A DNA stretch of 64,000 bases from Centroscyllium fabricii (GCA_051313645.2 JBNRSN020000007.1:140740001-140804000); one strand, 5' to 3'. Shown: positions 1 through 64,000, counted from the first letter of the stretch. A program made the numbers and translations. The notes: generated from the sequence alone by a model not told the origin.

Positions 1-904
1 TCTCCCGCTGGAACACGGACACTCCGTTGGTCACGCCAAAGGGGACCCGGAAAAAGTGGTAGAGCCGACCGTTCGCCTCGAAGGCGGTGTAGGGGCGGTC
101 GGCTTTCCGAATCGGGAGCTGATGATACGCCGACTTAAGGTCGATTGTGGAGAACACCTTGTACTGGGCGATCTGGTTGACCATTTCTGAGATGCGGGGA
201 AGGGGGTAGGCGTCGAGCCCGGTGTAGCGGTTGATAGTCTGGCTATAGTCGATCACTAGCCGTTGTTTCTCACCAGACTTCACCACTACAACTTGGGCGC
301 GCCAGGGGCTGGTGCTGGCTTCAATAATCCCCTCCTTCAGCATCCGCCCGACCTCTGACCTGATAAACGTGCGATCCCCCTCACTGCACCGCCGACTCTT
401 AGTGGCGATTGGTTTGCACTTTGGGTCGAGATTGGCGAACAGCGAGGGGGGGTCGATTCTCAGGGTGGAGAGGCCGCAGGCCGGGGTCCGCTTCGGGGGG
501 AGATTGTCCCGGCTACTGAGGGTGAGGGGGGGTAAAGTCCCGCCGAACTCCATGGTCACGCTCTTGAAGTGGCACTGGAAATCCAAGCCTAGTAAGGCTG
601 GGGCACACAACTTTTTGAGGGTATAGAATTTAAAATTGCGGTACACGCGTCCCTGGACGGTGAACGTGACGGAGCAGTAGCCGGTGACGTCCGCGGTGTG
701 GGACTGTGAAGCTAGGGACACTTGGTAGTTGGTGGGCAGGACCTGCAGCCCGAAACACCGCACTGTATCAGGGTGAATGAAACTCTCGGTACTGCCCGTG
801 TCGAGGAGGCAGTCAACGGTATGGTTATTAATCCTAATACTTATTAAAGAATTAGACAAGTGATGGGGCTTGCTTTGGCTGACTGTAGTTGTAGCAGCCC
901 CTGC

Positions 905-1490
905 TGATGGGGACTGTGCACAAAATGGCGCCGCCCTTGACTCGCACATGGAGGGGCCCTGGATACAAAATGGTGCCGCCCTTGGCTCGCACATGGAGGG
1001 GCCCTGGGAACAAAATGGCGCCGCCCTTGACTCGCACATGGAGGGGCCCTGGATACAAAATGGTGCCGCCCTTGGCTCGCACATGGAGGGGCCCTGGGAA
1101 CAAAATGGCGCCGCCCTTGGCTCGCACATGGAGGGGCCCCGGGTACAAAATGGCGCCGCCCTTGGCTCGCACATGGAGGAGCCCTGGGCGCAAGATGGCG
1201 TCTTCCGTGGTTCGCACATGGGGGGGCCTGGGTTGCGGGGTAGCATTACTGTGGGGCCCTGATGCATTGGCGGTGCCCGTGATTCGCATGCAGCGAACCG
1301 CGGTGAACGCGCTGGCGGCGCCCGTGATTCGCACGCAGCGAGCCGCGGTGAACGCGCTGGCGGTGCCTGTGATTTGCACGCAGCTAACCGCGGTGAACGC
1401 GCTGGCAGTGCCCGTGATTCGCACGCAGCGAACCGCGGTGAACGCACTGGCGGCGCCCGTGATTCGCACGCAGCCGACCGCGTTGTAAGC
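905..1490 (-). repeat. Coding tandem repeats in the gag-protease linker of copy A: about 5 x 60 bp (905-1220) and about 5-6 x 42 bp (1265-1490)
   Basis: Units CAAAATGGCGCCGCCCTTG(A/G)CTCGCACATGGAGGGGCCC... and GGCGGTGCCCGTGATTCGCACGCAGCGAACCGCGGTGAACGC; both lengths are multiples of 3. Confidence 0.92.
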
Positions 1491-2404
1491 TCGCGTTTGG
1501 CCGGTTGCCGCTGCATCGGGGCGGGGGGAAGGGGCGCTTGCCGTCGCTGAATAGTACTGCAAATGCAGCTTACCTGGTGATAGTTGCTCTCACAGGCTGC
1601 ATTGTACCTTTTAGATGCTGTGGCTGGAGTGGCTCTGCAGGCTTTGGCGAAGTGTCCCTTCTTGGAGCATTTTTCGCAGGTCGCCGTCTTGGCTGGGCAT
1701 TTTGCTCTGGGATGCAATCCTTGGCCACAGAAATAGCAGTGTTTGAGCTTAGTGTCCGTGGTGGCCGTCGCGGCCATCGTGGGGCTCTCAATACGTGACG
1801 CCTGTTGTGGTGTGGCCCATATGTTGTAGACTTGATGGCTGGTACCACCGTACGTCTGCGATTTATTCCGAGCCCCCTCCACCGATTTGGCTAACGTGGT
1901 TGCCTCCTCAAGGGTCAGATTGTCCTTTTCCAGTAGTCTCTGGCGGGCTACTGCACATCTTAGTCCTGAGACATAGGCGTCCCGGAGGAGGATGTTTTCT
2001 TCCTGTGCCTTGGTCAATCCACCCGTGCAGCCACAGGCCCGTATCATGCCCCGGAGCGCTTGCTCAAACTGGTCGTTTGACTCACCGGGTAGTTGAGATC
2101 GGGTCGCTAGTAGGTGGCGGGCGTAGACAGAGTGGACCGGGCGCTCATAGTACCGTTTGAGGGTCGTCACCATTTCCTCGTAGGTTGTAAGGTCCTCGAC
2201 AAGGGTGAAAACCCTGGCGGAGACCCTGGATAGCAGGAGTTGGAGTTTGTCCTCGTCCGTGGTAGCCTTGGCTGCTGCCGTATAGGCCTTTAGTAATCCA
2301 AACCAGAGCTTGAAGGTAGCTGGTGCCGCGTCATCCTGGGGGCTAATGTCCAGCTCCCTAGGTTTTAACTTGCTGCTCTCCATTTTAAAATTATCAATTA
2401 AAAT

Positions 2405-2660
2405 TGTAGCGTAGTCGCTAACTCAATTAAAAGGCGACTCGTAAGTACCGAAATACAAGGCTTTTAATTGATAAAGAATGGAGCTAGTCTCCTTACAAGT
2501 TCACATACAAGAATGGAGGAGCTGGGTCTGGCCACACCTTATATCACCTTACACCTGGGGGAGGAGTTGGGGGTGTGGCTGACCTGGCTCCCAGCAGTAC
2601 AATGGCACTTATACAATGGTAGCCATATAAGGCAATGGTAACCATATAAGGGTTACCACA
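2405..2660 (-). repeat. 5' LTR of copy A (256 bp)
   Basis: TG..CA termini, TATA-like TATAAGG near 2540, ATTAAA signal; same layout as the other LTRs of this lineage. Confidence 0.88.
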
Positions 2661-4326
2661 GACGCCATCTTGGAAAAGTTTTTGCAGTGTGCTCAACCAT
2701 CATGAACAGAGCACTCGAAGTGTTGAAGGGACTATTCATTGCTCCATTTGACGCCAGCGAGGAGAACTGGGACACTTATACAGAGATTTGCTTTCAGATA
2801 AATGGGGTGACGGCAGACCAAAAAGCAGTAACCCTTTTGAATTGTATGGGTCCACAACCTTTCGGACTTTTGAGAGACCTGATTACACCAGAGAAGCCAA
2901 CGGATAAATCATTCGACCAGATTGTAAAAACGCTAAATGACCATTTCAGTTCAGCATTGCCTGTAATCGCAGAAAGATACCGGTTTTATCGACACAACCA
3001 ATGTAGGGGGGAGTCGATAGCAGTGTACTTGGCTGAACTACGCCGATTAGCGAGGAATTACCAATTCCGAGATGTTTTTACGGATACCCTGAGAGACAAG
3101 TTAGTCTGTGGCCTGAGTAATAAAGCCACCCAGAGACAGTTGTTAACGAAGCGACAGCTGACCATGCAGCAAGCGTTTGACATAACTTCTGCTAGAGAGG
3201 CTGCTACACAGCATGAACCAAGCCATGATGCATCAAGTGCTACCGATGTGGCAGATCAAACCACGCTCATACTATCTGTTGGTTCCGAGATAAGACGTGC
3301 CAGCGATGTGACAAGTTAGGCCATATGGCAAGAGTTTGTAGAGCAACCAAGAGTAACAGCGGGGGTAGCCCACAGTTGAATGCAAGAAAGTACCAGGGAC
3401 TCACTATAGACTGGGGCTCACTGAACAACCCAGGTTCCCCAGCAGAGGACGGTGAAGTAGACAGATCAAACCTGCAAACTCGCAAACAAGATGAGGAGAG
3501 AGTCGCAAAGCTAGAAGGGGCTTTGAGTGCGTGTGTGGACAAGGTAGACCGACAGAGGTTGGACATGCAAAGCCTATCTGATGGATTGCGCTCAGACATA
3601 CCATTTGTAGAATGGAGGTCAGAGATTACCACTCAAGAAGTCGACTTTAGAAACCACCCTAAGCTATGGACAGACAAAGCTAAAACTGATGGTGCGGAGT
3701 TCAAACAACAACTGCAGGATATGCAAAACCAGTTGGGTAAATTGTACCAGAATCTGCCTTCCTTGGAGAAGTTAACACCGCCAGAGGACTACGAGAGTGC
3801 CCTAGATGTCGTAAATGATGTCGAGAGAGAGAGATGGAATTATCGTAAAAACAAAACTAAGCCAGAAGATGTGGGTTGAGCTGTTGTGAATAATGTCACG
3901 GGCTGCCATTGTAAAAAAACTGTTTACCTCACTTTAGTATAATGTTAAGAAGAAGAACGAAAAGAAAATGTTGGTATAGATAAACCGCTTGTTATGTAAT
4001 TAGTACTATCTAGCTGTTGTTGTGATGATGTACATTCTCTGTAAGAAAAGGGGCGACGTGTTATCTAAAAGGGGAGGGATGTAGTGTATGTAATAAGGCG
4101 TATGATGTATGTGATGGAGCGTATGATGGACAGCCTGTGGGCCTAAAACAGAGCGGCACTATTTAGTGCATGGCGGAAGAATACGGTAACACCTCTTTAG
4201 GCCACCTAGTATAAATAGCGCTGTACTGCAAGTTGTATTCAGTTTCCACCTGGGCGTTGGCCGAGTAAAGACCTTTCGTTTGTTGTTGATCTGTGTCCGA
4301 GTAGATATTGTGCTAACAACACAACA
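2661..4326 (+). mobile_element. Non-autonomous Mag-like Gypsy element: gag (2687-3340), unrelated coiled-coil-like segment, PPT and 3' LTR
   Basis: Gag motifs ERYRFY..Q..GESIAVYLAELRRLA, LRDKLVCGL; frameshifted zinc knuckle CQRCDKLGHMARVC. PPT AAAAGGGGAGGGA 4067-4079. LTR 4080-4326 TGTAGTG..CACAACA with TATAAATA and AGTAAA. No pol. Confidence 0.75.
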
Positions 4327-5382
4327 GGCAGGGGAAGGGTGAGAGGGAGGAGGGGGAAGGGAGGAGGGAGAGGGAGGAGGAGGTGAGAGCAGGGAGCAGG
4401 GGGGAGAAAGAGGGGCGAGCAATGGAGCAGTGGGGAGGGAGGGGAGAGGGAGAGGGAGAGGCAGGGGGAGGGTTAGAGAGGGAGGAGGAGGGAGAGAGAG
4501 GAGGGGGAGAGTGATGGAGCAGATGGGGAGAGGGAGGAGGGGGGAGAGAGAGGGAGGAGGGGGAGAGTGATGGAGCAGGTGGGGAGAGAGAGGTGGGGAG
4601 AGAGAGGGAGGAGAGGGGAGCGAGGAGGGGGAGCGAGGGAGAGGAAGGGGAGAGGGAGAGGAGGGGGAGAGAGAGGGAGGAGGGGGAGAGAGGAGGGGAG
4701 AGAGGGAGAGAGAGAAGGAAGAGGGGTTGGATAGAAGGAGGAGGGGGAGAGGGAGTAGGGGGAGAGAGGCAGGAGGGGGGATTGAGGGAGGAGGGGGAAA
4801 GAGAGAAGGGAGGAAGGGTTGGAGAGAGAGGAGGAGGGGAGAGAGCGAGGAAGGAGGAGAGGGAGGGGAAAGGGAGGAGGGGGAGAGAGGGAGGAGGGGA
4901 GAGAGAGAGGGGGAGGGTGGAGAGAGCGAGGGGTGTGAGAGAGGGAGGAGGGTGAGATAGAGGAGGGGGAGAGTGAAGGAGGAGGGGAGGGGGTAGCAAG
5001 AGGGAGGTGGGGGAAGAGAGAGGGAGGAGGGGGAGAGGGATGGAGGAGGGGGAAAGAGAGAGGGGGCGAGAGAGAAGGTGGGGAAAGAGGGAGGGGGAAG
5101 GAGGAGGGGGGAGAGAGGGAGAGGAGGGGGTGGAGAGAGAGAAGGAAGAGGGGGTGGAGAGAAGGAGGAGGGGGGAGAGCGAGGCAGGGGGAGAGGGAGG
5201 AGGGGGGAGAGAGGAGGGGGAGAGAGGGAGGGGGAGAGAGAGGGAGGAGGGGGAGAGAGAGCGAGGAGGGGGAGAGGGAGGAGGGAGAGGGAGGGGGAGA
5301 GAGGGAAGGAGAGAAGGAGGAGGGGGAGAGAGAGCGAGAAGGGGGAAAGAGAGAAGCGGGGAGGGAGAGAAGGAGGAGGGGG
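4327..5382. repeat. GA-rich polypurine low-complexity tract
   Basis: Almost only G/A on the + strand; runs into the N gap. Confidence 0.97.
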
Positions 5383-5578
5383 NNNNNNNNNNNNNNNNNN
5401 NNNNNNNNNNNNNNNNNNNNNNNNNNNNNNNNNNNNNNNNNNNNNNNNNNNNNNNNNNNNNNNNNNNNNNNNNNNNNNNNNNNNNNNNNNNNNNNNNNNN
5501 NNNNNNNNNNNNNNNNNNNNNNNNNNNNNNNNNNNNNNNNNNNNNNNNNNNNNNNNNNNNNNNNNNNNNNNNNNNNNN
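5383..5578. other. Assembly gap (196 N)
   Basis: Run of N. Confidence 1.
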
Positions 5579-7327
5579 CGTATCGTCAATAATCTTAATA
5601 AAGCTAAAGACAAGTGGTGACCTTAACTAGAGGCTTTTATTGACTTACAACGGAGCTATACTCCGAACGAACAACAGGTACAGAATGAACGGGGTCCGGT
5701 CAGTCCCCACCTATAAAGGCCTCACCTGAGGGAGGAGTTAGAGGTGTGGCTGACCTGGCCCCACGACAGTGTCGCAACACATCATGCACCCGACTGCTAT
5801 ACATACTGATAATATTGGCAACAATATTACGGTGGTAATTACAGTATATATACGGTTACCTCATTCACCCCTTCTTTAAAAATTAAGTCCGGCGGGGTGA
5901 ATGGACAGAGCAGTTCACTATCAGTTTATCCGGCGGTCGCGTCTGTCTGGAGGACCGCCGGGGCTCTGGCAGAAGTTCTGCGTGATCCGTTCCCTGCGGC
6001 ATCGGCGGCGTTGGGTCCGGTGGTGGTGACGGCGGCGCTGGTGCCGAAACTTTAGGTGCTGGTGGTGGTTGGTCCGAGCCATCCGAATGTTGGTCCTCAG
6101 CTGGCCGCAGCGGGGGCTCTGGATAACCTGGTGATGGCGGCCAATGTAGGTGCTGGGGGTGGCCGAAATATAGTGGCTGGGCGGGCTGCTGCCCGGCCAG
6201 GGGTTCTGCTACGGTGCTCCCGGCGGGTGCTAGGTCTCTGATGGAGACGGTGTCCTCGCGCCTGTCCGGGAACTGCACGTAGGCGTACTGCGGGTTGGCG
6301 TGCAGGAGCTGCACCTTGTCTACCAGGGGGTCGGTCTTGTGGCCGCGGACGTGTTTCCTAAGGAAGACCGGCCCCGGCGTCGTGAGCCACGGTGGAAGAG
6401 CTGTCCCCGAAGTCGACTTCCTGGGGAAGGAAAACATTAAATCATGAGGGGTGGCATTGGTGGCCGTACACAGCAGAGAGCATATCGAGTGCAGCGCGTC
6501 GGGGAGAACTGCCTGCCAATGGGATACTGGAAGGCCTCTGGACTTCAGAGCCAGGGTGACCGCCTTCCAGATGATCCCATTCTCCCTTTCTACCTGGCCG
6601 TTCCCCCGGGGGTTGTAACTGGTCGTTCTGCTCGAGGCAACCCCTTTCTGGAGCAGAAACTGGCGCAGTTCATCGCTCATGAACGATGACCCCCGGTCGC
6701 TATGAATGTAGCTGGGGAGACCGAAAATGGCGAACAGCGTGGTGAAGTGTTTGATCACCGTTGCGCTCGTCATATCTGGGCAGGGGAAGGCGAAGGGGAA
6801 GCGGGAGAACTCGTCTACGACCGTGAGGAAGTACGAGTTGCGGTCGGTGGTGGGGAGGGGGCCTTAGAAGTCCACGCTTAGACGTTCAAAGGGGCGGGTG
6901 GCCTTAATGAGATGCGCCGTGTCTGGCCTGAAAAATTGAGGTTTGCACTCGGCGCAAACAGGGCACTCTCGGGTCATAGCCTTGATCTCCGTGATGGAGT
7001 AGGGAAGGCTACGGGATCTAACGAAGTGGGCAAGTCTGGTGACACCCGGGTGGCAGAGGCGGTCGTGGAGTTCCTTCAGCCGGTCTAGCTGGGCACTGGC
7101 GCACGTTCCCCTGGACAGTGCGTCCGGGGGTTCATTGAGTTTGCCTGGTCGGTAAAGAATGTCATACTCGTAAGTCGAGAGCTCGATCCGCCACCGCAGG
7201 ATCTTATCATTCTTGATTATACCCTTTTGTTTATTATTAAACATAAACGCGACCGACCGTTGGTCGGTGAGCAGGGTAAAACGCTTACCGGCCAGGTAAT
7301 GACGCCAGTAGCGCACGGGTTACCACA
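5579..7327 (-). mobile_element. Gypsy copy C, internally deleted: 3' LTR (5579-5863), PPT, integrase, RNase H end, fused to the outer ~10 nt of a 5' LTR
   Basis: Integrase HSDRGSSF/GNGQVER (5883-6773) and RH/HHCC (6864-7316). Junction GCGCACGG|GTTACCACA is consistent with an ACGG microhomology deletion to the LTR start. Confidence 0.85.
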
Positions 7328-8495
7328 CTGGGTATGTCCCGGTAATCGTATAACAGGTTTATGTACAACATGGTATTAGGTACGATTACATAGATACAGG
7401 CGGGGTAAGTATATACAATAAGAGGAGTTAGAGGTGTGGCTGACCTGACCCCGCGACAGTGTCGTAATACAAAAACTATGTACAGTGCACCCAGCCGCTA
7501 TACATGCTGGTTTATAGTGTGCTTAACTATTACAGTGGTAATAACGGTTACCACATTCACCCCTTCTTTGAAAATTAAGTCCGGCAGGGTGAATGGACAG
7601 AGCAGTTCATAATAAGTCTCTCCGGCGGTCGTGTCTGCCTTGAGGACCGCCGGGTTTCCGTTAGCGGTGCTGGTGCCTGCAGTGTCGGCGGCGCTGGTGC
7701 CGGTAGTGTCGGCGGCGCTGGTGCTGGTAGTGTCGGTGCTGGTGCCGGCAGTGGCGGTGAGGCCGGGTCCACCGGCTGCTGCTGTGCCTGTGGTGCAGCG
7801 TCCGGTTCTTGGTCCTCGGTTGGTAGTGGCGGGGGCTCCGGTGTGTGTGTGTGCATAGGCCAAAATCCGTTGGGTTGTGGTTGGTGTGTAGGCCAGTGGT
7901 CGGTAGGTAGTGGCTGGTCAGGCTGAGGCTCGACCAGGGGCTCTGCTGTGGTGCTCCCGGCGGGCGCTAGGTCCCTGATGGAAACTGTGTCCTCGCGCCC
8001 GTCCGGGAACTGCACGTACGCGTACTGCGGGTTGGCGTGCAGCAGCTGCACCTTCTCCACCAGGGGGTCGGTCTTATGGCCGCGGACATGCTTTCTAAGT
8101 AAGACCGGCCCCGGCATCGTGAGCCATGGTGGGAGTGCTGTCCCCGAAGTCGACTTCCTGGGGAAGGAAAAGAGCAATTCGTGAGGTGTGGCGTTGGTTG
8201 CCGTATACAGCAGAGAGCGGATGGAGTGCAGCGCGTCTGGGAGGACTGCCTGCCAACGGGACACTGGAAGGCCTCTGGACTTCAGGGCCAGGCTGACTGC
8301 CTTCCAGATGATCCCGTTCTCCCTTTCTACCTGGCCGTTCCCCCGGGGGTTGTAACTGGTTGTTCTGCTTGAGGCAACCCCTTTCTGAAGCAGAAACTGA
8401 CGCAGTTCGTCGCTCATGAACGACGACCCCCGGTCGCTATGGATGTAGCTGGGGAGACCGAAAATGGCGAACAGCGTGGTGAAGTGTTTGATCAC

Positions 8496-8899
8496 GGTGG
8501 CACGGTGGCATAGTGGTTAGCACTGTTGCCTTACAGCACTAGAGACCCGGGTTCAAATCCAGCCTCGGGTACTATCTGTGTGGAGTTTGCACATTCTCCC
8601 CGTGTCTGCGTGGGTTTCCTCCGGGTGCTCCGGTTTCCTCCCACAGTCCAAAGATGTGCGGGTTCGGTTGATTGGCCATGATAAATTGAACCTCAGTGTT
8701 AGGGGGATTAAATATGTGGGGGTTACGGGGATAGGGTGGGATATGTGTTGGTGCAGGCTCGATAGGGATATGGGGAGAAGGCAGGGACAGGGTGCTGGGT
8801 TTGGATGATCAGCCATGATCTCATTGAATGGCGGAGCAGGCTCGAAGGGCCGAATGGCCTACTCCTGCTCCTATCTTCTATGTTTCTATGTTTCTATGT
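8496..8899 (+). mobile_element. HE1-type tRNA-derived SINE inserted in the integrase
   Basis: A box TGGCATAGTGG, B box GGTTCAAATCC, CR1/HER1-type tail ending (TATGTTTC)n; TSD ATCAC at 8491-8495 and 8900-8904. Confidence 0.92.
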
Positions 8900-10641
8900 A
8901 TCACCGCTGCGCTCGTCATATCTGGGCAGGGGAAGGTGAAGGGGAAGCGGGAGAACTCGTCTACGACCGTGAGGAAGTACGAGTTGCGGTCGGTGGAAGG
9001 GAGGGGGCCTTTGAAGTCCATGCTTAAACGTTCAAAGGGGCGGGTGGCCTTAATGAGGTGTGCCGTGTCTGGCCTGTAAAATTGGGGTTTGCACTCGGCG
9101 CAAACAGGGCACTCTCGGGTCATAGCCTTGATCTCCATGATGGGGTAGGGGAGGCTACGTGATTTAACGAAATGGGCAAGTCTGGTGATACCCGGGTGGC
9201 AGAGGCGATCGTGGAGTTCCTTCAGCCGGTCTAGCTGGGCACTGGCGCACGTTCCCCTGGACAGTGCGTCCGGGGGTTCATTGTGTTTGCCTGGTCGGTA
9301 AAGAATGTCATACTCGTAAGTCGAGAGCTCGATCCGCCACCGCAGGATCTTATCATTCTTGATTATACCCTTTTGTTTATTATTAAACATAAACGCGACC
9401 GACCGTTGGTCGGTGAGCAGGGTAAAACGCTTACCGGCCAGGTAATGACGCCAGTAGCGCACGGGTTACCACACTGGGTATGTCCCGGTAATCGTATAAC
9501 AGGTTTATGTACAACATGGTATTAGGTACGATTACATAGATACAGGCGGGGTAAGTATATACAATAAGACGAGTTAGAGGTGTGGCTGACCTGACCCCGC
9601 GACAGTGTCGTAATACAAAAACTATGTACAGTGCACCCAGCCGCTATACATGCTGGTTTATAGTGTGCTTAACTATTACAGTGGTAATAACGGTTACCAC
9701 ATTCACCCCTTCTTTGAAAATTAAGTCCGGCGGGGTGAATGGACAGAGCAGTTCATAATAAGTCTCTCCGGCGGTCGTGTCTGCCTTGAGGACCGCCGGG
9801 TTTCCGTCAGCGGCGCTGGTGCCTGCAGTGTCGGCGGCGCTGGTGCCGGTAGTGTCGGCGGCGCTGGTGCTGGTAGTGTCGGTGCTGGTGCCGGCAGTGG
9901 CGGTGGGGCCGGGTCCACCGGCTGCTGCTGTGCCTGTGGTGCAGCGTCCGGTTCTTGGTCCTCGGTTGGTAGTGGCGGGGGCTCCGGTGTGTGTGTGTGC
10001 ATAGGCCAAAATCCGTTGGGTTGTGGTTGGTGTGTAGGCCAGTGGTCGGTAGGTAGTGGCTGGTCAGGCTGAGGCTCGACCAGGGGCTCTGCTGTGGTGC
10101 TCCCGGCGGGCGCTAGGTCCCTGATGGAAACTGTGTCCTCGCGCCCGTCCGGGAACTGCACGTACGCGTACTGTGGGTTGGCGTGCAGCAGCTGCACCTT
10201 CTCCACCAGGGGGTCGGTCTTATGGCCGCGGACATGCTTTCTAAGTAAGACCGGCCCCGGCATCGTGAGCCATGGTGGGAGTGCTGTCCCCGAAGTCGAC
10301 TTCCTGGGGAAGGAAAAGAGCAATTCGTGAGGTGTGGCGTTGGTTGCCGTATACAGCAGAGAGCGGATGGAGTGCAGCACGTCTGGGAGGACTGCCTGCC
10401 AACGGGACACTGGAAGGCCTCTGGACTTCAGGGCCAGGCTGACTGCCTTCCAGATGATCCCGTTCTCCCTTTCTACCTGGCCGTTCCCCCGGGGGTTGTA
10501 ACTGGTTGTTCTGCTTGAGGCAACCCCTTTCTGAAGCAGAAACTGACGCAGTTCGTCGCTCATGAACGACGACCCCCGGTCGCTATGGATGTAGCTGGGG
10601 AGACCGAAAATGGCGAACAGCGTGGTGAAGTGTTTGATCAC

Positions 10642-11053
10642 GGTGGCACGGTGGCACGGTGGCATAGTGGTTAGCACTGTTGCCTTACAGCACTAGAGAC
10701 CCGGGTTCAAATCCAGCCTCGGGTACTATCTGTGTGGAGTTTGCACATTCTCCCCGTGTCTGCGTGGGTTTCCTCTGGGTGCTCCGGTTTCCTCCCACAG
10801 TCCAAAGATGTGCGGGTTAGGTTGATTGGCCATGATAAATTGAACCTTAGTGTTAGGGGGATTAAATATGTGGGGGTTACGGGGATAGGGTGGGATATGT
10901 GTTGGTGCAGGCTCGATAGGGATATGGGGAGAAGGCAGGGACAGGGTGCTGGGTTTGGATGATCAGCCATGATCTCATTGAATGGCGGAGCAGGCTCGAA
11001 GGGCCGAATGGCCTACTCCTGCTCCTATCTTCTATGTTTCTATGTTTCTATGT
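10642..11053 (+). mobile_element. Duplicate of the HE1-type SINE
   Basis: Same insertion site and TSD ATCAC, with one extra CGGTGGCA unit at the head. Confidence 0.92.
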
Positions 11054-12554
11054 ATCACCGTTGCGCTCGTCATATCTGGGCAGGGGAAGGTGAAGGGGAA
11101 GTGGGAGAACTCGTCTACGACCGTGAGGAAGTACGAGTTGCGGTCGGTGGAAGGGAGGGGGCCTTTGAAGTCCACGCTTAAACGTTCAAAGGGGCGGGTG
11201 GCCTTAATGAGGTGTGCCGTGTCTGGCCTGTAAAATTGGGGTTTGCACTCGGCGCAAACAGGGCACTATCGGGTCATAGCCTTGATCTCCGTGATGGGGT
11301 AGGGGAGGCTACGTGATTTAACGAAATGGGCAAGTCTGGTGATACCCGGGTGGCAGAGGCGATCGTGGAGTTCCTTCAGCCGGTCTAGCTGGGCACTGGC
11401 GCACGTTCCCCTGGACAGTGCGTCCGGGGGTTCATTGAGTTTGCCTGGTCGGTAAAGAATGTCGTACTCGTAAGTCGAGAGCTCGATCCGCCACCGCAGG
11501 ATCTTGTCATTCTTGATTTTACCCTTTTGTTTATTATTAAACATAAACGCGACTGACCGTTGGTCGGTGAGCAGGGTAAAACGCTTACCGGCCAGGTAAT
11601 GACGCCAGTAGCGCACGGCCTCCACGATGGCCTGGGCCTCCTTTTCCACTGCAGAGTGGCGAGTTTCGGGTCCCTGTAGGGTGCGGGAGAAAAACGCTGC
11701 GGGCCTGCCTGCCTGATTCAGGGTGGCAGCAAGGGCAAAGTCACTCTCCACCTGGAAAGGGATGGACTCATCAACGGCGTGCATGGTCACCTTGATAATA
11801 TCTTCCTTGATCTGGGCGAACGGCGTATGGGCTTCTACCGAGAGGGGGAAGACGTCAGCCTTGAGGAGCGGTCTGGCCTTATCCGCGAACTGGGGAACCC
11901 ATTGCGCGTAATAAGAGAAAAATCCCAGACATCTCTTCAGGGCTTTGGGGTTGTGAGGTAGGGGCAGTTGCTGTAAGGGACGCATACGCTGTGTGTCGGG
12001 GCCGAGGACCCCGTTTTCCATCACGTATCCGAGGATGGCGAGCCGATCTGTACTAAAGACGCACTTATCTTTATTGTACGTGAGATTGAGCCGTTTCGCC
12101 GTGTGGAGAAATTTGGCCAGGTTGGCATCGTGGTCCTGCTGATCATGGCCGCAGATGGTCACGTTGTCCAGGTAGGGGAAAGTGGCCTGCAACCCGTTCT
12201 GGTCAACCATGCGGTCCATCTCCCTCTGGAATACCGACACTCCGTTGGTCACGCCGAAGGGGACCTGGAGGAAGTGGTAGAGCCGACCATTCGCCTCGAA
12301 CGCAGTGTACGGGCGGTCAGTTTTCCGGATCGGGAGTTGGTGATACGCCGACTTAAGGTCGATTGTGGAGAACACCTTGTACTGGGCGATCTGGTTAACC
12401 ATTTCCGAGATGCGGGGAAGGGGGTAGGCGTCGAGCCCGGTGTAGCGGTTAATGGTCTGGCTGTAGTCGATCACAATCCGCAGTTTCTCGCCAGTCTTAA
12501 CCACTACGACCTGGGCCCGCCAGGGGCTGGTGCTGGCTTCAATTATCCCCTCCT

Positions 12555-14428
12555 AGAATCATAGAATCATAGAAGATAGGAGCAGGAGTAGGCCATTCGG
12601 CCCTTCGAGCCTGCTCCGCCATTCAATGAGATCATGGCTGATCTTACACGTTCAGTACCCAGTCCCTGCCTTCTCCCCATATCCCTTAATCCCTTTAGCC
12701 TGAAGAAATATATCCAGTTCCCTCTTGAATATATTCAATGAACCGGCCTCCACCACCCTCTGTGGCAAGGAATTCCACAGGTTCACCACTCTCTGTGTGA
12801 AGAATTTGCTCCTCATCTCAGTCCTACAAGGCTTACCCCTTATCCTTAGACTATGCCCCCTGGTTCTCGACTCCCCGGCCATCGGAAACATCCTATCTGC
12901 ATCTAACCTGTCCAAGCCTGACAGAATTTTATAAGTCTCGATGAGATCCCCTCTTAATCTTCTAAACTCCAGCGAGTATAAGCCCAGACTACACAATCTC
13001 TCCTCATAAGTCATTCCTGCCATCCCAGGTATCAGCCTGGTGAATCGTCGCTGTACTCCCTCCATGGCAAGAACATCCTTCCTCAGATGCGGCGACCAAA
13101 ACTGCACACAATACTCAAGGTGTGGCCTCACCAAGACCCTGTACAGCTGCAGCAAGACATCCCTATTCCTATACTCAAACCCTCTTGATATAAAGGCCAA
13201 TATACCATTTGCCTTTTTAACCGCCTGCTGCACCTGCATGCTCACCTTCAGTGACTGGTGCACAAGAACACCCACATCTCTTTGCACTTCCCCATCTCCA
13301 ATCTATTGCCGTTCAAATAATACTCTGCCTTTCTGTTTTTGCCACCAAAGTGGATAACCTCACATTTATCCACATTATATTGCATTTGCCATGTGTTCGC
13401 CCAATCCCCCAATCTGTCCAGGTCGCTCTGGAGCTTCCCGACATCCTCCTCAGAGCATACTCCCCCTCCAAGCTTAGTGTCATCTGCGAATTTGGAGATG
13501 TTACATCCAATTCCCTCATCCAGGTCATTAATATATATTGTGAACAGCTGGGGTCCCAGTACCGACCCCTGTGGTACCCCACTAGTCACTGCCCGCCAAT
13601 CAGAAAACGACCCGTTTATCCCAACTCTCTGTTTTCTATCTGCCAACCAGTTCTCTATCCACGCCAATACCTTGCCCCCAATCCCATGAGCCTTAATTTT
13701 GCCTGCCAATCTCCTATGAGGGACCTTGTCAAAGGCTTTCTGGAAGTCCAGATAAACCACATCTACTGGCTCTCCCCTATCTATTTTATCGGTTACATCC
13801 TCGAAGAATTCCAATAGATTAGTCAAGCACGATTTACCTTTTGTAAATCCATGTTGACTGTGTCCGATCCCATCACTCTTAGTCAAGTGATCGGCTATTA
13901 CGTCCTTAATAATGGACTCTAGCATTTTGCCCACAACCGATGTAAGGCTTACCGGTCTATAATTCCCCGCCTTCTCTCTACCCCCCTTTTTGAATAGTGG
14001 GGTAACATTAGCTACCCTCCAATCCCTGGGCACCATTCCAGAGTCTATTGAGTTCTGGAAAATGATCCTCAAAGCATCTGATATCTCCAGGGCCACTTCC
14101 TTAAGCACCCGAGGATGCAGATTATCAGGCCCTGGGGATTTGTCGGCCTTTAATCCTTTCAATTTCCCGAACACCATATCCTTAGAGATATTGATTTCTT
14201 TCAGTTCCTCCCTCTCATTAGTCCCTATGTTCCCCGACATCCCCGGGAGGCTATTTGTGTCCTCCTCCGTGAAGACAGAACCAAAATATGAATTTAATTG
14301 GTCCGCCATTTCCTTGTTCCCCATTATATAATCTCCTGATTCGGACTGCAGGGGCCCGACTCTGGATTTCACCAGTCTCTTCCTTTTAATGTATCTGTAA
14401 AAGGTTTTGCAGTCAGTTTTTATGTTTG
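12555..14428 (-). mobile_element. 5'-truncated CR1 LINE inserted in the RT of copy D
   Basis: ORF2 RT motifs KSPGPD, YLDFQKAFDKV, GVPQGSVLGP, KFADD; (ATTCTATG)n 3' tail; one frameshift near 13300; Gypsy RT resumes on both sides. Confidence 0.95.
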
Positions 14429-16512
14429 CCTGCAGCATACGCCCGACCTCCGACCTGATAAATGTCCGATCCCCTGCACTGTAACGCCGACTCTTAGTAG
14501 CAATGGGTTTGCAGTTGGGGTCGAGGTTGGCGAACAGCGATGGGGGGTCGACTTTCAAGGTGGAAAGGTCGCAAGTCGGGCTCAGCTTTAGAAAGGGATT
14601 GTCCCGGCTACTGACGGTGAGGGGGGCCAGGGTCCCGCCGAACTCTATTGTCACGCTCTTCAGGTGGCACTGGAAGTCCAGTCCCAGTAAGACTGGGGCG
14701 CACAACTGCTGGAGTATGTACAGTTTAAAATGACGGTACACGCAGTCCCTGACTGTGAGCATGACGGAGCAGTAGCCGGTGTGGACGCGGTGGCGGTGCC
14801 CGGAGTTCGCACGCAGCGGGCCGCGGTGGCTGGGTTGGCGGCGCCCGTGATTCGCATGCAGCGGGCCGCGTTGGGCGAGATGCCGGCGTTGGGGGGTTGC
14901 CCATGGCCGGCCGCGGCCGAGTTTGGCGTGGCGGTGCCCGTGCTGTGTGCGCGGCCGGCCTCTGCCGTATCAGGGTGGGAGACGGGGGCGCTTGTACTCT
15001 ACCCCCGGACCGTCGCTGGGTCGCGCTGCAACTGCAGCTTACCTGAGGCCAAGGGCCGGCGTCGGAGCTCTCGCAGGCCGCGCTGTTGTGTCTGGAGCTG
15101 CTGGGTGCTGGGGCCGATCTGCAGGCCCTGGCGTAATGTCCCTTTTTCCTACATTTCTCGCAGGTCGCGGTCCTCGCGGGGCATTTCGCTCGCTGGTGTA
15201 GTCCCTGGCCGCAGAAATAACATCTTTAATCCGCCGGCGTCTTCGCAGCTGCCGCTGCCGTTGTGGAGGTCTTGACCTGTCGTGGGGCCGCCCAGGAGTC
15301 GAAGGTGGCTTGTGGGCCTTGGCCACTATACGCCTCTAATTGGCATCGTGCGCCATCCACCGCGTTGGAGAGGGAGATCGCCTCTTCCAGCGATAGTGTC
15401 TCTTTCTCCAGCAGCCGCTGGCGGGCCTGGGTGGACCTGATCTCCATCACGTAGGCGTCCCGGACGAGGAGATTCGCCTCCTCCTGTGCCGTCCGTGCCT
15501 TGCAGTCACAGGGCCGGACGAGGGCTTGGAGCGCCAACAGGTACTGTTCGTTGGACTCACCAATTCGTTGTTGTCTGGTCGCCAGCACGTGTCTGACGTA
15601 GACCGAGTGGACCGGGCGCACATAGCATGCCTTCAGTTTCTCCATGGCTTCTGTGTACGTTTTAGCGTCGCGGATGAAGGAGTATACCCGGCTGGAGATC
15701 CTAGATGTGAGAACGTGAAGTTTGTTCCCGTCGGTTGTCGCCTTGGCGGCCTCCATGTAGGCCTCGACGAGACTGAACCAATGTTCAAATGCGTTGGCGG
15801 CGGCTGGGTCCTGTGGACTGATGTCCAGCTTTTCGGGTTTCACAGCGCCGCTCTCCATTTTAGTTTTAAAGCGAATAAAATTGACGTATCGTCAATGAAT
15901 CAAAGATGAGTAGTTACCTTAACTATAGACTTTTATTCGCTTTACAAAGGAGCTACGCTCCGGTCGAACATCGAGTACAGAATGAATGGGGGCAGGTCAG
16001 ACCCCACCTATAAGGCACTCACCTGAGGGGAGGAGTTAGAGGTGTGGCTGACCTGACCCCGCGACAGTGTCGTAATACAAAAACTATGTACAGTGCACCC
16101 AGCCGCTATACATGCTGGTTTATAGTGTGCTTAACTATTACAGTGGTAATAACGGTTACCACATAAGTTCAATTTGATCACCGGCCTTCTGGTCCTCTGA
16201 GACCGGCGTAGTTGAACTGGTGTTTGTCGGATCTCCCCCGTTCTGTCCCTTGTGTTCATCTCTGGACCACACAGGTCCCTTGACTCGTGGTCCCCCCTGT
16301 TGCATTCATCCATCTGTGGCGATTCTCTCATCTTCTCTTCCTCTCTCTTTCGTGAGGGCAGAATGCCTCAGTCGTTTTAAATAGGTGCCTCCTGTTTCTG
16401 CGGTAAACCTTGCCCGTCTCTGTCATGACATTGTATGACCTGTGAGCAACCTGTTGCAGGACTGTGGCTTTCTTAGACCATGACTCTGGCCCTTGAATAC
16501 AGACCATGTCCT

Positions 16513-19500
16513 TGTGGTAAACCACTATGTATATATTTGTATCATATCCATGGCCTGTAGTATTGTGTATATAGTTCTCTGTGTACTGCTTGTCTGGGCA
16601 TGCCCGTGCTGACTCCGCCTGTGACTCCTCCTCCCAGGACAGGTATAAAGGTAACTGTCTCCCTCCCCCCGATCATTCCGGGAGCAGTCGACTAGCTAGG
16701 GCATGCCCAAGCTTTAGTGAATAAAAGCCTTTATTCACCATGTAACTTCTCGTTTCTGAGGTTATTGATAAGGTATCAATTTTATTCGCTAAATTTAATC
16801 ATGGAGACCATGCTCAAACCAGCGACGTTAGAACTGGATCTCCAAACAACAGGCGCCTCTAACACGTTTACGCACTGGTTCAACTGCTTCGAGGGGTACC
16901 TCGAAGCCACCGTGGCGATCGTCCAGACGGAAAGGGACAAGCTGCGCCTTCTCAACGCCCGGGTGGGCCCCCAGGTGTACTCAATAATCGCGGACGCTAC
17001 GTCCTACACTGAGGCGGTCCGAATCCTGAAGGCCGAGTATACCCGGGCACCGAACATCGTCCATGCCAAACACCTTCTGGCCACCAGAAAGCAACAACCC
17101 GGGGAATCGAGCGTGGAGTTCCTACGAGCGCTGAGAGTCCTCTGCTGGGCCTGCAACTGTAAGGCACAGTCAGCCTTGGTGCACTCTGAAAGCCTCATCA
17201 GGCACGCTTATGTCACTGGCCTCAGGTCCGATTATATTCGCCAGAGACTGTTGGAGCAGAATGGCATGGACCTGCAGGCGACAATCGAACTTGGGAATGC
17301 GCTGGACTTGGCGTCCCATAATATGGCCGCTTACTCGGCCGACAACGCGGGCACATCGCGGATGCCGCCATCTTGGAAACAGCCGGCCGCACCGCGACCA
17401 GCGGAAGAGATGACTGCGGCTACAACCTCAAAAGGGCCGAAGTGCTACTTCTGCGGCCAGGCCCAGCACCCCAGGCGAAATTGCCCAGCAAGAGACGTGG
17501 CCTGCTCCAAGTGCGGGAAGAAGGGCCACTATGCGAAGGTATGCAGAGCGGCGGCGCTATCGTCCTCCAAACCGGGCAGCGCCGCGTGTGGCCCGTGGGG
17601 GCAGCCATCTTGGACACAGCCATCTTCCACACAGCCCGCCGCGTGGGAGCAGACACCATCTTGGACATGGCCACCTTCCACACAACCCACCGCGTGGCGG
17701 CAGCCATCTTGGGACCAGGCCCCGGACATCTCAACCGACTCGACCGACCCGATACTGGCCTCCATCACACTCGACCAGAACAGGAGCCAGCCACTGAGCA
17801 AATCAATGATGACGGAACAGGTGAACGGGCGGAGTACGGATTGCCTTTTCGACAGCGGGAGTATGGCGAGCTTCATACACCCTGATACGGTAAAGCGCTT
17901 CTCCCTAATGGTCATGCCGGCTAGCCAAAACATTTCGATGGCGTCAAAGTCCGAATCTGCGGACGTCTGCGGTCGTTGCGTAGTAACCCTGACAGTGTGG
18001 GGCGCGCACTTCCAGAATTTTAAATTATTCGTGCTGCCGCAGCTCTGCGCTCCCTTACTGCTGGGCCTCGACTTCCAATGTCACCTCCAGAGCGTGACGA
18101 TGGCGTATGGTGGGCCCCTTCCCCCGATCACGGTCAGCAACCAGCACTCCCCGCAGTGCCCACAGCGCACTACCTGCGGTCTCTCGACCCTTAAGGTCGC
18201 CCCTCCCTCACTCTTCGTCAACCTCACCCCGGACTGCAAGCCCGTCGCCACCAAGAGTAGGCGCTACAGTACCGGGGACAGAGACCTCATCAAGTCTGAG
18301 GTGAAACGGCTCCTGAAGGAGGGGGTCATCGAGGCCAGTAATAGCCCCTGGAGGGCACAGGTAGTAGTTGTAAAGACCGGAGCCAAGCACCAGATGTTCG
18401 TTGACTACAGTCAGACCATTAACTGGTTTACGCAGCTAGATGCGTATCCCCTCCCCCGCATAGCGGATATGGTGAACCAGATCGCCCAGTATCGGGTCTG
18501 CTTGACCATCGATCTGAAGTCTGCGTACCACCAGCTCCCCATCCGCTCAGAGGACCGCCACTATGCTGCTTTCGAGGCAGACGGCCGCCTCTATCACTTT
18601 CTCAGGGTTCCGTTTGGTGTCACCAACGGGGTCTCGGTCTTCCAAAGGGAGATGGACCGAATGGTTGATCAGTACGGACTGCGGGCCACCTTTCCGTATC
18701 TCAATAATGTTCCCATCTGCGGCCACGATCAGCAGGACCATGACACCAACCTCCAGAAATTTCTCCACACCGCCAAAAATTTAAACCTGACTTATAACAC
18801 GGAAAAATGTGTGTTCAGGACAACCCGCCTCGCCATCCTTGGCAGTGTTGTGGAGAATGGGGTCATCGGTCCCGACCCGGACCGCATGCGCCCCCTCCTG
18901 GAGCTCCCTTTCCCCCACTCCCTCAAGGCCCTGAAAAGGTGCCTGGGGTTCTTTTCATATTATGCCCAGTGGGTCCCCAACTACGCGGACAAGGCCCGCC
19001 CAGTACTCAAATCAACCTCCTTTCCCCTGTCGGCAGAGGCCCGCACGGACTTCTGCGGCATAAAACAGGATATTGCAAAGGCCGCGATGCACGCTGTGGA
19101 CGAGTCCATCCCGTTCCAGGTAGAGAGCGATGCGTCCGACTTTGCCCTGGCCGCCACCCTTAACCAGGCAGGCAGACCCGTGGCCTTCTTCTCGCGCACC
19201 CTCCAGGACCCCGAAACCCGACACTCTTCCGTTGAGAAGGAGGCCCAGGCCATTGTTGAAGCAGTGCGACACTGGAAGCACTACCTGGCCGGCAAACGAT
19301 TTACCCTGCTGACTGACCAACGCTCAGTCGCGTTCATGTTCAACAACAAAGAGCGGGGTAAAATCATGAATGACAAGATATTGAGGTGGAGAATTGAGCT
19401 CTCTGCTTTCAATTATGAATATTCAATGAACCCCCAGACGCCCTGTCCCGTGGTACATGTGCCAGCGCACAAGTGGACCGTCTCCAGACCCTGCACAACG

Positions 19501-21015
19501 ACCTCTGCCACCCGGGGGTCACCAGGTTCGTTCACTTTATCAAGTCCCGCAACCTCCCCTACTCCATCGAAGAGGTCAGAACCATGACCAAGAACTGCCG
19601 GTTCTGTGCGGAGTGCAAGCCGCACTTCTTTCGGCCGGATCGGGCACATCTGATTAAGGCCACCCACCCCTTTGAGCGACTCAGCGTCGACTTTAAAGGG
19701 CCCCTCCCCTCCTCTAACCGCAACGCGTACTTTTTAAATGTCATTGACGAGTACTCGTGTTTCCCCTTCGCCATCCCCTGCCCGGACATGACCTCCTCCA
19801 CGGTCATCAAGGCACTGCACAGCATCTTCTCCCTGTTCGGCTACCCCAGCTACATCCACAGCGACCGGGGGGCCTCTTTTATGAGTGACGAGCTGCGTCA
19901 GTTTCTGCTAGCCAAGGGCATCGCCACGAGCAGGACTACCAGCTATAACCCCCGGGGGAACGGACAGGTAGAGAGGGAGAACGCCACCGTCTGGAAGGCC
20001 ATCCTATTAGCCCTACGGTCTAAAGGCCTCCCAGTCTCCCGCTGGCAGGACGTCCTCCCCGAAGCGCTCCACTCCATTCGGTCACTTTTATGTACGGCCA
20101 CTAACGCCACTCCTCACGAGTGACTTTTGCCTTCCCTAGGAAGTCAGCTTCAGGGACCTCGCTGTCGTCATGGCTATCGTCCCCGGGACCCGCCCTGCTC
20201 CAGAAGCACGTGAGGGGCCATAAGTCGGACCACCTGGTCGAACGGGTCCACCTCCTGCACGCCAACCCCCAGTACGCCTACGTGGCGTACCCTGACGGGA
20301 GGGAGGATATGGTGTCCATCAAGGACCTGGCACCCTCGGTGCCCCCGAGACCAGTACGACCCATCAGCCCGCACCCCCCCCTGCATACCGCCACCTTTGG
20401 GGCACCAGCACCACGGTATGTCATACCCCTCGAGGCGCCGGCACCAGCACCATGGTACGCCCACCCAGCACCTGCAGGCAGCACGGTATGTCCCCCTAAC
20501 CTACGCACCCGCCAGCCGGATGACGAATGGGAGAGCGCGCCAGGGATTGTTACCGCAAGGGGCCCTGCATCGGATCAAACGCTCTCGCCGACCCCGCCGT
20601 CGCCGACTCCACCGCCAACCATGCGCCCACCGACTCCACCGCCAGCGGTGCGCCGCTTGACAAGGCAGACCAGGCCGCCCGACAGACTTAACATTTAACG
20701 ACTGCATAGCATTCGCCCCGCCAGACTTTATTTTTTAACAAGGGGTGAATGTGGTAAACCACTATGTATATATTTGTATCATATCAATGGCCTGTAGTAT
20801 TGTGTATATAGTTCTCTGTGTACTGCTTGTCTGGGCATGCCCGTGCTGACTCCGCCTGTGACTCCTGCTCCCAGGACAGGTATAAAGGTAACTGTCTCCC
20901 TCCCCCCGATCATTCCGGGAGCAGTTGACTAGCTGGGGCATGCCCAAGCTTTAGCGAATAAAAGCCTTTATTCACCACGTAACTTCTCGTTTCTGAGGTT
21001 ATTGATAAGGTATCA
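16513..21015 (+). mobile_element. Full-length Gypsy copy E (4.5 kb) with two 266-bp LTRs and a 5-bp TSD
   Basis: LTRs 16513-16778 and 20750-21015 (about 6 differences by eye); TSD GTCCT at 16508-16512 and 21016-21020; PPT AAGGGGTGAA. Confidence 0.97.
16801..20698 (+). pseudogene. gag-pol polyprotein of copy E (2 CCHC knuckles, protease FDSGS, RT, RH, integrase), disrupted
   Basis: ORF pieces 16717-19587, 19473-20123, 20120-20698; frameshifts near 19420 and 20120; RT motif reads YLNN versus YLDN in relatives. Confidence 0.92.
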
Positions 21016-21024
21016 GTCCTTTTC

Positions 21025-23795
21025 ATAAGAACATAAGAAATAGGAGCAGGAGTAGGCCAATCGGCCCCTCAAGCCTGCTCCGCCATTCAACAAGATCATG
21101 GCTGATCTGATCCTAACCTCAATTTCACTTTTACTCTCCATCCCGCCCAAACCCATGTGATCACCTGGGAGAAGTGAAAAACCAGATAAAAAACCCAGTG
21201 GCCAATTTGGGAGAAAAATCTGGAAAATTCCTCTCCAACCCATCTGGGCGATTGAAAACTGGTCCAGGAGATCACATGGCCGATCTGAACCTAGCCTCAC
21301 GTCCACTTACCTGCCCACTCACCATAACCCCTAACTCCCTTTACTTCCAGGAAACTGTCTATCTCTGTTTTAAATTTATTCAATGTAGTAGCTTCCACAG
21401 CTCTCTGGGGCAGCAAATTCCACAGCCCCACCACCCGCTGAGTGAAGAAGTTTTACCTCATCTCAGTTTTGAAATGGCAGCCCCTTATTTTAAGATTATG
21501 CCCCCCAGTCCTAGTTTCACCCACCATTGGGAACATCCTCACCGCATCCACCCGATCAAGCCCTCTCACAATCTTAGATGTTTGAATAAGATCGCCTCTC
21601 ATTCTTCTGAATTCCAATGAGTAGAGGCCCAATCTACTCAAACTCTCGTCATATGTCAGTCCCCTCATTCCCGGAATTAACCTAGTGAACCTTCTTTGCA
21701 CTGCCTCGAGAGCAAATATGTCCTTTCTTAAATATGGGTACCAGAACTGCACGCAGTACTCCAGGTGTGGTCTCACCAATACCCTGTACAACTGCAGCAA
21801 GACCTCCCTGCTTTTATACTCCATCCCCTTAGCAATAAAAGCCAACATTCCGTTGGCCTTCCTGACCACCTGCTGCACCTGCACACTAACTTTTTGTGTT
21901 TCCTGCACCAGGACCCCCAGATCCCTTTGCACTGAAGTACTTGCCAGTTTCTTTCCATTTAGATAATAACTCGCTCTATTATTTTTCCTGCCAAAGTGCA
22001 TAACTTCACACTTTCCAGTATTATATTCCATCTGCCAAATCTCTGCCCACTCACTTAGCCTATCTATGTCCTTTTGCAGGTTTTTAATGTCTTCCTCACT
22101 CATCACACTCCCTCCCATCTTTGTGTTATCTGCAAACTTTGATATGTTGCACTTGGTCCCTTCCTCCAAATCATTAATGTAGATTGTAAAGAGTTGGGGT
22201 CCCAGCACCGACCCTTGCGGAACACCACTAGTCACTGACTGCCAGTCTGAGAACGAACCATTTATCCCAACTCTCTGCTTTCTGTTAGAAAGCCAATCCT
22301 CCACCCATGCCAGAATATTACCCCCAATCCTGTGATTTTTTATCTTGAACAATAATCCTTTGTGTGGCACCTTGTCAAATGCCTTTTGGAAGTCTAAATA
22401 CACTACATCCACTGGTTCCCCTTTATCCACCCTGTATGTTGTGTCCTCAAAGAACTCTAGCAAATTTATCAAACATGACTTCCCCTTTTTAAAACCATGC
22501 TGACTTTGTCCTATTAAATTATGTTTATCCAAATGCCCTGTTACTGTTTCCTTAATAATGGACTCTAACATTTTGCCAAACCACAGATATTAGGCTAACT
22601 GGTCTATAATTTCCAGCCTTCTGTCTTCTACCCTTTTTAAATAAAGGCATTACATTAGCAGTTTTCCAATCTGCCGGGACCTTTGCCGAGTCCAGAGAAT
22701 TAAAAAAAATTATTACCAATGCATCCACATTCGCCACTTCCCTCAAGTCCCTAGGATGTAAAGCCATCAGGTCCAGGGGATTTATCTGCCTTAAACCCCA
22801 TTATTTTACTGAGTACCACTTCCTTAGTGACTTTAATTGTAATTAGCTCCTCCCCCCTAGAGCCCCCTGTTTTTTCAGTTTTGGGATATTTTTAGTGTCC
22901 TCTACTGTAAAGACTGATACAAAATATTTGCTCAGCATTTTTGCCATCTCCATGTTCCCTACCATTAATTTCCTGATCTCATCCTCTAAGGGACCAACAT
23001 TTACTTTAGCCACCCTTTTTCTTTTTATGTAACTATAGAAACTCTTGCTATCTGTTTTTATATTTTTTGCTAATTTACTTTCATAATCTATCTTCCCTTT
23101 CTTAATCAATCTTTTTGTTATTTTTTGTTGACTTTTAAAAGCTTGCTGATCTTCTACCTTCCCACTAGATTTGTCTACCTTATATAACCTTGTTTTTAGT
23201 CGGATACTCTCCTTTATTTCATTACTTAGGCACGGATAGTTGTTTTTTCTTTTATACCCTTTTTTCCTCAGTGGAATATATTTTTTCTTGAAAGTTCTAA
23301 AATAACTCCTTGAATACACACCACTGATCATGCACTGTCTTACACTTTAATCTGTTTTGCCAGTCCACTTTAATCAATTCCGCTCTCATACCATCATAGT
23401 CTCCTTTATTTAAGCTCAGTACGGTTGTTTGAAATCCAACCCTCTCACTCTCTAATTGAATCTGAAGTTCTCCCCGTGTTCATGCGGGTTTCCCCCGGGT
23501 ACTCCGGTTTCCTCCCACCACCCAAAGACATGCAGGTTAGGTGAATTGGAACTGCTAAAAATTGCCCATGAGTATGTGTGTGAGATATAGTTCTTAGAGT
23601 TGGGGGTGTTGGGGGATATGGGTAGGAGGGGGGGTGCTGGGTTTGGATGATCAGCCATGATCTCAACAAAATGACAGAGCAGGCTCGAAGGGCCGAATGG
23701 CCTACTCCTGCTCTTATCTTCTGTGTTTCTGTGTTTCTGTGACCATGTTATGGTCACTCATTCCAAGGGGATCCTTTACAAGGACATTTTTTATT
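21025..23795 (-). mobile_element. CR1 LINE (5'-truncated at the endonuclease SDH motif) with an extended 3' UTR
   Basis: RT ORF pieces 21453-22571, 22552-22767, 22843-23331; (TTCTTATG)n tail at 21025; DPLGMSDHNM at 23745-23775. Confidence 0.92.
23468..23740 (+). mobile_element. 5'-truncated HE1-like SINE inside the CR1
   Basis: Core GGTTTCCCCCGGGTACTCCGGTTTCCTCCCAC and CR1-type tail; same subfamily as 51742-52116. Confidence 0.85.
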
Positions 23796-26346
23796 TTATT
23801 GTAGCGGCGCTAACATTGTGGCCATTCTATCATGGAACGCTTTTTGGTTTTCTTGTAGGCTCCTGGCCTTCTCTGCCCACCCTTCGTTTCTATGTTCAGG
23901 TGCAGCATAATTGGGTAGTCGTGTTCTTATTTTATGGCCCATTAAGAGCTCAGCTGGTGACTTGCCACTTGCTAATGGAGCCGCCCTATAGGACATCAAT
24001 GCCAGATAGGGGTCAGTATTACTATATGCGGCTTTTTTCAGCAACCTCTTTACTATCTGTACCCTTTTTTCTGCTTTCCCATTTGCCTGGGGATAGTGCA
24101 GGCTGGAGGTAATGTGTTTGAACTCATATTCTGAGGCCAATGTCCTAAACTCCTGGCTGGCGTAGGGAGGGCCATTGTCAGATACCAGAGTTAGAGGGAT
24201 GCCCTGTCAGGCAAAAATAGATTTTAAATGTGTTATCACACCTCTTGATGTGGTGCTGGACAGCAGAGCCATCTCCAGATAATTGGAGTAATAGTCAATT
24301 ACTAATAAATAGTCTTTTCCTTTGTAATGGAACATATCTGTTCTGACTTTTTCCCATGGCTGGGATGGAAGCTCTGTTGTAATGAGGGGCTCTTTGGACT
24401 GTTTCTAATGGTCCTCTTGACAAGTGGCACACTTGCTAATTAGTTGATCAATCTCAGAATTCATGTTTGGCCAGTATAGTGCCTCTCGTGCCCTCCTTTT
24501 TGATTTTTCCGCACCCAGGTGCCCTTCGTGTATCCTGCCATTCATTTCTTGTCTCATAGAGGTGGGCACCACTATCCTGTTACACTTAAATAATATTCCA
24601 TTTACTACGGATAGTTCCCCTTGTATTTGAAAGTATTGCTTACATGACGCTCTTTTCCAACCTTCTTGCAGGTTTTTCATGACTTTCCTTTGAACCTGGT
24701 CCTTTGCCATTTCTTTTTCTATTACAGCCAACTGTTCTTGTGAGGCTGGCAGTGCTGTGTGGACCATGTCCACATGGAGAGCCACATCTTCCTCTGTTTC
24801 ACTATTTTGTGTGGCGTAAGGCGCAGCCCTGGATAATGCGTTTGCAATATACATTTGTGTCCCAGGCACATACGTTAAATCAAAGTCATAATGCTGAAGT
24901 CTCATCATTAAGCGTTGTATTCTTGGTGACATGTCACACAGATTTCTCTCTATAATCCCTAGCAGTGGCTTGTGGTCTGTTTCAAGGATAAATTTTGGAT
25001 GTCCATAGACGTAGGTATGGAATTTCTCACACCCAAATGCCAAGCCCAGGCATTCTTTCTCAATTTGTGCGTACTGGCATTCTGTAGTCGTCATAGAACG
25101 TGACGCATATGCCACCGGTCACCATTCACCCTCTTCTTCTTGTAAGAGGACAGCCCCATGCCCATTCTTTGAGGCATCTGTCGATACTTTGGTCCTTTCC
25201 TTTGGACAGAAAAACTTCAGTAGGGGTTCACTTGCTAGAATATGTAGCAGCCCCTTCCATTCTCACTCATGCTCGTGTCCTCATTGGAACTCTGTTCCCT
25301 GATGCAGCAGTTTCCGCAGGTGCTCAGTTTTCACAGCTAAATTTGGAATGAATTTTCCTAGATAGTTAACCATGCCCAAGGCCCGCTGTACCCCTTTTTT
25401 GTCAATTGTTTTCTCCATATCATGTATGGCCTTTATTTTTAACTTGTCTGTTTGAACTCCCTCTGTGGAGATCTTGTCTCCTAAGAATGTTATCTCTTTA
25501 ACGCTAAACTGGCATTTGTCTTTGTTTAACTTAAGTCCATACTGCTATATTCTCTGGAGTGTTTTTTCCAGCCTGGTGTCGTGCTCTCTTTGTGTGGAGC
25601 CCCATACTATCAGGTCATCCACATAAACCCGCAACCCCTCCAGGACCTCAATAATTCTCTCCATTGCTCTATGGAATATTTCTGGGGTGGAGCTAATGCC
25701 AAATGGCAGACGCTGATATGAATATCTACCAAACGGGGTGCTAAATGTGCACAGCTTTGCACTCTCTTCATCTAATTTCAGCTGCCAGAAGACATGCGAG
25801 GCATCCATTTTTGAAAAGAATTTCACCTCCGTCATTTCGCTATTTCCTCTCTTTTAGAAATTTGGTAATGTTCTCTTTTTATATTGGCATTAAGGTCCTT
25901 GGGATCCATACAGACCCTTAATTTGTCATTACTTCTTGAGTTGACGCAGACCATCGAATTTACCCAGACTGTTGGTTGCTCAATCTTTTTATAACAGCTA
26001 GTCCTTCCATGCGGTCTAGCTCTTTCCTCAGCTTCTCACGGAGGCCCACTGGCACCGGTGCATGAAAACTGGTTGCGCATCCTCTCTTAGTTTAATGGAG
26101 TACGTGAAGGGTAGCGCTCCAAACCCCTGGAATACTTACGCATATTTCCGTACAATAATCTCTGTGTTCAGTTCAGAATTTTCTCGCGGGTCATTTTGCA
26201 TATCGTTGCTTCCATTTACCGTGTATACTCTTTTAACTAGGCCTAAATCCACACTGGCCTTATCTCCCAGTAGTGACTCATGCCTTTCAGGCACGATGAC
26301 AAAGGTCAGGAAGTGCCTCCAATTTTTTACTCTCAGCATTAATCTG

Positions 26347-27437
26347 TGTGGTAACCGTGTAAATACCATTGTAAATAGTTGATGTTCTCACCTGGTATTG
26401 CATGATAACCCAGGTCAGCCACACCCCTAACTCCTCCCCTCAGGTCGGAGCATATAGGTGAGGGCTGCCATGCCCCCACTCACTCTCGCCTTGAACTCAT
26501 CAGGAGACCAGCTCCATTGTTAGTTAATAAAAGCCTATAGTTTGGGTAACTACTCGTCTTTGCGTTTTAATTGACGATACGTCAATTTTATTAACTAAAT
26601 TTTAAAACATGGAGAGTAACGCAGTGAAACCGGATCGCCTCGACATAAATCCTCAGGCACCCGATGCTGCTAATGACTTCGAACACTGGTTTGGCCTGGT
26701 CGAGGCCTACATGAAGGCCGTAAAGGCTACGAGGGATGAGGACAAACTCCAGGTACTCTCGTCACAGATCAGCGGCCGGGTGTATTCTTTTATCCGCGGC
26801 CTCAGGACTTACGAGGAAGCGGTTAAGAAATTAAAGGACTGCTACATGCGCCCGGCCCACTCGGTCTATGCCAGGCATGTTCTGGCAACCAGAAGACAAC
26901 GACTCGGTGAGTCAACCGAACAGTTCCTACTAGCGCTTCAAGCCCTCGCATGGGCCTGCGACTGCCAGGCAAGGACGGCGGAGGAAGAGGCGAAACTCCT
27001 AATCCGAGATGCCTATGTGGCCGGACTCAGGTCCAGCCAGGCCCGCCAGCGGCTGCTGGAGCAGGACACACTGTTGCTCGAATCCGCAATAACTCTTTCT
27101 AATGCGGTGGACGGAGCGCTTCAAAAGCTGGAGGTTTACGGAGACCATTGCTCACACGGTTCCCCTGACCCCTGGGCGACACAGCGACAGGCCGAGACCC
27201 CCACGATGGCAGCGGCGACTGGGAAGACACCGGCGGGGCACAGATGCTACTTCTGTGGCCAAGGAAAGCACCCGCGGGCGCAGTGCCCCGCGAGGAATGC
27301 GACCTGCGCGCGGTGCGCGAAGAAGGGGCACTACGCGAAGGTGTGCAAGTCCAGCGCAGCCTCCACCTCCAGACCCAACAGCGCGGCTTGTGAGAACAGC
27401 GATGCCACTCCATGGCTCCAGGTACGGTGTTGCAGCG
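26347..27437 (+). mobile_element. Gypsy copy F: 5' LTR (26347-26584) and gag, truncated by fusion to inverted copy G
   Basis: TGTGGTAACC start; gag ATG 26609 with CYFCGQGKH/CARCAKKGH knuckles. Confidence 0.9.
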
Positions 27438-29243
27438 TTTCCACCAGGGGGTCGGTCTTGTGGCCGCGGACATGCTTTCTAAGCAGGACCGGCCCCGGCG
27501 TCATGAGCCACAGTGGGAGTGCTGTCCCTGAAGTCGACTTCCTGGGGAAGGAAAATAACAGGTCGTGAGGTGTAGCATTTGTAGCCGTACACAGCAGAGA
27601 GCGGATGGAGTGGAGCGCATCTGGGAGGACTTCCTGCCAACAGGAAACTGGAAGGCCTCTGGACTTCAGGCCCAGGTTGACCGCCTTCCAGATGATCCCG
27701 TTCTCCCTTTCTACCTGGCCGTTCCCCCGGGGGTTGTAACTGGTCGTTCTGCTTGAGGTAACCCCTTTCTGAAGCAGAAACTGACGCAGTTCGTCGCTCA
27801 TGAACGACGACCCCCGGTCGCTATGGATGTAGCTGGGGAGACTGAAAATGGCGAACAGCGTGGTGAAGTGTTTTATTACCGTTGCGCTCGTCATGTCTGG
27901 GCAGGGGAAGGCGAAAGGGAAGCGGGAGAACTCGTCCACGACCGTGAGAAAGTACGAGTTGCGGTCAGTGGAGGGGAGGGGGCCTTTGAAGTCCACGCTC
28001 AGACGTTCAAAGGGGCGGGTAGCCTTGATGACGTGCGCCGTGTCTGGCCTGTAAAAGTAAAAGTCAGTCTCTCTTTCATCTGACGAAGGCGCAGAAGCTC
28101 CGAAAGCTTGTGATTTAAAATAAAACTGTTGGACTATAATCTGGTGTTGTGTGACTTCTTGCATCTGTAAAATTGGGGTTTGCACTCGGCGCAAACAGGG
28201 CACTCTCTGGTCATAGCCTTGATCTCCGTGATGGAGTAGGGAAGGCTACGGGATTTTACGAAATGGGCGAGTCTGGTGACACCCGGGTGGCAGAGGCGAT
28301 CGTGGAGGGCCTTCAGCCGATCCAGCTGGGCGCTGGTGCACGTTCCCCTGGACAGAGCATCCGGGGGTTCGTTGAGTTTGCCTGGACGGTAAAGAATGTC
28401 ATACTCGTAAGTCGAGAGTTCGATCCGCCACTGCAGGATCTTATCATTCTTGATTTTACCCTTTTGTTTATTATTAAACATAAACGCCACTGACCGTTGG
28501 TCGGTGAGCAGCGTAACACACTTACTGGCCAGGTAATGACGCCAGTAGCGCACGGCCTCCACGATGGCCTGGGCCTCCTTTTCCACTGCCGAGTGGCGAG
28601 TTTCGGATCCCTGTAGGGTCCGGGAGAAAAATGCTACGGGCCTGCCTGCCTGATTCAGGGTGGCGGCAAGGGCGAAGTCCGAAGCGTCACTCTCCACCTG
28701 GAAAGGGATGGACTCATCAACGGCGTGCATGGTCGCCTTGATAATGTCTTCCTTAATCCGGGCGAATGCCGTTTGGGCTTCTGCCGAGAGGGGGAAGACG
28801 TCAGCCTTGAGGAGCAGTCTGGCCCTATCCGCGAACTGGGGAACCCATTGCGCGTAATAGGAAAAAAATCCTAGATATCTCCTCAGGGCTTTGGGGTTGT
28901 GAGGTAGGGGCAGTTCCTGTAGGGGACGCATACGCTGTGGGTCGGGGCCGAGGACCCCGTTTTCCACCACATATCCGATGATGGTGAGCCGATCTGTACT
29001 AAAGACACACTTGTCTTTATTGTACGTGAGATCTAGCCGTTTCGCCGTGTGGAGAAATTTGGCCAGGTTGGCATCGTGGTCCTGCTAGTCATGGCCGCAG
29101 ATGGTCACGTTGTCCAGGTAGGGGAAGGTGGCCTGCAACCCGTTCTGGTCAACCATACGGTCCATCTCCCTTTGGAATACCGACACCCCATTGGTCATGC
29201 CGAAGGGGACCCGGAGGAAGTGGTAGAGCTGACCATTCGCCTC
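27438..29243 (-). mobile_element. Gypsy copy G fragment (RT C-half, RH, integrase)
   Basis: ORFs 28134-28970 and 27331-28203; ends abruptly in the GA tract. Confidence 0.9.
28057..28164 (+). mobile_element. Penelope pseudo-LTR-type short insertion with a minimal hammerhead ribozyme motif
   Basis: TSD CTGTAAAA at 28049-28056 and 28165-28172; TCAT-CTGACGA-A-GGCGC-AGAA-GCTCC-GAAA-GCTT-GTGA. Confidence 0.75.
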
Positions 29244-31512
29244 GGGGGGAGGAGGGTGTAGAGAGGAAGGATGAGGAGAGTGGGAGGAGGTGGAAAGTGA
29301 TGGAGGGGGGAGAGAGTTGGGGAGAGTGCAGGTGGAGGGGGAAAGGGGAGGAGGGAGAGGGGAGGGGGAGGAAAGTGGGAAGGGGGAAGGAAGGGTGGGG
29401 GAGATGGAGGGGAGGAAGGGTAGGGAAGGGAAGGGGAGGAAGAGGGGCAAGGGCAGATGGAGAGGAGGGGGCGATGGGGAGGGGAGAAAGAGAGGGAGGG
29501 AGGAGGGCTGGGAGGGAGGAGGGGAGAGGGACGTGGGGGTGAGATAGAGGGAGAGGGAGAGAAAGAGTGGAAAATGTAGGAGGAGGGGATGGGAGAGAGA
29601 GGGGTTGGGGAGAGGGAGGAGGGGGAGAGGGAGGAGGGGAGGGGGTTCGAGAGGGAGGAGGAGGAGGGAGAGTGAGGAGAGGAGTGGAGGGTGAAGAGAG
29701 AGGGAGGAGGGGGTAGAGAGGAAGGATAGGGACAGAGAGTGGGAGGAGGGGGCAGAGTGGTGGAGGGGGAGAGAGTTGGGGAGAGTGCAGGTGGAGGGGG
29801 TGAGGGGAGAGGGGAGGAGGGAGAGGGGGAGTGGGAAGGGGAGGGCAGAGGGGGGAGAGGAAGAGTAGAAGGGAGGAGAGAGTGGGGGAGAGGGGAGAAG
29901 AGAGGGAGGGGGAGAGAAGAGGGGGTGGAGGAGGGAGGGAGGGGGAGAAGGATGGAGAGGGGGAGAGTAGGAGGAGAGTAGGAGGAGAGGGTGAGTGTGA
30001 GAAGGGGGAGAGGGAGGCAGAGAGGAGGGGGAGAGAGGGGGAAAGGAGAGAGTGGAGGGTAGAGAGAAAGAGGAAGGGAGAGTGGAGGGGAGTGGGAGGG
30101 GGAGTTGGAGTGGGGGGCTAGGGGGAGAGGGAGAATGGAGAGAGGGGGAGAGGGTGAGGGGAGGAGGTGAGTGAGGTGGGCAGAGGAGGAGAGAGGGGAG
30201 GGTGATGGGGAAAGAGGGAAAGGGGAGAGTGGGGTGGGGAGAGAAGTGGTGGGGTAGAGGAGGAGGGAGGGGGAGGGAGGAGGAAGGATGAGGAAGGAGA
30301 ATGGGCAGGGTATGGGGGGATGGTGAGGAAGTAGAGGGGGAAGGTGAAGGAGGGGGATGGGGGAGAGGGAGGGAAAAGGAGGGGGAGAAGCGGAAGGGAG
30401 GAGAGTGGGGAAGGGAGGAGGGGGGAGGAAGGAAGGTGAAGGGGAGGAAAAGGAAGCGGAGGAGGGGAAAGAAGGGGAGTAGGGAGAAGAGGAGGGAAGG
30501 GACGGGGAGGGGAGGGGGGGGAGGGAGAGAGGAGAGGGGAGGGAGGGAAGTGGGGAGGGAAGGGAAGAGGGAAGGTGGGATGATAAGGGGAATGGGGGAA
30601 GAGTGAGGGATGGAGGGGGAGGGGAGAGGGAAGGGAGGGGAAGAGGGGCGGGGGGAGAGAGGGAGGGGAGGGTGGAGGGAGGGTGGAAAGGAAGGGTGGG
30701 GGAATGAAGGGGGAGGGTGAGATGGTGGGGAAGAACGGGGGAGGGAAGGGGAGGAGGAGGGAGGAAGGGGTGGAGGCAAAGGCGGGGAGGGAAGGGGAGG
30801 AAAGGGCAGGGGAGATGGAGGGGAGGGGAGCAGGGCTGGCCTTAGGCCAGTTGAACCTATTTGACCCAATGGGGTCCTGCGCCCACGGGGGCCCCGCACC
30901 CATTACTTGAAAGTCCACACTCAAAACCCTAACACCTTCAAACCAAACCTGTGTCTTATTCTTTTGAGCTGCAAAAAGGGACCAATCAATAATTAGTCCA
31001 GGGCTAGAAATGCAGGCATGGAACAGTTATGCACAACATGACTAATTATAGCAACCTTGAAGGAGATCTGGATCACTTTACTTTCACATTGATGCTAAGG
31101 TATCAGACTGGGCGCTGAAATAACAACAGAAAATGCTGGAAAAACTCAACAGTTCAGGCAACATCCATAAGAGAGAAATAGGAGTCAACGTTTTGGGTAG
31201 TTCCCTTTATCCAGACTGGGCGCTGACTTGAGTTTAGCCAGCGCTGTGTGATGTGTTATTATTTAGGTTCCACCCTGGTCCAAAGTGGGCCCCGCAATTG
31301 CTAAGGCCGGCCCTGAGGGGGAGATGAGGGGAGGGGGAGGAAGCGGAGGGGAGGGGGAGGGGGAGGGAGATGGTGAGAGAGGGAGAAGTGTGGGAGGGGG
31401 AGAGAAGGGGAGGGGGAGAGGAGGAGGAGAGGGGGAGGAAGAGGAGGGGAGGGGGAGGGAGAGGGAGATGGGGAGAGAAGGGGAGGGGGAGAGGGAGAGG
31501 GGGAGGAGGGGG
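29244..31512. repeat. GA-rich polypurine tract, interrupted by a MITE
   Basis: G/A low complexity at 29244-30830 and 31316-31512. Confidence 0.97.
30831..31315. mobile_element. hAT-like MITE (contains a Penelope terminal fragment at ~31115-31215)
   Basis: TIR CAGGGCTGGCCTTAG / CTAAGGCCGGCCCTG; TSD unclear in the GA context. Confidence 0.65.
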
Positions 31513-31539
31513 TAGTTTTAGGACAGTTTATTGTTAAAT

Positions 31540-31929
31540 ATGATGTGGAGGTGTGGGTGTTGGACTGGGGTGGACAAATGCACGAAGTCACACAACACCA
31601 GGTTATAGTCCAACAGTTTTATTTGAAATCACAAGCTTTCGGAGTGTAGCTCCTTCCTCAGGCATTTGAGAGATTCATTTAAACACAGCATATATAGGAG
31701 GGAGAGAGCAGTGTAATCTTTCCAACATCACACCTCAGCAGAGAGACATACAAAGCAAACAAAGGTGTTTTAACATATTTTAACATATCAATCAGGCACC
31801 AGCCTGAGATCAATGCGGGCTGCGCTCTGAAAGCTTGTGATTTCTAATAAAACTGTTGGACTATAACCTGGTGTTGTGTGACTTCTTGCATTTGTCCACC
31901 CCAGTCCAACACCGGCACCTCCACATCAT
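31540..31929. mobile_element. Penelope-type element made of two inverted pseudo-LTRs
   Basis: Inverted arms of about 110 bp (ATGATGTGGAGG...AAGCTTTC / GAAAGCTT...CCTCCACATCAT); TSD TGTTAAAT. Confidence 0.8.
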
Positions 31930-33412
31930 TGTTAAATGGGCCGCCCATATTCTGAAGCCAAAGAAGATAGTGAGCAACTGATAAAGCGACAATCTTTCCA
32001 GACGGGCTAATACATTTCGTAACCAATTACGTAAAAAACAAGTGGATCGTTGTTTTAGGCTTGACGAGAGATCCTGGTTGCAGCTCAAGTTGAAGGCAGA
32101 AAGGGAGGGGAGGTAACCTTACCCAACTGTTGACATCCTGTGTCTGCTCAGTCAGACAGGCTGACTGACAGCTCGGCACCGGTGGACCTGCATCGCTGCA
32201 CCAAGAGCAGAAAAGGCGACAGAGAGGTGCTCACCATACACATTTGGCAGGTTGTGAATTTTAACCGATTCGCGGGGTAATTCATTTCTACTCTTTATTT
32301 TCTCTGCTATATACAGTGTGTTCCGTGAAGCAGAATCGGTGCAATAGTTATCTGAATTGTAAATATGTTGCCTTATATTTTCTATCGATCAAGTTGGGCT
32401 GTAATGAAACATGAAAGCAGTGGATCTGCAGTGTATTGGTATCTGAAATATCTGAAATAGTTAAGTGCATGGGAACTGAATACTACGCCAGCGAGTTAAC
32501 TGATTTATGCATTATAACTGTACCATGCAGATAGATACAATGAATCGTACAGTGTTGATAATAAGTGGGTACACGTTGAATGCAGTAGTTTATCAGCCTA
32601 AAGTATTCCTAACAATTTCTGAAGCCCAATAAACAAATCTTCTTTCGCTTTCCAGTCAAATATTTGCGGCACTGATGTTTAAAGTTAGGTATATATTGAT
32701 CGTCTAATCGAGCTTTTCCAGCGTGTTTAACAAGTACTGCTGGTGCTGTGCCATTTAATGAAGTAATTCAAAATCCAGTAAACCGATTGTTGAGTGATAT
32801 GCAGGGCTGGGGTGGGGGGGGGGGGGGACTATTGCATGTTGCCGTGTAGAAAGGAATTGGCTTCTGGCTGCGTTGATATGCTTTTGGCTGAAAGCTGAGC
32901 TTCTGGATAATCTTAGTATACAGACGTCCCAGATAACGTTTCCTTCAGTTTATACAATGAAACACAACAGCTGGAATCCTCTTCACATCTCTGTATCCAA
33001 AGGTGTGCGAAACAATGCTGGACTACACCCATGAAAGGGCAATTGGTTGTTTAGATTATTTATACTTTTTCTTTCGAATTGTGAATGTCTGTTCTTGTCA
33101 AAGAGCTGACGACTGGCACATCCTTCCGTTGAGCACTGGCAGTCTGTCGGTGTCAGGTTCTCAGCTGGAGCGAAAACAGCTTCTGTCCCAAGCGCACCCG
33201 GATAGTAATCACTGAGTTGCACAGCAGGTCCCCCACAGTGGTTAAACCTCCTCTCCATTTTATACAAGATGTGGAGGTGCCGGTGTTGGACTGGGGTGGA
33301 CAAATGCAAGAAGTCACACAACACCAGGTTATAGTCCAACAGTTTTATTTTAAATCACAAGCTTTCGGAGCGTCTGCCCCTTCCAGGTGAAAGAGAAGCT
33401 GACTTAAAGAAC

Positions 33413-33816
33413 ATAGAAACATAGAAACATAGAAGATAGGAGCAGGAGTAGGCCATTCGGCCCTTCGAGCCTGCTCCGCCATTCAATGAGATCATGGCTG
33501 ATCATCCAAACCCAGCACCCCACCCCTACCCTCTCCCCACATCCCTATCGAGCCTGCACGGACACATATCCCACCCTATCCCCGCAACCCCACACATTCA
33601 CTCCCCCTAACACTAAGGGTTAATTTTTATCCTGGCCAATCAACCTAACCTGCACATCTTTGGACTGTGGGAGGAAACCGAAGCACCCGGAGGAAACCCA
33701 CGCAGACACGGGGAGAATGTGCAAACTCCACACAGATAGTACCCGAGGCTGGATTTGAACTCGGGTCTCCAGTGCTGTGAGGCAGCAGTGCTAACCACTT
33801 TGCCACCGTGCCGCCC
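33413..33816 (-). mobile_element. Full-length HE1-type SINE
   Basis: Head GGGCGGCACGGTGGCAAAGTGG with B box on -; (ATAGAAAC)n tail on +. Confidence 0.92.
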
Positions 33817-33837
33817 GTTCTTTAAGTCAGCTTCTCT

Positions 33838-33876
33838 TTCACCTGACGAAGGGGCAGACGCTCCGAAAGCTTGTGA
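33838..33876 (+). ncRNA. Minimal type I hammerhead ribozyme motif
   Basis: Helix I TCAC/GTGA, core CTGACGA, helix II GGGGC/GCTCC, GAAA, palindromic AAGCTT helix III typical of Penelope minimal hammerheads. Confidence 0.65.
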
Positions 33877-34409
33877 TTTAAAATAAAACTGTTGGACTAT
33901 AACCTAGTGTTGTGTGACTTCTTGCATTTGTCCATTTTATACAATGCTACGTTGAAGCTGTTCAGTGTTCAGACTTGGGATATGCAGAAGATGTTGATTT
34001 TGCTGCGGCTGGGACAGGGCAGGAGGGAGAGTGCGCCGAGCCAAGCTGACGGTGTTTGAGCTGGGAAGTTGGAACCAACAAACTACCAGGTTGAGTAAAG
34101 CTTGCGGTGGCCAGTGTAATGTTTGTGCTGGTGGGTTGTCTCACTTTCCAAATATTTCAAATCAAAATAGATGCAAAATTGGATATTATGGATGCATATC
34201 CCCAAGTCTGAACACAGACAAAATTCAAACTGGCATTGTATAAAATGGAGAGGACAAGTTGAAACTATCAGGGAAAATTCACTTTGATTTTGCAATAAAG
34301 ACCTTAATGATGCTTCACTTCAACTTGAGCAAAAGCAGATTTATATAATGTCCATTTCACATTGCACAATTGTATAAACAATCCTAAATACTATTGTAAT
34401 ACCCACTGA

Positions 34410-34510
34410 AAATGTTATGTTAGAAATATATTTATGTTATGTTAGAAATATATTTATGTTATGTTAGAAATATATTTATGTTATGTTAGAAATATATTTG
34501 TTATGTTATA
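34410..34510. repeat. AT-rich 22-bp minisatellite, about 4.5 copies
   Basis: (ATGTTATGTTAGAAATATATTT)n. Confidence 0.9.
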
Positions 34511-34603
34511 AATCATTAACTTAGACACTGTATTATCATTGCTATAAATCTCTGATTTAAAGTTGCCAATGTCAGGTGCAGCACGAACTTTTAAAAACAC
34601 AAT

Positions 34604-35473
34604 GGGCCAGAATTTCGTCTGTGCAGGTTGGTGCGTGCGCTAGGACCCTGCGGACACCTATCGCACGCACCAACGTCGCACAGAAGTTGCTCCCTGACTT
34701 TCCTCCCCGTTCCTGCGCTGCGTGGCAGTCCAACCACGCTAGGAGCGCAGTTGATGCGCTGCCGTCGTGCGTGGGCATCAGTGATGCCCCGCCCCCAGGT
34801 CACCGATTTACATAAAAAAACGTCCCCAGATCCCCAATTTAAATTAAAAAACTCCCCCGTTTTAGAGTCAGACCTGGTAGAGAGCAGGGATGTGAGGCGC
34901 TGCAGCCACAGACTCGGCGAGGAGCAGCGCGGGCAGAGCAGCTTCTCAGAGGAAGAAACGCAAGGTAAGTCTCTGCCATTTTTTCTCTTAGATTTTTTAC
35001 AATAGCTAGATAGTTAAAAATTTCAGAAATTTAACTTTAAAAATTAGCGATTTGAAACAGGTAAATTAACTTAAAATCGGATTTGTACATTTTTTAAAAG
35101 AACTTTAACTTAAAAATTTAACGCTACCGATCTGGCCACATTACTCCCAAAAACTGTAAAAAATTAAAATTAAAGTTAAAAAATTAACTTACCTGCTTTA
35201 GTAACTAAGTCTTGTCCCTCACGCACGAGTTACTACTGTTTTTCCCGGGTGCAGCTTGTGGGCCAGTTGCCCACAGAATCACTCACCAAAAATCACCCTT
35301 TTGGATTCCAAATTATGGGTGCAACTCACTCCTGCGTTTGATGCTGAGGCCCCTTGTCCCTCAGCATTCGAAATCTCCATTCCGTGGGCATCCCCCGTGT
35401 GTTCATCGCACGGGGCATTTTGGACCCCCTCCGTGCGTGTGCAGCTACTGTGGTCAACATGAAATTCTGGCCC
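34604..35473. mobile_element. Harbinger-like MITE
   Basis: TIR GGGCCAGAATTTC / GAAATTCTGGCCC; 3-bp TSD AAT; related (inverted) to 50667-51351. Confidence 0.75.
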
Positions 35474-36508
35474 AATGTTGCAGAATGTGAGGCTGTGCAG
35501 TCTCCAGCAGCAACCCTAGGACAGCTGACCTGTTTCGGCGGGAAAAACAGGCCCCATGTGACCCTCGGGGTTACATTTTGGGGGCAGAGAGACAACGGCC
35601 AGAGCTGGAGATACAGACTGGAAGAGAGAAAGAGAGAGAGCTGGAGACACAGACAGACAGGCAGGAGCTCTGAAAAGAGGGCTCAGGAGGCAAATGGCTG
35701 CGACATCCTGCCTCGGGCTTCCAAACTCGGCCGCCGCCCTTCTTATTAGTAGCACTGCATTCTGAACTGGCCGGCTGCAAGTCACCAGTACCGGGGGATC
35801 GTCGAGAGAGAGAGAGAGAGAGAGTCACCAACTCCAGCTGCTGCTGTGTGCTCTGCATCCAGAACTCAAAGTGGAATCCAGTGAACATTGAAGAGAATTC
35901 AACGAAGGGGTTCGGATTTGTAAGTCTTGCAGACATTATACATACCATGAGCTCCAACTTAAGCGCGCCAACGAAAGAGGTCTGATACAGGTTGTGTTAA
36001 TTGAACACATTCTAGAGTGCACTCAAATTTGGACACAGGGACAGATTCTCCTTTGAATCCATGTAAATGGGGAATGTATATTTATTATGTCTAGATTTGT
36101 TCCAATGTGTACAAATGTCTAATTTAGTTGATTGACCTGTAATCTTCTTATACTGTTTGTTGTTAAAACTATAAAGTAAGATAATTAGAATTAAGCCATT
36201 GTAGTAGTGACCTCCTTACTGGACTATAGAATACTGCATATAACAGAGACCACATCTCAAATATATCTAAAGAACCGTGAAGGGGTTACACTATTTTTGT
36301 AATATTTTAATATTTTACTCTAAAAACAAAGATGTTAGTGTGTAACTAATGTGGACATTAGGAATGGATATTTCAACCTAGCCATACCTAACTGTGGTAC
36401 ACTGCATAGTTAACTGGCTATATCATGTGTGGATTGATGTATATTTTTCTTGTTCAAGGTAATTGTGTTGTTCTTGTGGGCACAACATTGATCAGCCAGC
36501 TTAGACCC

Positions 36509-36590
36509 ATGGATCTGAACAATACTGCTGCTGTTCTTCTTCTTGCTGTAATTTTATGGCCAAGTGTCCGATCAGAGATGCTGACATCAG
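36509..36590 (+). CDS. IL13RA2: IL-13 receptor alpha-2 homolog, first coding exon (signal peptide)
   Basis: MDLNNTAAVLLLAVILWPSVRSEMLTS; donor CAG|GTATGA, phase 1; likely acceptor TTCAAG ending 36458. Confidence 0.85.
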
Positions 36591-36706
36591 GTATGACCAC
36601 AAGAATGGGATGCTGTACAATTACTAAAACCTGTTCTTTAATTATGTAACTTTTCAAAATCTTTTAATTCCGAATTCCTCTTTAAAAAGATGTTATCTTG
36701 TTTCAG

Positions 36707-36858
36707 TTGATCCACCTACTGACCTGCAGATCACAGACCCTGGCCATCTGGGCCCACTTCATATACGTTGGAAAGCTCCGCTCAGTTTAAGCAGCAAGAA
36801 ATTGTGTGTGGTCCGATACATGTTGGGGTATTGCAATGTAGATTCAACAAATTGTAAG
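36707..36858 (+). CDS. IL13RA2: IL13RA2 exon, D1 first half
   Basis: VDPPTDLQITDPGHLGPLHIRWKAPLSL...; resembles human VNPPQDFEIVDPGYLGYLYLQWQPPLSL; AG/GT boundaries, 152 nt. Confidence 0.93.
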
Positions 36859-37905
36859 GTAAATGAAACTCATTGAATATGAAGCGTGACTTTTCCAGAT
36901 ATATAATTTTAGAATACTGTTACTATTTCCATGTACAAGAAGGGGAACTTAGATCCGTGTAGAAAATCCAAAGTGACCTAAATCAGGAGCAGTTTAAAAA
37001 GAAATGGGGGCAACCAGCCCGATGTTCCCTCTGTGTGTTAACTGTTTAAAATAAACCTTCCATGGCAATTTTCTCACATCTGCACTACCCTGTACAGTTA
37101 GGAGGATATGATTGCCCAGCCCAGCAAGAGGTATCATAGATACCATTGATAAGGATGGTATGTCTCCATGGAGGACATCAGTGCCACTAATTGGTTGATC
37201 CATCAGGAGCCATCTTTGAGAAGTGTAGGCAGGAATTACCTCATCAGTTTTCTTATTCTCCCAAGGCTAGCTGAGGTTAATGAAACTTATGCCTGGGAAA
37301 GCCTGCACACACACATTATTCTGTTCATTCACTTACAACGTAATAACTTGGATAGGAAGCTAAGTGTTCCTTTTTTTTGATCTCACTGGACCATTGATGA
37401 CATCCTTAAACTAATGGAATGCCCCTCAGCAATATCAGAGTGTCTTGCATGCAACATTTGATTGGCAAAGGTATATGAGGTTGAAAAATCAAATCATTTT
37501 GATGTGGTGGGAAATATATCTGAAAAGGGACTTAAATTGTGAACAAAACAAAACAGTCTCTAATTGGTTTAAAGTTTATTTGAAGTACATTTTTTGTTTC
37601 TATTTCTGCATTGCCCACCATAAAAAAAAGGTTTCCTGCTTCTGTATTAGCATGTTTGCTGTCATTACAGATTTCTCTAATCCACAGTGGGCTCACAGTT
37701 CTTTTTGCAGGCCATTTTGTGGCAGTTCACTGGGACATATGGAAGATTGGCACAAATCTATCCTTTTCTAAAATCACTTCGAGACAGGGTGGTGCAGTGA
37801 GTTAACACACAGCACTTTCACCGCTGGGTGAATAGTCAAGGATGGTGGGATGAAAACCTTCTCCTTCTGTCTGCTGCAATATCCTGTGTGAAATGAATGC
37901 GAGTA

Positions 37906-38197
37906 CAGGTTGAACACCATTAATCCGGCAGGGTCGGGACCAGCACCCTACCGGATTGTTGAAAATGCCGACTGATTGAAGCCACGGCGGTGCATGTGCA
38001 CAGCATTCAAAACGGCTGCCGTGAAATTTTGAATGATCTGCGCATGCGCCGCTGAACGGCAAGCACATGCGCAGATCATTTGCCGAAGCATCAATCGCGG
38101 TGGCCATTTTGCACATGCGCAGGGCAGTCGGGGCAATTTATACCAGACGACTGAAGCTGCCGGCTTAACGGCTAACGGATTAACAGTGTTCAACCTG
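37906..38197. mobile_element. pogo/Tigger-like MITE
   Basis: TA|CAGGTTGAACAC...GTGTTCAACCTG|TA. Confidence 0.85.
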
Positions 38198-38252
38198 TAC
38201 TGTCAACCCATATTCTAGTGCGCATGATCCCATAGTACAAAACTGACACTGT

Positions 38253-40480
38253 TACAAAAGCAAAATACTGCAGATGCTGGAAGTCTGAAATAACAACAGA
38301 AAATGCTGGGACTACTCAGCAGGTCAGGCAGCGTCTGTGGAGAGAGAAACAGAGTTAACGTTTCAGGTCAATGACCTTTTGTCAGAACGGGAACAAGTTA
38401 GAGGTGTAACCGGTTTTAAGCAAGTACAGAGGCAGAGAAAGGGGGAGGGGAGGAAAGAACAAAAGGGAAGGTCTGTGATAGGGTGGAAAGCAGGAGATAT
38501 TAAATGACAAAAGCGATGAGGGTGCAAGAGAAAAGGAGATGGTAATGGGACAAGTAAAGAAACAAAAAGATGGGCCTAGAGGAGGTGAAAATGGAAATAT
38601 CAGAATCATTATCAACAGCTGCTGTCTGGAAAAAATAGAGGCAAAGGTTATGACCTAAAATTGTTGAACTCAATGTTGAGTCCGGAAGGCTGTAAAATGC
38701 CTAATAGGAAGATGAGGTGCTGTTCCTCGAGCTTACGTTGAGCTTCATTGGAAAAGTGTAGAAGGCCAAGAACAGAGAGGTCAGAGTGGAAGTGGGGCGG
38801 AGAATTAAAATGACAGATGACCGGAAGCTCGGGGTCACTCTTATGGATTGAATGCAGGTGTTCTGCAAAGCAGTCACCCAATCTGCGTTTGGTCTCCCCG
38901 ATGTAGAGGAGACTGCATCGTGAGCAGTGAATACAGTATACTAAATTGCAAGAAGTACAAGTAAATCGCTGTTTCACCTGGAAGGGGTGTTTGGGGCCCT
39001 GGATGGTGTGAAGTGAGGAGGTAAAAGGGAAGGTGTTGCATCTCCTGCGCTTGCACGGGAAGGTGTTGTGGGAAGGGGAGCGGGTGATGGGGGTGATAGA
39101 AGAGCGGGCCAGGGTGTCACGGAGGAAACGGTCCCTTTGGAATGCTCAAAGGGGAGGGGAAGAGCAGATGTGTTTGGTGGTGGGATCACGCTGGAAATGA
39201 TGGAGGATGATCTGTTGAATGTGAATACTGGTGGGGTGGAAGGTGGGGACAAGGGGAACCCTATCATGGTTCTGGAAGGGAGGGGAAGGGGTGAGAGAAG
39301 AAGTGCAGGAAATGGACAGAACATGGTAGAGGGCTGTGTCAACCACGGTAGAGGGGAATCCTCGGTTGAGGAAAAAGGAAGACATGTCGGAAGCACTGGT
39401 ATGAAAGGTGGCATCGTCGGAGCAGATGTGGCGGAGACAGAGAAACTGTGAGAATGGAATAGACTTCCTTACAGGAAGCAGGGTAGGAGGAAGTGCAGTC
39501 CAGGTAGCTGTAGGAGTCAGTGGGCTAATAGTGGATATTTGTTGATAGCCTATCCCCAGAGATGGAGTCAGAGAAGTCAAGGAAGGGAAGAGTCGGAGAT
39601 GGACCATGTGCTGGTGAGGGAAGAGTGGAAATTGGACACAAAGTTGATGACATTTTCCAGTTTGTGGTGAGAGCAGGAAACGGCATCAATACATTCATCA
39701 ATGTACCGGAAAAAGAAGTGAGGGAGTAGAACTGGAACAAAGTATGTTCCACATATCCCATGAAAAGGCAGGCATAGCTAGGACCCAAATTGATTCCCAT
39801 AGCAACACCTTTTAGATGGAGGAAATGAGTGGAGTCAAAGGAGAAGTTTTCAATGTGAGAACAAGTTCAGCCAGGCAGAGGAGGGCGGTGGTGGATGGGG
39901 ACTGGTTGGGTCTCTGTTCAAGGAGGAAGCGGAGCGCCCTCAGGCTGTCCTGGTGGGTAATTGAAGTGTAGAGGGATTGGATGTCCACAGTGAAAAGGAG
40001 AAGGTTATGGCCAAGAAACTGGAAACTGTTAAAGTGGGTGAGGGCATTGTAAGAGTTGCGGGTGTAGGTAGGGAGAGACTGGATAAGACGAGACAAAAAT
40101 AGAGTCGCGATAGGAGGAAATCAGTTCCGTGGGGCAAGAACAAGCTGAAATGATGGGTCTACCAGGGCAGTCCTGTTTGTGGATCTTGGGAAGGAGGTAG
40201 AAGCGGGCTGTGTGTGGTTGGGGAACTCTGAGATTGGAAGCTGTGGAGGGAAGATCTCCAGCAGAGATGCGGTGAGTGACAGGCTTGGAAATGACTGATT
40301 GATGTTCGGTGATGGGGTCATGGTCCAGGGGGCGGTAGGAGGAGGTGTCATGGAGTTGGTGTTCAACCTCCGCAAGGTAGAGGTTGGTTTGCCAAACAAC
40401 AATACCGGCACCCTTGTCAGCCGGTTTAATGACAAGGTTAGGGTTGGATCTCGCAGAATGGAGTTCTGCAAGTTCAGAGG
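38253..40480 (-). mobile_element. Degraded Penelope-like element (RT plus GIY-YIG endonuclease)
   Basis: NLVYCIHCSRCSLLYIGETKRRL..FAEH (38648-38977); RT pieces MG..LGPSYACLFMG and KSIPFSQF; decayed hammerhead in the terminal repeat near 38350-38388. Confidence 0.88.
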
Positions 40481-40915
40481 GAGATAACTAATTGGCAACT
40501 CGTCTCAAAGGATGGCTAATGTGTGATGTTTAGATATTCACATTGGTGCAATAAAGGGTTCGCTTCTGAGGTTGGAGCTAAGGAACTAGTTAGGCTAGTT
40601 AGAACAGGGTAAAAGAAGGTGACTGTGTCATACCTCACATAGGAGTGTTTGACAGTGACATTGGATGACCAAATTGGAAAAGAAAATCTTTCATTCCCTA
40701 TCACTGATGTTCTTCATCTTGAAAAATGTAAAAAATCCTCCATTTGTTTTGGATCCTTTCTCCCCCTAAGGGATAATCTCACAGCTGTTCTGGTTTAAAC
40801 AAAGAACTCAATTTATGGGAACAGTAAATTCAAATGTCTTCTACCATTCTTGAGAAGGATGGAATGGGGAATATTTTTATCTTTTAAACTGTGATGGATT
40901 TATTTCTTCTGACAG

Positions 40916-41069
40916 CGTGTAATCACCAGGCAACTGGAGTACACTGATGGATTTAACCTCAACAAGGGGATAAATGTGAAAATCCAGACGTTAGTAAAAG
41001 AACAATGTATAAATGGGACTGAGCTGCACAGTAACTGGGTTGAAATAGTATACTGGCCACCCATGGAAG
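40916..41069 (+). CDS. IL13RA2: IL13RA2 exon, D1 second half
   Basis: RVITRQLEYTDGFNLNKGINVKIQTLVKEQCINGTELHSNW; resembles human YKDGFDLNKGIEAKIHTL..QCTNGSEVQSSW; 154 nt. Confidence 0.93.
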
Positions 41070-41619
41070 GTAAACTGCTACATCTACAAGAAATCATGTT
41101 TCAATTCTCTCCTGTTGCTTTGTGAAGTGATAAATGCTAATGATATTTATTAGTTATAAGATAGGTAATTATATTTATAGATAAATAACATGAAATACTG
41201 GATGTATATTCAGTTTTTCCAATCTCCTTAATAAACAAGTGAAATAAACAAATACCTTCATTGCATGCACTGCAGCGGTTCAAGAAGGCGGCTCACCACC
41301 ACTTTCTCAAGGGCAACGAGGGATGGGCAATACATTTTGGCCTTGCCAGTGACACCCATGTCCCAAGAATTTTTTTTTATTTCAAATTATGAATTCCAAC
41401 TATTTTTGCATCCCGCCAAGACAGATGACCTGCTGTACTTTGAATGTATTCATTCAGAAGTCTGTTCTAACCAAACTGGTAAATATTATGGACTAACATA
41501 GATCTAGCATCTGTATACAGAAGGTCAATTTATATTCCTCAGTATCTACTAACTGGCACAAGCCAACTCCTCTGATGGATAGATTTTGAAGATGGCTGCT
41601 TAAACTGCCCAGACACTCT

Positions 41620-42747
41620 GGGGTCAATTTTCATGGAGCTGGCAGGCGGCTTTTTTGGTGGCTGGGGGGGAAAATTGCTAAAACGGGTCGCGCCCCCTCC
41701 CGCCATTTTCCCGCCAGCTTGTCAGTTTCACCCGGCGGGTCCGATCGGCCCGCTTCAGTCCTGCCCGGCATCAGTGGGGATGGGCATTAGGCTTATTAGG
41801 GGCCCTTAATTGGCATCTGTAATGCCATTTTAAGGGCCCATCTCTATTTTGAGCCTCTTCCCATGCAAATCTCGCCTGGTGGGAACCCTGCCATTGAAAC
41901 CTGGCGGACATGCAATCGGCTTGGTGACTTCCACCTTCAAGGCATTGAAGCACCTGCCGCAGAATGGCTTCCTGGCCTCCAACATGCTGGAGGTCTATCT
42001 ATTTTTTATCCCAAATTGGCTACTGGGTTTTTTATCTGGTTTTTCGCCTCTCCCGGGTGATCACATATGTTTGGGTGGGATGGAAAGTTAAAATAAAATT
42101 GAGGTTGTGATCAGATCAGCCATGATCTTGTTGAATGGCGGAGCAGGCTCGAGGGGCCGATTGGCCTACTCCTGCTCCTATTTCTTATGTTCTTATGTTT
42201 TCTTATGTTATCTCCCTAGTGTGCCCAAGATTAGTGGGCAAAAACCTTTAAAAAGCTTACCTTCCAGCTGTTTCCCAGTGCTTCACAGACAGGCGCTCCA
42301 TAGCTGTCAGGAGCCTGCCAGTGAAACAAAGCACTTAGAGCTGTCAATCATTGAGTTGGTGTTAGTTTCTGTTGACAGTGGATTCTGATGTCACAATCCA
42401 CTGAAACCACAAACAAACAGAACAGACTAGTTAGAGTTGTCGATCATCGAGTTGCGGTTACATTCTGTTGACAGTGGATTATGACATCACAATGCCCTGA
42501 AACCACAGAAAGAAAAACACCAGACCACTTAGACCTGCCAGTCATCGGCTCTGCTGCTTACACAGTGGGAAGCCCACTGGCTTTCTATGTAAAATCAATC
42601 AATTGGCAGGGACTTCCCACACTCCAGGATTTCATTGGCCAACTGAGCCAAAATTCCGTGGAGCTTCCACACCCTTCAGAAAGCGGGAAGATAAAGTGAT
42701 CAACGGGGAACCCACCCATTCCCCACATCTTCAGGAAAATTGACCCC
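41620..42747. mobile_element. Harbinger-like MITE containing a CR1 3'-end fragment (~42000-42210)
   Basis: TIR GGGGTCAATTTTC / GAAAATTGACCCC; TSD TCT; shares an inverted block with 53506-54282. Confidence 0.72.
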
Positions 42748-43404
42748 TCTAACTCCTTCCAGAAGAGGAAGGATCACCACAAACTGATGTAAACATATAA
42801 ACATATTCCCATGATTAGTGTCATTCTTGTGCAATTATTGGTTATGGTGGTCCCAATTATAGACAGAGATTGGAGAACTGAGTGTGGTCAATCAGTACGA
42901 CCAGGTCAAGGAAAGACAAGCACTAGTGAAGTTGGAGATGCACTGGTAAGTAAATGTAATAGGAGAAAAGTTGTGCTAATATGCGTTGTGTCATTGAAAT
43001 GATGCAGCACACAATGGTTTCTGCATCTGTGCAGCATTGTCAGCTGCTGATGTTGGACTGAAACTAATGCAGCATTCACTGCCAGATACTCCAGATAGAA
43101 CAGGGATGAGTGTGGTGTGTCTGAGGTCTTTATTCGAATGTTAGTGTAATATTTGTGCTCATTGATGTGAATGTGGCACTAGATGAGTCTGTAGAGATGG
43201 CCCAACTAAAATGCAACAAAGTTTTAAACCTTGGTTGGTTGTGTTATGTTTTAAGCTTTGTAATTCTCCTTTAAACATCTGTTCCCGTCCAGCACTTCTA
43301 CTTTTTCTACTTATAACTCAGTGATGGGGGTTTGAATTACCTGTCCCAGTTATCCGTACTCTCATCTCATGGTTAAATATTTCAAAGCCAAAAACCTAGC
43401 TTTG

Positions 43405-44710
43405 TTACATACAACTTTCATTTATATAATACTTTAACGTTAAAAAATGACTGAAGGCACTTCATCAATAAGCCCAAGGAAAGCTGATGCCCCAGCCAGT
43501 TCGGAAGAACTTGGTCAAAGAGATGGGTTTCCAGAAGTTTTTTAAAGATGGCAAGCCATAGAGGTTAGGAGGGAATTTCAAAGAGTAGGACCCAGGCAGC
43601 CGAAAGCTCAGAATAGCAATGGTGGGGCAAAGGGAGGGGTTGCACAGAAAGGTGGAGTCAGAAGAATGTCACGTTTGTGGGGGGGGTGGGGGGCGAATGT
43701 AGGGCTGATGGTGGTCAGGGAGAGGGGTGGAATCAATGACAAGGGAGCAGATTTTGTGACGGGGGCCAGGAGATTGCTTTGGTCTTCCCGATGTTAAGCT
43801 GGAGGAAGTTATGACTTCATCCAGCACTGGATATCGGACAAGCAGTCTGACATTACAATTGTAGGCTGAGAGAGGTGATGGAGCTGGGTGTCATCAACGA
43901 ACAGGTGAAAGCTGACCCTGTGTCTATGGTATCACTGAGAGACAGCCTTGTAATTGAGGAAGATGAAGGGTCGAGGTTAGATCCTTAGGGGACTTTAAAG
44001 GTTTGGTGCAAAGGAGAGAAGAATAGCTGATGCTGGAGATGTAATAGCCATGTCTTTGCATAGTTAGAACTGGAACCATGTGAGGGTAGTTCAATGGAGC
44101 TGAGAGACAAAGGTGTTGGAGGACAATGAGTTGGCTACCCATGTCGAACGCTGTAGAGAGGATGAGGTGGGACAATGTATTGGGATCACAATCTCAAGAA
44201 TGTTGTATGTAACTTTGGTTGGGGCAGTTCAGTATTTGGAGAAGGACGGAAGCCAGACTGGAAGTTAAAAGAGGGAGCTTCGGGGAAGGTGGGCATGGAG
44301 CATTTGGTGATGATGCATTTGAGGACTTTAGAGAGAAAGGGGAGTTGGGAGATTGGAGAGGTGCTGGCAGGTGGTGAGATCGGAAGGGTTGGGGTGGGAG
44401 TTTTGAGAAAAGGGATGGTAACAACAGTTTTGAAGGGGAAAGAGTTGGTGATTAAGAAGAAGGAACTTTTAACGATATCAACATGGCCAGGAAGAGGAGT
44501 TGAGTAGGGAAGGGGTCAAGACATCAGTGGACGAGATGAATTTTTAGAGGGTAGAGGCGGGGAAGTGGGAGAGACTGAGGAAAGACAGAACAGGGCCAGA
44601 GTTCAGTGGAGCTGGGACCTGAGCAGAGAGGAAGGGAAGAAATGCAGCCGGGGCAGGTGCATGGATGGCCTGGATCTTGGTCTCAAAGAAATCATGAGCT
44701 CCTCACACTT
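43405..44710 (-). mobile_element. Old L2-like LINE fragment
   Basis: Decayed RT motifs (SNLPFLSKVL, LSTAFD) on -; L2-type 3' end near 43415. Confidence 0.55.
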
Positions 44711-44711
44711 A

Positions 44712-46221
44712 GGGGGGAACTTTCCCAGCCCTGAGGAGGTGGATTTGGAGGTGGCAATTGATATACGTGCAACATTCGCTCCCTATCAATGCACAGGTTC
44801 CTCCTTCATTTGCCAGCAGATAATCTATTGCCATTCTATTCTTTAGTTTCATTACTCTTATTGCTACTATCTCAGCGCTCATTTCTGAAAATCCTTCCTC
44901 AGTCTCATTTGCTACTATCTCTATCAGGTCTGCTAGCTTGCTTACTTCCACCATCAACTTTCCTATTCCATATGAGGGTAAAAATATTCCAAATACTCCT
45001 TCATACGTTGCTATTGCTCTTCTAATCCTGCTAAATTCATGATGTTCTCCTATATCTTCTAGGATGTGAATATAAGGCACTACATAACCTAAATAGCATA
45101 ATCCTATCCAATTATGTGGCAACCATAAATAGGCTCTGTTTCCACAAATAAAATAGGTACAGATGTAGGTTGTTAAATTCTCTGCTCCTCCTATAATCCA
45201 TAGGCGGAAAGCATCGCCAGCCCATAGAGATTTACTGGTCTTATTATATACGTTGGTCCAATTTAATCCAAACATTCCCTTATTGATCAGGCCAGAAACG
45301 GGTGGTTGCCACGTGACTGTTTAATTACAATAACTTTCCCCCACACTTCTTTCTATTTTCTTACCTATTATAACCTCCTTTTTAAAACATAATGAACCCT
45401 TTGGTCTGCCAATTCCTGAGGTGTTGGTTAGGGAAAGTGATGGGGACATTCTGCTATGATTATAATTAGGCTGGTACCATCCCTGGAAGGTGGTTAGGTT
45501 ATAACCTGCTGATTTCAACCCCGCTCCCAACCCGCCTCCGAACCATCTTCACAGGACACGGGATCAGAGCCAATTAACTGCCTGTTAACAGGTAGTTAAC
45601 AGGCAGTTAAGAGACTTTTCACCATTCTCCGCCTGCTGACGTGGGCTTCCCGACAGTGGGAAACCCCGCCAGGGTCAGCGAGGCGAACTGTGGGTCTGCT
45701 GCAGTGTAAGTGTGCAAATGACAGCTGTAGTGTGATAGGTGCAATGGTGCACAAGTAAGTATGACAGGTGAGAGAATGCAGTAAGACATATTTTTATTCT
45801 GTTTATAGGTATCTGCAGGTGACAAGATTTGATGGTTCTGTGAAGCCTCATCTGATCGGAAGAATTGACAGATGGTTTCTGCAATCTCACATGCAGCTGC
45901 CATCTGTTTTCTCCTAAGGAGAGAGTCATTGGGGAGCCTAGGAGAGCCTAGTTGCAAGGGCTCACCTTTGGACATTGATTGTAAGTGTTTGACAGCACCT
46001 CAATGCTGTCAAATACTGACAATTCATCTGTCAAAAAATTATGGTGCCTGTCACTTTAACAAAACCGGCACTGACATCATCTGACACCAGCTTTCCCTTA
46101 ACTGGCCGACAAGCCAATTGGCAAAATAGTGTCTGTTCGTCAGACGTCACTGGGGGCGGGACTGAAACCCGAAAACCAGCAGCCCCACCTCGACCTCCAG
46201 ATCTATGCTAAAATCCAGCCC
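44712..46221. mobile_element. Probable Harbinger-like MITE enclosing the env fragment
   Basis: Degenerate ends GGGGGGAACTTT / AAAATCCAGCCC and GC-rich subterminal inverted motifs like the other MITEs. Confidence 0.4.
44760..45510 (-). pseudogene. Endogenous retrovirus env fragment (gamma-type SU C-terminus and TM ectodomain)
   Basis: YFICGNRAYLWLPHNWIGLCYLG, furin site RIRR, fusion peptide, ISD LKNRMAIDYLLANEGGTC, CX6CC (CALIGSECC); one in-frame stop at 45321. Confidence 0.9.
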
Positions 46222-46433
46222 TGAGTGTCTGAAATGAGGGTGGAGTGAGCAGAGCACAGAGGTTTATGGACTTGGTTGGTCACGGGGAAAAAAGGCTTCT
46301 TACGATATTATCTATCCTGGCCCTCCTAGTTCTCTCCTTTGCTTGTCTAAGGTTCATCAAAAGCAACACTAGTTAACTTCCTCTTCTTAATTTCCTGCCC
46401 TCGCAGAATGCCTTGGAGTAAGCGATTCTTTAA

Positions 46434-46892
46434 GGAGTCAGCTTTGACTCAGTGGTTACAGTCTCGCCTGAGTCAGAAGGTCGGGAGTTCAAGTCCCACT
46501 CCAAAATCTGAACGCATAATGCAGGCTGACATTTCAATGCAGTACGGAGGCCAAGTTCCACTGTCTGATGTGCCGTCTGTTAGATGAGACTTTAAACTGA
46601 GGCCCCCGTCTGGCCCCCTCTGGTGCATGTAAAAGATCCCATGGCCCTTTTCAAATAAGAGCAGGAGGGTTCTCCCAGCGCCCTAACCGATACTTATCCC
46701 TCAACTAACACCAGTAAGACAGATTATCTGATCATTTATTTCATTGTGAGACCTTGCTGTGCACAAATTGGCTACCGTGTTGCCTACACTACAACAGTGA
46801 CTGCACTTCAAAAGCACTTTGTTGGCTGTAAAGTGCTTTGGGGTGTCCTGAGGTCATGAAGGCGCTATATAAATGCAGTTGTTCTTTCTTTC
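46434..46892 (+). mobile_element. tRNA-derived DeuSINE/SacSINE-like SINE with L2-type tail
   Basis: A/B boxes (TGACTCAGTGG, GAGTTCAAGTCC), central GGTGCATGTAAAAGATCCCATGGC, tail GGCGCTATATAAATGCA. Confidence 0.75.
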
Positions 46893-47232
46893 ATTCATTT
46901 CTGCTTCCATAGACATACTGAGTAAAGCCAATGAAATCAGACTGTTTAGAATGCACATCCTAAGATTATATAATATAAAAACAGAAAATGCTGGAAATAC
47001 TCAGCTGGTCAAGCAGCATTTGTGGAAAAAGAAACCGAGTTAACGTTTCAGGTCGCCAGAACTGGAAAAAGTTCGAGATGTAACAGATTTTTAAGCAAGT
47101 GCAGGTGCAGGAAGAGGGTGGGGGGAGGAAAGGACAAAAGGGAAGGTCTGTGTTAGGATGTTCAGAAGAAGAGATTAAATGACAAAAGGGATGATAGTAC
47201 AAAGCAAAAGGAGATGGTAATGGGACAAGTAA

Positions 47233-48914
47233 AGAATCATAGAATAGAATCATAGAATAGTTACAGCACAGAAGGAGGCCGTTCGACCCGTCAAGCCCAT
47301 GCCGGCTCTCTGCAAGAGCACCTCAACTAATCCCGCTCCCCTGTCCTTTCCCCGTAGCCCTGCAAAATGTTTTCCTTTTCTAATTCCCTTTTAAAAGCCA
47401 CGATTGAATCTGCCTCCATTTTTTCAGGCAGTGCATTCCAGATCCTAACCAGTCGCTGCGTAAAAGTGTTTTTCCTCATGTTGCCTTTGGTTCTTTTGTC
47501 AATCACCTTAAATCTGTGTCCTCTGGTTCTCGACCCTTCCGTCAATGGGAACAGTTTCTCTCTGTCGAGATCCCCCTTGATTTTGAACACCTTTATCAAA
47601 TCTTCTCTGCTCTAAGGAGAACAACCCCAGCTTCTCCAGTCTATCGATGTAACTGAAGTCCCTCATCCCTGGAACCATTCTTGTAAATCTTTTCTGTACC
47701 CTCTCTAAAGGCTTCACATCTTTCCTAAAGTGCAGTGCCCAGAATTGGACACAATACTCCAGCTGAGGCCAAACCAGTGTTTCATAAAAGTTCATCATAA
47801 CTTCCTTGTTTTTGTACCCTGTGCCTCTATTCATGAAGCCCAGGATCCCGTATGCTTTTTTAACCACTTTCTCAACCTGCCCTGCCACCTTCAACAATTT
47901 GTGCTCATATACCCCCAGGTCTCTCTATTCATGCACCCACTTTAGGATTGTATCCTTTAGTTTATATTGCCTCTCCTTGTTCTTCCTACCAAAATGTATC
48001 ACTTTGCACTTTTCTGTAATAAATTTCATCTGTCACGTGTCCGCCCATTCCACCAGCCTGTCTATGTCCTCTTGATGTCTATCACTATCCTCCTCATTGT
48101 TCACTATACAGGTTGAACTTCATTAATCCGGCACGGGCGGGACCAGGCCCGTACCGGATAAGTGAAAATCCCGACGATTGAAGTTTCGGCGAGCGCATGC
48201 GCAGACCATTCAAAATGGCTGCCGCGAAAGGCCGGCGGCCATTTTGAGTGGTCTGCGCATGCGCTGATCATTCGGGGAGGCTCGCAGCAGCCAGGCTCGG
48301 GAAAGCTCGCAGCGGCCAGGCTCGGGGAGGCTCGCAGCGGCCAGGCTCGGGGAGGCTCGTAGCGACCAGGCTCGGGGAGGCTCGCAGCGGCCAGGCTCGG
48401 GGAGGCTCGCAGCGGCCAGGCTCGGGGAGGCTCGCAGCGGCCAGGCTCGGGAAAGCTCGCAGCGGCCAGGCTCGGGGAGGCTCGCAGCGGCCAGGCTCGG
48501 GAACGCTTGCAGCGGCCAGGCTCGGGGAGGCTCGCAGCAGCCAGGCTCGGCTCGGGATCGGCTCGCCCATTGTGAATGATCTGCGCATGTGCTCGCCGTT
48601 CGGCGGCGCATGTGCAGATCATTCACCGAAGCATCGATCGCGGTGGCCATTTTGCGCATGTGCAGGGCAGTCAGGGAAATTATTGCTAGACGTTCGAAGT
48701 AGCCAGTTTTTCGGGTGCCGGATCAACGAAGTTCAACCTGGTACTTCCAAGTTGTGTTTCAACTGCAAATTCAGAAATTGTGCCCTGTACACCCAAGTCC
48801 AAGTCATTAATATATATCAAGAAAAGCAGTGGTCCTAGCACCGACCCCTGGGGAACACCAGTGTATACTGTCCTCCTGTCCGATAAACAACCATTCACCA
48901 ATACCCTCTGTTTC
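47233..48914 (-). mobile_element. 5'-truncated CR1 LINE
   Basis: GVPQGSVLGP, LEYCVQFW, RTRGH motifs; (ATTCTATG)-type tail. Confidence 0.9.
48109..48740. mobile_element. pogo/Tigger-like MITE with an internal 25-bp minisatellite (~11 copies, 48274-48550)
   Basis: TIR CAGGTTGAACTTC / GAAGTTCAACCTG after TA; unit GGCTCGCAGCGGCCAGGCTCGGGGA; same family as 37906-38197. Confidence 0.87.
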
Positions 48915-50341
48915 AACAAAAGATGAGTCTAGAAGAGGGGTAAAGTGGAATGGCAAAATCAGCAACAGCAGCCATGTAAAAAAAAAATAGGGGCAGAGGT
49001 TATGGTCTGAAATTGTTGAACTTGATGTTGAGTTCAGAAGGCTGTAAAGTGCCTAATTGAAAGATGAGGTGCTGTTCCTCGAGCTTGCATTGAGCTTCAT
49101 TGGAAAAGTGTAAGAGGCCGAAGACAGAGAGGTCAGAGTGGGAGTGAAGTGGAGAATTAAAGTGACAGGCGACCGGAAGCTCGGGGTTACACTTACGGAC
49201 TGAATGGAGAAGTTTCAGAGAACGGTCACCCAATCTGTGTTTGGTCTCCCCAGTGTAGAGGAGACTGCATCATGGGCAGTGAATACAGTATACTAAATTA
49301 CAAGAAGTACAAGTAAATCGCTGTTTCACTTGGAAGGAGTGTTTGGGGCCCTAGACAGTGGGAAGGGAGGATGTAAAAGGGCAGGTGTTGCATCTCCTGC
49401 GCTTGCACGCGAAGGGTGTTGTGGGAAGGGGAATAGGTGTTGGGGGTGATTGAGGAGTAGACCAGGGTGTCGCGGAGGGAGTGGTCCCTTCAGAATGCGG
49501 AAAGGGGAGGTGAGGGGAATATGTGTTTGGCGGTGGGATCACGCTGGAGGTGGCGGAAATGACGGAGGATGATCTGTTGAATGTGGAGGCTGGTGGGGTG
49601 AAAGGTGAGGCCAAGGGGAACCCTATCTTGGTTCTGGGAGGGAGGGGAAGGGGTGAGAGCCAAAGTGCAGGAAATGGAATGGACACGGTCGAGGGCCGTG
49701 TCAACCACAGTTGGAGGAATCCTCGGTTGAGGATAAAGGATGACATATCGGAAGATAGCATCGTCCGAACAGATGCGATGGAGACAGAGAAACTGGGAGA
49801 ATGGAATAGAGTCCTTGCAGGAAGAGGGGTGGGAGGAAGTGTAGTCCAGGTAGCTGTGGGAGTTAGTGGACTTATAGTGGATGTTTGTCGATAGCCTATC
49901 CCCAGAAATGGAAACAGAAGAGTCGGAGATGGACCATGTGAAGGTGAGGACAGGGTGGAAATTGGAAGCAAAGTGAATGAACTTTTCCAGTTCAGGGCGA
50001 GAGCGGGACATGAGGTGAGGAAAAGAGACCTAAGTAGGACTGGAACAAAGAATATTTCACATATCCCACAAAAAGGCAGGCATAGCAGGTTCCCATAGCA
50101 ACACCTTTAATTTGGAGGAAGTGAGTGAACTCAAATAAGTTGCTATTCAATGTGAGAACAAGTTCAGCCATATGGAGGAGGGTGAACTCTTATATCTTCC
50201 AGACAGCTTAATATTGTGAATAGAATGTAGCGAGCCACTTGGGCATGTTTCAAAGAGAATAATGAACTGTTTTTAATTCCCCTGTCAATGCATACCTTTG
50301 CATGTTAGATATAATGAATAATGTTTTCTCTTTCCACAAAG

Positions 50342-50462
50342 GACATGCAGACTCCAAAGTTATGGACTTACAATGCATATTTTACAACCAGGAATATATG
50401 GACTGTATATGGCAGAATGGAACTCGTGCACCACATGATGTCAATTACGCACTCCATTATTG
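50342..50462 (+). CDS. IL13RA2: IL13RA2 exon, D2 first half
   Basis: GHADSKVMDLQCIFYNQEYMDCIWQNGTRAPHDVNYALHYW; class I cytokine receptor C-x9-C-x-W; 121 nt, phases consistent. Confidence 0.93.
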
Positions 50463-50666
50463 GTATGTACGACAACACTGACAGCTCAATAAAATAGTAG
50501 TTTCATGTAAAGGGAAGTATACTGACACAAGATGTCACAGGCATCAGAAAGGAACACAGAATTACTCCATTTATTAATGTTCCCAATGAAATATAATCCA
50601 TATTGTTGACCTTATATTATATCAAATAGACATTTATAATTAAAGAGGAAGTGTGTCTGAGACAAC

Positions 50667-51351
50667 GGGCCAGAAATTCGGGTGCCTCGCACCATTAGCA
50701 CCCGCACGGAGGGGGGCCGATTTCCCCGTGCTAGCCATCGCACGGGGATAGCAAAGGGATCCGGGCTTTCCGATGCTGAGGCAGAGGAGGCCTCAGCATC
50801 CAACGCACAAAAGAATAGCACCCAAAAATCCCGATGTTTTTGGGTGTTATTCTGTGCGCTGTGGGCTAATGGGCCTGAATTAGCACGGGAAAAAAGCAGT
50901 CGTTAGCTGTGCGTTGGTGAGAGCAGTGCGTTCTTAAACAAGGTAAGTGACTATTTAGTTAATTAAAAAAAGTTAGAGAAAAAATCGCTGAGACTTACCT
51001 CCATTGAAAATCTGCTCTGGCCGCATTGCTCACTGCCGAGTCTGTGTGTGCAGCAGTGGGCGTGGTCCTAATCGAGGCCTCATGTCCCTGCTTCCTACGA
51101 AGTCCGACTGTGAAGCTGGGGGCGTTTTGTATTTAAATTAGGGATCAGTGGGCGGGGCATCACTCCAACGCACGCACGACGGCAGTGCATATATAGCGCT
51201 CCTAGCATGGCTGGACTGCCACGCAGCCCAGGAACGGGGCGGAGAACACAGGAAGATTTGGTCATAAAAAATGTCCGATTATGGTGCGGTGCGTTAGGGG
51301 TCCGCATGGTCCTAGCACCCGCATCAAACGGGAGAGTCTAATTTCTGGATC
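50667..51351. mobile_element. Harbinger-like MITE
   Basis: GGGCCAGAAATT / AATTTCTGGATC; TSD AAC. Confidence 0.7.
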
Positions 51352-51741
51352 AACATCTTGCGAGTTAAAGTGCTGTGTTGCTGTGGGAAATATAAAAAAA
51401 TATATACCAATTTAAACATAGCCACTTTAAAATTAAAAGGACATTTTTAACTAATCATCTAATATGAACAAATTCAGTGGTGCAACATCTTTTGTGTTAG
51501 AAAGGGTGGTCTGGTTGATGTTTAATGTGCCAATTTGAGAAAACCGAAGGAACGTACACAGTATTTAATAGATCGCCGCTAAAATTGCCAAACAGAAATG
51601 ATTAATTAAAAATGTATGCAACAGAATCAAAATATGGAAGCAGCTGAATTAAAATTTTGAATTAAAATTACCATTTTAAATTTTTATAGAAAGGCCTGCT
51701 TGCCAGAAAATAGTGCACATGGAAACTAGTAGGCTTATTGT

Positions 51742-52116
51742 ATAGAAACATAGAAGATAGGAGCAGGAGTAGGCCATTCGGCCCTTCAAGCCTGCTCCGC
51801 CATTTTGATGAGATCATGGCTGATCATCCAAACCCAGCACCCCCCCTCCTACCCTCTCCCCATGTCCCCCGACACCCCCACCTCTAAGAACTATATCTCA
51901 CACACATACTCATGGGCAATTTTTAGTATCTCCAATTCACCTAACCTGCATGACTTTGGGTGGTGGGAGGAAACCGGAGTACCCGGAGGAAACCCACACG
52001 AACACGGGGAGAACATGCAAACTCCACGCAGAGAGGTCCCGGGCCAAGCAGGATTCGAACCCAGGAGCTCCTTATTGCAAGGCAGCAGTGCTAACCACTG
52101 CGCCACCGTGTCGTCC
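51742..52116 (-). mobile_element. HE1-like SINE ending 53 nt before an IL13RA2 exon
   Basis: tRNA head with GGTTCGAATCC on -; CR1-type tail. Confidence 0.9.
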
Positions 52117-52169
52117 TGTTATATTGCAGTGACCTCCACTGTAAGTAATGAACTTTTAAATATTAACAG

Positions 52170-52354
52170 GCACAAAGAGCTGGAGCAAGCAGTGGAGTGT
52201 AATAGTTACATTAAAAATCAGGGGCATAGTGTTGGCTGCCATTTTCACAGTGACGATCTCATCGAGTTCAGTGATTTCAACATCTACATAAATGGCTCCT
52301 CAGAAATGGGGCTGGTGAGACCAGCATACTACACGTTACAGCTTCAGGATCTAG
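52170..52354 (+). CDS. IL13RA2: IL13RA2 exon, D2 second half
   Basis: HKELEQAVECNSYIKNQGHSVGCHF...INGSSE..RPAYYTLQLQDL; 185 nt. Confidence 0.93.
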
Positions 52355-52521
52355 GTAAGATGAGCTTATACCTTTCAATGAAAGCATTTTAATTTTCAAT
52401 TTGTTATCTTGAAGGCAGTGATTCATGTTGATTGCATTTCTGCAAGTATTAACAAACCTTAAGCACCACACCCAAATAACCACTCATGCCTCATCTCATA
52501 TGTCTTCATGTATGATTTCAA

Positions 52522-52921
52522 GGACAGCACGGTGGCACAGTGGTTAGCATTGTTGTCTCACAGCACTGGAGACCCGGGTTCAAATCCAGCCTCGGGTACT
52601 ATCTGTGTGGAGTTTGCACATTCTCCCCGTGTCTGCGTGGGTTTCCTCCGGGTGCTCCGGTTTCCTCCCACAATCCAAAGATGTGCAGGTTAGGTTGATT
52701 GGCCATGCTAAATTGACCCTTAGTGTTAGGGGGATTGAATAGGTGGGGTTACGGGGATAGGGTGGGATATGTGTCGATGCAGGCTCGATAGGGATGTGGG
52801 GAGAGGGCAGGGGCGGGGTGCTGGGTTTGGATGATCAGCCATGATCTCATTGAATGGCGGAGCAGGCTCGAAGGGCCGAATGGCCTACTCCTGCTCCTAG
52901 TTTCTATGTTTCTATGTTTCT
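52522..52921 (+). mobile_element. HE1-type SINE
   Basis: Near-identical to 8496-8899. Confidence 0.92.
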
Positions 52922-53505
52922 AAGGATCATTTAACACTGATCCAGTGTGATTTAACCTAGCGCAGGGCTGCTAAACCCAGTTATTAAACCTTAGCTGGCA
53001 CCCTGGGTGAGATCAGCTAACTTGGTGTAAACCAGCAAATGAGTCTGGCATTTCCCTGGTCTGTACAACATATAAGTGCTGCATTTACTCACTTTATCTT
53101 TGGGGCAACCAAATTGTGCTTTTTACAGAAAATTATGTAAATGTATCTACATTAATATTGGAAAAAACTTTACGAATAGTGCATTTCCCATCTGCAGCAG
53201 GTCCCCCAAGCACGACTTGAAGAGGAATAGCAAGTTACCTTGGTGTACTGGCTAACGTTCGTCCCTCAGCCAACACTTCTAGTTGCAAAGGGGGCGCTTA
53301 TCGCATCGATGTTCTCTCTTGTTTACACCAGGAACTCCAAAACAATAATTATTTATAGAAGTAGGGGGTAATTTTTGTTTCAGACGTATATTGGATGAAT
53401 GTGGGTGAGTGTCTGTTCTGCCTGCTTGATGAATTCAAAGGGAGGCCTAATCAATTTTTGTGGTTGGACTTCATTAACATTGAAAAGGTGAGCTGTCCAC
53501 TCTAA

Positions 53506-54282
53506 GGGGGGGATTTTGCCGGAAGTGCGGGAACCTGGTGGGGATTGGTCGGGGCGGTTTCCTGTCCCGCCTGGCCAAAGACCTGGGAACCCCACTCAAT
53601 TTTCATTTAATTGAGTTGTTAAATCCCCGCCTGCGGCAGCCGATGGTAATTGAATCAATCGAGTTGGGGCTGCAGTGGGGATGGAGCAGTTTGATTGACA
53701 GTTCCAGCACTGGTTGTTGACAGTTCCCATGGAAACACTCCACTGTGACATCACAGTCGAGTGGAACCAATGGGAAAGGTCAGGTGCTGGTGACTGACAG
53801 GTGGGCGGGCGGGTTTTGAATCCTTGACAGCTCGGTACCGGCTGTGAGGAAATGTGCAAAGCTGAGATTTCTCAGTTTTTGCCCACAGCTCGTGCATCCA
53901 CCACGGAGTTACTTACTCCTCTAAGCTGCTGGAGGCATGTCAAGCATTTGGCAGCATGTCCTCATGACCTTGAAGGAGGAAGTAATGACCAGCGCTGTGC
54001 TCCCGCTGGATTTCACCAGCGGGGTTTAAGGTGACGGAGAATGGGTGGGAAATGGCTAAGGGCCCTTAAAATGGCATTACAGATGCTAATTAAGGGCCCT
54101 TAACAACCTAAACAACCATCCCCGCTGGCCGCCGGCGGGAAAGATTTGGGGCGGGGAAAGAGGCCGTCTGAAAATGAAAAACCGGCGGGGATCCAGCGGG
54201 CTGGGGCGGGACCCCAAAATTTTCTATTTTCACCTCCCAGCTGCCCAAAACCCCGCCTCACGGGGACATGAAAATCCGCCCT
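53506..54282. mobile_element. Harbinger-like MITE
   Basis: GGGGGGGATTTT / AAAATCCGCCCT with TAA flanks. Confidence 0.65.
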
Positions 54283-55240
54283 TAATTGTGCTCCTTAGAG
54301 GCAGCTCGCCAATTGAGAGTAGGAGAAATCCGGTGGAGGATGGCTGCCCCTTAAAGGGAGGTGCATTTTTCAAACCACTTCCCATGGCTCTCCTCCAATC
54401 ACAATGGCTATATTGCAGGAAGCCACCAGACTGGCCCAGGTAGAGAAATCATTGCTTGAGGACTCCAAAGGCTTGTTCGGTGAGGGTTGTAGATGAGCCT
54501 TGGATCTGATTGTAGTTCGGCCACTGAGTATTGGTTTCTGGGAGAAATCATAAGCCAGGTGTGTAGGGGTAAAAAGTGGGGAGATGGAAGATTAGCACAA
54601 GGTAAAAGCATTGTGACAGCCGCCAGAAAAGCAGGCACACACCGGTTGCACATTAATTGAGTGGAAGCTCTTGCAATTCATGAAGGCAGTGGGATTGTGT
54701 GAAGATGACATGGGTATAGTCAATGAGGCCTTGGGCTTGGGGGAAGTCTGTAATCTGTGAGAACCCCAGAGCCCTATCCTGCTGCTTCCGTTTGTCCACA
54801 GGAAAAATGATGAAAGTGTTTGCTCTGGCAAACATGGCATCAGTCACCTGCTTAGTGCAAGCATGGACTGCAGACTTATGGATGTTGCTAATCCTAAAAG
54901 GAGTGGGAGGCACAGTTGAGAGCTACCTTGACCTTGACTACAACATGTAATACTGTGCTAGCTGTGGCAGCAGGTTGTAGGTCTTGTTGCAGGAGGTGAC
55001 AACTTCCCTAAAGAAGCGCAGCTTCCTTATGCACGACTCCTCACAGAACTGCAGGTACGTTGTCCTGGGTCAATAAGTTCTGTTGGGAGGGTGAGGATTC
55101 CTACAAGCTAAATACTGAATGAATGTAATTTAACATCATCAAACTTTATTCAGTCATATTGAATGGCCTCATAGATGTTTATCTTGCATTGAATAAATGC
55201 TTGTGGTTGTACTCATGAAGTACAATTGTTGCATTTTCAG

Positions 55241-55386
55241 TTAAGGCAGCAGCTCCAGACGAGGTCAACTTGACCTTATCAAGAACAGATACCATTTATG
55301 TCCAATGGGAGCCGCCTGCTGGCAAAATCAAGCCTCAGTGTCTGGAATATGAAGTTCAATTCCGAGGAAAAGACTCTGACTGGGAG
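55241..55386 (+). CDS. IL13RA2: IL13RA2 exon, D3 first half
   Basis: VKAAAPDEVNLT...WEPPAGKIKPQCLEYEVQF; 146 nt. Confidence 0.92.
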
Positions 55387-57042
55387 GTAGGTAAATTAAT
55401 CACCTGTACAAATGACACAAAACTCTGTACAGTCCCTTCTTGCTTGGCACAATAAGTTAGATATTCTGAGGTGAGGCTTTTGGTGATAAAGTCTCATCCA
55501 GTGGGTGCATGGATCAAAGAATGAGGCGTGAGATCCATTGCCCCCAGTCTCCCAATCATTATGCTTGTGAATCTGGCAAACTGACCTTTGTGCCCTGATT
55601 CTTCAATCGGCACTCCCATCAACCAAGGCTGCACCGAAGGCCTCAATCTACGTAAAATGTACAGCACAGAAACAAGCCTTTTGGCACAACTGGTCTACGG
55701 CGGCGTTTAAGCACCACCCCAGCCTCCTCCCACCGCTCAGGCTCGAAGGACCGAATGGTCTACTCCTGCACCTATTTTCTATGTTTCTATGTTTCTATGT
55801 TTCCACACCTCGCCCTATCAGCATATCCTGTCTTCCTTTCTCCCTCGTGTGCTTATCTAGCATTACCTTGCAAAATTGGCTCCAATTACCTAGTCACTGG
55901 AATGGTGTTCAAGAATTTCTTTCTGCTCCCTGGCCCATCTGCTGCTTTCATCTTCTGATTATTCTCTCTGTGGCATTGAAGCTATTTTAGTTGGAATGTA
56001 AGGTTTCATAGCTCACTCTTCCCCTCCCATCAGATCTGATACTGTATCTTGGTTCGTGTGGCATTCTTCTCCAGTAAAAATGCTGCCATTCCATCTGACA
56101 TCTTGATTAATGTGAAACATTCTGAGTCAATATCATCTCTACTCCCAACTTCTGCAAATCCACTGCTGCAGCTCGCAATTGTATTGAACAGAAGTGTCAA
56201 TTGCTGTTGGCTTGCTCCTCTAGCAGCTGGTCATTCTGGTCCCTGGCCAAAGCTGTCCCTTGGATTATATGAATCCATCCATCATCTGCCCTAATGGTTC
56301 AGCTGTTATGTTCTCTTTGAGAAATTTGATCTTTTTGGTGCTCATTTCTGCTTTGTTTCCACTGTGATTGAGTCCATGTTCAATCCTTGATTTGTCTTAA
56401 GTTAGCTGGTATGGTGCTAAGTGCCCTACACTTGACCACAGTGCCCCTGGTTTATGGAGAGGGTAATCAGTTAGGGTTCCCACTTCTGGTTGCTTGCATG
56501 CTGACAGTGCACCTGTAGACATCAGATGAAGATGAGACTGGGCTCAGCTGTGATATCCCCAGGACTGAACTGGTTGCTTGTCAAGGCTCACACATGAAGA
56601 ATGCCCACTTGGGTGAGTTACTGGAGGGTAAATAGCACCCCTGGAACTAGACCCTAGCAAGCAATCAACCTTGAGGAAGGGTTGGAGAAAATTTTCAAGA
56701 GAAAAAGATTGTTGCTTTGCTTCATTCTGTTCCAACATTATGCCCAATATTCAGTTTCATCTCTACCAGCTCTGTTGGTTGCTCGACATTTTGAACACCA
56801 GTAAGATCCAATGGTTTCCCTTGCATCACCTTCAAGATGTGTGCCTCCTAATTTAACCTCATCCTGTGTATCATTTCAATATTTCTTGCTTCCTTCTCCA
56901 CCTTTCCTTCTCTTTAGAAATGTTCACCCTATCCCTAAGAATGGTCATTCCTCTTGCCCTGAAATCCCTATTGTGCTAGCATTGGTACTTTCTAAAATCC
57001 TGGAAGTTAGAAGTTTTTTTTAAAACTGTGTTTTGTTTGCAG

Positions 57043-57190
57043 TCTAAAGTAATTCCTGAGGGAGCCACCTCTACGTTTCTGAATGTGACCGTGAAACCTA
57101 TGTACTGTGTCCGTTTGAGAGCCGCTGTTAATATGTTTTGTGCTGATGATAGCTTTTGGAGTGATTGGAGCTCTGTCCAATGCTTGCCAG
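57043..57190 (+). CDS. IL13RA2: IL13RA2 exon, D3 second half with WSXWS; transmembrane exon not in window
   Basis: YCVRLRAAVNMFCADDSFWSDWSSVQCLP; donor CAG|GTATGT. Confidence 0.94.
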
Positions 57191-57807
57191 GTATGTCTGC
57201 TCCTGAAAAATTGAAGTCTAGCATGAGAAAAGTTTGTGACAATTCCGTGATAAAAGCACTGTATAAAAATTAATGCAAATCTTTACAATTTTAAAAGTTT
57301 TTTTGCATATTTAGTTTATATAAAGAAAGGCTTGCATTTGTATAGCATCTTTCATGACCACAGGACACCACAAAACACTTTACAGCCAATTAGTTAATTT
57401 TGAAGCGTAGTCACTGTTGTAATGTAGCAAGCACACCAGCCAATTTGCGCACAACAAACTCCCACAAACAGCAATGTGATAAAGACCAGTGTGGTAATCC
57501 TGTATTTACCACTATGTATATATTGTTGTACCTGTAAAGGACCCTACTGTGTTAATACATTTACCTGTACATATCTGTGGATACCTGGCTGCAGGAACTG
57601 CCCCGCCTCTAACTCCTCCCCTCAGGTCGGAGTACATAGGTGGCCGCTCACCATTCCCCGGTCATTTCCTGTCCTGAGCTCAGCCAAAGACCAGCTCTGT
57701 ACCAGCTCAGTTTATAGTTAATAAAAGCCTTTAGTTGAGGTAACTATTCGTCTTTGAGTATTATTGACGATACGTCAATTTTATTAACTATTTTTGAAAA
57801 TGGATAG

Positions 57808-60800
57808 TGACGTATCGTCAATAGTCTAATAAAACCAAAGACACGTAGTTACCTCAACTAAAGGCTTTTATTAGCTTACAAAGGAGCTATGCTCCGATCG
57901 AACATCAGGTACAGAATGGATGGGGCAGGTCAGACCCCACCTATAAGGCACTCACCTGAGGGGAGGAGTTAGAGGTGTGGCTGACCTGACCCCGCGACAG
58001 TGTCGCAATACAAAGCAGTGTATCATGCACCCGGCCGCTATACATACAGAATAATATTGGGCAACAATATTAAGGTGGTAAAAGAGTACATATAACGGTT
58101 ACCACATTCACCCCTTCTTTGAAAATTAAGTCCGGCGGGGTGAATGGACAGAGCAGTTCATGATGAGTTTCTCCGGCGGTCGCGTCTGTCTGGAGGACCG
58201 CCGGGTCTCTGTCAGCGGCTCTGGTGCCTGCAGTGTCGGCGGCGCTGGTGTCGGTAGTGTCGGCGGCACTGGTGCCGGTAGTGGCGGCGGCGCTGGTGCC
58301 GATACTGTAGGCGCTGGGGCCGAGCCCTGCGGTTGCTGCTGTGCCTGCGGCTCGTCGTCCGGTTCCTGGTCCTCAGCTGGCAATGACGGGGGCTCTGATG
58401 CGTATGATTGTAACGGCCAGCCTCCGGTGGGTTGTGGGTGGTGTATCGGCCAGTGGTCGAAATGTAGTGGCTGGACGGACTGGGGCCCGACCAGGGGCTC
58501 TGCTGTGGTGCTCCCGGCGGGCGCTAGGTCCCTGATGGAGACGGTGTCCTCACGCCCGTCCGGGAACTGCACGTACGCGTACTGCGGGTTGGCGTGCAGC
58601 AGCTGCACCTTGTCTACCAGGGGGTCGGTATTATGGCCGCGAACATGCTTCCTAAGCAAGACCGGCCCCGGCATCGTGAGCCATGGTGGAAGGGCTGTCC
58701 CCGAAGTCGACTTCCTGGGGAAGGAAAAGAGCAAATCGTGAGGTGTGGCGTTGGTAGCCATACACAACAGAGAGCGGATCGAGTGCAGCGCATCAGGGAG
58801 GACTGCCTGCCAACGGGACACTGGAAGGCCTCTGGACTTCAGGGCCAGGCTGACCGCCTTCTAGATGATCCCGTTCTCCCTTTCTACCTGGCCGTTCCCC
58901 CGGGGGTTGTAACTGGTCGTTCTGCTTGAGGCAACCCCTTTCTGAAGCAGAAACTGACGCAGTTCGTCGCTCATGAACGACGACCCCCGGTCGCTATGGA
59001 TGTAGCTGGGGAGACCGAAAATGGCGAACAGCGTGGTGAAGTGTTTGATCACCATTGCGCTCGTCATATCTGGGCAGGGGAAGGCAAAGGGGAAGCGGGA
59101 GAACTCATCTACGACCGTGAGGAAGTACGAGTTGCGGTCGGTGGAGGGGAGGGGGCCTTTGAAGTCCACACTTAGACGTTCAAAGGGGCGGGTGGCCTTA
59201 ATGAGGTGCGCCGTGTCTGGCCTGAAAAATTGGGGTTTGCACTCGGCGCAAACAGGGCACTCTCGGGTCATAGCCTTGATCTCCGTGATGGAGTAGGGGA
59301 GGCTACGGGACTTAACGAAGTGGGCGAGTCTGGTGATACCCGGGTGGCAGAGGCGATCGTGGAGTTCCTTCAGCCGGTCTAGCTGGGCACTGGCGCACGT
59401 TCCCCTGGACAGTGCGTCCGGGGGTTCATTGAGTTTGCCTGGTCGGTAAAGAATGTCGTACTCGTAAGTCGAGAGCTCGATCCGCCACCGCAGGATCTTA
59501 TCATTCTTGATTTTACCGTTTTGTTTATTATTAAACATAAACGCGACCGACCGTTGATCGGTGAGCAGGGTAAAACGCTTACCGGCCAGGTAATGACGCC
59601 AGTAGCGCACGGCCTCCACGATGGCCTGGGCCTCCTTTTCCACTGCCGAGTGGCGAATTTCGGGTCCCTGTAGGGTCCGGGAGAAAAACGCTACGGGCCT
59701 GCCTGCCTGATTCAGGGTGGTGGCAAGGGCAAAGTCTGAAGCGTCACTCTCCACCTGGAAAGGGATGGATTCATCAACGGCGTGCATGGTCACCTTGATA
59801 ATGTCTTCCTTGATCCGGGCGAATGCCGTTTGGGCTTCTACCGAGAGGGGGAAGACGGCAGCCTTGAGGAGTGGTCTGGCCTTATCTGCGAACTGTGGGA
59901 CCCATTGTGCATAATAGGAGAAAAATCCCAGACATCTCTTCAGGGCTTTGGGGTTGTGAGGAAGGGGCAGTTCCTGTAAGGGGCGCATACGCTGTGGGTC
60001 GGGGCCGAGGACCCCGTTTTCCACCACGTATCCGAGGATGGCGATCCGATCTGTACTAAAGATGCACTTATCTTTATTGTACGTGAGATCATGCCGTTTC
60101 GCCGTGTGGAGAAATTTGGCCAGGTTGGCATCGTGGTCCTGCTGGTCATGGCCGCAGATGGTCACGTTGTCCAGGTAGGGGAAAGTGGCCTGCAACCCGT
60201 TCTGGTCAACCATGCAGTCCATCTCCCTCTGGAATACCGACACTCCGTTGGTAACGCCGAAGGGGACCCGGAGGAAGTGGTAGAGCCGACCGTTCGCCTC
60301 GAAGGCGGTGTACGGGCGGTCGGCTTTCCGGATCGGGAGTTGGTGATACGCCGATTTAAGGTCGATTGTGGAGAACACCTTGTACTGGGCGATCTGGTTA
60401 ACCATTTCCGAGATACGGGGGAGGGGGGAGGCGTCGAGCCCGGTGTAGCGGTTAATGGTCTGGCTGTAATCGATCACCATCCGCTGTTTCTCGCCAGTCT
60501 GAACCACTACGACCTGGGCCCGCCAGGGGCTGGTGCTGGCTTCAATTATCCCCACCCTCAGCATACGCCCGACCTCCGACCTGATAAATGCCCGATCCCC
60601 TGCACTGTAACGTCGACTCTTAGTAGCAATGGGCTTGCAGTTGGGGTCGAGGTTGGCGAACAGCGAGGGGGGGTCGACTTTCAGGGTGGAGAGGCCGCAA
60701 GTCGGGCTCCACTTTAGGAAGGGATTGTCCCGGCTACTGACGGTGAGGGGGGCCAGGGTCCCGCCGAACTCCATTGTCACGCTCTTAAGGTGGCACTGGA

Positions 60801-62710
60801 AATCCAGTCCCAGTAAGACTGTGGCGCACAACTGCTTGAGTATGTACAATTTGAACTTACGGTACACGCAGTCCCTAACTGTGAGTGTGACGGAGCAGTA
60901 GCCGGTGACGTCCGCTGTGTGGGACTGTGAAGCAAGGGAGACTTGGTAGCGCGTGGGCAGGATCTGCAGTCCGTAGCGCTGCACTGTATCGGGGTGGATG
61001 AAGCTCTCTGTGCTTCCGGTGTCGAACAGGCAGTTAGTGGCATGGCCGTTGACTTTAATCCCCATCATGGAATTTGATAGGGTGTGCGGCCTAGCCTGGT
61101 CGACCGTGGCTGAGTCTGAAGTGTATGTGTTTGTGTGGGAGCCCTCCGCTGGCCGGGGCCGTGCACATGATTCGCACATGGTCTACCGCTGTGGACAAGA
61201 TGGCGGCGCCGGGGAGTCGCACATGGCTGGCCGCTGAAGACAAGATGGCGGCGCCGGGGGTCGCACATGGCCGGCCGTTGCGGACAAGATGGCGGCGCCC
61301 GTGATTCGCACGCGGCGGGCCGCTGTGGACGCGGTGGCGGTGCCTGTGGTTCGCACGCAGCGGGCCGCGGTGGCTGGGTTGGCGGTGCCCGTGATTCGCA
61401 CGCAGCGGGCCGCGCTGTGCGAGATGCCGGCGTTGGGGGGTTGCACATGGCCGGCCGTGGCCGATTTTGGCTTGCCGTGGGCGCGGCCGGCCTCTGCCGC
61501 CTCAGGGTGGGAGACGGGGGCGCTTGTACCCTACCCCCGGACCGTCGCTGGGTCGCGCTGCAGCTGCAGCTTACCTGAGGTCAAGGGCCGGTGTTGGTGC
61601 TTTCGCAGGCCGCGCTGTTGTACCTGGAGCTGGATGCCGGGGCCAATTTGCAGGCCTTGGCGTAGTGTCCCTTTTTCGAGCACTTCTCGCAGGTCGCGGT
61701 CCTCGCGGGGCATTTCGCTCTTGGGTGTAGCCCCTGGCCGAAGAAATAGCATTTCTTCTCCGCCGGCGTCTTCGCAGCTGCCGCTGCCATTGTGTGGGTC
61801 TCGACCCGTTGTGGGGCCGCCCAGGAGTCGAAGGTAGCGTGTGGGTTTTGGCCGCCGTACGCCTGTAGTCTGCGGTGCGCGCCATCCACAGCGTTGGAGA
61901 GGGAGATCGCCTCGTCCAGTGTTAGTGTGTCTTTCTCCAGCAGCCACTGGCGGGCCTCTGCGGACCTGAGCCCCGTTACATAGGCGTCCCGGACGAGGAG
62001 ATTCGCCTCCTCTTGTGCCATCCATGGTTCGCAGTCACAGGCCCGGACATGGGCTTGGAGCGCCAACAGGAATTGTTCATTGGACTCACCCACTAGCTGT
62101 GGTCTGGTCGCGAGCACATGTCTGGCGTAGACTGAGTGGACCGGGCGCTCGTAGCACTTCTTCAGTTTCTCCACGGCTTCAGTGTACGTCTTAGCGTCGC
62201 GGATGAAGGAGTATACCCGGCTGGAGATCCTTGAAGTGAGAACATGCAGCTTGTTCCTGTCGGTTGTCGCCTTGGCGGCCTCCATGTAGGCCTGAACGAG
62301 ACTGAACCAGTGTTCAAATGTGTTGGCGGCGGCTGGGTCCTGTGGACTAATGTCCAGCTTTTCGGGTTTCACAGCGCCGCTCTCCATTTAAAATTTTTAA
62401 GCTAAAAAATTGACATATCGGCAATAGTCTAATAAAACCAAAGACGCGTAGTTACCTCAACTAAAGGCTTTTATTAGCTTACAAAGGAGCTATGCTCCGA
62501 TCGAACATCAGGTACAGAATGGATGGGGGCAGGTCAGACCCCACCTATAAGGCACTCACCTGAGGGGAGGAGTTAGAGGTGTGGCTGACCTGACCCCGCG
62601 ACAGTGTCGCAATACAAAGCAGTGTATCATGCACCCGGCCACTATACATACAGAATAATATTGGGCAACAATATTAAGGTGGTAAAAGAGTACATATAAC
62701 GGTTACCACA
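57808..62710 (-). mobile_element. Full-length Gypsy copy B (4.9 kb) nested in the start of copy H gag
   Basis: LTRs 62411-62710 and 57808-58106 (about 4 substitutions plus 1 indel); TSD GATAG at 57803-57807 and 62711-62715. Confidence 0.97.
58126..62387 (-). pseudogene. gag-pol polyprotein of copy B, disrupted
   Basis: Gag 61581-62387, PR-RT-RH-IN 58861-61179 (FDTGS, YLDN), IN tail 58126-58821; TGG-to-stop changes at 61581 and 58861; frameshifts in the linker. Confidence 0.92.
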
Positions 62711-64000
62711 GATAGCAGCGCAGTAAAGCCGGAACGCCTCGATCTCAATCCCCAGGCGCCGGACGCTGCCAACGACTTCGAACATTGGTTTCGCTGTGTC
62801 GAGGCCTACATGAAGGCCACAAAAGCGACAACGACGAAGACAAGCTGCAAATACTGGTTTCCAGAGTCAGCGGCCGGGTGTACTCTTTGATGAGAGACAC
62901 CAAAACTTTTACTGATGCCGCCAAGAAGCTGAAGGACATCTACATGCGCCCGGTCAACGCGGTCTACGCCAGGCATCTACTGGCGGCCAGAAGGCAACGG
63001 CTGGGTGAGTCAAATGAAGAGTTTCTTCAAGCGCTCCAAACCCTCGTCCGGGCCTGCGGCTGTCAGGCAGTGACGGCTGAGGAATACACCAACCACCTGG
63101 TCCAAGACGCGTACGTTACGGGACTCAGATCCAGCCAAGCCCGCCAACGCCTGCTGGAACAAGAGACACTGTCGCTTGAGTCTGCCATTATGCTCTCCAA
63201 TGCGGTGGATGGGGCACTCTGGCGTCTGGACGCATATGGGGAGAGCAATCCCCATTCGGGCCCATCTAATCTCTGGGCACCGCAGACACGGGCTGAAACC
63301 CCGACGACGGAAGCGGCTGCTGCGAAGACACCAGCGGGGCCCTAATGCTACTTCTGCGGCCTGGCGAAACACCCGTGATCACTGTGCCCCGCGAAGAACG
63401 CGTCGTGCGCGAAGTGCGGGAAGAAGGGCCACTTCGCCAAAGCCTGCAAGTAGAACCCGACCTCCGGACCCAACAGCGCGGCCTGCGAAGCCAACGACGC
63501 CACTCCATGGTCACAGGTACGGTGCTGCAGCACGACCCAGCAGCGGTCAGCCGCGTGTGAACCACGGGTGCCGCCATCACATTTAAAATCACGGCGGCGG
63601 ACCCAGTGTGCTGCCGGGCTCCCCACAACAGCAGCCAGCCGCGTGCGAACCACGGGCGCCGCCATCTTTGGTGCAGGTGTGGCCGGCCATGTGCGAACAA
63701 CGGGCGCTGCCATCTTCCGCACAACTGCGGCCAGCCACGTGCGAAGCACGGGTGCCACCATCTCTGCCACAACAGCGGTCAGCCGCATGCGAACCACGGG
63801 CGCCGCCATCTTTGCCGCACCAGGCACCGCCATCTTGGCAACAGCCAGCCGCGTGCGAATCACCGGCGCCGCCATCTTCAGCGCGGCCATCTTGCTACTC
63901 GCCCCGGACGGGGCCCCAGCTACCGGAGGGCCCCTACACTCATCCAACATTGGCCTCAGCCACGGCCGACCCATCCAGGACGCACACCTTGTCCAACTCC

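Follow-up and report, generated by a model that had tools for sequence, protein, structure and literature searches.

We propose that a Gypsy clade without a chromodomain, abundant in the genome of Centroscyllium fabricii, primes reverse transcription with a piece of its own RNA. The best reading of the sequence data is Tf1-like self-priming by a cut 5′ fragment of about 52 nt. More exactly, and with a probability that we put at roughly 0.7, a capped 51-53-nt 5′ fragment, cut after an A-run, would serve as the primer, its 3′ end one base away from the end of the LTR, and copying into the plus strand would keep the PBS matched to it.

The starting material was a stretch of 64,000 nt from C. fabricii (the window), in which six elements (A, B, D, E, F, and H) were examined at their 5′ LTR-internal junctions. 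They are about 4.5 to 4.9 kb in size and encode Gag-PR-RT-RH-IN. Each LTR starts with TGTGGTAA and ends with CA; in all six, the CA is followed by one spacer A and then by the reverse complement of the 13-14 nt that end in the LTR's A(A/T)TAAAA. Pairing over these 13-14 nt is perfect in A, D, F, and H, with one G-U in E and a 1-nt deletion in the PBS of B, and the gag ATG begins 21-24 nt past the spacer A. The LTR ends were set by alignment of 5′ and 3′ LTRs and by the 5-bp target duplications of E (GTCCT) and B (CTATC). All six segment/PBS pairs listed in an earlier note on this DNA were found where it had placed them, and the LTR limits agreed with the LTR-LTR comparison and the target site duplications (TSDs). 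The features, in window positions, are as follows.

2391-2403, minus strand: self-complementary PBS of element A; LTR end at 2405, spacer A at 2404, gag ATG at 2383
2462-2474, minus strand: R segment of element A, 13 nt ending in ATTAAAA; the self-primer is predicted to have its 3′ end here
2462-2514, minus strand: predicted 53-nt primer fragment of element A, with the Inr A (2514) at one end and 2462 at the other, supported by where run-ons stop in copies of the A family
2405-2660, minus strand: 5′ LTR of element A, 256 nt; the gag-pol frame from 2383 runs off the window start
15867-15880, minus strand: PBS of element D, 14 nt; gag ATG at 15858
15931-15944, minus strand: R segment of element D; Inr A at 15983, LTR 16163-15882
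16513-21015, plus strand: element E, full length; LTRs 16513-16778 and 20750-21015, 5-bp TSD, purine tract and AA before the 3′ LTR
16513-21015, plus strand: coding region of element E, Gag-PR-RT-RH-IN with frameshifts, no chromodomain
16675-16726, plus strand: predicted 52-nt primer fragment of element E; Inr A at 16675, paired segment 16713-16726
16780-16793, plus strand: PBS of element E; gag ATG at 16801
26482-26532, plus strand: predicted 51-nt primer fragment of element F; paired segment 26520-26532, LTR 26347-26584
26586-26598, plus strand: PBS of element F; gag ATG at 26609
57714-57726, plus strand: R segment of element H; LTR 57490-57777
57779-57791, plus strand: PBS of element H; gag broken just past its ATG by the inserted element B
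57808-62710, minus strand: element B, full length, within H, with a 5-bp TSD; 3′ LTR at about 58107-57808
62469-62481, minus strand: R segment of element B; Inr A at 62520
62398-62409, minus strand: PBS of element B, with a 1-nt deletion

In element H, the closest Inr-like motif (57664) lies 63 nt upstream, with a short duplication in between. Other features of the window include the YLNN catalytic motif in the element E RT (16696-19587), a pol/3′ LTR unit in tandem partial copies with a period of about 2.15 kb (5849-12552), and an additional gag that has no LTR junction of its own and starts directly at the 5′ end of element B (62717-63561). For CTCCAT in R (2383 and 2480-2490; also in loci L035 and L339), folding predicts two alternative partners, a local one and the start codon of gag, which might act as a translation/priming switch.

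How general is the arrangement? A pattern in which only TAAAAGCCT and CA-R-TTTTA were fixed matched 217,969 times in the 7.2-Gb host genome and 24 times in the control. This is about one match per 33 kb, and the clade may be the source of much of this genome. From the top 70 loci of the pattern list we took 72 junctions, of which 65 were kept; the 7 dropped did not have ATGGA, but 5 of these show a perfect 13-nt duplex and the other 2 deviate at one or two places. With the 6 window junctions and 6 from neighboring DNA, the host set comes to 77, one of which (L309) is a run-on copy of the kind described below.

Across positions 1-13 of the host set, Watson-Crick pairing is 0.92-1.00, and it falls sharply from 0.97 at position 13 to 0.39 at position 14 (0.31 expected). 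Fifty-nine of the 77 duplexes are perfect, in 25 haplotypes, and all four pair types occur at position 8. At positions 6-13, which the pattern left free, pairing is 0.93, compared to 0.625 ± 0.021 after permutation (maximum of 0.703 in 5000; 43 distinct pairs), in a test that treats junctions without regard to relatedness; paired changes nevertheless recur inside families. Fully compensated changes, including transversions, separate L101 from L110 and L306 from L336, copies that are 99.6% and 97.3% identical, and 14 haplotype contrasts show perfect compensation at ≥90% identity. It is improbable that copies so similar each picked up a matched pair of mutations independently; the PBS has the look of a templated copy of the segment, as would follow directly if the self-primer were copied into the plus strand. 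Predicted RNA folds give the duplex a pairing probability of >0.5 in 67/77 host and 29/29 distant junctions. G-U pairs fill 8 of 1001 duplex cells versus 11 of 455 in the U5 hairpin, a weak contrast. The same duplex is found in three families (L296, L327, and L350) with a Gag N-terminal extension of 15-20 residues. For the Ty3 RT, a spacing of about 13 bp between the active site of the polymerase and that of RNase H is given in the excerpts of PMC5371799; the 13-bp limit of the duplex would match this spacing.

Distant relatives carry the same junction. Alignment-based scans gave 77 metagenome and 20 MAG loci, 38 of which reached the gag start and 29 of which were parsed. The remainder were L169 and L171 (TGG outgroups), L086, L095, L142, and L160 (cut or permuted), L123 (degenerate), and L139 and L148 (no LTR upstream); in L095 and in L087, the duplex was seen on later inspection. 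In the 28 non-identical distant junctions, pairing is 0.86-1.00 up to position 13, often continuing to 14-19; the parser took the best-matching register, which favors pairing, and the observed 11-13 matches in 13 are far above chance. Pairing at positions 6-13 is 0.95 versus 0.58 ± 0.035 permuted (21 distinct pairs). The covariation on which the earlier note was built was thus kept in a larger alignment of 77 host and 28 distant junctions, and the PBS tracks its LTR through perfect haplotypes that number at least 25 in the host set and 14 in the distant one. The distant junctions all share a duplex that closes with TAAA or AAAA, a G-C pair at position 10, and a purine spacer, usually with (G/A)CC next. 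A(A/T)TAAA lies inside the segment in 17/28; the other 11 keep the duplex without the hexamer. In L082 and L161-L163, AATAAA is found downstream of the segment.

In a quick RT tree of 63 rows, a 40-row clade (SH-aLRT of 100, stem of 0.92) excludes all 5 chromodomain rows, and all 18 duplex-bearing rows fall within one RT clade with support of 100, apart from chromodomain and TGG-PBS elements; L169 and L171, with a TGG-type PBS, branch apart from it. The Gypsy lineage of the earlier note is separate as far as the 5 chromodomain rows and the TGG outgroups are concerned, in a tree that omits 5 loci with short matches and holds no named Tf1, sushi, Mag, or CsRN1 reference. The chromodomain (PF00385) was absent from the window frames tested and from 5/5 relatives and present in 2/2 controls. 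TG..CA LTRs, a PPT, TSDs, and the PR-RT-RH-IN order are those of Ty3/Gypsy elements, and the closest solved RT is that of Ty3. The closest named homologues are from sharks and rays, and named sources of related Pol proteins include cnidarians, flatworms, nematodes, molluscs, arthropods, echinoderms, hagfish, and elasmobranchs; a search of viral contigs found none. L158-L177 are animal-type retrotransposons in contigs filed as bacterial MAGs, probably through host contamination. Selgy was rejected as a name for the lineage, since Selgy is a Selaginella clade. In size, the short single-ORF elements here, which occur in many animal phyla, presumably resemble those of the Cigr-1 clade. Excerpts of PMC6238403 report that clade in tunicates and molluscs. 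The Saci2/lennie elements, compared by description only, differ in having a 4-bp TSD and a tRNA PBS, as given in the excerpts of PMC12471100, whereas we find 5-bp TSDs and no tRNA site.

Where the RNA begins is central to the proposal. Among the 77 host junctions, 73 have a TATA-like box 80-83 nt before the duplex end and 65 have an Inr-like motif 51-53 nt before it; most of the distant relatives have no TATA/Inr at the host spacing. If copying of the primer went on past the paired segment, the PBS would continue as the reverse complement of upstream R, and we searched for this class of run-on copy after predicting it. Three junction searches gave 45, 230, and 49 hits (324 in total), with 0 in controls, and we examined 145 of the 324 (45/45, 70/230, and 30/49). 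The first 105 comprised 56 long and 49 partial run-ons, the latter reduced to 45 when shared junctions were merged; 14 of these 45 end within -1 to +2 of the Inr A. Forty further loci comprised 20 long and 20 partial run-ons, and with one shared junction and one copy without a family reference dropped, 3 of 18 end at the Inr (p = 0.045). Pooled, 17 of 63 partial run-ons end within -1 to +2 of the predicted start, 51-53 nt upstream of the duplex end. The stop rate per base is 17/384 (4.4%) at the Inr, compared to 17/2338 (0.7%) before it (p = 6e-7) and 10/6424 (0.16%) after it. Since run-on stops map 51-53 nt upstream, the RNA would begin well before the motif, unlike that of Tf1. Self-priming by a segment internal to R, as the earlier note suggested, is well supported by the covariation, by the seemingly templated compensation, and by Inr and run-on stops in three host family groups, and a start site at the motif itself, which would have made this ordinary Tf1-type priming, is removed for these three groups.

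As would be expected of stranded plus-strand strong-stop DNA, the majority of partial run-ons have the first base of the LTR at one end, with no PPT ahead of it, and are joined through microhomology to host DNA, U5, gag, or pol at the other. Some of the stops at the Inr also use microhomology to gag or pol. In 76 of the 145, the run-on continues into U3, and some go on into the PPT; the long copies either extend as far as the beginning of the LTR, where a TSD follows (fold-back), or proceed into the PPT. Five fold-back insertions, each an LTR plus an inverted partial LTR (L178, L197, L208, L251, and L270), apparently integrated as such, because 5-bp TSDs flank them. When the two arms of fold-back copies were compared, differences were not enriched in the first 52 nt (2/208 versus 17/652 in TSD copies).

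Some LTRs have other signals in this region. The TATA-less LTRs of L152, L167, and L087 carry, 30-43 nt ahead of the duplex end, a tract in sense orientation that resembles a 3′ splice acceptor; splicing or trans-splicing may give their RNA its 5′ end. Among the L084 and L098 groups, L143, and L158, we noted antisense splice-donor-like CCTTACC motifs in U3/R and, after an Inr-like site, a GCCGCCATGTT motif that we take to be YY1-like.

We imagine the cycle as follows. Transcription would start at the Inr, about 31 nt past the TATA box and 51-53 nt before the duplex end, as the run-ons suggest. The R segment would then pair with the PBS, a step that is reflected in the covariation and in the predicted fold. 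An RNase, probably the RNase H of the RT as in Tf1, would cut between the A-run and (G/A)CC, and from the 3′-OH, one base from the LTR end, strong-stop DNA would be extended across the U5 side of the LTR, a distance of 23-65 nt. The plus strand would copy back into the primer, normally for about 13 nt, rewriting the PBS from the segment; occasional copying as far as the cap would give rise to the run-on copies present in the genome. In families whose paired segment is the poly(A) hexamer, this helix might, secondarily, hide the hexamer in the 5′ LTR only.

The cut itself is harder to place; its predicted position is taken from where the duplex ends. Truncated upstream arms start within -2 to +1 of the predicted cut in 8 of 43 cases (p = 1e-5), but this pile-up is not proof of the cut site, because arms would also end there if a palindrome were trimmed. 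Re-entry junctions (35 hits versus 2 in controls) were rejected as proof: 11 of 17 re-enter by microhomology downstream of the predicted cut, and with an unconditioned pattern, re-entry elsewhere was as frequent. Of the two primer sources that the earlier note had offered, the 5′ fragment fits better than a trimmed 3′ end, while the truncated arms and re-entry junctions leave the cleavage site unproven. Run-ons could also form when the 13-nt PBS copy anneals to the 5′ end of another RNA; such mis-annealing could map the start site but not the primer.

We consider it unlikely that a second cut, or a start site at the motif in some families, frees the paired segment alone as a short primer of 11-14 nt, which would make the priming ordinary Tf1 type and the run-ons incompletely processed intermediates. 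An AG 11 nt before the duplex end in 65/77 host and 23/28 distant junctions is in keeping with such a primer, as are the G-C at position 10, invariant in 28/28 distant junctions, and the missing upstream TATA/Inr in most distant LTRs. However, positions 12-13 co-vary as strictly as the remainder, and the host-family RNA end maps to -51 to -53. We have more serious doubts about priming by the 3′ copy of the segment, in which the RNA 3′ end, cut or trimmed after the hexamer, would pair with the PBS and circularize the genome. This, too, predicts run-ons into U3 and the PPT, and run-ons via U3 into the PPT and internal region are found in all three family groups. These long run-ons are also explained by fold-back, with its 5-bp TSDs, or by annealing to the 3′ R; 3′-end priming alone does not give the pile-up of stops at the Inr, and the 5′ copy, only 23-65 nt from the PBS, pairs with it in the predicted local fold.

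It seems to us very improbable that the helix has no function beyond masking of the 5′ poly(A) signal or control of gag translation, an external RNA serving as the primer. Every one of the 77 host segments has A(A/T)TAAA at its end, of which no more than five bases were imposed by the pattern, and in predicted folds the helix often extends toward the gag AUG. Yet masking would not require the helix to stop one base short of the LTR boundary, it has no need of compensation between 99.6%-identical copies, and it would not call for dozens of perfect PBS haplotypes (at least 25 host and 14 distant) that follow the LTR or for duplexes kept without a hexamer (11/28 distant junctions). Least credible of all is a tRNA or tRNA half at the PBS position. 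TGG occurs within the first 8 nt after the LTR in 0/106 junctions, and when 58 post-LTR 19-mers were compared to 13 distinct host tRNAs, of the Cys, Lys, and Ser isotypes only, the longest complement was 5-7 nt; the claim that there is no tRNA PBS has so far held, within those isotypes.

Self-priming by the cut 5′ fragment leaves room for poly(A) masking as a plausible second role in host 5′ LTRs, for which it is a candidate only; the hexamer is kept in 77/77 host segments, which makes this role plausible there. It is not the general reason for the duplex, given the hexamer-free distant junctions and those with the hexamer downstream. The description of the segment as a poly(A) signal thus applies throughout the host set and to only 17/28 distant junctions. 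No retrocopies of family A with a poly(A) tail turned up when they were searched for (0 hits). In HIV-1, which uses a tRNA primer, a local R hairpin hides the 5′ hexamer. The hexamer of the 5′ copy would likewise be paired here, but its partner is the PBS, present only after the 5′ LTR.

Tf1 is the closest parallel for the priming itself. Its primer reportedly consists of 11 nt at the mRNA's 5′ end. In Tf1/sushi elements, the primer is the extreme 5′ end, whereas the paired 13 nt here would lie about 39 nt inside the RNA, as judged from host-family DNA. The paired segment here, unlike that of Tf1/sushi, often includes the poly(A) hexamer, and the clade differs in having no chromodomain and an RT in a separate clade, in a tree without named Tf1 or sushi. 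Of the three-helix pretzel of Tf1, the central helix is found here; a 3′ hairpin and a U5-end hairpin are common but variable, and a third helix is not consistent. Excerpts of PMC10085805 and PMC4600332 describe self-priming and no tRNA site in the Tf1/sushi chromoviruses (Tf1, Tf2, Tj1, Tosmo, sushi, and Tcn1); as in these, we find no tRNA site and a PBS just past the 5′ LTR that complements a 5′ LTR segment. Tf1 cDNA, according to excerpts of PMC11042837, keeps a primer-copied single-stranded tail that inserts by homology, and the run-on copies here resemble that tail.

Other unusual primer sites are known. The TAR/Houba/Osr-1 Copia elements are predicted self-primers with a PBS complementary to their own LTR, in the excerpts of PMC6317226, and self-priming would therefore have arisen more than once; these are plant Ty1/copia elements, unlike the Gypsy clade here. 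A pyrimidine-rich or hairpin sequence takes the place of TGG in Skipper of Dictyostelium and in fungal GalEa (excerpts of PMC5006619 and PMC6934838). As described there, Skipper has a chromodomain and no LTR complement, the opposite of the present clade on both counts, and the GalEa hairpin is within the internal domain, again with no LTR complement. We found no earlier description of the arrangement reported here in the open literature, including excerpts of PMC3601003 and PMC6238403; Repbase, GyDB, and subscription journals were outside the scope of that search.

One can envision a still broader picture, to which we would give slightly less than even odds: an independent origin of self-priming in an animal-wide Gypsy clade, with a capped primer of about 52 nt cut after the poly(A) hexamer and one helix that primes, rewrites the PBS in each cycle, silences 5′ polyadenylation, and tolerates any RNA 5′ end, while hundreds of genomic fossils record the intermediates. 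Self-priming as known so far belongs to the Tf1/sushi chromoviruses and, as a proposal, to one Copia lineage, to judge from the sources excerpted above; the present work would add a Gypsy clade outside the chromoviruses. With an internal primer, the element would no longer depend on an exact start site, and it would escape silencing by host tRNA fragments that target the PBS. Annotation tools that demand a tRNA PBS will miss these elements. The run-on copies show that a genome sequence by itself can reveal start sites and replication intermediates, with predictions exact to the base.
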